In this document: in pieces, positions 1-64,000 of the stretch
Layout of the letters: each line of letters starts with the position of its first letter
Position numbering within the stretch: position 1 is the stretch's first letter
Assembly: GCA_965655095.1 (NCBI GenBank)
Contig: OZ296648.1
Span: 73,966,001 to 74,030,000, forward strand
From: Haplodiscus bocki
Lineage: Eukaryota
DNA length: 64,000 nucleotides
Direction of reading: 5' to 3'
Translations under genes and position numbers: made by a program
The notes under the pieces: generated by a model
Told to the model about the DNA's origin: nothing
Database searches by the model: none
What the model saw: the letters and a program-made list of their open reading frames with translations, nothing else

Positions 1-2764
1 TTGAAAGTTGGATGGGTTTATTCCAACGTCAGAGGTCCAACGGAACCTACTTCTTTGGGTGGGCATCGGTAAGTTGAGTTTTTTTGACAGCTACAGTCGC
101 TTCGTTTGTCGTATTTTCATGGAACAGATGTCGGAAGTTTTGGAAAACTTCGGCCAGTTTTGTATTGATGAGGGTGTTACTAAGGCATTCTCGTCTTGAC
201 GTTGAGGTCTGATGGCGGCGGCGAGTATGATATAAAAGCTTTTGCTGAGTTTTATTCTGCGCAAGGAATTAAGAGAGAAAAGATGCTCATTTCCCGCATC
301 AGAGTGGTGTTGCTGAGCGTCGTTGACAAACTGTTGGAAACATGGCTATGTGTCTTTTGAAACCAGCTAACTTACCTAACTTGTTTTGGGCAAGACCCGT
401 TTATGTTGCATTCTACTTGACAAATAGTTGTTTAAGTTGTAGCTTGCCTCCCAATAGGACTCCTTTCGAGTGGTTTCATGGTCGTAAGATTGAGTCGTCA
501 AACTTAAAAGCTTTTGGTTGCTCGGCGTTCAAATTTCTCGACGTGGGTGTGGAAAAGTTGGACTCTAAAGCAGTCCAAGAAATCTTTGTTAGAAATGGTC
601 GCACTTATGATTCATACTAATTGTATAAACCGATTACTGGTACGATGAGTCATTCGACAAATGGGTCATTTAACGGAAAAAACTTCTTGGCCTTCGAAGC
701 AGCTTTTCTGAACAGTGAGATTTTCTTCCAGAGCCATAGAGATCTTTAGATTTTGAAAAGACCAAGTTGCGTTCTCTGAGCCGTTGCTGTCAGTTGTTGA
801 AAATGATAAGCCACGAACTCAAAAAACTTCACCTGTGCCAGAGTCTTCAACTCCAAGTTCAAATCAAGATTTTTCTGCGGAATTCCGAACACGTAGCGAC
901 CGTCAGGTTAAAGCCATTGAGCGTTATGGTTCTCCTATTGACAATTCTGAGGATTGTTCATTTGTTGAACGTTTCTCGTGTGCAGAAGTCCCTAATTCTT
1001 TTGAAGTTTTTGAATCAGAATCGAGAGACGAATGGTTAGCAGCGATGACAAAGGACTTCAATTCTTTAGTCGAAAAAAAGACTTGGCAACTTTGTGAGCT
1101 TCCAGCACGTAAGAAACCTTTAAGTGACCGTTGGGTTTTTGCATTGAAGAAAATCGAGAGCGGTGAAAGTGTCACGTATAACTCGGTATGTTGCGAAAAC
1201 TTTTGGTCAACTTTTCGGCAGTGACTATTTAGAAACATCTGCTCCCAAAGCAAAATTGTCATCAATTCGTAGGATTCTAGCACTTGTTATTAATTTTCGT
1301 TGTGAAATTTTTCAAATTGATGTAAATTCAGCTTATTTAAATCAGGACCTAGAGTAAGATGTTCATGTAAAACAACCTCCAGGCTTTGAAATTCCCGGAA
1401 AGGGGTCGATATTGGTCTGCAAATTGTTAACTTGACTTCATGGATTGAAACAAGCGGGACGTTGTTGGAACAGAACCCTCGATAGGTCATTGACTGAATT
1501 CGGTCTAACACGTTCAATGATTGATAGTCGTTGTTACTCCAACAGCGATTTGCGTGGTAACAGCATTCATATGCGTCTGGGTCGATGGTATAAACAACTT
1601 TTCGACGTCATCTGATTTAGCTGACTCTGTCAAGAAGTGTTTCTCCGCAAAATTCAGGACTGAAGACAAAGATTGAATGAAATGGTTCTCGGTTGTTTCA
1701 GTTCAACAATCAGCAGGCGAAACAACTTTTTCATAAAGTCTTACATTTTAGACCTATTCTCTCGCTTCGGTATGTTATGTGTGAATGCAATGCTTGTCAT
1801 CTTCCTATGACAGCTAATACAAGAATAGACAAAAGTTCGTGTCCTGATTTAGAATCCGAGGCGACCAACGATTTATCTAAAATTCTTTCTTTGTACATGT
1901 CTTTAGTTGAATTACCTTTCGATTGTTTCCCGTCCCGATTTGAGTTTTCTCGTTTCGTCTCTAAGTCAAGCACTAAAGCATCCTTCTCATGATCATTGGC
2001 TTTCAACTAAGAAAGTTCTTCGTTACTTGAAGGGTACCTTTGACTTAGGATTTGTCTTTAGGCATTTGAGTGCCTGAGGCCAGTTGTTTTTGTGGCTCTG
2101 ATTGGGGAGGAGTTTCCAATGACAGGCGTTCCACGAGTGGCTATTGTTTTGAAATTTCGGATGATCGTAGTGTTAATTGTTGGTCTTCCCGTAAACAGCA
2201 AATAGTAGAATTTCGTTCAACTGAGGCAGAGTATATAATTACTTTCTTAAATTCCCAAGAGTGTGGGAATTCCTACATTTTGTCTCTCGTTAAGAGTTTA
2301 GGCTTACACCGAGATGGCCCTGCTCTGTTACAAGGCGACAACAAGGGGGAGATCAAGCTAGATCGAAACCCAATCACACAGAGTCGGAGCGAAAACACCA
2401 ACATCAAACAATACTTTGTACGGGACCTTGTGGAGCGGGAGGTCACTGTTACGATATGTACCAACGGATCAGAACATAGCACATAATTTGACTGAAGCTC
2501 CTGGCGACCCCAAGTTCAATCAGTTCAGATGTGACCCTCAGTCAATCAGTACAGCATCTTGGAGGGGGTGTGTTAACGATCAATGAAACTTTCCACTTAC
2601 CGAGATGTTTGCAAGCTTGTTGGCCTCGATAAAAACAAAATCAATAACAGCAGCAGTCAACAAAGCAGGTTCTCAATTCAAGCAACCGAAATGAAGGGAA
2701 CTGAAACCAAGTACCGGCCCGGCCTACCATATACTACCGTCAACTCTAACCTTCAAATATGACA
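1..2764 (+). mobile_element. Decayed Ty1/copia LTR retrotransposon, 3' part (integrase-RT-RNase H-PPT-3' LTR)
   Basis: Domain order INT>RT>RH. Integrase/SH3-like fragments (LFWARPVYVAFYLTN...RTPFEWFHGRK..NLKAFGCSAF); RT fragments (EWLAAM..FNSLVEKKTWQL, WVFALK, IFQIDVNSAYLN, VWVDG for YVDD at ~1575); RNase H (SDWGG..DRRSTSGYCF, STEAEY, DNKG). Multiple stops and frameshifts. Confidence 0.9.
2561..2764 (+). repeat. Polypurine tract and probable 3' LTR of the copia element
   Basis: GGAGGGGG at 2561-2568 just after RNase H, then TGTTA at 2571. Candidate LTR end TGACA at 2760-2764 is an imperfect inverse of TGTTA. The LTR end cannot be verified because the 5' LTR is outside the window. Confidence 0.55.
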
Positions 2765-2989
2765 GCATCCACCCAAAAAATGAAGATTATATCAGGAACT
2801 CAGAATTCAACATGAACTGAATTGTCAAATTAAATTGAATTACTGTTATGATGAAAAACTGAACTTAGAACTATAGGGTTATTTTATAAAAAATAATGAC
2901 ACTTTCCGCCCTTGAAACATTCCCCAGACCTGTAGGTTAACGTTTTAGTTCTAGTTGTTTACAATCATTTGCAGGTATATTTTCCTTTG

Positions 2990-3500
2990 TAAAAAGGACT
3001 TTTTGTGATTATTCATTGAGTTTGATAGAAAGAAACCAACGTAACAAACTCTTGGAAACTTCTTCATTTTTTGCGATTTTCGTCTTACCGTCAACATCTC
3101 TCAGCAAAAACTGCTCTTCTACTTGTGTATCTACTGTATCTTATAATATTGTTTTTACTTCGGAAATCAGTAAAAATTTATTCACAAACTCTTCTACATC
3201 ATCAGTCTCAACCATCTTTGGTGACATTTGAAAGGCTTCAAGGATGTTTTCCCATGAACTTTTTATTGTTTGAGCATTTTTATTTTTTAGTGGACTTGTG
3301 CATCCGAATTTTGAGAAATTATCGATTAAAACTAAAACATATCTAGAGACTTCAATATTTTTGGGACCATAATCAATCAGGTCTAATATATCCATGCTCC
3401 AGGTGTCATCTATGTAATAAACATTAGTTTTGTTTGTAGCATAATTCTTCTTCGGGGCTTTGGCACAAATCTCAATTATAAAAATCTCGTTTCTCCCCAT
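2990..3500 (-). pseudogene. Polinton retroviral-like (rve, DDE) integrase, truncated
   Basis: ORF 3141..3500 gives DDTWSMDILDL...YVLVLIDNFSKFG..PLKNKNA...PKMVETD..EEF, and a shifted frame continues RYSRYTS..AVFAER, giving the D,D,E arrangement. Confidence 0.85.
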
Positions 3501-3529
3501 TTAATTAGTTATACGATAAGGTAACATAT

Positions 3530-6100
3530 GCACATATTCAATTGGTGCTTTTCTTTTTTCAATTCATTAATATTGGCTTGAATATTTTCAATTTGTTTGG
3601 TTCCTGATCTGCATGTATCACAAATCTTATCAACGGACTTGACACATTTTCAAAATTTCTTATTCTGGTTGCTATAATAACCCCGCTTGAAAGACTTTTT
3701 CCATTATGAAGGAAAATCTTGCTTATCGGTTAGTTATTCCAATTTGAATATCAAAAAAATTTTTTCAATCGAGAACTTTTTTAAACAATTTCAAATGTCC
3801 TCTTTTCTCCTATCTTCCATATTCATTATTTGTTCGACAATGGTTAATTTCAGCTGCCAAAAACAGCTAAAAAATACAACCAATACCAAAATCATTTTCT
3901 CTTAGTCCAAACACTTCACCAACAAAATCTGCTTCGTTTAGCATAACCCAGTGTTTTTTTGTCAATATATAATGAATCTGTATCCGTGTCATGTGATAAA
4001 CGATATAAGTTTTAATTCCGTCCAACATTAACTTTCATTGATTCATTATTCTTTTGCTGTGACTTACATAAATGCTCCAAAATATGATGGCATTCTATTA
4101 ATTTCTGAGGTTTGATCATTGTCTATACTTCATCAATTTCAAGTTTCACAACATATCCTCCATTTTGTAATTCCAGATATTCTTCAACTCCACCAACATA
4201 TTCCATTTCCATCCATCTTTCAGTTTTGAATTCATGCTTGTAATCTATATCTTTCTTAAAAGTGTCGCCAAATGAAGAATTCATCATTAAAATTATCAAT
4301 TGTTCTAATATTTTATTCCCCTTCTCTTTATATTGTTTTCTTAAAAGGTGGATATTAAAACTTCTGTTTATATAACAATCCCTCAAAAACCTCAATTACT
4401 GTTCGACCAATTCTAACATCTTCTTGGAAATCAACTGATGTTAAAGTATCATTAAAACTTCCACTTTTTTAAACCTGTTTACTTCTTGTTTTTCGACTTT
4501 TCCCTTGACAGGTACGAGCTGTACAATTCTATTTTCTGGGTTATAATAATTTATTTTAGGAACTCCTGAAATAGCCGTTGAATCTTTTTAAATTTTAACT
4601 CCAAATAATTTATCTACAAAATCTATTATTATGTTAATCATTCGTATCTTCAGTGAAAACAAATCCTGTGTGAATTTTTGGATAAATTGAATCCATAAGC
4701 GACATTGCTGTGGGATAGAAAGAAATCAGACCAAAAGGAAAAAAAATCGTCAAGATTTACTTATTGTAATATGTTAGAAATTGACAATTCGGAAATTTTT
4801 TTGTTTACAACTTTTTCTTTTCTTCATCGATGTTCCTATAATCACTAAAATTACTGTGATATTCATTTTCATAATTAGCTTGATATTCCTTTATGTACTT
4901 TAAATATAATTTTATGATATGAATGGGGGAATATTTCCGTTAATGTTAAAATCCTTGTATATTTTTAAATTATTATTCGCTTTTATATTATCGGTTGAAA
5001 GCTCCCACTTTCTATACGTTGTCTCACTATATGCCATATATACTTATCTGTGTTCATTCTCCTTTAACCTCATTGTATTTAAAAAAACTTCCATCCTAAA
5101 AAGTGACAGAAACAATTTTTCATTCCATGTGCAGTAAATTTCGACATATTCATTGTGTGACTTGCATATATGAAAGCTAAAAACCGAGCATCATTTTTTA
5201 AATACAGTCTCCATTCATCTTTCGAATCTTCCGAAGTATCTTCAAACATTTATTAATAAACCAATTCTTTAATAATTCTTCCTCTAAACCAACTAAATTT
5301 CCTAATTTTCCTGACGATCTTTTGACATGATTCATAAGGCAAAAAAAACTAAAATGTGGCTTTTCATTACCATTATCTTCAACATCGCAGCAACCATGAA
5401 AAATTTTAACAGTAATCAATCCTCTAGCTGTTTTAATTGGGTTGGTGATTCGACACCAACTAGGTAGATTAATGAAAATAATCCAACTATGAAAACTTGA
5501 TCCATTATGAGCAATAGGCTTTAGTTAAAAACCAGCAATTACTGGTTTAGATATAACTTTCATCCATTCTGGCTCGCCTTTATGTGTTTTTAAGTATTCA
5601 AATAATTGGCTAAGACAATTTGGCTTCCATTACATTTATCACTCTGACATTTTTCAATCTCTTCGTTTGTCAATTCTCGATCATAAAATCTCATAAATTT
5701 TGAAACGGCAAAAAACGAAATGTATGCAGTATTGCTCTATCTATATTGAAAGTTTCAAATCCGTAAACATCACATTATTCAGTTGATTTTCCATTTTTGT
5801 TGGAAATTTTTTTTTCTCAAATGCATTAACAATATCGTAACAGGACATGCTGCCTACAATTCAAAGATCTTTTTCATCTCTTGACTATCTTTCAGTAGAT
5901 CACCTTCGCTTTTCCGTAAAACACAGAAACAATCTTTGTACAAATCAAGACATTTATTTTTCTTAACATGATCAAAGCAAAATCTCTCCCGTGAAAAGAT
6001 CCAATATCTACGGCCACCTTTCTACAAAGTCCTTTGACTTCAGCTTCAGTCATAACTATGCCTCTTCTACTAAACATTATTAAAGTTCATAGGATCTTCA
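3530..6100 (-). pseudogene. Protein-primed family B DNA polymerase (pPolB), degenerate
   Basis: Minus-strand motifs in the correct order: ExoII IAHNGSSFHSW (~5490-5515), motif A SFYPTAM...YPKIHTG (~4670-4730), motif B ILMMNSSFGDTFKKDI (ORF 4123..4395), motif C TDTDSLYID (3961-3987). Confidence 0.85.
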
Positions 6101-6310
6101 TATGAAGGTTTCCCGGTTGAAACACGAACACAATTTGGAAAACATTTTTTTTAAAGGGATAAAATAACTTCCCTTTCATATTCTTTGATTTGAAAAAAAT
6201 GATCACATCCTCTACCATAATCAAAACGTTTTATATTTCAAAAGGGTGATCATTAGGATCAATCAAATATCAATTAAAAACCACATCATCGTCATTATCA
6301 TACTTTAATT

Positions 6311-6391
6311 GGAATTAATCTACATGAGGATTGTAAGCTTAATTGTTTTCGGGAATTAATCTACATGAGGATTGTAAGCTTAAATGTTTTT
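6311..6391. repeat. Two-copy tandem duplication, 41-bp period
   Basis: ggaattaatctacatgaggattgtaagcttaa at 6311 and 6352. Confidence 0.9.
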
Positions 6392-8049
6392 GAAGGTCAT
6401 ATATGTTTTTTACTCACTTATCCCATCCTAAGTGTTCCTGTTAGCAGGAAAGTTGTCCTTTTGGGTTTTATCAGTTCTCTGATTCAAAAAGCATTCAAAA
6501 TTTCAATCTAATTATAGTTGTATTCATGACGAAAATGATTCGTATATCTGCAATAACACTTTTTTAGGTTTGATTTTCTTTCTTCTTTAGTTATTCCATC
6601 TATTTTCCTTATTGAATTATCAGTGTCAATTGTGAAGTGGTCTTCGTTATTTTTTCTTTTTTCCAACGCTCTTCTTTAATTCTTTTTGTTCAAAATAACT
6701 TTTATTTTGGCTTTTTCCTTGTAACTTTATTTTTCCCGTTATTCAACTTGTTTTCAAAAGAACCTTCCATCTTATATCAAATTTCCGATCCAATTATTCT
6801 GGAGATTATTTCATCAAATAGCACACTGGATTTCTAAAACAGATTTCAAAAATTTATGATATTCCCAACTGATTAGATTAAGATAAACAAAAAGTACATT
6901 TTATTTGACAATTCTGATTCTTTCCAAAAAATTTTTTACAAGCTTCACATTTAATTTCATCACCGTTTTCAATCAGATGATTTTTTTAAAATATGTTTGT
7001 AATAACACTTTCCAGTGAAAATTTTACAGCTAAGATCACAAATAAATTCCAATTTTTGAAGATTTAATTATTCAAAAATCACGACTTTGTTTTTTCATTT
7101 GTATAACTTCCTGCTACACAAAAATCTTCTTCAAAATGCTGATTTGTGAGTACGCGGGAGAAAACACAAAAATGTAGTGGAAAACAACAAAATAAACAAA
7201 TTTTCCCATGCTCATGTTGAAAAAATAAATGCAATGTTGTTTTTATAATTTTATAAATCATGCATCTCAAAAATCTCTGATCTAAGGGGTTAAAAAAGTA
7301 TAATTTTCTTTTCAATTGTCTCTGAATGGAAGATTAACAACTTACAATGAGCTAGAAACACATTTTTTCATCAAAGTTGATGAAAAAAAATAGAAAGCTG
7401 TTATTACCTCAAATCACCCGTTTGATACTGGTCTTCTGCAGATTATTGTATTCCGACTGGTTTTTATCACCTAAAATGTTTAGTCAAGCTATTCCGGTCT
7501 CATTAGCAGACAGTCATGGTGTTTTAACTCAGATTCAATTGTGTATTCTGACGGGAGGGAAAAAGTCAGTATGCCTGAGAATATGTACAAAAACTTATTA
7601 AATTAAGTTCTTTAGCAAGAATGCTCAAACAGAGTTGGTCAGTAAAGTTGTTTTGTGTAGCTAAATTAAAATGTGAAATACTCCCAGCACATTGCACAGG
7701 GAAAAAACAATCCATTTTCCACTGGTACAAAGCGTATGTATATAAACATGTTTCTTTTTTTCATGTAATGCAAAAAGAAACAGTGCGCTAAAATCGCGAC
7801 GTTTTTTTTTGTTTGAGGTAACATGACGTTTTTCTTTTTTTGTTTTCTTTTGGCGTTCTTTTGAGAGGTAGTAGCACCGGAAAATGCGGATTTTAGAGCG
7901 AGGCTCAGAAATCTGCCTTTTTCTATACAACTAGAACTTTTGACGACAGTTGAAAATACTTTGATATCTTCTCTTCACATTCATATCCAGAAAAAAGTGA
8001 AGAGGCTGAAGCAGCATTTCGTGCTGATTTGCGGATCTTCTACGCACGA

Positions 8050-10450
8050 AGGAGTCAAATCAGTGCTTGACAAATGGATATTGAAGGAAAGTCTCTAAGA
8101 GAAACATTGTTGGAAAAAAATGAAAACTTAACGAAGTTTGAATGAGAAGTAAAACGTTCTCCGTTTCAAAAATTTGAAAAAAACATCTCTGATTTTCCGA
8201 TGAGCTTCTGCTTAGACTCTTTCCGGATAATGTTAAGTTACAGCTGGGAGGACACAATCAGATCAAAAGTTTCCAGGAAAATCTTTCGACGAACGAGACC
8301 ACAACAGAAATTGTCATCGATTGTACAATTTCAACTGAAGATTAGTTGGACTACAAGAACAAAATTAAGAACCTCAACCACTAGGAGAAAACTTGAGCAA
8401 GGAGTATTCACAGCTTCAGTGGATGGCGGTAGTCTGATAACTAGTGAATGAGTAAGTTTTAAGCGACGATGCAATTCAAAATGTCCTGAATTTGTCAAAT
8501 CCATTTAACAAGTCATACTTATAGATTAGGAAACCCATTCTTCTGGCGACTTAACAGAACCTCTGGGTAACAATTACAACAATCAGTGCTAAACGGACCT
8601 GATTTAACCAAAAGGTTTGAAGGAAAACGCGTTTGACCTACGAAGCAAGGCAAAACGTGTTTTCCAGCTGAAAGTCAAAAATTTCGATACAAAAGTTCAA
8701 AAAAGACCAGCAATGGTCCTTGGAAAGAACTCTAGCTACTGGGTCGTTGAATTAGTTCTAGATAGACGCAATCCCACCACTGGTTAAGAAGAGAAAAATT
8801 CTCAGGGAAAGATGACGGTACAAACATCCTCATTTTTTTGGAGAAGTGCGAAATGAATAATGAAGTCATTGACAAGACACTCGAAAAGCCGGTTAGTTGG
8901 ATAAGTACAGCATTGACGGAATCAAAGCACTAGTTATCATTTCCAACGAACAACGAAATACTCAGGAAAATTCGCAAAAAAAATTAAAAGAAACCATCCT
9001 CACTGCTCCACAGAACTTCTAGGGTCCGATCGTAACAAAAAAACTCCCGAAGAAATCAGTCCAATCATTGAACCAAATACAAAGCACCTCTGGATAAGAA
9101 AATTTTCGGAAGTCTCAGAAAAAGTTTAGTCATTTTGAGTACTCTGTTTACTTGCTACGGCACTAGCTTAAATAACAGTGTGCGCTGGAAAAACGGCCAT
9201 GTGAACAAATAATTGGAACAAAGCCAGAGCGCATGAACTTTGAAGTCCCGAGTAAACAGTGATGTAAACATTAATTTACATCAATTGGAAGGTTGTACTA
9301 GACGAAAAAAAAATCGAAAGTTGACTGTTCAACACTCGCAAGTCTGACAACTAAAACAACAATTGAACCAAGTTACAACCAACAATTGAGAGGAAAAACA
9401 TTGGCGTATACTGTTAAATCAATACAAACAGTAAAAATTACAATCTCGAACTTCCACAAAGTTAGCCAACGAAAAAGAAAAAAGTGTCGCGGTTAGTTAT
9501 CTGAACATCCGGCTGTTAACAGATCGATAAAGTGTGATGACTAAAAATCCATCGAAAGTTTCGAAGAGAGACCTTTTGACGAAGATCGTTAGCTTAAAAA
9601 CTTCGTTGATTTTCAAATTACAAGTTAACCTTACTTGAATATAAAAATTGCACAACAGATAATCACTTCTTCTTTGGGGATCTTTCAGGTAACGAGGAGT
9701 CAATTCGTTAGTAGGTAGATGGAATTTGAACGATCGCTTTCAAGGAAAACACTTTTCTAAGACGCAATCAAAAATTTCGTTGAAAATTCAAGTGCAACCA
9801 AAGATTTTTCACAGACATCTTGAATTGAACCATCCCTGATACTGCGAGCAGCTTCTTCGCATCTGTTTTTGTAATGAGTTGAAACTAATTCTGGGATTAC
9901 GAAAGCTGACAAAAGGTTTTCAACAGAACGCTTTTGGCGAACGACGGCACTGAAAGCATCTCAGAATTTTATTTATCAAGCAAAGATTGTTCTAAGTACC
10001 GTTTTAAAGCAAAATGAAAACTTTGGCCACCTGGAAGAAACTTCAGACATTGAGAATACGAAATATCAGTTGAGGGACGTATTACAACGGCTAGTCAACG
10101 CGAAAACCGTTCTAATGGACAAAAGAAAATGTCTTAAAATTTTCCAATAACAGGTAACGGAAATCCCAGCGTTAAATTATTGAAAAGAACATTCATGGAT
10201 CTCGACAAAACGTCCAGATAGGGAGCTGAATTTCGACAAAGAGCTGAACAGATCAATGGCCAATCCAGTTTCCAAAAGAAACACGTTTGACGAACGACAC
10301 AAGGAAAAATATCTTTCTCTCACAGTCATGATTTTCAGGGGAAAAGTTACAGAAAAGACTTCCTCTGCTTCTGGCAGGAACTCCGTCTATTGAGTAGTTG
10401 AGCTACCACAGGATCGACCAAATTCGACGCTGGTCATAAAGAGACAATTT
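8050..10450 (+). mobile_element. Highly degenerate non-LTR retrotransposon (APE-RT LINE) remnant
   Basis: Only scattered motif traces, in plausible order: GGSLIT (~8425), ILL(G)DLN across a frameshift (~8536-8555), KSP (~9243), WK (~9285), GYT/..DKV traces (~9400-9535), LGI (~9891). No long ORF. Confidence 0.35.
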
Positions 10451-11340
10451 CAACGAAATATGAAGGTAAAGCATCTGACATTTTTCAAGTGAAATAACGG
10501 TAATACGCAATAGACCATCCTTGCTAGTTGATGTGATATCCAGGCTGTGAGTGGTCAAATTAGTCCCTAAGGTACACAATCCGACCAATACTTTTGTATA
10601 AAACTATTTTAAAGGAACGACATAAAACCTTAATTGCTTCTTTAATTACAGGTTGCTATTTTTCTCAAGAAATATCGGAAACAGGATCTCTGCCAATCTA
10701 CTGTGTATCGAGCTAACAAAAATTGAATACCATTACAAGGAGCGGTTTGGCGCAACCCCATCAATTTTCTTGAACGCGTGTAGAAAATGCATTTAAAATT
10801 TTCACATTTTAAAATTTACATTTTCACAGCAAAGCTTTAGGAAGAAAATTTTGAGGTGATTCAATTTATTTTCAAAATTTCATTTTAGAAAAAGAACAAA
10901 TTTCAATTTTGGGGTTTCTGAGAGTGCACGTTAGCCCATGTCCGAACAATCACTTTGTTAATCGGTATCGAATTCAGCGGTTTAATGAAGAGATTCGCGC
11001 CAATTCAGTAAAATAATAGTTGCAATTCACATTTATGAACACCTGGCTTACAGCGATAATTTACATTAGTAATTTCTCTAGCTTTCAAGACGAGCGACCG
11101 AATGTGAACACCTGAACAGTTTATGCGACTTTGTACCGCATGCGAAAAAACAAAAGTCGACCGTAAAACACTTGCTTTGCCCGTCATGCAAGTTTATTAT
11201 TTTGAATTGTTTGCATTGATCAATGATGTTAAGGTACCCTATAACTTGAACTCACTCAGTCTTATCACCGTATTAATACGAATGGAAATTGAGCAGCATT
11301 TTTTATACGGCCTGCCTTATAGAAAGCAATTTCTGCTCAC

Positions 11341-11430
11341 TATGAGCATGAAGAATTAGTTTATCATGATCCACATTATTGTTTATTATATGAGCATGAA
11401 GAATTTAGTGTATCATGATCCACATTATAG
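11341..11430. repeat. Two-copy tandem duplication, 48-bp period
   Basis: tatgagcatgaagaat(t)tagt(t/g)tatcatgatccacattat at 11341 and 11389. Confidence 0.9.
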
Positions 11431-13234
11431 TTTATTAACTGTCTTTTGAAAGGAAACAGGTCAATTATTTCAATTCGATGTATTGCAATTACACCACCGA
11501 AGCATTTGAATCTATTCTGAGCCGAGACATTACAATGCTTTTGTATTTTGGAACTGACGAAAAGACTATTTTCCAATGTTGTCGCAAAAGACCAATCGAA
11601 AAACGGCCGCGATTCAGTATTTGACTATTGAGAGGCTTCTTCCAGCGCCGAGGCAAAATTAGCGTAACTTGGAGGCTTAGATGCCGCGAAAGACTAAAAA
11701 AAAACTACATAAAAAAGCTCTACTTTCAGTTTCATACACAAACAGCTTCGCTTAGTTTCAGTCCACATCTTACCGCCTAGTAGTCAACTAGTTAACCGGA
11801 ATAACCAGAAGTAATTGTTCTAAAATGTCAGTTTGTAGCGTTAGAAACCAGAAACCTTTGAAGTTCTTCTTCCTCAAGATAACCAACCGTAAAAAAGTAA
11901 CACAGAACCAAATTTGTTGTACATTAGTCATTGGTCATAATGTCAACGAAAATTTTGTGCAGTAGCTCGGAAGAAATTAGCCCGCAAGCAGAGTGGCAGT
12001 GGCTTTAGGCTTCGCATTCCTTCGCCTAAAAATGAACTTGTCAAACCGCTGGATCTTCTGATGACGCAAAAAATGCTCCTCACAAACAACTATGTTTACT
12101 TCGCTCTGAACAATTTAAAATGACACTAGAAAGATGCCCCAGAAAATATCTAACAGGTATAATTTTTTATGTGTAAACAAGATTCACTTCTATCGACTCA
12201 AATTATTAATATCATATTTATGCTAGGCATCAAAAGGGGTCTGTGAGTCTATTGACATGATGACCCAAGCGGGAAACACAATAACGGCGTATGCCAGTTT
12301 CTCACTTGGTACATTTTTTCAAGTGCTTAAACTTACCATATGGGTAATTGAAAGGACATATATTCCTGTACAGGAGTTCCTCGCTAAAGATTAAATAGTA
12401 CAGCAGATTTCCCCTTCGCTTCGGTGTTTTTACTACCGCAATTCGGTTCATTTCAGTAGCTTAGCTTTCAGGGCGTCGGCACATAGCATATCCTTTCTTT
12501 CGAAAGATTATTTAGGTACGAAAAACAGTTCTTGCGTATCTTATAGTCTGGAGTGTGAATTTCAGACGCTCAAAAGAACCTCACTTTTATACATCCAATA
12601 AGAAATGCAATATTATCTTTCCTTTCGAAAATTATCAGACGTGAAATGTTTTGTTTCCCGGAACAGTAAGATGGGTCGGAATCTAATTCGTGAATTACAG
12701 TCAGAGAATAAATGAACCAAACTGGCTGGATGCCTGATTGTATAGAAAAACATTATAGTATTTTGACAGATATGTTTTCTGAACAACATTCGGAAGTCTG
12801 AGAACAACTGAAATGTGACAGAGAAAGTTTATCTATAAAGCTATAACACATTCAATGTGATAATCAAACGAAAGATTCTTATATATTCGGACTGCGGATA
12901 ATTCAGAGAAAACTTCATTCTCAATTAAATCATCGCAAGTACAGCGTCACCTGAATCACCAAAATGTACTACTTGAGTTTTCTTCACATTCAGAGCTAAT
13001 CGTTTACTTTCTCATTTTAGAGCACTACTCTTTGATAACGTTAAATAAATAAAGTTTTGAACAGGATAAAAAACTAGGCGTAAGCCGGTTTCGATAAAAA
13101 TTCTTCCTTTTAGTTACGATGTGTAAAAAGTTAATACTGTCATCCAATTCAAGGAGCTTTCAACTGCTCCTCAGGTCTCACTGAGACAGTCTTATATTTT
13201 ACTGATTGTCACACAAAATAACTCCCATGCATAC

Positions 13235-13504
13235 CGGTAGTGAAGGTAGGCCCGTAAGGTTGTCCACTTCCTTTGGAACAAAATGAATTACCGTCGTCTC
13301 CGTGATATCCATACGAGTCCTTATCCCATCCGGGCAAACGATTCAAATTTGGTTGGCTCTGTGATGATATTCCCACACCCATATATCCATCCCTTCCTTT
13401 GCTCACGATGAAAATTTCAAAATAATATATTCCAACACCAGGCGGAATGGGATGGGCTGTACGTACACTGCCAGCGTCTTTGTGACTCTTGTCATTTCCT
13501 TGGC
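13235..13504 (-). CDS. RANBP9: Ran-binding protein 9/10 (RanBPM, CTLH complex), SPRY-domain coding exon
   Basis: Translates (G)[89 protein letters not shown](G), closely matching the RANBP9/10 SPRY signature. Acceptor ttttgtttAG (AG at 13506-13505) and donor GTATGC (GT at 13234-13233), both phase 1. Co-orthologous to vertebrate RANBP9 and RANBP10. Confidence 0.95.
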
Positions 13505-13876
13505 CTAAACAAAAATATTCTAGCTATTCAACAACTTGATTAAACAAGGACAGAAAAACATCAAATGTGTAATACATTATATGACGTCAACTAAAGTGCA
13601 TTTAGTTAATGTTAGCTAAAGAACATTACCATTGAATTAACGTTTCGAAGCATTCAATGTGAACGTTATTCTTCGGGAAAATTTTGGAGATTCCTACTAC
13701 ACTTCGATGCAACCAAACATGGGTCTTCTTCTCGAAAATCTAACGGACGGTTTTGGTTTTGAATATTTTTTGACATTACTGACTTACAATAGAGTTCGAT
13801 CGTGGAAGATACCTGTTCGAAAACATCATTTAAGTACATTATGATATTATTTCCAAACCCTGATGTCAAAGCGAAC

Positions 13877-14042
13877 CTTTATAGGAAACAGTCAAATTGT
13901 TATTTGACAATCCCAGGTGCTCACACTTCGCTTCATGTGACCAACATCTAGGGAGGGCAATCTTTTTCTCATTGATGTTCGGATACAATTGTCCGATTGA
14001 ATCTGTCAGTTGTTCGGATAAAGGACGCTTCCTGAATCCCAT
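13877..14042 (-). CDS. RANBP9: Ran-binding protein 9/10, first visible coding exon
   Basis: MGFRKRPLSEQLTDSIGQLYPNINEKKIALPRCWSHEAKCEHLGLSNNNLTVSYK(G) matches the LYP.V.....LPRSWS..K...GLS.NNL.V.YKG segment preceding SPRY. Donor GT at 13876-13875 joins in frame to the next exon over a 372-bp intron. An acceptor ttttAG (14050-14049) lies 6 nt upstream of the ATG. Confidence 0.9.
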
Positions 14043-14196
14043 TTGAATCTAAAACATGTTAAAAGTTTTCAAAAACCGAATTATCTGATACAAGAATACT
14101 ATATTCCTTAACTTTAAAAATCATAAACCCTGAGAAAATTGTTGTTGTTGGGAATTCGCAGCTATAGCTGCAGGGCTCAGTGCCCCAGTCGTCATT

Positions 14197-17060
14197 TTAA
14201 AATAATGTACACTTGTTGCGACACGTGGGGCAGTCGCAGGAGAGCTGCCAAGTGCACACGTTTGATTCTGAGTATATTTCATTGACAAATTTCCACATTA
14301 ACTTTAGAAGCCTGTTCTTCAGTCCTTGCGGGTTTAAGAAGTCGATATAGTCGTCCAATCGATTGACGAGTCTGCAATTTCTGAAGACGGACTCGCTTCT
14401 TGCTTTCACTGTTCGTGTCTTCCAAAGTTTGAAGATTTCACTTTTTCTTCCTCTAATTTCGGGTCTCTCGGGTAAGCCGAAGCTGGTTCCAATTTTTTCG
14501 TGTGTGATTTTCGATAACAGCAGTATATAGTTAAACTGTAGAAACATTGGTAGCGGCAGGATGTTCAGGATTTTCAGTTGGCTTCGATAACTCATTGTCT
14601 TATTCCCGGTTATCCCTCTCAATACCTTCTGGAAAACTTCTAGTAGGTGGAGATCTGCTCTTGATGCAAAGACACATGAGAAAGCGACAACAAGACTGGC
14701 AAGATGAGAGACTTGTGCAGTCCTAGTTTTACAAGTGTCTGCACTTTCAATGCAACGTTTCTGCGGAGAAGGTATAGCACTATTGGCTTTCCTCAATCGC
14801 TCTTCGATGTGTATTTTCCAGGTTAGATTATCCGGGACATGGATGCCGCGATCTTTCACAGTCTTTGAGTGATCTAGTTTTTGATCTATGATGTTGAAAT
14901 TTCGATCACCGCCTCTAAAGGTGATTTTCGTACACTTGTCAATGGTAAGTCCCATTCTGTTCTTTTTGACCCATTCCTCAACCGTATCCAGATCATCCTG
15001 TTTTTCCCAGTATGATTTTTTTGATTGGCAGTACGTTCAAGTCGTCTGCAAAGATGAATGGCTCAGAAAAGGTTAGAACTTCCGTTAAATCGTTTATAAC
15101 TATGCAGAACAGCAACGGGCCAAGGAGCGACCCTTGGGGTACTCCACTTGTAACATCAAGAGTTCTGGAGCTACAGTTGTCGATTCATACAAACTGCTTG
15201 GGATGTTCAAGGTAGTTGATCAGGATCTAAAGTAGACACCCGCCTACCCCCACCCCCAATTTAGGCGACCTTTTGGATGAGTTCATAATGTGGCAATTCA
15301 TCACAGGCTTTAGAAAAGTCAGTGCAGAAGGCCACAATTTCGGAGTTTGGGTCGCTGTCCAGCGTTTCATGTATCTTTTTGAGAAAGAACATATTTGAAA
15401 GAACGGATCTGTGCTTCACAAACCCGAGTTGTTGTTTGGCGAGATAGAAGGTGAAGTGGTTGTAGAGAGCTATATAGATGCAATTTTCAAAGATTTTGCT
15501 TTCGATGTGCAGCAGAGAGACTGGTCAGTAGTTACCGATTTTTCGTCTATCCCTCCTTTTGTGAATTGGCGTAACTGGAGCCGTATTCCAACTATCCGGA
15601 ATTTTTCTTAATCTTTTAATGTTCTTGAAGAGTTTGTTCAGAAATTTGCTGATTTCTCTGGACGTCTTCTGAAAGAACGCTGGAGGAAGGCCATTCGGCT
15701 CACGGGATTGTTACATCAATCTGATCGACCACTTTCTGGATTTTTCGGTTCGATATATTGAAATTTGTCAAAATAGGATTCTCGCTTTCAATATTGGTTA
15801 TGTTGAACTTCTGTTTGGGCGAGAAAATTGATTGGAAGAATTCATTCAGCATGCCAACTTGTTCATTGAGATTTGTGCTGCTGACGTTGCAGCTGATCAT
15901 CATTTTCGGTAGGCTGGGCGATTTGTTCAGGCATTTCAAGTGCTTGAAGATCGCATCAGTGCTCCGTGTGTTTAGCAGCTTTTCTTGGTACTCTTTCCGG
16001 TCTTGCTATGAAGAATCAGTTACAGGCTTCTCTAGCTTTTGAACTTGTTGCTTCCGGTAACTGGTGGGCTTTCTTTCGAGCAAAGCTTTCTGCGTTTACA
16101 GTTTTTTCACATTAGATGTGTGGCTGGTAATCCAAGGTGCTAGAAATTGTCTGTGCCGTATCTGTCTGGGGACATTACCCTCTATCACTTGATCGAGATA
16201 CTGGTAGAGTTCTTCGCACATTTTGTTAATGTTCGTGTGACAAATTGGTTGGAATGGATTGACTGCAAGGCAGTTGTTGATGCCTTCGTAGTCCGCATTT
16301 CCAAAACTTCTGAAGTTCTGGAGTGCTGGTTTACTTTCGGTGACAGGACATTCTAACGTGGTGTGGACTGCCTCGTGGTTTGTGATATCGTATAGAATGG
16401 AAAAAGAAACAAAACAATTTCGGTAGAATTCTACATCTCGCATGTTCTGAGAGCAGGTCGGGAAATCTGTGGCTTGTCTGAACAGAGCTTCTTCAACTAT
16501 TTCTGGGATTGAGATCTCTTCCCCGCTAGAAAAGCTGTTTGTCTTCCAGTTGGTTTCGGGGAAAATCAGGTCACCACAGATTATGGCCGGCTTGCTTTTT
16601 GGAATGTTTTCAAGGAGTTGCTGGAAATCTTCCACGGAGTAACGATATGAACTGCCTTTGGGGGTGGGGGGTTGTAGAACGCACAGAAAACTACTTCCGA
16701 TGTATTTAGTTTTATTCTGCAACCTAGGCATGAGTCGGGAAAGGGCGTTCTAATTTGCTCAGAGATGAGACTATTTTCGACAGCTATTAGTGCGCCACCG
16801 TGAAAGTTTTTTACTCCGTCTAGTTCTGTCTTTTCGATAGCTGCCGTAGTCTTTCAGGAGGAGTTCTTGATATTTTGATACAGGAGGATAATTGATATTT
16901 TCATATAGCCATGTTTCGCATAGACATCACGTTGTAGCTCGATGTCAATACTGCATTGGAAAACTTCATTCGCCTATCTATGTTAATGAGACTCCTGGTG
17001 TTAAATTGGAGAATGTTGAGAAAACCCAGTCAGTCGGACTTGGCTCCCTCGGTCTTGATT
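14197..17060 (-). pseudogene. LINE ORF2 (APE endonuclease + reverse transcriptase)
   Basis: ORF pieces 16096..16731, 15700..15939 and 14197..14955, plus the intervening RT motifs, broken by frameshifts and stops. Confidence 0.9.
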
Positions 17061-17169
17061 TCCACTTTTTTTCCTTCATTGAACAATTCGAGGTTGCAGA
17101 TTTTCAGCTTCTCTGCAAGTACCCCTTGATCCAGGAGTTCCCTCCTTATCTTCAGAATTAGATTTTCCT

Positions 17170-17927
17170 TCAGAGCATCTTCATTCGACAGACCAGGTAA
17201 TATAAACACTTTTTTGTTTCAACATTTCCCGATGTTCATGACTTTTTGCCAACGTAAGGCGTGCTTCATGTTCATTTGGCAATGTTACCAGCAGCGTTCG
17301 TAGTTTGTTCCGTTCTCCCTCAAACTTTCCAAGTCTTCTGAGCTCGACGACGCTCGTTTTAACTGCCATGGTGTCCAGGATATCGTTCACTTCGGCATTT
17401 TTCGGGACAAGATTTTCTCCATTGGTTTTACTGTGGTCCACTGGTACCCCCTGAACTCGCTAGCTTTGGCTGATGTTGTGATTGGTTTTTCCTTTGTTAA
17501 CATTCTGTGAGGCATTGGTGTTACCTGTCTCCGTGGAATTCTTCACGGCAGCGTATGCTTTTTCCACTTTTTCACAGGTTGTTTTCATAGCTTCACCTAC
17601 TTTTTAATCCACTAAGTTAGTCAATCTTTTCTCCATGTTCTTCAACTTGTCACCCACATCAAGGGTTGATAGTTTCTTCGAGAGACTCGCTAGCGCTCTG
17701 CCTCGTATGAAATTGCCACGTTCATTATTTTCAACGCATTTTTTGCACAATAGCATTACGTTCACTCCCAATTCTTTAATGCCACTGATGGCTGCAGTTG
17801 ACAATGCGGTGCATTCGGGGGTAAGATGCATGTGGCAGTTACAAGAAACGCACATGTATGTCTCTTCAGTACTAGAAATGGACTTCTCGCAGGTTTTACA
17901 ATTTCTTCCCTTGGTTTCAGTTGTCAA
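17170..17927 (-). pseudogene. LINE ORF1: PHD finger, coiled coil, RRM-like C-terminus
   Basis: CKTC...CVSCNCHMHLTPEC...CKKC (C4HC3 spacing) in 17604..17927; VVELRRLGKFEGERNKLRTLLVTL in 17181..17441. Confidence 0.8.
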
Positions 17928-18051
17928 TTTCTTTTCTTTTGGTCTGTGCCAAGGAACCTAATCACTAGCAATTCGGAAAAGAAAAAAAAATGTTGACAAC
18001 TGGGGTTTAAGGAGCAAGATGTTTAAATTCTTCGACTTACTCAGATCGATT

Positions 18052-18631
18052 TCAGGCTTTGATTCTTTGCTTTTGAGATGGGCTCTGCTTCTTCTTGATG
18101 GTCGTTTTCACGTTGCTACCGTATTTTCGAACAATAGTCAATGTCTTGATTTCGAGAAAGGGTCGTAATAGAAGTTTGCTATAACTTCTCAGGACTCTTT
18201 TGTCTTTGCTTTTCCGTTTCGACAGCAGATCTTTAACAATGTGCAATACAGGGATTCCAGTAGCTTTCAGTTCTTTTTATATGTCTGGGGCGACTCAACA
18301 TACGCAGTAAACAATCCCAACAACTAGTTGCAGCTTCAAAACTTCGTTCCCCAGTACGTTGGCAGTCAGGGGGGTTCGGCGATCGCTTGGGGGGGGGGGG
18401 GGTGGGGTGCGTGAGGGATTTGTTTATTACGTTGCTCCAGAGGATTTTTTGAGCAGAAAAAGGTAAAAACTTGACTCTTCTCTGTAATACTTTTGACTTA
18501 TTTGCAGTTTGCGGATGAAGATTGTATCCGGGTTTCGTGATCATTTGCTTCGAAAGACGCAATCGTTGACTGATGTTCCTCCACTTCTCCAGAGAGTGAT
18601 GTAGAGAGCTAGCACCAACAACAATTATCAT
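18052..18631 (-). pseudogene. Extra upstream LINE ORF, SGNH/GDSL esterase-like
   Basis: MIIVVGASSL (block I-like), KPGYNL (block II-like), ILWSNVINKSL (block III-like), with a basic C-terminus in 18052..18246. Disrupted at the poly-G run ~18389-18402. Confidence 0.5.
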
Positions 18632-19019
18632 ACCAAAGGGCCACCACGGCTGCCTTGGTATTTCAGACCCGTTTGCAGGGTAGATCCGTTCGGTCCAGCC
18701 TGGTTGATAGCCGTTCCGAGCGAAGACCTCAATTTCAAATTATAGGAACAACAATTTCTTTGTCGCTCCGCTTAGGAGCCAAGGTTTGTGAAAACCATCA
18801 TTGTCGTGGCGGTAAACTTGTCCGGAGAATAGACACAATGGTCTTTCTTGCACCTGAATTGCTGGAAGATTCTCAAAGCATTACAATCTGAAAGAGCGAC
18901 ATAAAAAAATGACACACGACCGACACCCGTGAATCATATGGGGACCCGTGAGTGTTTCAACAGTTAAGTTGCTTCCCCATAACGCTAACAGGTGTCGGTC
19001 GGGTTATCTTATTTCAAAA

Positions 19020-19400
19020 ATCACCCTTGAATGTTTCAATCAAGTAGGCTTTGAGATCGATCAAAGTCATTCATTCTGGAGACTATAAGTATGACGCCAG
19101 CTGATGGAAAGCGTTCTGATGGAATTTATTTCAAGCCATGTGATGGGAGTAAGGAACTAGTTTAAGACGTAACTTGTTTTAGTCCTTCTCGAGGAAAAAC
19201 TGTTTATACAAAAATCTGCAACCACTCAGGCATTGAATTAAGTTTGCTAATAGCACAAAATTGATTTTACCACTGATGAGACTTGTGGTGTCGGAACTGT
19301 TTCAATTTTCCCATAACTGTCTATTTATTTCAGTGATTTGGTTGCGGAAGGCTGGCTCCTCCTGTACTTGAAAATACCAATGGACTTGATGAACTATTTT
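19020..19400 (+). mobile_element. Fossil of a CRE-type (restriction-like endonuclease) non-LTR retrotransposon 3' domain
   Basis: LNVSIK*ALRSI then ILETISMTPADGKRSDGIYFKPCDGSKELV*DVTC fits the RLE pattern LN..IK.AL...LEP...DGKRPDG...PW..GK.LVWDVT. Confidence 0.65.
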
Positions 19401-22239
19401 CAACTTAGTTTAGCGAAGGGCTCGTGTTTCAACTGCTTAAAATGCTTTTGATGGTCGTAATCGTTTTGCATTTTCTACGGACTTCTTTTGGTGCACTGAC
19501 AGTTGAAGAAACGTTCAATTGAAGCTGGTAGTCCGAAAAGACTAATAGCATGGTCGAAAGCGGTGAAGTAGCTTCCAAAATGATTAAAATGCAAACGCTT
19601 ACAGAAATCTTGTCTGTAACTCAAACGCATTGTACTTTTCCTGTTAGCCGCGTGAAATTTGTGTCGCAGTTTATAAATTAGCTCAGTCCCTTTCTAATCC
19701 AGGAAGGCACATTGGTGTACTCTGAAACATCTTCTGCTTTACCTCACACAAGCATTAGCCCTATTTCATGAGCGTTCCAGAAACTTTTTGGATCTTTCGA
19801 CTCGCACTAGGCCACCAGTTATATCTTTGATTCAGGTCTTGATTGGTTATCCCAGGAATACAGTCTTGGAGCGCGGAAAAGTATATCCGAGCTAGGGTCA
19901 CAATCTTAGTCTTTGGTAAGTTAGATAACATACCATGGAATTATTGCTTCACTAATATTCTGAGGACGTTATTTTCTCCTGGGTTTCCTTTATCATTAAA
20001 AAAACATGATGAACAAATTATTTACATGATTTAAAATTCGCCATTAAAGTTTTGAGGTAAAAAATTCGGAGTCCATTCCAAGTTCATCTGTCCTAAACTG
20101 AAGCATTTTGTTTCCAGTACAAGACACTTTCTCCCTCCAAACAATTCCCGCCTGCTGAAAGAGGCCATCATCTTGTTGGAGGAAACTGAAGTCAATGTTG
20201 CTTTAATTGACTGAAAAGATCAAGTTGAAAATGTCAAATGGGACAGAAGGAACCATGAAAAGCCAGATAAAACGCAGAATATCTGGAAGAATGATCCAAA
20301 TTGAACAAATGAAAGTCAGCCAGCACAAGTTTCCACTCGCCCAATAAATGTCACTTCAGCGTATCGTGAGAAAGTTAATTGCTGCAGTCCCACATTAATA
20401 TTGTTTTTGTGCTTGGTCACGAATGCACTACTATTGAAACCTAAAATAGAGAACGAATTACATCGGAACCAGTTTAAAAATTATGAATAAGAAAGTGGAC
20501 CAAGTCAATCAAGCACTGATGGATGTTTCAATGGTCTCATGATTACCTTGAAAAAAGAAAACAAAAGGTTTTCGTGAAAACTTGCGTTGAACAAGTTGAA
20601 AAGTGCCATATCTACAAGAGTTAATCCATCAAGGGCTTAATCAATGACAGAGTCAGCTATCAACTTGTTTTTTTTAATGAAAATGAGAAAGATTTGGTCG
20701 GAAAAAACGGAATCGACCTAGTAACATTCCTACACCATTAAGTGGGTCTGCAATACGAGAATCTGCCATACGGATGATTAGTTCAACAAATTTCTTCGAC
20801 TTGGAGAAGTTACTATATCTGCGATTGGACTCTCAGCAAATTGATTTTTTCCTGGAAAATGGATGTATTTTGGCCACAAAAACTACAAAAACCAAGGTGA
20901 TAAAAGTTTTACAAGCAACGTCTAGATTAGTTTATCGAGTCCGAGAGTTTCAAATGTGTCATATTGGTTGCAAAATCACACAATATTGGTTAGGTTTCTC
21001 ATAGAGTTTGAGTCACGGCAGGGAGAGAAAATAAAGAGTCATAAACGTTACTAGATTTTTGATTCGAGAAAATTACATAGTTTTGTAACAATAAAGGATG
21101 TGGAAGTCTTGTTCAAGCACAGTATATTGGTATTGAGTAATGGTTCCTTCACGGTTTCCGGTCTATGCGGTATCGAATTGAATTGCGTTCAGTGAACGTA
21201 TTTCTCAAGAGGCTTTAAAAAACTCTCCGTCAGTTTTGGTTCAATATTCCATCACAAACTGTGTTGAAGCGTCTTGGTATAACGAAAGGACTCGGATGTC
21301 CACGGCGTTTGCTTTGGCTTCGTCTTGACTAGCTGCGAAAGCCCCACGAAACCACAGGAGTTGGCGCTACCTAATGCGACGTCTACTCGCCAGCCAATGC
21401 AACAAGGCTTACACTAGCACCTTCTTTTTGTTGTGTGCGTTGCAACCAGATTGAGGGCACAAGAAATTTGATGTTTCAGTACGAAATTATTAGGATCATT
21501 TTGTGATTATTGAATCTAGAGATCACTTTGAAATTACTTCCCAGTAGTAACAAAACAAAAAGATTTGGGAAACCAAGGACTCGACAAATTGAGGAAACAA
21601 AAAGGAAAAAGTAGATTGCACAGTTCTGAGAAACCTTGAAATATTCTCTAGATGACAGGTTTCATTGTAATGAAATATAGAGGAAATGTACCAAAAACTC
21701 CACACTAAACTGTTTTTCGTTCAGCAATAATCATTACTCTGTTCAATAGATAATATCGCTTTCCTCGCGGAGATCGTTAGGGTTCTTCGAGGGCTCATTA
21801 AATAGTGCCTTTTGACTTTTGAGAGAAGCTGAAACACGGTTTTTTAGAGCACGTTCAGAATCCCGACTTTTTTGGTATTCCAAATTTCGAGGACGAACAG
21901 ATGAAAGCGACAAAAAAATGAGCAAAGTTGTTAAAATTTGAAAGTGTAAAGTCAAGGAACCTGTTTATTAGTGTTCAGTACAGCTGATTTCCAAGGCATT
22001 CATTGCGAAGTTTTAACAAGGTTGCTGTTTTTGTCAATCTCGGCAGTTTGTTACTCCCGGGAAAAAAATTGAAAGCTGCAAAATAACTGACGAAACATGC
22101 TACAAATTCATATTGTACGTACCGTTATCCCAAGTTACAGAGTTTACTACTGCTGTCAATTAGATTACCTTTTAACAAATATGAGTAAATTTCCCGCAGT
22201 TTTTTGCAACGTGAGAATTGTTTGAAAAAGGAATCAGCA

Positions 22240-25200
22240 AGGGTCTGAACAAAAGTTTATGGTCAGTTGAAGGTTTTAACGCAGGTAATTTAATCAGAAG
22301 TGCCTAAAGTCACCGATAAGTGTAGTCACAAAACACCACTAGAGATTTTGATATTTCGGGCAGTTCCGATTCTCTCAGAAGAGACGAAAGAAATCGAACT
22401 GAAAAAGAAAGGAGAAAAATTGCTTCAATCAAGTAGTTTAGGGGTCGGCGGTTTGATGAAATTGTTCATTCTTGCTGCTTTTTGAAACTTTCTCTGGTTT
22501 TTAAGTGCATATTCCAGCAACCTCGGCACTCTGACACTCCTTGGTAAAAATTCGAAGACAACAGAAGAATTTGACGATAACTGTTGAAGTTCGAGTTAAA
22601 ACAGTGGGATGATTAGTTAGTTTTTAGCGGCCGTTAGGTACAATATTTAATTACAACTACGATGTCTTCTTCACTGTGAGACTTGTACACAAACATAAGA
22701 AATCAACAAGAAAATGTCAAAAGACTAAGGCCACTTGAAATTTTAGTGATGCAATTTGCTCAGCATCGTTGAAAATCTCTGATAAGTCTAATGTTCAAAC
22801 GAACATTTGAGATGCCATAGTCTTTCCGGTACTTCCGGCTCTGTTGAGTCGGATGGAAAAAAATTGTAGAACTCAATGAACTGAACGCTTCCATTGCAAT
22901 GTGAAACTTCAAGTGTAGTAAGTTACCCTTTTAGTTTTTGGTGTTTAGCGGCGAACGAAATCATAGTGTAAGTTCATGGGATTGTGATTTTTCCTACAAT
23001 TTTGATGCTGTAAGTCTTAATGCAGAAAAGTTGACTATGGTAAAAAACCTAAAAACAACTTGCAACGTGAACTTCCAAGATTAGAGAAACTGCTTGATAG
23101 AAACTTTCGGCTGAGAACTGTAATCTACAAAAAAATATAAAAAACTGTAATAGTTTCGGAAAATTCAGCTCACTGAGAAAATTTGTCGATTGTGTGAATG
23201 TTCAAAGAAAGATTGTTTTTTTCCACTTAAATGTTTAGCGTAAGGAACTTAATAAAATGTGTTCCTTTCTGCTGGTATTTTGAACGCTTATTGTCTTCTT
23301 CACAAAAAATGTGCAGTTTTCCACAACTTCGGCAAGAAGAAATTCTTTGAGAAAAATCTGGAAGCCATAAAATAGAACGATGTGGAAACTTGTAACAAAA
23401 CTTGAGCGTAGTTTTTAGGATCCTAATTCTGAGACTTAATTACAACAGAATCTCAAGTTGAAAACACAATAAACTTTTGCGCAGTTTTGGTCACAGAAAG
23501 ACTTGATAGAAGAATTATAAAAGCATCGAAGAATTGAAAAACACTTTTTGCCTGTTGAAAGTTCCAGAGGGTCTGAACAAAAGTTTATGGTCAGTTGAAT
23601 GTTTTAACGGAGGTAATTTAATCAGAAGTGCCTAAAGTCACCGATAAGTGTAGTCACAAAACACCACTAGAGATTTTGATATTTCGGGCAGTTCCGATTC
23701 TCTCAGAAGAGACGAAAGAAATCGAACTGAAAAAGAAAGCAGAAAAATTGCTTCAATCAAGCAGTTTAGGGGGTCGGCGGTTTGATGAAATTGTTCATTC
23801 TTGCTGCTTTTTGAAACTTTCTCTGGTTTTTAAGTGCATATTCCGGCAACCTCGGCACTCTGACACTCCTTGGTAAAAATTCGAAGACAACAGAAGAATT
23901 TGACGATAACTGTTGAAGTTCGAGTTAAAACAGTGGGATGATTAGTTAGTTTTTAGCGGCCGTTAGGTACAATATTTAATTACAACTACGATGTCTTCTT
24001 CACTGTGAGACTTGTACACAAACATAAGAAATCAACAAGAAAATGTCAAAAGACTAAGGCCACTTGAAATTTTAGTGATGCAATTTGCTCAGCATCGTTG
24101 AAAATCTCTGATAAGTCTAATGTTCAAACGAACATTTGAGATGCCATAGTCTTTCCGGTACTTCCGGCTCTGTCGAGTCGGATGGAAAAAAATTGAAAAA
24201 CTCAATGAACTGAACGCTTCCATTGCAATGTGAAACTTCAAGTGTAGTAAGTTTCCCTTTTAGTTTTTGGTGTTTAGCGGCGAACGAAATCATAGTGTAA
24301 GTTCATGGGATTGTGATTTTTCCTACAATTTTGATGCTGTATATCTTAATGCAGAAAAGTTGACTACGGTAAAAAACCTAAAAACAACTTGCAACGTGAA
24401 CTTCCAAGATTAGAGAAACTGCTTGATAGAAAATTTCGGCTGAGAACTGTAATCTACAAAAAAATATAAAAAACTGTAATAGTTTCGGAAAATTCAGCTC
24501 ACTGAGAAAAATTGTCGATTGTGTGAATGTTCAAAGAAAGATTGTTTTTTTCCACTTAAATGTTTAGCGTAAGGAACTTAATAAAATGTGTTCCTTTCTG
24601 CTGGTATTTTGAACGCTTATTGTCTTCTTCACAAAAAATGTGCAGTTTTCCACAACTTCGGCAAGAAGAAATTCTTTGAGAAAAATCTGGAAGCCATAAA
24701 ATAGAACGATGTGGAAACTTGTAACAAAACTTGAGCGTAGTTTTTAGGATCCTAATTCTGAGACTTAATTACAACAGAATCTCAAGTTGAAAACACAATA
24801 AACTTTTGCGCAGTTTTGGTCACAGAAAGACTTGATAGAAGAATTATAAAAGCATCGAAGAATTGAAAAACACTTTTTGCCTGTTGAAAGTTCCAGAGGG
24901 TCTGAACAAAAGTTTATGGTCAGTTGAATGTTTTAACGGAGGTAATTTAATCAGAAGTGCCTAAAGTCACCGATAAGTGTAGTCACAAAACACCACTAGA
25001 GATTTTGATATTTCGGGCAGTTCCGATTCTCTCAGAAGAGACGAAAGAAATCGAACTGAAAAAGAAAGGAGAAAAATTGCTTCAATCAAGCAGTTTAGGG
25101 GGTCGCCGGTTTGATGAAATTGTTCATTCTTGCTGCTTTTTGAAACTTTCTCTGGTTTTTAAGTGCATATTCCGGCAACCTCGGCACTCTGACACTCCTT

Positions 25201-27559
25201 GGTAAAAATTCGAAGACAACAGAAGAATTTGACGATAACTGTTGAAGTTCGAGTTAAAACAGTGGGATGATTAGTTAGTTTTTAGCGGCCGTTAGGTACA
25301 ATATTTAATTACAACTACGATGTCTTCTTCACTGTGAGACTTGTACACAAACATAAGAAATCAACAAGAAAATGTCAAAAGACTAAGGCCACTTGAAATT
25401 TTAGTGATGCAATTTGCTCAGCATCGTTGAAAATCTCTGATAAGTCTAATGTTCAAACGAACATTTGAGATGCCATAGTCTTTCCGGTACTTCCGGCTCT
25501 GTCGAGTCGGATGGAAAAAAATTGAAAAACTCAATGAACTGAACGCTTCCATTGCAATGTGAAACTTCAAGTGTAGTAAGTTTCCCTTTTAGTTTTTGGT
25601 GTTTAGCGGCGAACGAAATCATAGTGTAAGTTCATGGGATTGTGATTTTTCCTACAATTTTGATGCTGTAAATCTTAATGCAGAAAAGTTGACTACGGTA
25701 AAAAACCTAAAAACAACTTGCAACGTGAACTTCCAAGATTAGAGAAACTGCTTGATAGAAAATTTCGGCTGAGAACTGTAATCTACAAAAAAATATAAAA
25801 AACTGTAATAGTTTCGGAAAATTCAGCTCACTGAGAAAAATTGTCGATTGTGTGAATGTTCAAAGAAAGATTGTTTTTTTCCACTTAAATGTTTAGCGTA
25901 AGGAACTTAATAAAATGTGTTCCTTTCTGCTGGTATTTTGAACGCTTATTGTCTTCTTCACAAAAAATGTGCAGTTTTCCACAACTTCGGCAAGAAGAAA
26001 TTCTTTGAGAAAAATCTGGAAGCCATAAAATAGAACGATGTGGAAACTTGTAACAAAACTTGAGCGTAGTTTTTAGGATCCTAATTCTGAGACTTAATTA
26101 CAACAGAATCTCAAGTTGAAAACACAATAAACTTTTGCGCAGTTTTGGTCACAGAAAGACTTGATAGAAGAATTATAAAAGCATCGAAGAATTGAAAAAC
26201 ACTTTTTGCCTGTTGAAAGTTCCAGAGGGTCTGAACAAAAGTTTATGGTCAGTTGAATGTTTTAACGGAGGTAATTTAATCAGAAGTGCCTAAAGTCACC
26301 GATAAGTGTAGTCACAAAACACCACTAGAGATTTTGATATTTCGGGCAGTTCCGATTCTCTCAGAAGAGACGAAAGAAATCGAACTGAAAAAGAAAGCAG
26401 AAAAATTGCTTCAATCAAGCAGTTTAGGGGGTCGGCGGTTTGATGAAATTGTTCATTCTTGCTGCTTTTTGAAACTTTCTCTGGTTTTTAAGTGCATATT
26501 CCGGCAACCTCGGCACTCTGACACTCCTTGGTAAAAATTTGAAGACAAAAGAAGAATTTGACGATAACTGTTGAAGTTCGAGTTAAAACAGTGAGATGAT
26601 TAGTTAGAGTTTTTAGCGGCCGTTAGGTACAATATTTAATTACAACTACGATGTCTTCTTCACTGTGAGACTTGTACACAAACATAAGAAATCAACAAGA
26701 AAATGTCAAAAGACTAAGGCCACTTGAAATTTTGGACATGCGCAATTTGCTCAGCATCGTTTAAAATCACAGATAAGTCTAATGTTTAAACAAACATTTG
26801 AGATGCCATAGTCTTTCCGGTACTTCCGGCTCTGTCGAGTCGGATGGAAAAAAATTGAAAAACTCAATGAACTGAACGCTTCCATTGCAATGTGAAACTT
26901 CAAGTGTAGTAAGTTTCCCTTTTAGTTTTTGGTGTTTAGCGGCGAACGAAATCATAGTGTAAGTTCATGGGATTGTGATTTTTCCTACAATTTTGATGCT
27001 GTAAATCTTAATGCAGAAAAGTTGACTACGGTAAAAAACCTAAAAACAACTTGCAACGTGAACTTCCAAGATTGGAGAAACTGCTTGATAGAAACTTTCG
27101 GCTGAGAACTGTAATCTACAAAAAAATATAAAAAACTGTAATAGTTTCGGAAAATTCAGCTCACTGAGAAAAATTGTCGATTGTGTGAATGTTCAAAGAA
27201 AGATTGTTTTTTCCACTTAAATGTTTAGCGTAAGGAACTTAATAAAATGTGTTCCTTTCTGCTGGTATTTTGAACGCTTATTGTCTTCTTCACAAAAAAT
27301 GTGCAGTTTTCCACAACTTCGGCAAGAAGAAATTCTTTGAGAAAAATCTGGAAGCCATAAAATAGAACGATGTGGAAACTTGTAACAAAACTTGAGCGTA
27401 GTTATTGGGATCCTAATTCTGAGACTTAATTACAACAGAATCTCAAGTTGAAAACACAATAAACTTTTGCGGAGTTTTGGTCACAGAAAGACTTGATAGA
27501 AGAATTATAAGAGCATCGAAGAATTGAAAAACACTTTTTGCCTGTTGAAAGTTCCAGAG
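22240..27559. repeat. Young tandem array, 4 x ~1329 bp
   Basis: Unit starts gggtctgaacaaaag at 22241, 23569, 24898 and 26227. Copies are near-identical (about 99% by eye); the same short ORF recurs at 22300, 23628, 24957 and 26286. Confidence 0.98.
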
Positions 27560-29249
27560 CAAGGAACTTGTTTGAAAGTCTTTAAAACCGCTGATAAGTT
27601 TAACTTTTTTGAACTTTCCCGAGATACTGCAACATTTCCGGCAATATCGTTTCCGTATTGCTCCTGCTGTGATTGATTTCTAACTATTTTTGTCACCGTT
27701 ATCTTTGGCGGAAAAAATTGGAATCATCAGGGAATGGAAAAAACTTGAAAACAATTTGGAAATTTGACTGTCGGAAACCTAAGTACTAGTGTTCAGAATA
27801 ACTATAAAGAGTATTGTTCAGGCCAGTCAAAATTTAAACCTTCATTTTCATTCTCAAAAAACTGTGAATTGTTGGATGATTTCTCTGTACTTTGAAATTG
27901 GAATGAAAAGATTTGACAGCGATAAAAAGATGAGATAACCTGTTGCAATATAATAGGTCATTTCTGAAGAATCTTTTCTATGATGTTTATTATTGCTCAG
28001 ATTTTAATCATCAAAAGAATCTAAGAAATTGAAACATTTTCGGAACTGTAAAGTCAAGAAGACTATATGGATGAAAACAATTCATGAAAATTTATAAAAC
28101 TGTACAGCAAATGGAAATTTAAAAGCATGGAACAAGTTTTGAGGTGTTCAGTACGGCCGTTATTTGGAACACTTGAGTTCAAATGAAAAGAATTATTCAG
28201 TTTCCGGCAACTTCGCACCTATGAAAGTCCATGAGGACAAACTGAAAGCACCGAATTTTTTGACAAAATTTTTTGAAACTTTGGAACTAGAAGAATGGGA
28301 TTGTTTTTCACAGAGTTGTTCATAATTGAGAAGCACAAACATTTTTCAAAGATCCAAGAAAAACTTCCAAAGTTTACAGCACTGCAAAGTTTTTCGTAGA
28401 AAATTAAACCAACAAGTTATGGCCAGTCAGAAGTTTAAACGTGTGGAAATTGCTCTATATTGCTGACAATTACTGAAAAGTACGGTATTTGAAAACACTT
28501 CCAAAGAACTGTAACAATTTTGTTCTTTTTGGCACTGTCCAAGATGGAAAGCAATTGAATAGATCAAAGTATTGGAACTTTCATTGAAAGTACAAAGTTA
28601 AATGTCCAGATTTCTTTGGTGCACAACTTTGCAAAAGCTTCACAGCCCTCGTTTTTATTCTAAAAGACTGTGAATTTTCTGACACTTTGGCTATTCTGAA
28701 ACACGACGACGAATATTTGTCTGCGAAAAAAAATGCGCGGAAATCTGTTGAGTTTCAAAAGTTTGAAAACAGGGAATCTAGTTAATGGTGTACATTGTCG
28801 ATCATCAAAAAAATTTTTGACAAAGATTCCTAAAAGACTGTAATATTTCAGAATATTTCAGCTCTATGAGACTAGATTGAAAAATAAAGAAAAAGTCGGA
28901 GAAGTCAAAGAAATGAAAACTCTCAGGCTTTTTAACAGTTTAAACGTAAGGTGTTCAATAAATAGTGTCAATGCTTTCTGGTGTTTGGAACGTTCAATGA
29001 CATTTGCAAAGAATTGTGGATCGACAAACTCGGCCCTGTAAAACTCATTGGCAAAACTTAGAAATCGAAAAAAGAAACCTAAAGAAACCTGTTTCAGTCT
29101 GGGTTTCAACAGTTGGATTCTTCTAGAAAGTTTAGCACTGTAGAAAAGTGGAATTTCTTTTCAAATGTCTAAGAAGTTTCTCCGAAGTTTTGGGCAGCGA
29201 GCGAGGTGTTCGGAAAGAAAATAAAAACAGCAAAAAATCACATTTATTT

Positions 29250-29670
29250 TGGACCTGCATTCTGCGTGCCCAGAAGACATTTTGACGAGAAAGTTTTTTT
29301 GATAAATTCACAAATATATATATTTTTTCGGACTCTCAGTAGAAATTTCTCAAATTTCTGGCAATAAAAATTCAGCAGAGTTGTGTATATTAATTTCTAC
29401 GTGTCCAGTGGAAAGTACTGACGAGCAACTTTTTTGGAAAAAATTTACTAACTTTTTTGGATTTTGGACGAATAAATTTTGGACGTTTGTCAAAAACTAT
29501 TTAGCAGGGTTAATAAACTTGCATTTTACCTTTCCAAATGAAATTTCCGGGGAACTTTTTTTCAGATAAATTTCTTAATCATTTGTATTTTTCCAAAATT
29601 TGAGCAGAAAGGAATGAGACTTCGGGCGGAAAAAATCGGCAAATTTGTCAAAACTGCATTCCTTGTGACT
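29250..29670. repeat. Degenerate ~130-bp minisatellite (aaaactgcattctacgtgtccag-like core)
   Basis: Core variants at ~29253, 29390, 29515 and 29650; a paralogous block lies at 59243-59790. Confidence 0.7.
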
Positions 29671-30628
29671 ACGTTCTTGAACTAACCTAGAATTTCCTTC
29701 TCGCTGAACTTTTATCTACTTATAATTTTTAGAACATAAGCACCGATCCACTGAAAAATATTAAAGACTTCTTATATTACAAATTCTAACAACCATTCGA
29801 TAAAAAATACTCTACTTTCTAGTATCTAAACGTACCATTTATGAATGTCGAGTATGTAAGGAATCAGGAAAAAATGAAGCGTTAGTAGAAACAAAGAAAA
29901 TGAACTGTTTACAAAGGGCCATGTGAATTTTTCACCTGAGAATTATAAAATAATTCACAAAAAATATTCCAGATTACCCAAATTCAAATAGGAAAATATA
30001 GTTTTTGAAAGTGCTAGTGACAAAGATGGCAGGACCAAACGTAAACGAACAAAAGCAATTCATGAGAGAATGCTCAATGAAAATCATTATCCGAGGGAGG
30101 TATATCACAAAATCAATGGTTTTTGATGATTGTTGCGTAGAAGTCTGAAAGAAGGATTGTAGAAAAAAAGGGCCGAAAAATGGTTAAAAAAATTATGAAA
30201 GTCTGGTTTTGCAACAAGATCTTTCAGCACGGAAAAATAAAAAATAAAAGTAAAGAACCATAATTGTATGAAAATCTTTCATTTGCTTTATGGCTATTGA
30301 GTGAGTGACTACATGTGGTCTTCAACTCAACCCACTCCAAACCAAATGGTATTAGTAATAAGAGAGTAAGCTGGTCGCATGGGGATTGAGGTCCCTCTAT
30401 TTGTTATGATGGTCTTTTGCGACCCGGGAGCCAAATGGAGCTCAAAAGCGGTGTTGAGGACGGGATATCTCGTCTCGGCTCCTATGTTAATACATGGGGT
30501 CAACATATTGAGATAGGGTTTTTCGGCACCATAACAACGTATTATGATAGGGTTTTTTTTAACACAACCCCATGGAGTAGGATAGGGTTCGGCAATACCC
30601 ACGCCCCTGAAAAAAAACGTTTTTCGGC

Positions 30629-32714
30629 ATCTTCTACAACCTCAAGAGATCAATGCCGCCCAGTGAAAACTATACTAATGACTGGCTTGAAAACTTTGCT
30701 CAGTTTCTATCATTGTATTACCGAAAAAAGCGCCAAAAACGTCAAAATGCCCCCTTCTATTATTCTTCCCACACCATGCACCTGCTAAACGTCCTCAACA
30801 CTACCGAACGACGCTGTGAGAAATGTCCCTCGGCCTTAAACTTGAGGAAAATGAGCGCGATTGCTCGCGACGTCAATATTTCTAACGAACTTGACACCGC
30901 CGTTTTTTGTGGACTCCTTCATGAAACGTAATAGTGGACTAAATGGCTGCTTCAAACTACAAAAAATACTCAAAACCTCGAACGTACCAAACGTCATGAT
31001 CCAAAACGACGTGAAACTTCAGCGAAATGTTGACATCGGCGAAGCCTTCAACGCTTCCTTTGCCAGTGTCTTCAACCACAGAACGTCAGCTGTCAGTGAC
31101 TTCAGTGATAATGAGATTAATGCTGTACAAATTACACAAACTGATGTTTTTGATGCGTTAACTTTGTCTACTCTTGGAAAGGGTCATGACGGAATCAGTG
31201 ATGACTTCCTGAAAACAAGCTGTTCCGAACTCAGCTTTCACGTGTACAAGCTGTTTCAAAGTATTCTACATGGTGGTATCTACCCTGAAGAATGGAAAAT
31301 CGCGAAAATCACCCCTGTATTCAAATCCGGTAAGAAGCAGGATGTAACATGTTATCGGCCCATTAGTCTATTTTCCAAACTCTCCCTCTCGTTTGAAAGG
31401 GTTAATTTTAAGAATTTGTACAAGTTCATTGCCCAAAAATTGTCCACTCGGCAATTTGGTTTTCTAAAGGGCCGAAGCACCATCACACAACTCCTACTCT
31501 TTCTCACTGAGGCTTACTACGCGAACGAGAAGAACAATGAACTGTATGCGTTCTATCTAGACTTAGCAAAGGCCTTCGACACAGTGCCCGACCATCTAAT
31601 CCTAACGAAACTCAGACACTTTGGAATTGGAGGTAATTTGCTCAAAATTATCGACAGCTACCTGATCGGACGAAAACGAATTGTTGAAATGATGGGGACC
31701 AGCTCTACTTTCCGTGTCATTATCAGTGGGGTTCCGCAAGGCTCTATCTTGGGTCGCCTACTCTTCCTCGTTTTCATAGATAAGTTGCCTAACAGCTGCT
31801 CTGAGTCCCTCATGTTCCTTTTTGCTGATGACTGCAAATCGATCAGCTCGTATCTCCCTGCCCTAGAGCGGGACTTCCACAGCTGTCTTCGTTGGGAACA
31901 TAACCTTATGACTTTCAATTTAAGCAAAACAAACTTTATCGTTTTGGTAAGAGTGCTCCAGGACTATCGCTAAACATCGAAATTACTGCTATCGCTTCTT
32001 CCAATACTGTCAAAGACCTGGGTCTTACTATCAGCTCTAACCTGTCCTGGTCAAGGCATATCGAACTCAAAGTTAAATCTGCGTATTCAATCTTCTACAA
32101 CCTCAAAAGATCAATGCCGCCCAACACCCACTGGCACACGAAGATCACTTTGTTTAAATCCTACATTTTTTCTACAGTTTTAAACGCCTCTGAAATTTGG
32201 TGCCCAAGTAAAACAGATTTGACACGTCTAGAACTTTTACAATCTCGTATGTTCAAATGGGCTTTCCCTGGATCCAACTACAAAGAACGCTTATCGAAAG
32301 CTAAAATGCTGCCCATAACGTTGGAAATACAGTTTCGATCGCTTATTCTCTTGAACAGACTACTAAACGGATTTTACAGCAATTTTCTTATTTTATCACA
32401 TATCTCTTTCACGATCCCAATTTCTGGTGCATACAACACCCGGTTATCTGAAAAGCCTATCTTCCATCTGCCGGAAGTCAAGAAGACACGAACGACCCAC
32501 GATTTCTTTTACCGAGTGCCAAATCTTGTGAAATACTTCCATGCAAACACGAATCTGGACATATTCAAAAACCAAGCTAGTTTCAAATATACTGCTGCGG
32601 CCGAGTTCAACAAATTATCTTTGTTAAATATCTGTAACCTCGAACAAGTACATGTAATTTTTAATTTCCCACTTACATTGCCTTCATAGCAATTCAAGTC
32701 TCTCTCTCTCTCTC
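30629..32714 (+). mobile_element. 5'-truncated LINE (CR1/L2-group RT) inserted in the Polinton TIR, with (TC)8 tail
   Basis: ORF 30861..31973 has YRPISL, QFGF, YLDLAKAFDTV, SGVPQGSILG and FADD; KDLG at ~32012; C-terminal ORF 32114..32689; (TC)8 at 32699-32714. No endonuclease domain. Confidence 0.92.
30861..31973 (+). pseudogene. Reverse transcriptase domain of the truncated LINE
   Basis: 370-aa open frame with all core RT motifs, bounded by frameshifts to the upstream (30653..30931) and downstream (32114..32689) parts of ORF2. Confidence 0.9.
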
Positions 32715-33126
32715 ACCCGAGTTAGGCTACTGTCCAAAATAGGTTTGGTTAGGAAAATCATTGGCACTGTGAGCCCGGGATGAGGTTCATTCGATTATAT
32801 AGGGCACTCCAAGGCATTAGGATTTCGATTTAATGTATCAAAACTTAATTGGTTTGATTCGCGCAGTTCAGTAGTAATGTGTGAGAAGTGGAGGGAGAAA
32901 CAAGAGGTCTGTTGGCGGGTTTTGAAACTGTTCGGAAGGAATACGGAATTCTTGCTGCGGATACTTTAACACTCGTGCGGTTACTTAATTACGGTAGCGG
33001 GTCTCCTTATACTGCTTGATGTTATGTGAAAAGGTTGACTAAAAGATTTAAAAAGCGAATTATACAGTATGAATTTGAACAAAAACCTCGTAAAAACAGC
33101 ATTTTTACATTGAAACTGTTAGGAGT

Positions 33127-33500
33127 TGACATCCAATCACTTATTAGAGATAGTTCATTGAAATTTTGAACTTCAGTAATTTCTTTTTGACGGAAGTTTA
33201 AGAGATGGAAAGCTGCATTAACCGCAAACACTAGCATGGGAGAGAATTTCTTCTGCCATCACTTGCTTGGGATGCTGTTTGGAAAGAACGGTGTTTTTTC
33301 ACTTTCAAGATGGTCTGCAAAAAATTTGCGTGACAAAACTTCGCTATGAATGTCCCTAAAAACTTTTGGGTTGCATGTTGATGAGAGCATGAGTGTCATT
33401 GTCAAGAGTTAGAACTTAGTCAAAGGGAAATGAACCAATGTAACGATGTTTGAGTAGCGGGTGTAACCAGTGAATACCTGCTGGAGAGGTACTTTAACTA
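33127..33500 (-). pseudogene. Polinton adenain-like cysteine protease
   Basis: Minus-strand fragments KHRYIGSFPFD*V..LDNDTHALINMQP...GHS...FFADHL...SVCG...AAFHLLNFRQ follow the adenain H/D/C order; position directly after MCP. Confidence 0.7.
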
Positions 33501-34775
33501 TTCTCTATATTCTATCCAAGAATACCAAACTTGCCAACTGCCACCGAATACAGTCTTTCCTCCTGTGACAAGGTTTCAGTGACGTGTTTTAGAGCAAAAC
33601 TGAAATTTAGGTCACGGCTCAGTGTTTCTCCAACTAATTCTGGGAATTGACAAGTCACTATAGCATTCGGCTTTGAAATCAAATCAGACAACAGTACCTA
33701 ATGGTTTTTGTTATTATCAATTGAAAAGGGGGGATATCATTTTGGAAGTTTAATGCTTTCATTGTCGGAACGTATAGGCGACATTTATCAGCAGCATCCA
33801 AGTTTACAAATGGCTGACCACCTCTGTGTGTTCTAATTTGGCTGAGATCAAATCAGTGATACCCGAATAGACTCTAAGTGTACGATCCACTGAATGCAGA
33901 GTTTTTATTCAATGCAGTAGCAACCCGCCGAAAAAAAACATCCTCCTAATAGTTTTCTTGGATGAACTGGTTTTTTCTGGCAGGGGTGATGAAAGACTTT
34001 GCTAGAAATTCCAAGCGACAGTACTCAACGGAAGTACATGCAAGAATGTCCTTTCGTTTTTTGTGATAATCGTCCTTGAGTGCAAAAGGACCATTGTAAA
34101 GTAAAGAATCAGCAATTCCAGGCCATACGTTGGGGTTTTCGCTGATCTTGTAAAAACTAGGTCTGGTTTTGATTAGTCTCAGCCTAATTTTCTTATTTGG
34201 ATATAGCAAATCAAAAGTGGAAGAAAAGTCAACTCCCGATTTGTTATACAAGATGGAGTTATTGGGTCTACTACGCATTTTCATTCTCCTTGTAGAAAAA
34301 GTTTGAGACTGGGGTGCTTCCATAATCTCGTCAAGAGACTCTTCATATTCGTGCCATTCGCAGTGCCATTCAAAACTCCCTTTTAATTAGAGATGGCTCC
34401 CTGGAAGTTGTTGGAATTGTCAGACATGTGAGCATAGAACACATTTGATTTGTAAATTCTCTAATTGTTGATGTACACGTCAACCTTGGGAAAATTTAGC
34501 CTCTTTGGCCTCCTGTCATGTGTTCCCTTTTAACTTACTTGATATTGTAAGTTTTGTAACCACGACCTATGATGATATTGAATCTCAGAGCCAAGTAGGA
34601 CCCTCTTAAATCAAGGTGAAGAATCCGATCCGTTTGAGTTTTTAAATCAGATGCAGTTTTCATCAAGTGTGTTGGTGGGATAAAACTCTCGTTCGAGGGA
34701 CGACAAGACATTGTGAACGAAAAACATTTTTCTTCAAGACTTCCAGAAAATATCACAAGAAAGTGGTATTGGAGT
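33500..34775 (-). pseudogene. Polinton major capsid protein (double jelly roll)
   Basis: N-terminal EFYPTNTLDENCI*F..TDRILHLDLRGSYLALRF; ORF 33946..34323 (LLYPNKKIRLRLIKTRP...AKSFITPARKNQFIQEN); downstream traces SAFSGSY, FDLSQIR, LYVPTMKALNF, VLLSDL, PELVGETL. Confidence 0.8.
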
Positions 34776-34788
34776 TTTTATGACAAGA

Positions 34789-35155
34789 TTAGTGAGAAAC
34801 ATTTGCAAAAAACTCTCTTCCCGACCGACTCATTTTTTCTGCAGATTTTGTTGTATTGACTCTGCTTGTAGTATTTTTATTGCTACCACTGCCCAACTCT
34901 TTCGTCGGACTTTGTCTTCCCATGCTCTTTGCTGCCCTCTTACGGTTTTTTCTACCACTGACAACCTCTGCAGTCTCTGGGGCTGCAACTTTTGACAAGG
35001 TAGCACTCACAAGTTTTGCAGCTGGGACGAAAAATTTACGTAAAACTGGAATTGCAGTTTAGCCAATATCTTGTGTAAGTAGAATGAATCCCTTTCCACG
35101 CTGTCGACCGATACTTCTACGGAAAAGAATCTGTACTTGCCTTGAAGCAACCATC
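34789..35155 (-). pseudogene. Small basic Polinton protein (core-protein-like, with R.RG.G motif)
   Basis: MVASRQVQILFRRSIGRQRGKGF... continuing VAAPETAEVVSGRKNRKRAAKSMGRQ...LGSGS, located between minor capsid and MCP. Confidence 0.55.
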
Positions 35156-35169
35156 TTGAGGCGTCTTTT

Positions 35170-35970
35170 CAGTGAAAAAGTAAAATTGGTAGTTTTTCCA
35201 GACACTGGAACAAGTCGAGTAATGCCAACGAATACAATGGAACTTTTTTGCATCTTCTCTCTCTCGAATCATTGTGAATAGTATGAAGAAGGTTTTTGAG
35301 CAGCAGTTTAAATTGTGGGTTACCAAATATTCGATAGATCATGCATTGTCCTGCAGAAATTTTGTCCTCAGCTTTTGGCTTGGAATTGAAGGAAAGTAGC
35401 GCAGCAAAGGACCCTTTGTGTCTCCGATGATATTGTACTCAAATCAAGTCTGTGTATAACAAGAGGGGGTGTATGCGGACAATGTCACAAACAAACAAAG
35501 GCTTGTTGTGACTTTTTCCTCTCAACTCTTCTCCGAATTCTTTGGCGATAATTCCAGAAATGTGTCCCAAGTCCGCAATTAAAAACGCAAGATCCGATCC
35601 TCTGCGAGGTAGATATCACTTTCTTTGCTTTTTTTTCGGACAGTTTTACTGCGAGAAGTTTTTCGCTTAGGCTATGTTTCTCTCAATATAGACTGCTTGT
35701 AGTAAAAAAGCCGTAATCGAAAACAAACTCCGGAATTTTTGGGTTCCAGATAGCAAAGTTCGAACGTGTTTGAGAGTTTTGTGTCAAAAAGCATAAATTG
35801 TCCATCTGTTGCATAATGATACGTTATTAGGTGGGATTTTTCTGAAATTGCAATCTCTTATTGCCACTCCAAATTCAGTTGCTTCGGCAAAAAACATGTG
35901 GAAATGCCGAGTGTCTGGAAAAAATTCTCAAGTTCATTAAATAAACTCTTTTCAAAAACGAATCCGATGT
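35170..35970 (-). pseudogene. Polinton minor capsid (penton-like) protein
   Basis: N-terminal FFPD...FLPKQLNLEWQ*EIAISE; C-terminal IVRIHPLLLYTDLI/EYNIIGDTKGPLLR...F..LLKN..HTIH.D.R, matching the Y.D......GD....LLR penton signature. Confidence 0.7.
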
Positions 35971-35989
35971 TCAATGACTTTCGTCAACT

Positions 35990-36880
35990 TTTTCTGATAA
36001 AAATTTCTTAGTTAAATCTCATGTTGGGTGTTTTTTGTTGTATATGTAAATAATTTTCTGAAAAAATTTCCATGAATTTCAAAAAATTGCTGTGTAAGGC
36101 GTTGCCTATAAAACATCTTGAAAAGTATGTCATTTTTGGAGATGCAGACTGTTTTTCCAGTTTGAAATTTTGGTTTTCTGTTTTAACATAGACATTTGCT
36201 GTAAAACAATTAGAAAAAGTCGGAACTTTTGACATCTTTCTGTTTCAAGTTCAATCAAAACTTCTTTTTAGAATTCAAAGTTGTGACAAACTGTGGTAAC
36301 TTGTGAACGTACTTCAATCCGTAAGCTTCCAAGTAGCAATAAAGAACATATTTCAATTATCGTGTTTCGCTTTTGGTATATGTAGCTTTAGTCTCATTTG
36401 TTGTAGAATACATTTGTACTCCGTTTGCATTGCCAATTTATCACAACTCTCCAGCAGTCTCAATCCCCCTTGTCAAAAAAAATTCTTGGGATGGTTTTTT
36501 TCAATTCATAGTTGAAACCACTCTGACAACCTCTTTGGCATTTTTCGTCCCAATTCATTTGCTTTAAAAGTTCGATCAAACAGGTCTTGACAAGAAGCTA
36601 AATAGGTTACACCATTGCGTTCCCTCGCCAGTGTATCCACAAATGAAATATCTATACATGAAATTCAATCTTTGAACTTAGCAAAAGCCTGCATTCCCTT
36701 GAGTTTTCATGTGGTGAAAGTAAAATTCCTGTAGCCAGTCCTCGAATGTAAACATTGTCTAACCTTTGACACTGGAAGGTTGCCAGCCTGTGAAAAACTA
36801 TGAGCAGGTCCATACGCAGTAGCACGTTGAGAGTACAACTTTTGCAATTTTTGACGTTCAGATTTTTGAAGTGACACTGC
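35990..36880 (-). pseudogene. Polinton rve-type integrase
   Basis: KLQKLYSQRAT/AYG...SKVRQCL...AFAKFKD*ISCIDISFVDTLA..NGVTYLASCQDLFDRT...DKG.ETAG...KHDN*, heavily mutated. Confidence 0.75.
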
Positions 36881-37500
36881 GTCGGCTCTCTTAAGTTTGG
36901 CGTTCTGACTTAAAACCAGAGTTGGAAAATTGCCAACAGCGTCAACTTAAAAAAAGTAAATATCCAGGATATCTGCGTTTTTTCGACGCAGTTGTTAAGC
37001 AAAATCCGACAAAAGCTTTACAGTTTCTGCACGAAAGAAACATAAAGCCTGCGTAATTGAAAGCTTAATACGCAGGCAAAACAAAACTTTTTACTAAAGA
37101 AATTGATTTTTCCAAACAACTTTCCAGTCTTTTCCTCCTTTACCGACTGAATTTGGTACGTGGGGTTTTGCTCGGATACTTTGAAAGTTCCTGCTTTGAA
37201 ACTGACTGGGTTTTCAAAATGTTGTTGTACACAGAAGCAGGAACAACAACAAGCTGCTCAAAATTAAAAAAAGAAGGCTAATGACAAGAGAAGTGGGAAC
37301 TTTTGTTGTTAGTTGCAGGCATTTTTAAGACACAAAAAACGTATCTTTTTGTTTCGAAGTTCCTCTTTTTTTTTAAAAAAAAAACAAAATTTGGTTTCGG
37401 ACGTTGTCACGTGACCTTTTTAAATGCTTTGCAAAAATCCCGTGAATATATTTACTATACCCTTGCAGAGAAACCGGAGAAACCTTTGTTTCAAGACTCA
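36880..37500 (-). pseudogene. Two small conserved-looking Polinton ORFs between ATPase and integrase
   Basis: RFLCKGIVNIFTGFLQSI (37500-37420) and LVVVPASVYNN..TQSVSKQEL...LRIKLS...LLSDFA*QLRRKNADI (37260-36900); position matches the small genes that flank Polinton ATPases. Confidence 0.45.
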
Positions 37501-40500
37501 ACGCATTGCCTGCTTCTTTACTGTATAGTTCATTGGAGCAATTGCAGAGTAGAGTGATTTTGCGTGCTCAATATCTACAGACTTTAAATGCACTAACAGA
37601 TCAGAACTAGATTATTTCGATGAGATTGATCTACTTTTTGTACAATAACGTAATCTGTTGTCTATAAGTGGCAACAAATCAATCAATATTTGCCCGTAGT
37701 GAACAGACGTTGAGTCTCGATACCAGGCTATTGGCTCTGACCCCGACGCAAAAGTGCACTTAGCAGAACAACTTGCATCGCATGTTGGAGGGATTTGTAG
37801 AAGACAGTGTATGTGGTTTGTAGCACAGCATTTAGACCTAGTTCACTTTGATGAGAAGAATTGTGCTTGTCGTGAGTAAAACTGAATCCGCGATGTGTTT
37901 CAGCAGTCGTATTTTCAACATAAAAAATTTACTTGCAAAATTATTCACAAAAATCATCGAAGCTCAACAATAACAATGTAGAGATATTTTTACTGAATCA
38001 CGGAATTAAAAGTTTACACCGTATTTAACAACGAGATCTCAAATGTTTTTTTTTGCATAATATCAAAGAAATGTTAATATGTTGTTGAGAAAACTAAAAT
38101 TTTTCTTAGTTTGGTTGTAAAATCCTATATGTTAACCACCTGTAAATATGTCCCAAATGTTTTATGTCTCGGCAGACCAAAGAATGATGTAAAGACGCAA
38201 CTCTTACGCAGAAAAATACTTCTCGTTTTTGGTTCTTTTCAGCTCTTCGTTCCCATTGTAGTTTTAGTGATCAGAGGCGACGTTATCACATTTAGCAACA
38301 TCCTACCTTGCTTCAACGCGCCATTGAGATTCTGAGTTATTGTCAAGCAGTTCCGCAAGTTCATCAATTCATTAATGCTTTATTTGCATCAGCTTACAAT
38401 TGTCCTTTTTTGGCACGAACAATTTTGAGTGGCAAACTATTTTGTTCACTGTTTTGGCGAGGATGAAAAAAACAATAATGAGCTACATGAAAACCCAACC
38501 CATAATACTGATTTGTCACAATCATTCGCTTCTGAAATATAACCAACTAAATAAAAGCAGCAAAAAGACAAGATAACATTCAGAGATCTTGAACTGGTTT
38601 GTCCCAAAAATCCAACGATTTTCACTCTCGATTGTTGTTGCCAAAGACACTTTTGCTTAACTTATAAATATTTTTATGAACAGTCATCTAGCTTCGATGC
38701 TTTCTTCCCAATTTTTGTATCTTAGGACAAAAAGGCTCAAATTCAGAAGACTTCCTTACCCGGACACAAACATTACAAGGAACAATAAAACTTTCACAGC
38801 TCCAATCACTACATTTTCCAGATATTGAACATTTCTGCCTTTCAATCTGCACAGTCAAAAAAAGTCTTGTGTCGGAATGGGTGGCTGGACCGAATCAACA
38901 TTTCTTCATCTGCTTTGAGATTCAAAAGATCTTCAATTGCGGAACAGCCATGATGTTACAAAGTTTTACTTATCTGTCAACAAAGTGTTCAGAATCTTGC
39001 AATTTCTGGTCCCCTCCGCAAAAATTTCAACCTCTACATTTTAAGAAAGAACGTTTGTGAACTCACTGTTATCCAAACTTCCACTGTTCCGCACACATCC
39101 GTGCAAATTAACTCTTCACCAGAAGACTCGTCTTTATGGGTTTGTACCTTTTTGGAGGACGCAAAAAGTAACCTTCGTAGCAGGCATTTTTAAGACACAA
39201 AAAACGTCTCTTTTTGTTTCCAAGTTCCTTTTTTTTATAAAAAAAGACAAAATTTGGTTTCGGACGTTGTCACGTGACCTTTTTTAATGCTTTGCAAAAA
39301 TCCCGTGAAAATATTTACTATACCCTTGGAGAGAAACCGGAGAAACCTTTGTTTCAAGACTCAACGCATTGCCTGCTTCTTTACTGTATAGTTCGTTGGA
39401 GCAATTGCAGAGTAGGGTGATTTTGCGTGCTCAATATCTACAGACTTTAAATGCACTAACAGATCAGAACTAGATTAATTCGATGAGATTGATCTACTTT
39501 TTGTACAATAACGTAATCTGTTGTCTATGAGTGGCAACAAATCAATCAATATTTGCCCGTAGTGAACAGACGTTGAGTCTCGATACCAGGCTATTGGCTC
39601 TGAGCCCGACTCAAAAGTGCACTTAGCGGAACAACTTGCATCGCACAATGGAGGGATTTTCAGAAGACAGTGTACGTGGTTTGTAGCACAGCATCTAGAC
39701 GTAGTTTACTTTGAGGAGAAAAATTGTGCTTGTCGTGAGTAAAACTGAATGTGCGATGTATTTCAGCAGTCGTATTTTCAACATAAAAATTTACTTGCAA
39801 ATTTATTCACAAAAAACATCGAAGCTCAACAATAACAATGTACAGATGTTTTTACTGAATCACGGAGTTAAAAGTTTACACCGTTTCTAACAACGAGATT
39901 TTCAATCTTTTTGCATACTATCAAAGAAATGTTAAGAATGTTGTTGTGAAAACTAAAATTTTTCACAGTTTGGTTGTAAAACCCTATTTTTTAACCACTT
40001 GTGATTATGTCCCAAATGTTTTGTGTCTCGGCAGACCAACGCATGATGTAAAGACGCAACTCTTACGCAGAAAAATACTTCTTGTTTTTGGTTCTATTCA
40101 GCTCTTCGTTCCCACCGTAGCTTTAAGGATCGGAAGCGACGTTATCACATTTAGCAACACGCTACCTTTCTTCAACGCGCCATTGAGATTCTGAGTTATT
40201 ATCAAGCAGTTCCGCAAGTTCATCAATTCATTAGTGCTTTAGTTGCATCAGCTTACAAACATCCTTTTTTGGCACCAAAAATTTTGGGTGGCAAAAAATT
40301 TGTTTCACTGCCTTGGCGAGGATGAAAAAAATACTAATGAACTACATGAAAACCCAACCCAGAATACCGAATTGTCACAATCATTCGGTTCTGAAATAAA
40401 ACCAAATATATAAAAGCAGCAATAGGACAAATAAACATTCAGATATCTTGAACAGGTTTGTCCCAAAAAAGCCAACGATGTTCACTCTCGGTTCTTGTTG

Positions 40501-43500
40501 TCAAAGACACTTTTCCCTAACTTATAAAAATTTTTATGACCAGTCATCTAGCTTCGATGCTTTTTTTTCCATTTTTGTATTTTAGGACAAAAAGGCTCAA
40601 ATTCAAAAGACTACCTTACCCAGGCGCAAACATTACAAGGAACAATAAAACTTTCACAGCTCCAATCACTGCATTTTCCAGATACTGAACATTTCTGCCT
40701 TTCAATCTGCACAGTGAAAAGAAGTCCTGTGTCGGAATGGGTGGCTGGACCGAATCAACATTTCTTCATCTGTTTTGAGATGCAAAAGGTCTTCAATTGC
40801 GGAACAGCCATGATGTTACAAAGTTTTACTTATCTGTCAACAAAGTGTTCAAAATCTTGCAATTTCTGGTCCCCTCCGCAAAAATTTCAATCTCTAATTA
40901 TTAAGAAAGAACGTTTGTGAACTTACTGTTATCCAAACTTCTACTGTTCCGTACACTTCCGTGCAAGTTTACTCTTCATCAGAAGGCTCGTCTTTATGGG
41001 TTTGTACCTTTCTGGAGGACGCAAAGAGTAACCATGGTAGCAGGCATTTTTAAGACTCAAAAAACGTCCTTTTGTTTCGAAGTTGCTTTATTTAGAAAAA
41101 AAAATTGGTTTCGGACGTTGTCACGTGACCTTTTTTAAGGCTTTGCAAAAATCCTGTGAATAGATTTAGTATACCCTTGCAGAGAAACCGGAGAAACCTT
41201 TGTTTCAAGACTCAACGCATTGCCTGCTTCTTTACTGTATAGTTCAATGGAGCAATTGGAGAGTAGGGTGATTTTGCGTGCTCAATAGAAACAGACTTTG
41301 AATGCACTAACAGATCAGAACTAGAATATTTCGATGAGATTGTTCTACTTTTTGTACAATAACGTAATCTGTTGTCTATAAGTGGCTACAAATCAATCAA
41401 TAATTGCCCGTTGTGAACAGACGTTGAGTCTCGATACCAGGCTACTGGCTCTGACCCCGACGCAAAAGTGCACTTAGCGGAACGACTTGCATCACATAAT
41501 GGCGGGATTTGTAGAAGACAGTGTACGTGGTTTGTAGCACAGCATCTCGACCTTGTTTACTTTGATGAGAAAATTTGTGCTTGTCGTGAGTAAAACTGAA
41601 TCCGCGATGTATTTCAGCAGTCGTATTTTCAACATAAAAAATTAACTTGCAAAATTATTCGCAAAAATCATCGAAGCTCAACAATAACAATGTACAGATG
41701 TTTTTACTAAATCACGGAGTTAAAAGCTTACACCGTATTTAACAACGAGATTTTCAATCTTTTTTGCATAATATCAAAGAAATGTTAAAAATGTTGTTGA
41801 GAAAACTAAATTTTTTCACAATTTGGTTGTGAAACTCTATTTGCTAACCACTGGTGAATATGTCCCAAAAAAATTATGTCTCGGCAGACCAACGAATGAT
41901 GTAAAGACGCAACTCTTACGCAGAAAAAAACTTCTTGTTTTTGGTTCTGTTCAACCCTTCGTTGCCACCGTAGTTTTAGTGATCGGAAGCGATGTTATCA
42001 CATTTAGCAACATGCTACCTTGCTTCAACGCGCCATTGAGATTCTGAGTTATTATCATGCAGTTCCGCAAATTCATCAATTCATTAGTGCTTTAGTTGTA
42101 TCAGCTTACAAACATCCTTTTTTGGCACGAACAATTTTTGGTGGCAAACTATTTTGTTCTTTGTCTTGGCGAGGATGAAAAAAGTACTAATGGACTACAT
42201 GAAAACCCAACCCATAATACTGATTTGTCACAATCATTCGTTTCTGAAATAAAACCAACGAAATAAAAGCAGCAAAAGGACAAGATAACATTCAGAATCT
42301 TGAAGAGGTTTGTCCCAAAAAAGCCAACGATTTTCACTCTCAATTGTTGTTGTCAAAGACACTTTTGCCTAACTTATAAATGTTTTTATGACCAGTCATC
42401 TAGCTTCGATGTTTTTTTTTCCCATTTTTGTATCTTAGGACAAAAAAGCTCAAATTCAAAAGACTTCCTTACCCATACACAAACACTACAAGGAACAATA
42501 AGACTTTTACAGCTCCAATCACTGCATTTTCCAGATACTGAACATCTCTGCCTTTCAATCTGCACAGTGAAAAAAAGTCTTGTGTCGGAATGGGTGGCTG
42601 GACCGCTTCAACATTTCTTCATCTGCTTTGAGATGCAAAAGGTCTTCAATTGCGGAACAGCCATGATGTTACACAGTTTTACTTATCTGTCAACAAAGTG
42701 TTCAGAATCTTGCAATTTCTGGTCCCCTCTGCAAGAATTTCAAACTCTACATTTTGAGAAAGAAAGTTTTTGAACTCACTGTTATCCAAACTTCTACTGT
42801 TCCGCACACTTTCGTGCAAGTTTACTCTTCATCAGAAGGCTCGTCTTTATGGGTTTGTACCTTTCTGAAGGACGCAAAGAGTAACCATGGTAGCAGGCAT
42901 TTCTAAGACTCAAAAAACGTCTTTTTTGTTTCGAAAATGCTTTTTTTTAGAAAAAAAGACAAAATTTGGTTTCGGACGTTGTCACGTGACCTTTTTTAAT
43001 GCTTTGCAAAAATCCCGTGAAAATATTTACTATACCCTTGGAGAGAAACCGGAGAAACCTTTGTTTCAAGACTCAACGCATTGCCTGCTTCTTTACTGTA
43101 TAGTTCGTTGGAGCAATTGCAGAGTAGGGTGATTTTGCGTGCTCAATATCTACAGACTTTAAATGCACTAACAGATCAGAACTAGATTAATTCGATGAGA
43201 TTGATCTACTTTTTGTACAATAACGTAATCTGTTGTCTATGAGTGGCAACAAATCAATCAATATTTGCCCGTAGTGAACAGACGTTGAGTCTCGATACCA
43301 GGCTATTGGCTCTGAGCCCGACGCAAAAGTGCACTTAGCGGAACAACTTGCATCGCACAATGGAGGGATTTTCAGAAGACAGTGTACGTGGTTTGTAGCA
43401 CAGCATCTAGACGTAGTTTACTTTGATGAGAAAAATTGTGCTTGTCGTGAGTAAAACTGAATGTGCGATGTATTTCAGCAGTCGTATTTTCAACATAAAA

Positions 43501-44752
43501 ATTTACCTGGCAAAATTATTCACAAAAATCATCGAAGCTCAACAATAACAATGTACAGATGTTTTTACTGTATCACGGAGTCAAAAGTTTACACCGTTTC
43601 TAACAACGAGATTTTCAATCTTTTTGCATACTATCAAAGAAATGTTAAGAATGTTGTTGTGAAAACTAAAATTTTTCACAGTTTGGTTGTAAAACCCTAT
43701 TTGTTAACCACTTGTGATTATGTCCCAAATGTTTTATGTCTCGGCAGACCAACGAATGATGTAAAGACACAACTCTTACGCAGAAAAATACGTCTTGTTT
43801 CGGTTCTTTTTAGCTCTTCGTTCCCACCGTAGTTTTAGTGATCGGAAGCGACGTTATCACATTTAGCAACATCCTACCTTGCTTCAACGCGCCATTGAGA
43901 TTCTTAGTTACTATCAAGCAGTTCCGCAAGTTTCTCAATTCATTAGTGCTTTAGTTGCATCAGCTTACAAGCATCCTATTTTGGCACGAATAATTTTGGG
44001 TGGCAAACTATTTTGCTTACTGTCTTGGCGAGGATGAAAAAAATACTAATGAACTATATGAAAACCCAACCCATAATACTGATTTGTCACAATCATTCGC
44101 TTCTGAAAGGTAACCAACTAAATAAAAGCAGCAAAAGGACCAGATAACATTCAGAGATCTTGAACTGGTTTGTCCCAAAAATCCAACGATTTTCACTCTC
44201 GATTGTTGTTGCCAAAGGCACTTTTGCCTAACTTATAAATATTTTTATGAACAGTCATCTAGCTTCGATGCTTTCTTCCCAATTTTTGTATCTTAGGACA
44301 AAAAGGCTCAAATTCAGAAGACTTTCTTACCCGGACACAAACATTACAAGGAACAATAAAACTTTCACAGCTCCAATCACTACATTTTCCAGATATTGAA
44401 CATTTCTGCCTTTCAATCTGCACAGTCAAAAAAAGTCTTGTGTCGGAATGGGTGGCTGGACCGAATCAACATTTTTTCATCTGCTTTGAGATTCCAAAGA
44501 TCTTCAATTGCGGAACAGCCATGATGTTACAAAGTTTTACTTATCTCTCAACAAAGTGTTCGGAATCTTGCAATTTCTGGTCCCCTCTGCAAAAATTTCG
44601 AACTCTACATTTTATCAAGGAACGTTTGTGAACTCACTGTTATTCAAACTTCTACTGTTCCTCACAATTCCGTGCAAGTTTACGCTTCACCAGAAGGCTC
44701 GGCTTTATGGGTTTGTACCTTTCTGGAGGAAGCAAATAGTAACCTTGGTAGC
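37315..44752. repeat. Tandem array, 4 x ~1.86 kb, of an internal Polinton segment carrying the packaging ATPase
   Basis: Unit starts gcaggcattt at 37315, 39180, 41040 and 42893 and ends at 44752 (periods 1865, 1860, 1853, ~1858); about 90% identical by eye. Confidence 0.97.
37500..38230 (-). pseudogene. A32-like DNA packaging ATPase (copy 1; equivalent copies at ~39360-40090, ~41215-41945, ~43075-43805)
   Basis: Minus-strand translation: CVFTSF(F/V)G-AET* (ruined Walker A), LLLSFDDFCE (Walker B), TTAETHRGFS..KHN..HQSELG...LQTTYTVFYKS (the T.GRH arginine-finger region) and WYRDSTSVHYGQILIDLLPLIDNRLRY (C-terminal Polinton ATPase motif). Confidence 0.8.
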
Positions 44753-44830
44753 TGCCGTTGATAGAATCTTCAAAGGTGTTGACAACGTGTCTGTCTGCAA
44801 GCTCATTATTTAGTACAGTGCAAGAGATGA
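44380..44830 (-). pseudogene. Polinton accessory gene, possible DEDD-like exonuclease fold (5' end only in the rightmost copy)
   Basis: CTVLNNELADRHVVNTFEDSINGSYQGYYLLPPERYKP...IFAEGTRNCK...HGCSAIEDL...SSHPFRHKT..CAD*KA. The pattern hhhD/N.E...PP...GC...H.C resembles an exonuclease-like ORF carried by Polintons. Family call is from motif memory only. Confidence 0.4.
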
Positions 44831-47759
44831 TGCTTCAAAAGCTGACATGTTTTCGAATGGAAGGTGAAAAAAGTGTTATAAAAACACATGGTGATAATCC
44901 AATCAAGTGACCCAGCAAACATTTATTATGTCCTGGTTCTTTCATGTAACAGTAGACAGGGCCTTTGCCAGTATGCAACAGCACTGCTGCAGTTGCATCA
45001 TGTACTTTCGAATATAGCTTAAATACCATGAAGTGCTAATTTATAACTTCCAAGTTTGAATCCCTATACCCAATGGTTGCATATAACTCAAAACTTTGAT
45101 CCATCTCACGTAAAGCGACTCCTTCAGCCCAACACCCACATGCACATAGGAAAAAGTCTTCGGGAGCACTATTCTGTTCAAATGACATTTTCACTTTCGA
45201 GTAGTATCGGAAAATGCTCTTTAGAACGAGAAAATGAAGTCATGACGAAAGTTGTTTCAATTGTGAACCGTCGATTCCTCCAGTATATTGCATCGTCTGG
45301 AAAATATGTCATGGTAGCTCGAAAGATAAACTCGTTCAGAGGAAATCTTTTTGTATTCTGTCGTTTCTAATTCCTTTTCCTAGTCTTTCAGTCATATGTT
45401 GTTTCGATAGCTATAGGAGACAAAATTCAGTTTGTCGGTATTAGTCTGGTATTTCCTATATACTTTTATTCCACCCTTGTGTTTTCTTCATTTTACACAA
45501 AACGATTCATCTCTTGAATCAATCTTTTCAATATCTGGCAATTGTTGAACATCTACTAGAGTTAAATTATTCTTTCGGAAGAAGTTGCGGGTTTTTTAGG
45601 CTCAACATGCCAAAGTTCCGTTTTTTTAAACTTGAGAAAACGGTTTTTTTCATCTCCAAATCTTCACCTCAATCTGATTCGACAAAAAGAATAAAGACGC
45701 AAATTGAAACATTTCGATTACTTTCAAAAGACATTACAAGCGAGTTGATTAATAATTACTTTATACTATACAAAACTGATGAATTCAAGCAGAAATTTGC
45801 ATTCTCGGAGCTCACAATTCACATGGACAGTTGGTTTGAAATTTCTCTTTTCCTTTTTTCATAAAAGTATCGGGACTTCAGCATAAGAACTCTGTGGATG
45901 ATCCCCATTGTATCGCAGTGGAGTAACACACTTTTTGTCTGGGGTCGGTCCAAAGCTTTGTAAACAAGCTTGAGTTGTGTTCCCATTTTTGGAGCATTTT
46001 TGGTATCTGTATGGTAAACAAGTTCTGGTCTCTGCCAATGTTTTTTGCTGCAACGAACAGCTCTTTCCTCAACTTTAGAGATTGTTTGAGAACAGATTTA
46101 AAAATTTGTTTGGGACCAAGCAAAAGTCTTTGTTGTCATCTTCTTTGAACACTCTGAGTTTTACATCCAGATAGTCGGAATCATTCTTAGACCCAGAAAA
46201 ACTACAGAATCTGATTTGGCAATTTCCAAAATTCACGAAGTCGGTCTAATATTTTTCGTACGAGGAAGCATTCGTTTTGTAATCCAGGGCGTTTGGTCTT
46301 TAAGATAGACCGCTGGTTGCTGGAAAAAGTTGTTTTTTGGGAAAAAAATTTTAAGAAAGACTTTGGAGGTTCGAAATGTTGCCCAAACTTTCTTTTTTTT
46401 CTCGTTTTCTCATGATAGTTCCAAATAAGGAAATCTTTACCTTTTTTGGTCATTGAGATGACCTACTTTCATGTAGGGTGCCTGTTTTTCGGAAAGTTTG
46501 TAAGAGCAAGTAAAGTTTTGTTTTGTATATTCAATTGTTCGGAAAAGAACTCAAAAATCAGACAGGAGCTTTAAAGTGACAAGTGATACCCTATTTCGAT
46601 TTTTTGATTCACACTTTTCAAAAAACAGTCTTTTTTTCTGCAAACTTATATGAAAGATGTATTATATGTAAAGAATACTGTATTGACCACCACGATGACA
46701 AGCTGTGTTTTCTATTCAAATTCTAGAAAAAAAACATTATAGTGAAAGGAGACGCTGTTGAATTACTTCTGAAGATCGACGCAAGCTGTCTGACACATCA
46801 ATACGTGGACTGCCTCTATACACTGTCCAAAAATTGATTCAATGGAAAATATCTTGCGTGCAGAGGGCAAGTATTTGAAAAGGTGTAGAAAGTAGTCTAC
46901 TTGAAATGAAAATAGAAGAGTCGAGAGAAAACCTAGCATTGCAAGCAAAAGATTCGTCGGAAAAATTTACAAAAAGCATTTCTTGAGCTGCTTCTAGAAG
47001 TCAAAATCAACCCAAACCACCGGATCAATGTTTCCAGAGCTAATTGAACAACATAAAAAGGACAACCTTCGAAATGGAATGTATGAAGTGTGTATAGTTC
47101 ATTTTAAGGTTGTGGCATTTATGATACTTGTATAATTTGTCCTAGAGCTTAATATTTATAAAACAACCATTTCTTCTAGCCCAAAATAGATCTGTTATAT
47201 TGAAAAAGTAGTGCACATGAAGTAGCCAAAAAAACCTAACATCAAATTTAAAGCAATAACGAAACCAAGAGTTAAACAGGCTCCCTTGAATTGCAGGGAA
47301 AAAAACACTATTTTTTAAACGTTTTCATTTTTGTCTTCGCGGACACCTCACCGGATATCGTCCCATATCCAATCTAAATAACGCATAGATTCTCTGTACG
47401 CGTCAGTGTCTTTGAGCGGCTCGAACTTTTTTGTTTCTCCGTGGAACCAATAGAAGATAAACCTACGAGAAAACTTGATTTTCCTTTTTAGAAAAGTCAA
47501 ATTCAGGCAAACAAAGTTAAAAAGATGGAACATTTGATCCAAAGGGTTCTGTTTAGAGCCTCTATGAAATTTTTTTTTGTCAAAAGAAAGGGACTTGTTC
47601 CAAATTGCTAAGGTAAGAGAAGTTTCTTCTATTATACTGGGTTAAGGTATTTTACCTCGAAACGAACAGTTTCCCACTTTTAGCTCTGTACAGCAAACAG
47701 GTATTGATACTGAAAACAGAAAACAGAAATGGTCCTTTAGCAAAAACTTCGAAACTGAC

Positions 47760-48200
47760 TAAAAATCAAACATTGCAGAAACTGTATAACAACGCTCCGT
47801 TTTGTGATTAAAACTGTTTGAAACTTGTCAGAGTTCGAATCAATTTTTTTTAAACGGGTCAGATTCTGAAACAAGCTGTTTCTATTGTGTCTGTTTTTCA
47901 AAGGAAGTTTATCTCGGGAAAACATATTTTGGAAAAAAGTATGCCTTCAGAAAGTCACGTTTTGATTCAATTTACCCCTTAAAATTGACAAAACTTGAAT
48001 TTTGTTTCCATTTTTAAGATAAACGTTTCTGGCGCAAAATCTCTCAGAAAAAAATCACATTCGTGTCAAAAAAGCACAATTTTTAGTTTTTGAATTATAA
48101 AAAAGCAATGTGTCAGATTTTGAATCGTAAAGTGTACAATGGGTCAGATTCGGAAACAAGTTCTTTGACAACGTGTCAGACTTTCAAAGAACAATTTTTG
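47760..48200. repeat. Cluster of short degenerate repeats (gtcagatt(c/t)tgaa), probable small non-autonomous insertion
   Basis: Motif variants at ~47826, 47857, 48112, 48142 and 48174. Confidence 0.45.
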
Positions 48201-50539
48201 CCTTTTGAACGGGAAATCCTACCGAAATCTACGACATAAACTGTTCGAATCTAATTCCCTTATAATACCAGAAGCAGTCACAGCTTGAAAAAACCTCATC
48301 CCAGAATTGACACAATTCGCCGTTCAAACAGTCAGCTTTGTATTCATTTTCGCAAATTTTTTTCGACAATGTTTTTACACCGCTGTCCGATTTTTTTCTC
48401 CGTATAGACTTTATGAAAGCAAAAACTGGCTAACACTAAAAGTGCTGGAAAAACTAGAGCTTCCATAATCTTACACATTTCTGATCAGTTTGCAAAGAGG
48501 TTGTGATAATATTGAAACATTCAACCTACTTGTAAAATATTTACACACACGCGCACTCTGAACTTTTCCGAACAAAACCCTATATACAAATTGCGCCATA
48601 TTTTTTGTTCCTCTTCGAAACGGATGATTTCTGAAAAACCCGGAAGGCTCAGTGGGAAGCTTAGACGCTGGAGTTCTTAGAGAAGTTTTCTCCTTGTCTT
48701 CTTCCTCATGCGACACAATAGGAAATTCTGATGGTAACCCATTTCAAGTCGTTGAAGATTCATGGTGCAAAGGAAGTACCGCCGCTGATATAAAAGCAGC
48801 ATTCTTTTGTAAATGAAGATTTTGCCTGAAGTTGTTGTCCTAACACAAATGGAACATTTCTTTTTTCTTAACTTTGGGCGCTTCAATTGAGACATTAAAT
48901 AACAGTTGCTTTTTGCTTGTCGGGTAACAACTTCATGTTTTTTGGGGAAAAAGTTTGCTTTATTAGTTTTTTTATTCGTTCTTAAGCGCTGCTGTTTGGT
49001 AAAAGGTACTTTGTTTACAAGCAGCCACGCTCCAAACGTTCCACAAACATAGATGGTTATCGCAGTGATTACATGAGAGTCAAAAAACTTGACTTTTTTT
49101 CAACGCACCCTTTGCTGAAACAGGGCGCCTCACCAATTGCCTCTCTTGTTGCGATTTTTTTAGATGGCAAAGTTATTTTCACAAAATGCACACTGGGGTA
49201 GCAAAAAGGTAGCTGTGCTTGAAAAGATTGTAGCCTTTCAGATGGTTAATGTCAACAATCTGTGCAAAAGGGTGTCACCGTGAATGCCGTGTTTCTTGGT
49301 GGAAAAAATACACTGGTTGTTTTTTTTCAAACAGGAGAAAGTCAACGTATTTGACTCTCGGAAAGTTATCGATTAATCGCTGATAAAACGTCTACTTATT
49401 ATTTGGAGCCAAAGTCAGTTTTGGATCTCGGCAGAGCAATTTGTAGGGATTTGCCTTGTTTGTTGGATTTCACGAACTCATGAAGGTTGTCTAATACGAC
49501 GAAAATTTCCATTCTAGTGAAGGATAATTCTTTTTTGAGAAAAAACCGTAGCTGGCTTTGTGTGTCGCTAAATCGGAGTAAAAGGATTGCAAACTTGTTT
49601 TTGTTGGAACCTCTACTGACTCGAAATATCCGGTGATGCTATTGAGAAAAGTCAAATATGATGTGTTGAAAAAGAACATCCTCGTCTGTTTTGTGCAGAA
49701 AAGCTCTCAAGAACTTCTTCGTAGACTGATAATAGGTTGCAAAAACCGTGAAGAGAATTTTTGACAGACATTGACTGTTTTCAACTGAAAATGTTTTGTA
49801 AAATGAATTCGTCCGTTGTGAAGAGATAAAAACTACGGGGATTTTGAGTTTCAGCGAACACAACCCGGGCTTGTCTTCCAATCAAGAAGTTTTGAAAATA
49901 ACTTTTAGAAAAATAAATTGTGAAACTGTTGCTCAGTGGGAAATAACATCGGATAACGAATTTTCTCTGCTGATGAAGTTTTGTCATGCATGTTGTCGTT
50001 CCAACTCTTTTAACTTCCCCAATATTGTCATTATGTGAAACTTACTTTTTTAACCTTTTCATGGAGCCTATTGGCACTTGATAGGAAAGTGTTCTAAGGA
50101 TACTGAAAAATTATTCGTTCAAAATGAACAATTTACTCCAAAATTTGTCTCCTTTTCAGTCGAAAGTTTCCCACCTACTGGAATTTATCAGACCAGCTGT
50201 CGCCTCAACAGTCGCAATTGATCCACTTGTTTTTTTGTTTGAGACAAAATGGATGTCCCATTCAACAAAACAAAATGTTTCTTTTGAAAACTATTGCTGC
50301 TAGTTGGAACGAATGAAAAAGTGATTGTCGACTGTTTTTTTTGCTTCTTGAACCAATGTCTCCCTTTCTAGTCAAATTAAACAGTTTTTCTAGAAAAGGC
50401 AAGAACTATTAAATAAAACTTGCTTAAAGTTGTCCGCCTTTGTTTTTTATCATTGCAACAGTCAAATTGCTAAAATTTTCAGGTTTTTGTCAGAATTTTA
50501 TATCAAACTTTTCAAATAAAACTGCTTTCTTTAGCGCGA

Positions 50540-53500
50540 AAGGAAAAAAAGCCCCAAATTTTGCAGAATGCACACTTCAGAAAAAAAACAAGTTCATTTT
50601 TTTCATGTAATAAATGTTCAGTTAGAACACTGTTTTGTGCTAAATGTCCCAACTTCTCAACACGTTCTGAGGTTGATCTCAACTTTCGTATTTCAAAAAA
50701 TCATAGCGCATCAGAACCGAAGCGACCTCCCCAAGCGTCAACTTTATTACCAAATTTTTGTTGCTTTTTATTTGCGGCGGTTTCACAAACAGAAAGTGCA
50801 CAAAGAGTAAAGCGTATCGGAGGCCAAAAATGTGGATGTGACAAAGTTGTTTAGAATTATTGACGATGAGAGCTTAAAAGAAGAACTGTAAACGTGCAGG
50901 AACTTTCTTGTGGACCCTGAGATGAAGAAGGGAAGGCATTGATTCTTCAATTTGGCCATGGAGAAACTAGATGCACACACTTTGAGCCAAAAAGTAGACA
51001 GAGTGTTCGAGAACCTCAAGTGTGCTATAAACTTGAAGTTTTCAGTTAGCCCGGTACTCAAGAATGTAAAACTGGGAATTTTTGGCACTACCATGGACAC
51101 AAAAACAACACTTTGACGGAAGGAGCAAAGTTTGTGGCCGTCAAAAGAGATTTGGTATACATTAGGAATGTGTTGATTAGCACTGATGTTGTTGAAGCGT
51201 GCACAAAAGTCTGAGCATTTTTCAAGTGTAAATCTGCAAATACATCAGTGCACTGATTTTGCAGCACTACTCAGTGAAATTTCCATGGGTTGTGTAGACG
51301 CAGTAATGTAATGCCAGAGCCATTGAGGAAAAATCACTCCGGTATAATTGTGTAACTTACGAAGGGTTAACCAGAAAACCGTACAACACAAACTATGTCT
51401 TTCGATAGCTCTCGCTTTGCAATTTCACGGAAATGGGGGACTTAGGGAAAAACTTCAATATTCTTCAATTTGTTCCGAGAAAAAAATTAGAATAACTGGT
51501 CCAGCGGGTTTTGAAGGTGTTTGCATGTTTGATATTTCAATTGTACGACAAAAGTTTTGCTGGTGAAGCAACCTCTGGAGAGTTTTCCAGGAGAAAATTT
51601 TCAAACATTCCAACACTGTTCGACCAATACGTTACAACAGCCACATTTGCTACGTCTCCAAAATCAAGGCTCTCTTCAAAATATATCTTTTTCCAATGTG
51701 TGGTCAGTTTAAGAAGTAGGCTGGAAACCTGGAGAAGTGTTTTACAACTCGCAAAGAACGAGTTGAGCATTTCTACCGAAAAACGTGTATCAGCTTCGTG
51801 AAACACTGTTTAACAAACTCGACACGTTTGGTATCCATAACAGACAAAATCAAAAATTTTCTACAATTTAATAATATATAAATTTGAGTCAGCCTGTTTG
51901 GAAGATGAAGATTCCAAAGATACAGAAACAAAAACAACGATTGCCAGCGCATCGCAATTTTGTTATCGATATCATCTTACTTGATACGAGAATCCAATGT
52001 TTTCAGCTATCTGAATGCTTGTGACTTGGTGTCATCTTTCCCCGATGCTTTGGAGAGTTTGGCCGTGCAGGGTAAAGCTCAAATGAAACAGAAGTTCCTT
52101 TAGAATGAAACCTCATTCAAAAGTAGACTTCCACGTACACAAGAAGCACAAAATCAACGTCGTCGCAGTGGTTGTGTTGGTATTGACGCACCAAACAATA
52201 GTTCAGCAACACGCTTTTTGGAAGTGCAATTTAGCAACTAAGTGACTTGTAAGAACATATTGAGAGTTATTGAATACCTCATCCTTCCTTATTTTCAACA
52301 GTGGAGGCCACGACTTCAACTTTATCCAGATTTACATAGAACCTACTCTTGCAAACGAGAGAGATATTGAATCGATTGTTATCAAAAAAGCCAAGGACTT
52401 TGACTCGTTCGATTTTTGTGATGCTCAACTTTCTGACATTTTAAATTTTGTTGGAGGTGCTACCAATTATGATTTTTTCCCGAAACTTCACAATAAATCT
52501 GAGAAGAGAGATTTCTTTCCGTGCGAAAAGTTTCTTTCCCCAGACGAATTGCACAGTTAGGAGCTTCCTCCTTACGAAGTCTTTAACATTTTACTACGAA
52601 AATACAATCCTCTTGAAAAAAGTATCTTGACTACGAGAAGCCTATCTGTTGTTTTCAAAGACTGAGTCTGGCCTGGTCAAAATATTGAGGTTCTCTCAAA
52701 TAGCACGTACGGCAGCAGAGAACTAGTCCCAAATTTTTGAAAGTGTGGGGCAGGAAAAGGTTCAGTCATTCAAAGACTTTTTGCGCTGGTACAGTAACAA
52801 AAATATTAGTTCAACATTGAAGGCAATAAAAAAAATGCTCGAGTTTCATCACGACAAAGTTATTGGCTTGCTCAAGCTTGGATGGACTTTAACCAAACAA
52901 GCCAACATTTGCTTGCACGGCTCCGCCAGTGGAAAATTTTATCCATTCACAGAAAACCATAAAAGTTTGCTAACAAAACTTCATGGAGACATTGTTAGAT
53001 GGCCGTCAAAACGATTGAAGGTAAAGCGATTGTTGACAAGACCAAGACCTACATGTCTACGAGTGTTTGCCAATCAATTGTTGGAATAGATACTAAGCAG
53101 TTTCAGTTTTACTCAATGTGTCAACCTACGCGTACTGGATTCCACAAAAAAATCCGAGTTTGACGCAGATTTGCCCAGATTATAGACTCGACAAAACAAA
53201 TTTTGAAGAGTCAACAAAATGGTCATTTGATATTTTCAATGAATAGGGCAGAATTGTAGAACTGACAGTTCTTCACTACATGAAGTCAGAAAACATTGAC
53301 TGTTTAAATGCAGATAGGTTTTGTGCATATGGCAACACAATGCGTGAGGCAATGGGTTGATTTTGTTTTTACTGTTCTGGTCAAGCAACACGACCGGCAT
53401 TAACTGAAGAAGATAATCAACAAAGAACTGAAAAAGGGAAACGGATGGATTTAGGAAGCAGTATATCGAGGACAAAAGTTGAATCGTTGTCAAAACGTGG

Positions 53501-54812
53501 AAAAGTGCATGGTGGAAACCCTATAAGTCTGATGTGCTAGTAAAGGAACACTTGAGAGAGTCTTTACCATACAAGCGTCCGTTTCGTCAAGACCAGTTAT
53601 TGGCCAAAATGAAACCACAGGCTTTATTAGGTTACACACAGTTTAATATCAAAACTACAGGCCAACTGACGAAACAACTTGCCAATTTCCAGCCGATTTT
53701 CGAAATTACAATCGTCCGTAGACATGATATTGGTCCACTAGTGCCAGAGTTTGCTGAGAAGGAAGGATTAAGGTCCCAACCGCAACGAGTGTTAATTTTT
53801 AGCGTTCAGCAATTGTACTATTATTACTCGCTTGCTACTGCTCTGTTCGGACCTGGGATTTGATGCAAAAAATTCTACCGCTTCGTTGATTACACCCTTG
53901 TGGAAAATTATAAGGACTCTATGCAATCTGTTGTCAATGTTCGTTGTCTCGGAAGCTAGAATCCCTACTCAAGTATGTTTGCAGAAACTATGAAGGTGCT
54001 TGCAAACAGCTCGAAACTTTGTCAAGTTATTGATCTCTGTCGCCATTCAGTTACTAGCTACATGACTGATAAACAAACACTCGCAGCGATCAACATTAAA
54101 TTGTTCAACAGACTGTGGCTTGTCAGCGTTCAACTTAACAAGGTAGAGCTTGCAAAATCTGAAGTCGAACATAAAGAAACAATCAAAAAAGGCTTTTTTA
54201 TTTTGCAGTACGCAAAGTTGGGTATCTTGGTGCTCTGCTACAATTTCTCCCTGGAATTTTTCGTTACGTACAAGAAAAAGTAGATGGAAATGAATACCGA
54301 TTCGAGCTATAAAACCTTAACAGAAAAAATGTGTGATTGTATACGAAAAGAGAAAATGCAAAAGTGAGAAAGTTTACGTAGCAACGACTGGACTGATTCG
54401 TTCACTGCAGACGCTTGCAGCAACTTCTTTCCCTGTTCCTGTTGGGCTAAATATAAAAAACAATATGGAAGAGAACCCGATCTGTTCAAGAAAGCATTTC
54501 GATAAACTCAAATAATTTTTTTGTGCAGCAGTAGAAACTGCTGTTTCGACTTTTCAAGCAACAGGTGTAAATTCAGCAGAGAAGGCTCAAACAAATGACA
54601 GTTTCGAGACAGTGGGAATAGAAAGAAGGCAAAGTTTTGAAAAATGTCGAAAGAAAGAGAAAAAAAAACTTCTACCAAAGGTGGATTTCTCACAAAGAAG
54701 CTTTTTGCAGCAACCTACGAGCAGAAAAATAAAAGACTCTCCTACTTTTCTTCTGATTGAATTGTGGAGACAGATGGAATTCATACTCTTCCAATCCAAG
54801 TTAAAAATCAAT
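50540..54812 (+). pseudogene. Protein-primed family B DNA polymerase of Polinton B, with N-terminal C2H2-like fingers
   Basis: CAKCPNFSTRSEVDLNFRISKNHS; ExoII IFNSGGHDFNFI; FFPCEKF; ExoIII SFKDFLRWYSNKNI; motif A SIVGIDTKQ...SMCQP..TG (~53075-53140); motif B ETMKVLANSS; motif C MEMNTDS (54284-54304); REPDLFK; terminal DGIHTLP (~54773-54793). Confidence 0.9.
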
Positions 54813-54939
54813 AAAACTGAGTGTTTTTCAAATTTATGCTCCCTGACTCACTTCCTTATCCCTTTTCAATCTTTCTTCATTATATCAAGCAATATAAAAT
54901 ACCCATTCCCTTATTAAAAAACCGGCAGTGTTAAAAAAT

Positions 54940-55727
54940 TATCCGCAGGCATATTAAGAAAAACGTAGAAGTAATAAATAGTCCGCACGTGTAATTACTT
55001 ATCCGCACGCGCAATTAACTATACGCACCCAACAAATCTGACTCTCTCCGTTCATGTTCCAATTCCGCTGACAAACTTTTTGTTTCCCCCGTCCCCACTT
55101 CTGCTCACACCTTGTTACTGAACTGCTGCATTCAAACCAAACATTTTTCAATACACAAAACCCACTTCTTAATGCATTGTTATGCCAATATATGTCGAAG
55201 TGAACTTCTTCTCGGGTACACAATGTCAAACCCTATCCTAACACATTGGGGCAGTGCCAAAAAGTTTTTTTAAACATTGGAAAAGTGCCGAAAAACCCCA
55301 ACCTGATATAAGAAGGTAGTGCAGAAAAACTCTATCTTGAATCTTTGGGGTGAACATTATCTTGAAGTGAACCCTGGCCACATAGTCTAATATTGCCGAG
55401 ATGCCCCATCTTGGGGTGGGAGTCTTTCATAAAACTTTCGTGTATCGTCGGGCAATGCCGCAAAACCTCAGTACATTGGAGTGGCTCGAGTATTGACGAA
55501 CAACCGCATTACAGTGGTGTGTCTCGGGTAGTACCGAACTCGATCTTCATACATTGGGGTAGTGCCGAAACGCCTTTTGACACAATGTAGTAACATCCGT
55601 GCCGAGAAGTGACCTCCAATCCTAAACATCGCATGTGGGGTGCATTGGGCTTTCTGGTCGCTATAGCCTATCTTTTTACATGGAGAGACCTCCATCCCTT
55701 GTCTTATTAGCTCACTCCCTCACTACT
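54940..55727 (-). repeat. Right TIR of Polinton B with internal ~38-40-bp sub-repeats
   Basis: Ends ...ctcactccctcACTACT. Sub-repeats of cattgggg(t/c)agtgccgaaa type at ~55244, 55274, 55316, 55451, 55527, 55551 and 55598. Confidence 0.85.
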
Positions 55728-58129
55728 GGTGTTGCTTATTCAGAGCTAAGACTAAGACAACAAGGACCCAATTGGAAAGAAAACCTTGCTATTTGTCGAG
55801 CATCAAACGAGTTGTGAACCAGTAGTCTGCGATTTTGCGTGTAGATGCCGACATGCAACAATGAAGTAACAGTTGATGTTCAATTTAAGATTCTCCCTCA
55901 GAAAAAAAAATTGTCATGGGACGTACTGAGCTGACAGTGGCGATTCGTCAGCAAAATTACTTGAATTGCGGCGGTTGACTTCCAGACAACGCTCTTGATA
56001 TCGACCGAGACTTTTTAAAAATCAGAACGGAGATGTGTTTCTGGAACTTTTGTAATCCATAACAGAAAATCATCGCACTTTTTCAAAGGGACAAAGTCAA
56101 CTCAAAGACACCTGAATGTCCTCTTTGTTGCTGCTACGTTTTTTTGAACCATTTTTGGCACTGTGATGTTAGATGGGAAAAACTGGAATCATCAAGAAAA
56201 GGAAAAAATTTCGTTGCAAAATGGGAGTTAAATTGTACGGAATCTATTTATTAGTTTTTAGTACTGCTACCAAATTTCAACTTCAAGTGTCTCTTCTAAT
56301 TATATCTGTGGTTTCCGACGTTTTGGTTCAGTAAAAGTCACTGGAAAAAGGTTGAAAACATCAGCATAATCGATGAAACCGGCTTCAAATGAGGATTTAC
56401 ACATTGGGCTCTTTAAAGTAGTGATTTCCTCTTTTAGTGCTTAATATTGAAGAAATAACAAAACCATTCTGTTACTTCTCTAGAGTTGTGATTTTTGCCG
56501 CAACTTTGTTTCTGTGAAACTTAAAACATAAAAGTTGACAGCGGTAAAAAAACCTGAAAAAGAAAAACATTTTACAACATGCATATTTAAATTTAGGGAA
56601 CTTGTTTATTAGAGACTCTCAGCTGAGAACTGTAACTTTTAAAAAATATGAAAAACTGCGTTTTATCGGAAGGTTCAGCTTCCTGAGAAAATTTGTCAAA
56701 TGCGGGACTGATCAAAAAATTGAAAACTTTTTGCCATTTAAAAGTTTGAAGATAAGGAGTTTAACAAATTGTGTTTCTATCTACTGGTGTTTTGAACGCT
56801 TATTGGCATCTTCGCAAAAATTGTGCAGTTTTTGACAACTTCAGCAATTTGAAATTCCGTGAGAAAGTTTTGGAAGCCGCAATAAAATTGATGTCGAAAC
56901 TTGTAACAGTTTACGAGTGTACGTATTGGGATCATGACTTTGAGGATTTAATACAACAAAATCTCAGGATGAAAACACAATGAATTTTTGCGCAGTTTTG
57001 GTCACAGAAACACTTGATAGAAGAATGATAAAAGCATCGAAGAATTGAGAAACAAATTTTGCCAGGTGAGGTTCCAGAGCAAGGAAAATGTTTGAAAGTC
57101 TCTAAAACCGCTGATAAGTAAAGGTTTCTTGAAGTGTCCCGAGACACTGCTACATTTCCGGCAGTACCGTCACCGTACTGCTGCTGCTGTGATTAATTTC
57201 TAACCATTTGTGACACCGTTATCTTTGGTGGGAAAAATTGGAATCATCAGAGAGTGGAAAAACTTGAGAACAATTTGAAAGTTTGCTTGTCGGAAACCTA
57301 AACATTAGTGGTCAGAACAGCTACAGGTAATAGTGTTAAGAACAAATAAAAGTTCAAAACATAATTATTCTTCTCAAACGATTGTGAATTGTCGGATAAT
57401 TTGTGTACTTTGAAACTGGGCAAAGAAGAGATGACAGCGACAAAAAAAATGAGACAGCTTGTTGCAATTTGATAGTTCAAATCTAAAGAACCCATTTCAT
57501 GGTATTTCTTATCACTCAATAGTTTATTCGTTGAAAGAGTCTAAGAAAATGAAACATTATTGGAACTGTAAAGTCAAAAAGACTATATCGACAGAAAGAA
57601 CTCATCAAAGTTCGAAAAAGTGTGCGGCAAAAAGAGTTTTCAAACGTTACGAGACTAGTTTAAACTGTTTAGATCAGATGAAAATTAGAACTCTAAATTC
57701 CGAATCAAAGGTGTTGTGCAGTTTCCGGCAACTTCGTGCCTGTAAAAATCCACGGATAGCTACAAAATTTTTGTGGAAACCTCTTAAAATCTGTGAGTCA
57801 GGGCAGTGGGAGTACTTTTTAATGAGTTTACAAGAGCTGAAAGGTAGACATTTTTCAAAAAAGTTTTCCGCACTGCGAGAGTTTCTGGAAAAAAATTAAA
57901 TTAAACACAGCAAGTAATGCGAAAAAATGGTGACCAGATGGAAAAGCAAACTTGTGGTGCTTGCTTAAAATTGCTTACAAGTTCTCATAAGTATAGACTT
58001 CAAATAGCCTTTCAAGGAACTGTAACGTTTGTGTTTTTGGGCACTGTGCAACCAAATAGAAAAAAATTTAACATCTAGCTGAAATATGAAAGTACAGGTG
58101 CAGGGACCCTGTTTTGTAGTGTTTATTGT

Positions 58130-58631
58130 TTCTCGGCGTAACCTTTAGATAATGAAAACAAAATTTTTCTCCCAAATGGCTCCGCTTTTCCTTACCCAAT
58201 GTTTGCCAATGGCGTTTACCCAAATGTGGCAGTACGTTCACGCTACTGAACGTGTAAATTTTTTTCAACAATTTCTACCAAATTTGCCGTAGATTGCGAC
58301 TAAAAATGTAAGATTTCTCAAAACGTTTAAAATTTGGGCTAAATTCGAAGGAAAAGTTGGGTTTTTCGAGAAGAATTTGAATTGTTCTCGAATCGCTAAA
58401 GGTGTCAAAGTTGGTGTAGATTGCCTATCAAAGGGTTTGGCTTCGTAAAAAAATTTTTCTGCCCTACTTTTGGGGCTCTTGTGGCTAAAAAAAGGTTCTG
58501 AAAGTTGGAAAAGTTAGAAACTTTGACGAAGAAAGTGTTTTTTCTAAAGAAAGACGATTTCATCATCTTAAAAGCCTTTTTCACTAAAATTGGAGGGCAC
58601 GAAAATTTTTGGTGGTAGCAGGCTGTCTTGT
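58130..58631 (+). mobile_element. ~500-bp insertion in macro-repeat copy B, possibly a non-autonomous Helitron/Helentron-type element
   Basis: Absent from the paralogous position of copy A (~28620-28650). Flanked by T runs. Ends in a GC-rich degenerate hairpin followed by CTTGT (ggtggtagcaggctgtcttgt). Confidence 0.4.
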
Positions 58632-59242
58632 TTTTATAAAAAAGTACAGCGTTTGTGGCTTTTCAATTGAATTTGAAGTTTTTGCTAATCTCGGTAGTGT
58701 GGGAATCGATGTGGAAAAGATGAATGCGGCAAAAGAAATAAAAAGAACCCGTTATAGTTTAAGGGTTCCAAGTTGTTGAACCTTTTTAAAGGTGTCCTTT
58801 AATGTTGCAATTTCATTTCATAAAAAAATCTCAGAAATTGTAAATTTTTCAAAATTTTCAACTCTCTGAGGCTAGATTGAAAAAATGAAGTCCATGAAAA
58901 GATGTAATTATTTTTTAGAGTATGCGAGCTTGAACGTAATTTTTTTTTCAAAAGTGTTTTTGACTGTCTGTTTTTGGAATGTTTAGCAATTGTGAGGAGC
59001 TGTGCAGTTTTCGCCCATTTTGAATTTTCATCGGGCAACTTTCAAATTTTTTAAACAGAATTGACTGAGCCTGGTACAGTCAAAAAGTTTAAACATGGGA
59101 ATCTTGGTTCAAACATTTTAATATTGCGGAAAAACAAAATCTCCAAAAAATTTTCCAAGAAAAAATTTCGAAGTTTTTGTCACTGTGAGACATGTTCAAA
59201 GGTTCAAAAAGCATAAAATCAGCATAAAATTTTTTTTCATGC

Positions 59243-59790
59243 AAAACTGCTCTTTACGTGTTCAGAGGAACCTTTTGATAGACGGTCTTTTTCTGAAAAA
59301 AATACAATTTTTCTTCGAAATTCAAGCAGAAAACTTCAAAATTTTAGCAAAAATTTTCAGTAGGGTCCTCAAAACTGCATCCTAACTGTCCAGAGGATCT
59401 TTTTCGAGAGAATTTTTTCATAAAACATTATACCTTTTTTGTTCAATTCTGGACAAGGAGCCCAAACTTTCGGCTGTTTGTTGAAAGCTTTTCGGCGGAG
59501 TTGTCAAATTGCATTCTGTACGTCCGGAGGAGAGTTTCTGTGTAAAATATTTTGGAAAGTGTACAAAATTTTTGTCATTCTCGGAAACTGATCAAAAGTT
59601 TTTCATTGGCAAAAATTATTTAACAGGAATCTCAGAACGGCATTCTCCGTTGTCGAAGAAAGCTTAATAGGAACCTTTCTCGAGAAAAAAAGTTTCATAT
59701 AAAAACTTTTTTGCACTACGAGCAAAAAAACTTTTCGGATTTCGAGAGATCATTTTCCAGCAACGATGTTAAAACAGCACATTTTGTGTC
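59243..59790. repeat. Degenerate ~130-bp minisatellite, paralogue of 29250-29670
   Basis: Core variants at ~59243, 59371, 59505, 59634 and 59771. Confidence 0.7.
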
Positions 59791-62700
59791 TATGTTTTTG
59801 AATTGGACCAAATTTTCATCCTTCCTGCTGAAAAATTTTCTTTATAGATATCACAGAACCAAAGAAAAATCCCCTCAAGAAAAATTTCAGATTTCCCATT
59901 AGACATATTTCAATTTTTTTCCGTGGAAGGAAACACGCACGTTTAAAAGACCCAGTCAAACGAATTGGGTATGTATTAAAGGAGAAGTATCAAAAACGTA
60001 CAAAACAGTATGTTCAGAAAGAACTGTTTGGAAGTTATCAACGGAGATTGCTTCTAAAATAACTAAAATTCTTTCTAAACCCCCTTTATATGTTTAAAAG
60101 AATGCATCTTTTGAAATTGGTGCTAGAAAAGACGGCAGTGCCAATGCTAAAAAGAACGCAAATACTTGAGCAAGTACCAATTAGTGTAGGATAAAAATTA
60201 GCCTTTTCTTTAGTTATATCAACGTGTTTTGTGTGTTCTGATGTCGATTTTGTAGAATAGTTTGGATAACCTATTGTGGAATCACGGGAACGAAACCAAA
60301 GGTGGAGAAAACTAATGTGTTCTATTGATTGGTACAAAAAAGGATCAAAAGTGGTCCAACAAATAGATAAAGTTTGGTTATGCGAGAAGAGACCTTTCAA
60401 CGAGAAATAAAGAGATATATTAGAACGCCAGAGGAGTAGTATTATGTATCAATTGATTTTGGAGACAAGAGTGAGTAACGAAAAGTGGTCATTTACTCAG
60501 ACCAAGCCGAGGCAAAGTAATTAATTAATCTAGAATTGAGACAAAAACGACTTAGTTGACAAAAAAACTCAGTTACTTGTCGTACAGCACACTAGTTCTG
60601 AACGAAAACTGAGAGATTTCGCGCATGCACACCGACATGCAACAATGAAGTCGCAACTTATCTTCAGTTGCACAATCTTCCAGAAAACGAGAGTTGTCAC
60701 CAGATATAACGAGTCGACACGGACAATACGTAAAGAAAAATAGCTGAACTGCGGCAATTCACTCACCCAAGAACGTTCTTGACATCAGCAAGGCACAACT
60801 GGGACGTCATCTAGGAACTGTATGAAACTCAGAACCTAAACTTTTGTCTGCAATTCTGTAATCCATTTCGAAAAGTCACCGCACTTTTTTAAACGTTACG
60901 AGGTCAGTTCGAAGAGACGTCAGTCTAATCTTTGTTGCAACTACGTTTGGTTTGCAACTATTTTTGGCACTGTGATGTTAGATGGGAAAAACTGGAGTCG
61001 TCAAGAAATGTTAAAACAATGTTGCAAATTGAAAGTTCAACTGCCGGCAACGTAGTCAATAGTGCTCAGTACGGCTACCAAATTCAACCCTCAGTGTCCT
61101 TTTTATGAAACTCTGAGGTTTAAGGCAATCTTGGTTCTGTGAAGCTCCCTAAATCTTCAACATATTGGACGATTGCTGTTACAATTTGAGGTTTTACATA
61201 ATTTTTTCTTCAGTTATAGAGTCTAATACCGCCGTCAGGTAGAACTTTGTTTACAATTCTGGAAAAAACTTCCGAAGTTTTTAGCACTGTGAAATTTGAT
61301 CATCAAAGATGAAGTCAGCAAGTAGTTGAAAAACAGTCTTTGGCCTAATGCAAGTTCAAACGCAGGGAACATGTCCAATACTGTTCAAAATCTCTGAGAA
61401 GTAAAATCTTCAGAAGACTTTCCGGAAAACTTTCGCAGCACCTTACGTTCTGTGAAATTAAAGGGAAAAATCTGATGCATCAAAAACCAAACTTTAAACG
61501 ACAATGTTAAAGTGTACATGAAGGGAACCTGTCTTTTAGTGTTTAGTGTTGCAAGTTACTTAGTCTTTGGTGTGTTTTCAAAAAAGTTGTCAATATGCTC
61601 TGGAAAATAGATGACAGCGACATAAGGTGAAAAAAGTCGTTACAAATTGAAACTTTAAAATCAGTGAAGTTTTTTAATGATGCTAATTACTGCTGATTTT
61701 TGGACCATTTGGGACATTTTTTAAAAAAATGTGCAGTTCATGGCAGTCTCGGTAGTGTGATACTCCTAGGGAAAGATTCGAAAACGGCAAGTTAAATGGC
61801 CAAACCTGTTTCAGATTGAGAATGTACCTATTGTGATCCCATTTCATAGAATTTTTGACTGCTGACAATTAGAAACTCTATTTTCAAAAACAAAGATCTT
61901 CCCAAATTCTTTGACACATTGGGACTTTTTAGAAAAAAACTAGCAGAGAATTGAACAAAACTCCTAGATGAAAGTTCAGAGGCAGGGAACTTGTTTATTA
62001 GTCTTTAAAACCGCTGGTTATTATACGTTTTATATGACTTTTTGAGATACCGCAATCTTTCTGACAAAATTGGCTCCGCATGACTAGACGAAAACGTTTG
62101 AAGTTCTCACGAAACTCAAAACTTTCTTTGCAGTGTGCAAGTTCAAACGTAAGAGAACTCTACCTAGTGTTCATTTTGGCAAATAATTTAAACCTTCGGT
62201 GTCATCTCTATGGAACTGTGAAGATTCCGCCAGTTTTGTTACGTTCAATGTTAATGGACATTGACTGAAAAAAATGAGAAGCTGTTATTGATTAAGGTTT
62301 AAAAAAAGGATCCTTGGTATTTGTGTTATGCTATCGTTCATCAGCATATTCTTCGAAAACGTCCAAGAAAAGATCGAAATTTCGGCTCATCGAGACTAGA
62401 AATTTCTTGTGGTATTTTTGGTTCTGCAAATCTGGGTGGACGAACTTGATTACATCAAACAAAATAAAAATTTTGTGGCATTATTAAATTTTTAAAGAAA
62501 GAATTTGTCTTTTATATTCTATTCTCGACGTTAAATCAGTTTTTTTGGAGTGTTTTCCACAAAACTGGGAAATTTTGACAATCTTGGTTTTACGAAATTC
62601 GATAGGAATAGATGACACGGATAAAAAATTGAGGAAAACTGATACGTTTTAAAGGTGTAAAACCAGAGAACTTACCTAAAAGTGTTATACAATATATAGA

Positions 62701-64000
62701 GAAATATGCAGTTCATGGAAATCGCGGCACTGTGGTGTTCATGGGGAAAGTCCTACAATCTAGTACTGTTAAACCTTGCTGATATTTAGAACGCCTAATA
62801 CAATTTAAACGGAATTGTGCACTTTTTCGCAACCTCGGCAGTGTTATATTCATGGAGAAAGTCTTACAAACGGCAAAACAAAAGGCCAAACCAGTTTCAA
62901 CTGGAGAGTATACCTGTTGAGTATTGGGATGTTTGTTTATAAAATTCAATACTGGTGACAACTAGAATCCGTTTTTACCATTAGAAGAAGTTTTCCCAAT
63001 TTTATTGGCACAGTGAGGCTCTCTTGAAAAAACAGCAGGGACTAGAAGAAAAAACTATGGCCAGCTGAAAATAAAAACGCAAGTAATTTAACCAAAATTG
63101 TCTAAAGCTGCTGATAAGTGTAGTCTCCATACTTTATTCCAAACGACTGTGATTTTCCAGGTACTTTCGAAACTGTAAGAAGAAATGTGAGAAACTGCAG
63201 AAAAAAGGAATAGAAGTTATTTTTCAAATTGCAGTTTGCTCAGAACTGTTTACTCCTGCTGTTGATTTTTGGAGAGTTCCCTGGCCTTTAATTGGAGTTT
63301 CAGGGAGCTTCGGCACTGGGATACTCCTTGAGATAACTTTGAAAGCCGCAGAAGAAATATCGAATCCTGTTAAGTTTTGAAGTTGAAACACTGGGATGAT
63401 TGGAAAGTTAGTAGTGGGTGAGAAGTAGAATTTTTCTTTACAAATCTGTTTGAAAGACCTTTTTCTGAAAAGACTTGTCCACAAAAACTTAAAATGAACT
63501 AGGCTTTGATGAAAAACTGAGGCCACTTGGGAATTTGGCGGTGGGCAACTTGCTCAGTAGCGTTTCAAAGTGCTGATAAGTCTACTCTTCAAATAAATAT
63601 CTGTTTTTGGTTTATTCGGGTCTGCAAGATCAGATGGAATAAATTGAAATTCACAAAGAATTCGAAAATTTCAGTGCAATATGGAAAATGAAATGTTGTG
63701 AAAATGTGTTTTAGTGTTTGATTTCGAAGTGAAAACATAACTACAGTGTTTTTTCTAAGCACGTGTGAAACTTCCCAACAATTCCAATTTTGTGAAACTT
63801 GTTGCAGAAAACTTGACAGCAGTTAGAATATTGAAAAAATCGTATCACAGTGTAAATGTTGAAAAATAGGAAAAAAGTTTAAGCGAGTTTTTTTGCTGAC
63901 ATTTTTAGTGTAAACAAAAGTTAGGAAAATGCACTTTTCTGGAAATTTCAGTTCTCTGTGAAGAATTTAAAAATTTTAGACTGATCAAAGATAAAAGAAA

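Follow-up and report, generated by a model that had tools for sequence, protein, structure and literature searches.

Extent and termini of the element

The window analysed, a stretch of 64,000 nucleotides from Haplodiscus bocki, contains a single full-length copy of a Polinton/Maverick, an animal mobile element of virus-like character; the copy is long dead and inert today. The element spans positions 30354-55727 (25,374 bp) and both of its termini are legible. From 30354 the left terminus reads AGTAAT, and the minus-strand reading of the right terminus from 55727 is AGTAGT; they match the (AGT)2//(ACT)2 end motif, which with (AG)3//(CT)3 is characteristic of Polintons/Mavericks, at 5/6 and 6/6 positions, respectively. 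Target-site duplications (TSDs) of 6 bp at 30348-30353 and 55728-55733 are identical at 5/6 positions (P = 0.0075 for at least 5/6 in a fixed pair of hexamers), and their length agrees with the 5-8 bp, typically 6 bp, of Polinton/Maverick TSDs. Both ends, the AGT-type termini and the 5/6 six-base TSD of the preliminary description are thus borne out at 30354-55727. Its net size of ~17.7 kb was also reproduced, since this is what remains of the 25,374 bp when a LINE (2,086 bp) and the three surplus units of a tandem array (~5.58 kb) are subtracted; the value falls inside the Polinton/Maverick size class of 13-25 kb. An Rfam search of the 64 kb window gave no matches.

The left terminal inverted repeat (TIR) is split by the LINE. 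Its outer part (30354-30629, plus strand), which begins with AGTAAT and carries short internal repeats, aligns to the reverse complement of 55727-55455 with 67% identity over 264 columns, and its inner part (32716-33082, plus strand) aligns to 55261-54824 with 71-73% identity over the aligned columns. The right TIR (54824-55727, minus strand, ~900 bp) has a perfect (AGT)2 end. Net of the LINE the left TIR measures ~640 bp and lacks ~190 bp of the right; both lengths lie inside the Polinton/Maverick range of 100-1,500 bp. The local alignment score was 142 (300 dinucleotide shuffles: mean 28, maximum 41), and self-BLAST gave E values of 1e-17 and 1e-26 for the outer and inner parts. Inverted-repeat termini described by eye as roughly two-thirds identical therefore correspond to a significant alignment, with an identity of 67-73% over aligned columns and 63-68% with gaps counted. 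The TIR divergence (K2P) is 0.35-0.43, or 0.17-0.21 per arm, values that reach or exceed the upper limit given by the stop-codon clock (0.12, CI 0.08-0.17).

The LINE (30630-32715, plus strand) is younger than the Polinton and does not belong to it. It is 5'-truncated with a (TC)n tail and was delimited from its junctions, an RVT_1 match (E = 1e-22) and two stretches without stops (372 and 261 aa).

Proposed capsid and integrase module

All gene labels derive from database relatives, those listed being ENA predictions, and not from the fossil's own read-through frames, of which 0/9 core frames gave a relevant Pfam match. By tblastn and frameshift-aware alignment to these relatives, the minus strand carries ATPase > small ORFs > integrase > minor capsid > basic ORF > major capsid protein (MCP) > protease, and the protein-primed DNA polymerase B (pPolB) lies on the plus strand, in agreement with the order first proposed. 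Within the proposed core gene set, pPolB and integrase stand on family matches, MCP, ATPase and protease on weaker leads, and the minor capsid on position. The genome can be called complete in its extent, including both ends, but none of the genes that were aligned to a relative is intact (48 lesions in pPolB, 16 in MCP).

The adenain-like protease pseudogene (33130-33505, minus strand) shows three frameshifts and one stop in its aligned part and is 55% identical to the C-terminus of P0060 (score 195, against 28 for the reversed control). One of three relatives scanned, P0045, gave a weak Peptidase_C5 match (E = 0.071), and a fourth relative gave none. The relatives show a His/Asp/Gln-Cys pattern, which we take to be the catalytic pattern of an adenain-type cysteine protease. 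PDB sequence searches with protease and MCP-protease sequences returned chance matches only.

The full-length MCP pseudogene (33506-34786, minus strand) contains six frameshifts and ten stops relative to P0011 and is 59% identical over 419 codons to a 449 aa relative, residues 1-449 of which are covered. The label is a candidate one, drawn from relatives and from an Atlas lead to DJR-like_dom (PF21738; 24% of the cluster, score 0.98, 228 features) with a recognition of 2188, under the benchmark of 2300. An AlphaFold model of an MCP relative, calculated with 37 close sequences, reached a pLDDT of 30. Neither PDB sequences nor Pfam gave a match to MCP; its size and position fit.

Upstream lies a small basic ORF (34789-35100, minus strand; K+R 19%, D+E 6%), without a Pfam match and at the position of the PW gene in the vertebrate layout (PMC8097293). 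Between it and the integrase a conserved gene of ~270 codons (35126-35960, minus strand) is the probable minor capsid (penton) pseudogene, labelled by position and size only; P0228, P0234 and P0260 align to it at 37-48%, and Pfam and PHROGs searches of the relatives gave no relevant family match. The retroviral-type (rve) integrase pseudogene (35960-36900, minus strand) is 45% identical to P0131. Its identity was confirmed through this relative, the one above cut-off (E = 1.2e-8) among rve matches in 6/35 relatives scanned. The region between integrase and ATPase (36890-37490, minus strand) holds small conserved ORFs to which P0219, P0232 and P0123 align. Minor capsid, ATPase and protease gave no match above a curated cut-off, PHROGs returned weak endonuclease and transposase matches only, and 0/75 pattern matches were confirmed in a scan of bacterial and archaeal genomes.

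ATPase-like gene array and interior region

The ATPase-like gene lies in a tandem array of 4 × ~1.86 kb (37309-44755, minus strand), each unit comprising the broken gene and ~1 kb upstream of it. Copy 1 occupies 37590-38230; copies 2-4, with approximate starts, lie at about 39450-40085, 41305-41935 and 43165-43795, all on the minus strand. Relatives align in 4/4 units and cover the C-terminal half of the gene only. The packaging-ATPase label comes from a Walker-B-like motif present in 4/4 units and an Atlas lead from relative P0243 (residues 1-100) to Pox_A32 (13% of the cluster, score 0.93, rank 17). The units are 91.6-93.7% identical; their K2P divergence is 0.06-0.08, that of the TIRs 0.35-0.43. 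A stop that closely follows the motif and a frameshift, the latter judged against two independent ATPase relatives, are common to 4/4 units; the segment was already broken before its four-fold amplification. A second array of 4 × 1,329 bp with 98-99% identity lies nearby.

The interior at 44756-50500 is without assigned genes and is presumed to be accessory. The fetched proteins gave no match there, and credible Pfam matches were absent from six minus-strand frames, two plus-strand ORFs and 37 ORF pieces of the region, so that the minus-strand accessory genes proposed for it were not confirmed by Pfam. Across all 47 short ORF pieces no relevant Pfam match was obtained. Scattered Pfam matches (E = 0.002-0.09) in read-through frames and ORF pieces were treated as chance, and a k-mer strand test of 44.7-50.7 kb fell within ~1.5 SD of the control bins and was non-discriminating.

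pPolB and its Vsr-like insertion

The pPolB pseudogene is full length (50528-54802, plus strand), with 24 frameshifts and 24 stops relative to P0272. It is 49% identical over 1,370 codons to a 1,446 aa relative, residues 31-1446 of which are covered. Its identity was confirmed by family matches on the relatives. PF03175 was flagged in 13/106 of them and 3/3 flagged relatives were above cut-off when rescanned; the matches are moderate (E = 1e-7 to 1e-11), and scans of the four longest relatives gave none. The three relatives of 1,444-1,447 aa show Exo I-III, Pol A-C and KxY motifs. OTU-type motifs, sought with an ad hoc pattern in six long relatives, were present as Cys in 4/6 and His in 6/6, and N-terminal C2H2 zinc fingers were recognized in relatives (E = 4e-7).

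The model of a pPolB relative is low in confidence overall (mean pLDDT 49) and better in the Vsr region. Its best BFVD match is a viral pPolB (E = 4e-4); the pdb fold search gave no match at E ≤ 0.001 and the pPolB profile gave none against PDB sequences. Structural comparison listed no B-family polymerase, which is not evidence of absence since the palm is poorly modelled. Residues 255-374 of the P0274 model superpose on Escherichia coli Vsr (1cw0) with Z = 8.2 and an r.m.s.d. of 3.9 over 104 aligned residues (next row Z = 5.9). Foldseek gave a probability of 0.97 for the Vsr-like region and phmmer placed Vsr at the same place with E = 0.09. The corresponding part of the fossil lies at 53206-53560 (plus strand, approximate limits), and its pPolB is colinear with the relative across the insertion. 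In the Kapitonov-Jurka scheme, as cited in PMC10328495, a Vsr-like insertion of ~140 aa in pPolB is a marker of group I Mavericks; the relatives' pPolB, as modelled, bears such a domain.

Proposed history

We consider it very probable that one VSR-bearing group I Polinton/Maverick entered a host repeat, old and dispersed, in a single integration and has since undergone neutral decay. By analogy with the family, the rve integrase would have linked the ends of the TIRs with host DNA, leaving the 6 bp duplication. The pPolB polyprotein, presumably consisting of terminal protein, vOTU protease, exonuclease and a palm with the Vsr-like insertion, would have replicated the linear genome from the (AGT)2 ends through protein priming, and the module of MCP, minor capsid, ATPase and adenain would have built, filled and matured a particle. 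After insertion the reading frames of all aligned genes broke down at comparable rates; the LINE then landed in the left TIR, and the 1.86 kb segment with the broken ATPase was amplified four-fold post-mortem, the probable route being a duplication primed by microhomology and, after it, unequal crossing-over. The locus is a clean, datable virus-like fossil, with the order of events insertion, decay, LINE insertion and tandem amplification.

The virion-forming ancestor is inferred from the gene set alone. The ancestor might instead have moved solely as a self-synthesizing transposon with a vestigial capsid module and no virion, as could be argued from the capsid labels, which are leads and not solved folds, and from PMC8097293, as of which Maverick particles had not been observed. 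We regard this as improbable. Among the 120 MCP relatives listed, 28 are 440-455 aa long without a stop, one 90% cluster has 530 members and relatives retain the His/Asp/Gln-Cys protease pattern; frames that stay open are not expected of a vestigial module.

Evidence for a single insertion comes from the host repeat. An uninterrupted paralogous copy of it outside the element (59375-61198, plus strand) serves as an empty-site analogue: the left flank maps up to 60516 and the right flank from 60521, with alignment scores of 71 and 97 for the flanks, whereas the element ends, with scores of 22 and 22, fail to align. The flanks adjoin within ~5 bp of a single-TSD empty site, the junction being approximate and not base-exact, and their adjacency supports one insertion. 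Lesion density is equal in the two halves (48/1370 codons in pPolB, 16/419 in MCP; Fisher p = 0.76). Six source-record sizes are common to 120 MCP matches and 106 pPolB matches (offset control: mean 0.036, max 2 of 2,000), which indicates that relatives of both halves occur together elsewhere. Read-through ORFs of degraded relatives cross the same junctions (ATPase > small ORFs, small ORF > INT, INT > minor capsid and MCP > protease, the last in 5/120).

These observations bear on whether the capsid/integrase and pPolB halves came from two insertions or subfamilies, brought together by ectopic recombination or by nested insertion and deletion. The TIRs are just about two-thirds identical, unequal in length and slightly more diverged than the stop-codon clock, 5.7 kb in the middle is without assigned genes, and best-relative identity is unequal (49% for pPolB, 59% for MCP). 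The last difference arises because pPolB relatives resemble one another less (62-94%) than the MCP relatives do (median 83%). Set against the 5/6 TSD, the contiguous flanks, the equal lesion density and the common record sizes, such a chimera is highly unlikely; the two refuting checks named in the preliminary description, on the significance of the TIR alignment and on halves from different insertions, were run as far as possible and left the single element standing.

Least probable of all is that the ATPase array is an assembly artefact, conceivable as a local duplication given the nearby 98-99% array, or a selected, domesticated amplification, as its centring on one gene might suggest: divergence among the units is 6-8%, with private indels and site patterns that are mosaic, which is not how reads look when collapsed or duplicated, and the inactivating lesions common to all four, with no minus-strand stop-free stretch longer than 76 codons in any unit, refute selection at the protein level.

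Significance and comparison with known systems

Apart from the four-fold repeat of a broken packaging gene, the single decayed insertion is an ordinary fossil and changes no view of Polintons. The worth first attached to a reconstructable genome was set too high: most copies are degraded (96% of 3,511 vertebrate loci; PMC8097293) and the database contains MCP and pPolB relatives without interruptions, so the fossil is not a unique view of its family. What holds is a single, well-preserved insertion of full extent. The locus is more useful as a pointer to this abundant, high-copy family, whose members, if complete and expressed, would bear on whether animal Mavericks form virions.

The host may be an acoel, and in one acoel genome Mavericks reportedly account for 4.5% (PMC6451197). 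That the family is host-specific and unannotated, as first proposed, is a conjecture: no description of it was found among the papers listed on acoel Polintons/Mavericks, but one may be present in Repbase/Dfam or in the supplementary data of Jeong et al. We suggest tentatively, as the less likely outcome, that a very large undescribed invertebrate polintovirus radiation, with hundreds of young copies bearing open genes, VSR- and zinc-finger-bearing pPolB and a rearranged module layout, has this fossil at its old end. One host lineage would then contain a datable succession of elements, the youngest active or active until recently and the oldest deep fossils, and offer a tractable place for seeking Maverick particles.

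The element closely resembles group I Mavericks, among them the vertebrate elements (Barreat and Katzourakis, PMC8097293; PMC10328495), in the ends, the 6 bp TSD, TIR length, a size near 17 kb, the order INT > mCP > PW-position ORF > MCP > PRO, the Vsr-like pPolB insertion and the fossil state. Vertebrate Mavericks have (AGT)2//(ACT)2 ends, TIRs of 46-1,447 bp, a mean size of 16.9 kb and the order INT > mCP > PW > MCP > PRO (PMC8097293). In contrast to group I, the fossil's ATPase is on the integrase strand upstream of INT and not in the pPolB module, its two modules face outward, as noted for the cane toad, and not toward the centre, C2H2 zinc fingers occur at the N-terminus of its relatives' pPolB, and its host is probably an invertebrate. 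The Polintons with a VSR-bearing pPolB2 that Jeong et al. (10.1101/2023.08.22.554363) describe from molluscs and a marine nematode are alike in the Vsr nuclease domain within pPolB, the core gene set and the 6 bp TSD; the pPolB2 scheme differs from the group I/II scheme, and the likeness is one of shared features and not a clade placement. As regards the division of Adintoviruses into Alpha and Beta by PolB class, PF03175 is moderate in some relatives and absent from the four longest scanned. Adintoviruses, among which degraded endogenous relics have also been described, have in common with the element an OTU-type PolB and the rve integrase, and likewise carry counterparts of its candidate adenain, FtsK/A32-type ATPase, hexon and penton (Starrett et al., PMC8502044).

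Element ends and insertion site

The element, a decayed Polinton (Maverick), was delimited by AGTAAT at 30354 and by AGTAGT on the minus strand from 55727, which gives a size of 25,374 bp. The flanking hexamers match at five of six positions (P = 0.0075 for this fixed pair given the flank composition), and the preliminary description of a fossil with both ends and the target-site duplication (TSD) recoverable is borne out. Alignment of the left end to the right end in reverse complement scored 142 (300 shuffles: mean 28, maximum 41), so that the terminal inverted repeats (TIRs) are significant. Self-BLAST resolved this inverted homology into three pieces: 30354–30630 with 55727–55455 (E = 1e-17), 32748–33016 with 55242–54967 (E = 1e-26) and 32955–33082 with 54948–54824 (E = 9e-8). 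Net of a LINE, the left TIR measures ~640 bp and the right ~900 bp, ~190 bp of the right having no counterpart in the left. A TCGGCA-like motif was observed in short internal repeats of both TIRs (30354–30630 and 55260–55727), and these repeats may explain the ~190 bp difference.

Both flanks are parts of an old host repeat, a second, uninterrupted copy of which lies at 59375–61198. In alignment with this paralogue the left flank ends at 60516 and the right flank starts at 60521; the flanks score 71 and 97, and the first and last 150 bp of the element score 22 and 22 with no alignment. Four bases lie at the paralogue junction, where an empty site with a single TSD predicts nine and the absence of duplication 15. 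The fit to the single-TSD empty site is good, though not exact, and the element is a real, full-extent fossil of a single insertion.

The degenerate host repeat family (21865–30353 and 55728–64000) is large, with internal sub-repeats and a ~4.8 kb periodicity to the right of the element. It contains a young tandem array of four 1,329 bp units (22240–27559, 98–99% identity), which could be an assembly artefact. Elsewhere in the window were found a Copia-like remnant at 757–2486 (weak RVT_2 match with E = 9e-4, and by eye an RNase H-like piece), a further LINE remnant on the minus strand at 14197–16749 (weak endonuclease match, E = 0.012; RT C-terminal-like ORF by eye) and an old direct duplication, 8028–8837/9673–10485 (60% over 840 columns, E = 2e-37).

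Gene identification

Nine frames of the window gave no relevant Pfam match, being too decayed, and gene labels were therefore taken from database relatives. For the major capsid protein (MCP) region 870 relatives were retained out of 1,056 candidates; 28 of the 120 matches listed were of 440–455 aa, and one 90% cluster had 530 members, possibly from several assemblies. The pPolB region gave 106 relatives out of 7,240 candidates, 13 flagged for PF03175. Three of 1,444–1,447 aa (13, 115 and 65 members, again possibly from several assemblies) all carry the complete set of polymerase and exonuclease motifs. Frameshift-aware alignment covered pPolB residues 31–1446 at 49% identity with 24 frameshifts and 24 stops (score 2,831; reversed-DNA control 49) and MCP residues 1–449 at 59% identity with six frameshifts and ten stops (score 1,073; control 32).

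The integrase was anchored by the relative P0131 (rve, E = 1.2e-8), rve being matched in six of the 35 relatives scanned. Atlas leads pointed from the MCP to a DJR-like family, with mainly eukaryotic neighbours (most frequently arthropods, echinoderms and nematodes), and, more weakly, from the ATPase to Pox_A32; the predicted fold of an MCP relative failed. For the protease, one relative showed a weak Peptidase_C5 match at E = 0.071, and a His/Asp/Gln-Cys pattern is visible in relatives. The minor capsid and basic ORF labels are putative and positional. No gene was confirmed at 44756–50500 by fetched relative proteins or by Pfam on frames and ORF pieces, and a strand test did not discriminate there; minus-strand ORF pieces at 45750–46270, which may resemble a PC4-like ssDNA-binding accessory gene, had no Pfam match. 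Of the gene set proposed initially, pPolB, the integrase and the gene order were traced through relatives; the presumed accessory genes, in the interval 44756–50500, were not confirmed.

Origin of the two halves

Derivation of the halves from different insertions was considered. Lesion densities are equal (pPolB 48/1370, MCP 16/419; p = 0.76), and six contig-length values are common to the MCP and pPolB match lists (control mean 0.036, maximum 2, in 2,000 offsets), which indirectly suggests that relatives of both halves are co-located elsewhere. Scrambled ORFs of other decayed copies span the same gene junctions. Against one family, the TIR divergence per arm (0.17–0.21) is at or over the upper bound of the stop-codon estimate (0.12, CI 0.08–0.17). 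The stop-codon clock probably undercounts, so this excess was read as mild rather than contradictory, and a single family is retained.

ATPase array, LINE and order of events

Four ~1.86 kb units at 37309–44755, 91.6–93.7% identical, each hold one ATPase-like gene. They show mosaic site patterns, and their junction has microhomology of a few bases; the array probably arose by microhomology-primed duplication and then unequal crossing-over. Units 1 and 3 group against 2 and 4 in the first 800 bp, and 1 and 4 against 2 and 3 later. Compared with two independent ATPase relatives, every unit carries one common frameshift, and a stop immediately past the Walker-B-like motif is likewise present in all four; the ATPase was therefore inactivated before amplification.

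The LINE (30630–32715; RVT_1, E = 1e-22) fills a gap in the left TIR and looks younger than the polinton, since it keeps long open stretches. Its 5' junction (30629–30662) copies 34 bp of its own downstream sequence (32090–32123, 33/34), a pattern that resembles template switching as the LINE integrated, and no TSD was evident at its junctions. Subtraction of the LINE and three array units leaves ~17.7 kb, the net size first proposed. K2P distances are about equal for the TIR pair (0.35–0.43) and flank versus paralogue (0.36–0.43), followed by the ATPase units (0.06–0.08) and the neighbouring 1,329 bp array (0.011), and order the events accordingly.

Comparison with known Mavericks

Polintons are inserted by their integrase and replicate by protein priming on (AGT)2 ends; their capsid module serves assembly, packaging and maturation. 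The ends, TSD, gene order, decay, LINE and array of the element are shown by the present analysis. By family analogy it would have been inserted by integrase and copied by protein priming on (AGT)2 ends, its capsid module would have served particle assembly, packaging and maturation, and we infer that its lineage formed virions.

A literature search, confined to papers rather than TE databases, found none among those listed on this family, which the supplements of Jeong et al. (10.1101/2023.08.22.554363) may list. The host may be an acoel, and Mavericks make up 4.5% of one acoel genome (PMC6451197). Fossils with annotated pseudogenes are already published (PMC8502044), and degradation is usual among Mavericks (96% of the 3,511 vertebrate loci in PMC8097293).

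N-terminal C2H2 zinc fingers were observed in the full-length pPolB relatives P0272, P0275 and P0283 (E = 4e-7 to 2e-3); neither 'C2H2' nor 'zinc finger' occurs in the main text of the two pPolB papers searched for either term. The model of P0274, a natural pPolB relative, was poor overall (mean pLDDT 49), with residues 235–415 mostly confident. This part, between polymerase motifs A and B, resembles E. coli Vsr, with Z = 8.2 over 104 aligned residues at an r.m.s.d. of 3.9, the next entry having Z = 5.9. Group I Mavericks are marked by a ~140 aa Vsr insertion according to PMC10328495, and Jeong et al. report Vsr in pPolB2 of molluscs and a marine nematode; the pPolB of P0274 is predicted to share this feature with both. 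With the vertebrate Mavericks (PMC8097293) the element shares the order of integrase, putative minor capsid, small ORF, candidate MCP and candidate protease, and its net ~17.7 kb is near their intact size of 16.9 ± 1.7 kb.

Follow-up and report, generated by a model that had tools for sequence, protein, structure and literature searches.

Introduction

The transposon-derived satellite arrays of Lathyrus have Ogre as their parent element. Transposon-derived satellite arrays have been described in this plant genus (excerpts of PMC7004042) and likewise in maize, in which CRM1TR and CRM4TR are retrotransposon-derived tandem repeats (excerpts of PMC3648361). Passages of two reviews state that subsegments of transposons become tandem through microhomology-mediated joining and NAHR or unequal crossover, and that the expansion of such satellites is favoured in satellite-rich regions; neither "Polinton" nor "Maverick" occurs in the main text of either (PMC12628747, PMC9659126).

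Here we analyze a stretch of 64,000 nucleotides from Haplodiscus bocki (the window, to which all positions refer). It contains a transposon-derived tandem repeat, that is, head-to-tail units whose entire sequence stems from one segment of a mobile element and, in contrast to transposon-derived satellites generally, no pre-existing short internal array that acted as a seed. With a probability of about 0.82, we favor the hypothesis that an internal piece of a Polinton was tandemly duplicated by the host after the element had decayed, and that homologous exchange then extended and partly homogenized the array, which probably has no function.

Results

The array lies inside a decayed Polinton at about 32748-55727 (table 1). 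Polymerase, integrase, ATPase and terminal repeats are all present, and the host element is a Polinton/Maverick of the adintovirus type. The pair of inverted repeats (32748-32992 and 54991-55242) is identical at 174 of 254 positions, and both terminal inverted repeats match those of young copies; the right terminus falls at 55727, whereas the outer end of the left repeat was looked for and not found. A target-site duplication of 6 bp is a feature of Polintons/Mavericks, and one is present around one young copy. The integrase assignment comes from a PF00665 match (E 4.6e-9) on the ORF of a relative, with the window identical at 141 of 309 positions, and that of the polymerase from a PF03175 match (E 6.9e-9) on a relative's ORF, such ORFs being matched by the window. 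The candidate for a double-jelly-roll major capsid protein is without a Pfam match; its Atlas neighbors stand at 0.98, with recognition below threshold, and in one neighboring cluster 24% of the members carry PF21738 (DJR-like). The candidate for an adenovirus-like maturation protease (33221-33460) matches a short ORF that follows the capsid gene in a relative, and has no protease Pfam match. Among the best 40 candidates scored, no relative exceeded about 65-75% DNA identity.

Table 1. Positions of the element, the array and their parts within the window
Feature	Position	Strand	Remarks
Left terminal inverted repeat remnant	32748..33110	.	
Broken protease-like, major-capsid-like, core-like and penton-like genes	33221..35917	-	names presumed from synteny
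Broken RVE integrase	35973..36913	-	
Unit 1	37312..39180	-	adjoins original left flank
Unit 2	39181..41040	-	
Unit 3	41041..42893	-	most diverged, 74 private substitutions
Unit 4	42894..44752	-	adjoins original right flank
Junction 1	39177..39188	+	identical breakpoint again at 41037 and 42890
Homogenized tract, unit 2 = unit 4	39240..39610 vs about 42950-43322		374 identical alignment columns
Homogenized tract core, unit 1 = unit 4	38755..38903 vs 44326-44474		
100-aa ORF, 5' part	42908..43146	-	overlaps ATPase 3' end
A32/FtsK-like packaging ATPase pseudogene, unit 4	42921..43795	-	
ATPase, aligned parts in other units	41114-41859, 39209-40064, 37287-38147		
86-aa small ORF, broken, unit 4	44026..44258	-	whole in each unit
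86-aa small ORF, other units	42167-42399, 40314-40547, 38455-38687		
151-aa accessory ORF, broken	44383..44828	-	5' ~26 codons beyond array
134-aa ORF, PLA2-like motif	44838..45260	-	immediately outside array; label presumed
Broken protein-primed DNA polymerase B	50612..54802	+	
Right terminal inverted repeat	54930..55727	.	end resembles termini of young copies

The four head-to-tail units occupy about 37312-44752 (37309-44752 by self-BLAST), measure 1865, 1860, 1853 and 1859 bp in order, and are 6-8% apart (pairwise p 0.062-0.084); Tandem Repeats Finder is blind to them owing to its period limit of 500. A single breakpoint, marked by the same motif at 39177, 41037 and 42890, accounts for all three joins, and 6 of 9 bases there are common to both array ends, an imperfect microhomology. 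A search of the assembly found this junction at the array locus and at no other. Polinton sequence is collinear on either side, so that the array, as a sequence-only reading had maintained, is not a foreign insertion.

The raw data agree with the assembly in that contigs from all four public runs cover the private sequence of each unit at roughly flank depth and with 0-3 differences, from which we conclude that four diverged units exist in the reads. This is difficult to reconcile with an assembly artefact, in which haplotypes or noisy reads were stacked in tandem or units were chimeric. None of the contigs listed spans the array, and mis-phasing could in principle generate a mosaic pattern, but the units are 6-8% apart whereas runs and assembly differ at only a few sites, and the junction is a new join, three of which would not result from the stacking of alleles. 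An artefact is therefore very unlikely, and the fourfold array that the sequence-only reading described is real, given the self-BLAST result, the three junctions and the private sequence of the units. In run X4, a second sample of which 85% was read, depth over the array is uneven and one contig connects 41765 with 42912 through 32 letters of other sequence, which hints weakly at copy-number variation; array parts without contig cover in this run were left out of the evidence, and contig joints whose sides measured 20-23 bases were attributed to repeat noise.

Each unit had been described as the 3' part of an accessory gene, a whole ATPase and the 5' part of the next small ORF. The two partial genes stand, but the ATPase is not whole, since the last ~10 of its 314 reference codons sit to the left of the array, and the description overlooked an entire 86-aa ORF between accessory gene and ATPase. 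Units 1-3 hold only codons ~28-149 of the 151-aa ORF, and the 100-aa ORF is complete only beyond unit 1 (37283-37571). The A32-like identity of the ATPase holds: no Pfam family other than Pox_A32 is matched, 29 of the 37 homologs matching it (best E 3.5e-6). On the homolog profile, read-throughs with X at each break reach 215-231 bits, whereas the highest score among 200 shuffles is 7.1. The query itself reaches 21.8 bits with Pox_A32, slightly below the cut-off of 22.8. When the ATPase of a relative was searched against PDB sequences, no match fell below E 0.12, and the AlphaFold model of that protein has a mean pLDDT of 42. For the 151-aa ORF, the Atlas returned only unnamed clusters, with an exonuclease-like reading as a lead at 0.86. 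The 134-aa ORF is without a Pfam match, and a bacterial promoter scan was uninformative.

Several observations bear on the order of events. Among 19 stop columns in three ORFs, nine are found in all four units, three in three, two in two and five in one. The Walker A motif quoted in the sequence-only reading is found a single time per unit, and all four units carry the CAD*KA stop (reference codon 138 of the 151-aa ORF). Two ATPase frameshifts fall at an identical column in all four units and a third at nearly the same place, with the qualification that some frameshift positions are uncertain because lesions were called against relatives only ~67% identical. Variable sites between units are distributed over codon positions as 38/41/24 (p ~0.16), without a third-position excess, whereas 23 young copies show 270/121/519. 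Furthermore, the terminal repeats differ by a JC distance of 0.36 (CI 0.27-0.46; a single local alignment of 254 columns), ~4x the divergence of the units, for which unconverted pairs give 0.075-0.106. Shared stops and frameshifts, the lack of a third-position excess and the far more diverged terminal repeats together indicate that amplification most likely came after the death of the element, in keeping with the earlier claim that it followed inactivation, although gene conversion spreads lesions and lowers unit divergence and thereby inflates both the shared lesions and the date somewhat toward "late."

These data also bear on the possibility that a live virus or transposon made the duplication, for example as a defective genome made in the course of strand-displacement replication by pPolB, and integrated already fourfold. 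A single breakpoint and base divergence that is near star-like would fit one replication event, and a young copy carries an internal duplication of 2.4 kb that is 99.9% identical with a 3-bp overlap. However, conversion must then have spread each of nine stops and at least two frameshifts to all four units, the terminal repeats are ~4x more diverged than the units, and the junction is found at no other locus. We strongly disfavor this explanation and regard it as having a slim chance. An array of domesticated protein-coding viral genes would resemble the yeast STORM module, a four-gene paleoviral tandem array according to excerpts of 10.64898/2026.05.24.726934, in that four viral-gene copies stand in tandem; yet no ORF is intact in any unit, each ATPase copy having 11-14 breaks, and the absence of a third-position excess gives no sign of coding constraint. 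A coding array of this kind is refuted at the protein level, and domestication is hardly credible.

The units are mosaics, which demonstrates later exchange between them: 41 informative sites fall into seven runs against a mean of 24.9, with none of 200,000 permutations as low. Around the tract core that is common to units 1 and 4 there are five differences in 400 columns. Simple doubling of a dimer (unit 1 = 3, unit 2 = 4) is rejected, given an 8% difference between units 1 and 3 along their whole length.

Kilobase-scale internal repeats occur in two of 42 other Polinton copies, both in segments other than the ATPase, which is repeated in none of the 42; one copy, L143, was left out of the count as a continuation of L076, and the count of internal amplifications excludes short-period matches in L074 and L138, which correspond to repeats within the terminal inverted repeat. 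The first is the young copy mentioned above, with 2 x 2.4 kb of capsid genes, and shows that internal duplications also arise in young elements. The second, on contig C10, is a sister array of about 41 x 1,787 bp (73 kb) around the integrase; 32 of 33 whole units carry two integrase stops. Thus, the segment amplified appears to be arbitrary and the ATPase not special, contrary to any ATPase-specific interpretation.

The window sits between two unrelated large satellites. Of 12 stretches on each flank, nine on the left and all 12 on the right contain arrays, compared with 10 of 40 evenly spaced control stretches; three of the 40 controls had periods of at least 1 kb, in one case a multiple of shorter periods. 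The window holds a second fourfold array (22240-27559). Neither the flanking 805-bp and 1.48-kb satellites nor the 1.33-kb unit matched six Polinton-containing stretches. Rfam gave no matches in 124 kb (window and flanks) and ARAGORN no genes in eight flank stretches; the flanking satellites therefore match no catalogued RNA gene.

The array might be retained because it supplies piRNAs or siRNAs for the silencing of a large young Polinton family. Young copies are indeed many, all 127 ATPase matches scored (of 15,595 first-look candidates) having 94-100% identity to the query. PIWI slicing can proceed with only 15 contiguous pairs (excerpts of PMC10338343), and 20 of 7,422 array 16-mers are present in young copies. 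On the other hand, the array has none of 7,417 21-mers and five of 7,420 18-mers in common with 29 stretches around young copies, and ~1% of sampled array 26-mers lie within three mismatches of them. Unamplified parts are at least as good (the capsid and integrase side shares 21 of its 4,086 16-mers), far closer copies are abundant elsewhere in the genome, and different loci amplify different segments. The lack of any 21-mer in common with the sampled young family makes such a role a poor fit, and we consider it improbable. Judged from its sequence, the array is probably neutral.

Discussion

We propose that one host tandem duplication, after the decay of the element, likely started the array. 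This step may have been microhomology-assisted repair or a template switch, the match of 6 of 9 bases at the ends being weak and decayed; by sequence, repair and rolling circle look alike. Copies 3 and 4 could have arisen by unequal crossing-over or in the same replication event, and gene conversion would later have brought one side of unit 4 to near identity with unit 2 and its other side to near identity with unit 1.

A macrosatellite has a kilobase unit at one locus in tens of copies, the number of which varies between individuals. The present array has a kilobase unit at one locus in four copies, and the C10 array, with ~41, is in the tens. The earlier suggestion of a virus fragment turning into a macrosatellite is thus partly sustained: C10 demonstrates that the path can reach such numbers, but the four units here are old and diverged. 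By itself the array is ordinary, and its value lies in being one step in a one-genome series of internal arrays with 2, 4 and ~41 copies among 43 elements examined, the present one included. Because each array is still framed by its parent element, the breakpoint, the prior lesions and the later conversion tracts can be read, and it becomes possible to measure directly how kilobase satellites originate from mobile DNA. A broader conjecture, to which we give little credence, is that Polinton relics repeatedly seed gene-sized macrosatellites that would become heterochromatic small-RNA loci helping to restrain the very large young family; if true, local tandem amplification would be a route from a dead DNA virus to antiviral memory. 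The array also serves as a caution that the repetition of "viral genes" in an assembly does not necessarily reflect selection for the gene.

Among known systems, the totivirus-like STORM of Scheffersomyces likewise comprises four tandem viral-gene copies in a host genome, but its genes are transcribed, coding and long conserved according to excerpts of that report (10.64898/2026.05.24.726934), whereas the units here are pseudogenes without coding constraint. Degraded endogenous adintoviruses/Polintons are similar in carrying pPolB, RVE integrase, FtsK-like ATPase and virion-module genes and in being relics with nonsense and frameshift lesions; the excerpted description makes no mention of an internal tandem amplification (PMC8502044). 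The locust satellite LmiSat34-299 also derives from Polinton coding sequence, so that the class is already on record; as excerpted, it has a 299-bp unit and was recognized by homology only (PMC4935994), whereas the units here are gene-sized (1.8-2.4 kb) and still lie between the flanks of the parent element. Excerpts on CRM1TR and CRM4TR describe repeats that, like this array, are locus-specific, consist entirely of sequence from one portion of a mobile element, began with an illegitimate join and underwent gene conversion (PMC3648361). Those repeats derive from the LTR and UTR of Ty3/gypsy elements, with similar regions used each time (excerpts of PMC3648361), whereas the Haplodiscus arrays consist of coding segments of a DNA virus-like element, with a different segment at each locus.

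Structure of the array and its host element

The fourfold array described in a sequence-only reading is confirmed as real by self-comparison of the window, by the three junctions and by unit-private sequence. Such sequence is found in contigs of all four public runs with 0-3 differences and at a depth about equal to that of the flank; the runs come from two samples of a single study, from which the assembly itself may derive. None of the contigs of these four runs spans the array. In X4, a run of the second sample, one contig joins 41765 to 42912 via 32 other letters and array depth is uneven, which hints weakly that this sample may carry a different allele of the array. Unit pairs differ by 116-156 substitutions and 5-8 indel events (p 0.062-0.084), and the Walker A motif noted earlier occurs once in every unit. 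Among the best 40 candidates in the 1.5-Gb assembly, where the window occupies contig C1 at 73.97-74.03 Mb, identity above 90% is confined to these four units, the remaining matches listed being partial and mostly 65-70% identical. The array has a single breakpoint, with 6 of 9 bases in common between its ends at the join, and this junction is private to the locus: a 121-bp junction query spans it only at the array's three junctions, and four of its nine matches lie elsewhere and cover one side only. The units hold an accessory-gene part, the ATPase and part of the next ORF, as had been read, but the ATPase is incomplete and a further whole ORF is present.

Features of the window and of related loci (window positions unless a contig or fetched stretch, L, is named)
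Feature	Position	Strand	Remarks
Host exon hint	2073-2483		weak Pfam match (EML beta-propeller, E 0.006)
Second fourfold array	22240-27559		1,329-bp units, 97.4-99.8% identical
Reverse-transcriptase ORFs	30855-32689		RVT_1, E 1e-22
Inverted repeats	32748-32992, 54991-55242		174/254 identical
Protease-like, capsid-like, core-like, penton-like genes; RVE integrase; array; further accessory ORFs		minus	
Array, head to tail	37309-44752	minus	units 1-4: 1865, 1860, 1853, 1859 bp
Junction motif	39177, 41037, 42890		
Unit content		minus	codons ~28-149 of 151-aa ORF; whole 86-aa ORF; ATPase to ~codon 303 of 314; ~86 of 100 codons of ORF overlapping ATPase 3' end
pPolB	50612-54802	plus	
Right terminus of element	55727		
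Relatives of 1,329-bp units	56486-57752, 62937-63593		distant
805-bp satellite	C1 ~73.80-73.93 Mb		left of window; L045-L053, L152
1.48-kb satellite	C1 74.03-74.15 Mb		right of window; L032, L033, L055-L064
Duplication in young copy	L076:5048-9866 (C10, ~13.375 Mb)		2 x 2,408 bp
~41-unit array	C10:91,857,261-91,930,466		1,787-bp units, 73 kb; L133, L145-L147, L157-L161
Polinton-like fragments	L162:5091-8026, L166:7214-8867 (C10, 91.94 and 92.00 Mb)		more distant, near ~41-unit array

Polinton sequence does continue on both sides of the array, as natural ORFs of related copies match the window in collinear order. Pfam confirms the integrase and pPolB on relatives; the capsid and protease names are putative, suggested by synteny and a weak Atlas lead. 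Pox_A32 is the sole family matched by ATPase homologs (29 of 37), and read-throughs of the four ATPase copies, with X at each break, score 215-231 bits on the homolog profile, where the highest-scoring of 200 shuffled sequences reaches 7.1; this upholds the A32-like assignment. Both inverted repeats match the terminal repeats of young copies; the outer left end of the element was looked for and not found. Reverse-transcriptase ORFs directly adjoin the truncated left repeat and may have removed that end. Outside the array, six genes were tested and every one is broken, with lesion densities of 0.8-3.6 per 100 codons. The gene set agrees with that described for adintoviruses (PMC8502044).

Order of events and probable exchange between units

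The proposal that amplification followed inactivation is supported by shared lesions and by terminal-repeat divergence. The three ORFs have 19 stop columns, of which nine are common to four units, three to three and two to two, and five are private. Two ATPase frameshifts fall at an identical column in all units and a third at almost the same place in each, although calls around columns 716-757 are ambiguous. Sites varying among units are distributed over codon positions as 38/41/24 (p about 0.16), whereas the differences of 23 young copies from one reference copy are distributed as 270/121/519. Terminal-repeat dating, which orders events without use of lesions, places the repeats JC 0.36 apart (CI 0.27-0.46), more than the 0.075-0.106 between unconverted unit pairs; repeats within two young copies are 95.5-96% identical. 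Assuming that the element inserted with two identical repeats, the first duplication would date to about the final quarter of its existence, an estimate skewed towards recent by conversion.

Informative sites group units 2 and 4 in the left half and units 1 and 4 in the right half. The 41 sites form 7 runs (permutation mean 24.9; reached in 0 of 200,000 shuffles), units 2 and 4 show no difference in a tract of 374 columns, and units 1 and 4 show 5 differences in 400. Because no single branching history yields this mosaic, it points to gene conversion or unequal exchange.

Surroundings and other Polinton copies

The left-hand satellite (96-98% identical) is present in 9 of 12 left-flank stretches and the right-hand one in 12 of 12 right-flank stretches; neither matches Rfam, tRNAs or the Polinton stretches tested, and the zone is possibly pericentromeric. 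Of 40 control stretches placed at round-number coordinates, 10 contain arrays of 300-5,000-bp period (67,307 of 400,000 bases), with periods of 1 kb or more in three, and since only one of nine more distant probes holds an array, the neighbourhood is locally enriched. The second fourfold array, 10 kb from the main one, is present at this locus only, and its units are also distantly related to the right-hand satellite.

Across 42 other Polinton copies, the best matches to the window element (393,588 Polinton-like bases), the ATPase is repeated in none and kb-scale internal arrays occur in two. One is a young copy in which a segment of penton, core and capsid genes is duplicated; the two halves are 99.9% identical and overlap by 3 bp where they meet, and the duplication may be either very young or a fault of the assembly. 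The other, on contig C10, comprises ~41 head-to-tail units of small ORF, integrase and 5' penton in one decayed Polinton, framed by the parent element's ATPase and capsid genes; its 33 whole units have a mean distance of 3-6%, and 32 of them carry two integrase stops. This is a full Polinton-derived macrosatellite and a better object for further study than the window array. The ATPase is thus not special as an amplified segment, and the earlier interpretation stands for the Polinton-internal setting, the A32-like ATPase and amplification after inactivation but not for ATPase specificity. The Polinton load is very large, with 15,595 first-look ATPase candidates (all 127 scored are 94-100% identical) and Polinton-like sequence in 5 of 40 control stretches.

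Origin of the array and comparison with known systems

We favor, with a probability of about 0.8, an origin in which a Polinton, broken beforehand, underwent one illegitimate tandem duplication, after which unit number would have grown to four and conversion would have acted among the units, the array serving no function. The single breakpoint, the shared lesions, the mosaic, the locus-private junction and the parallel arrays in other copies are observed, whereas the pathway of repair, the way in which four copies were reached and the neutrality of the array are what we infer. A putative role as a small-RNA source against the young Polinton family, judged from sequence, seems very improbable. 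Such a family is large in this genome, and 15 contiguous pairs suffice for slicing by PIWI proteins (PMC10338343), so that a few array sites could work. However, the array shares with 29 stretches around young copies 20 of 7,422 16-mers, 5 of 7,420 18-mers and 0 of 7,417 21-mers, no more than the element's unamplified parts do, and sources far closer to young copies are plentiful.

In the open-licence literature on Polinton/Maverick satellites, tandem arrays and piRNA clusters, no title found describes gene-sized arrays inside a Polinton. The Scheffersomyces totivirus-like array STORM is coding and expressed and fundamentally unlike the window array. [quoted passage not shown] The window array belongs to this known kind, transposon-derived tandem repeats.
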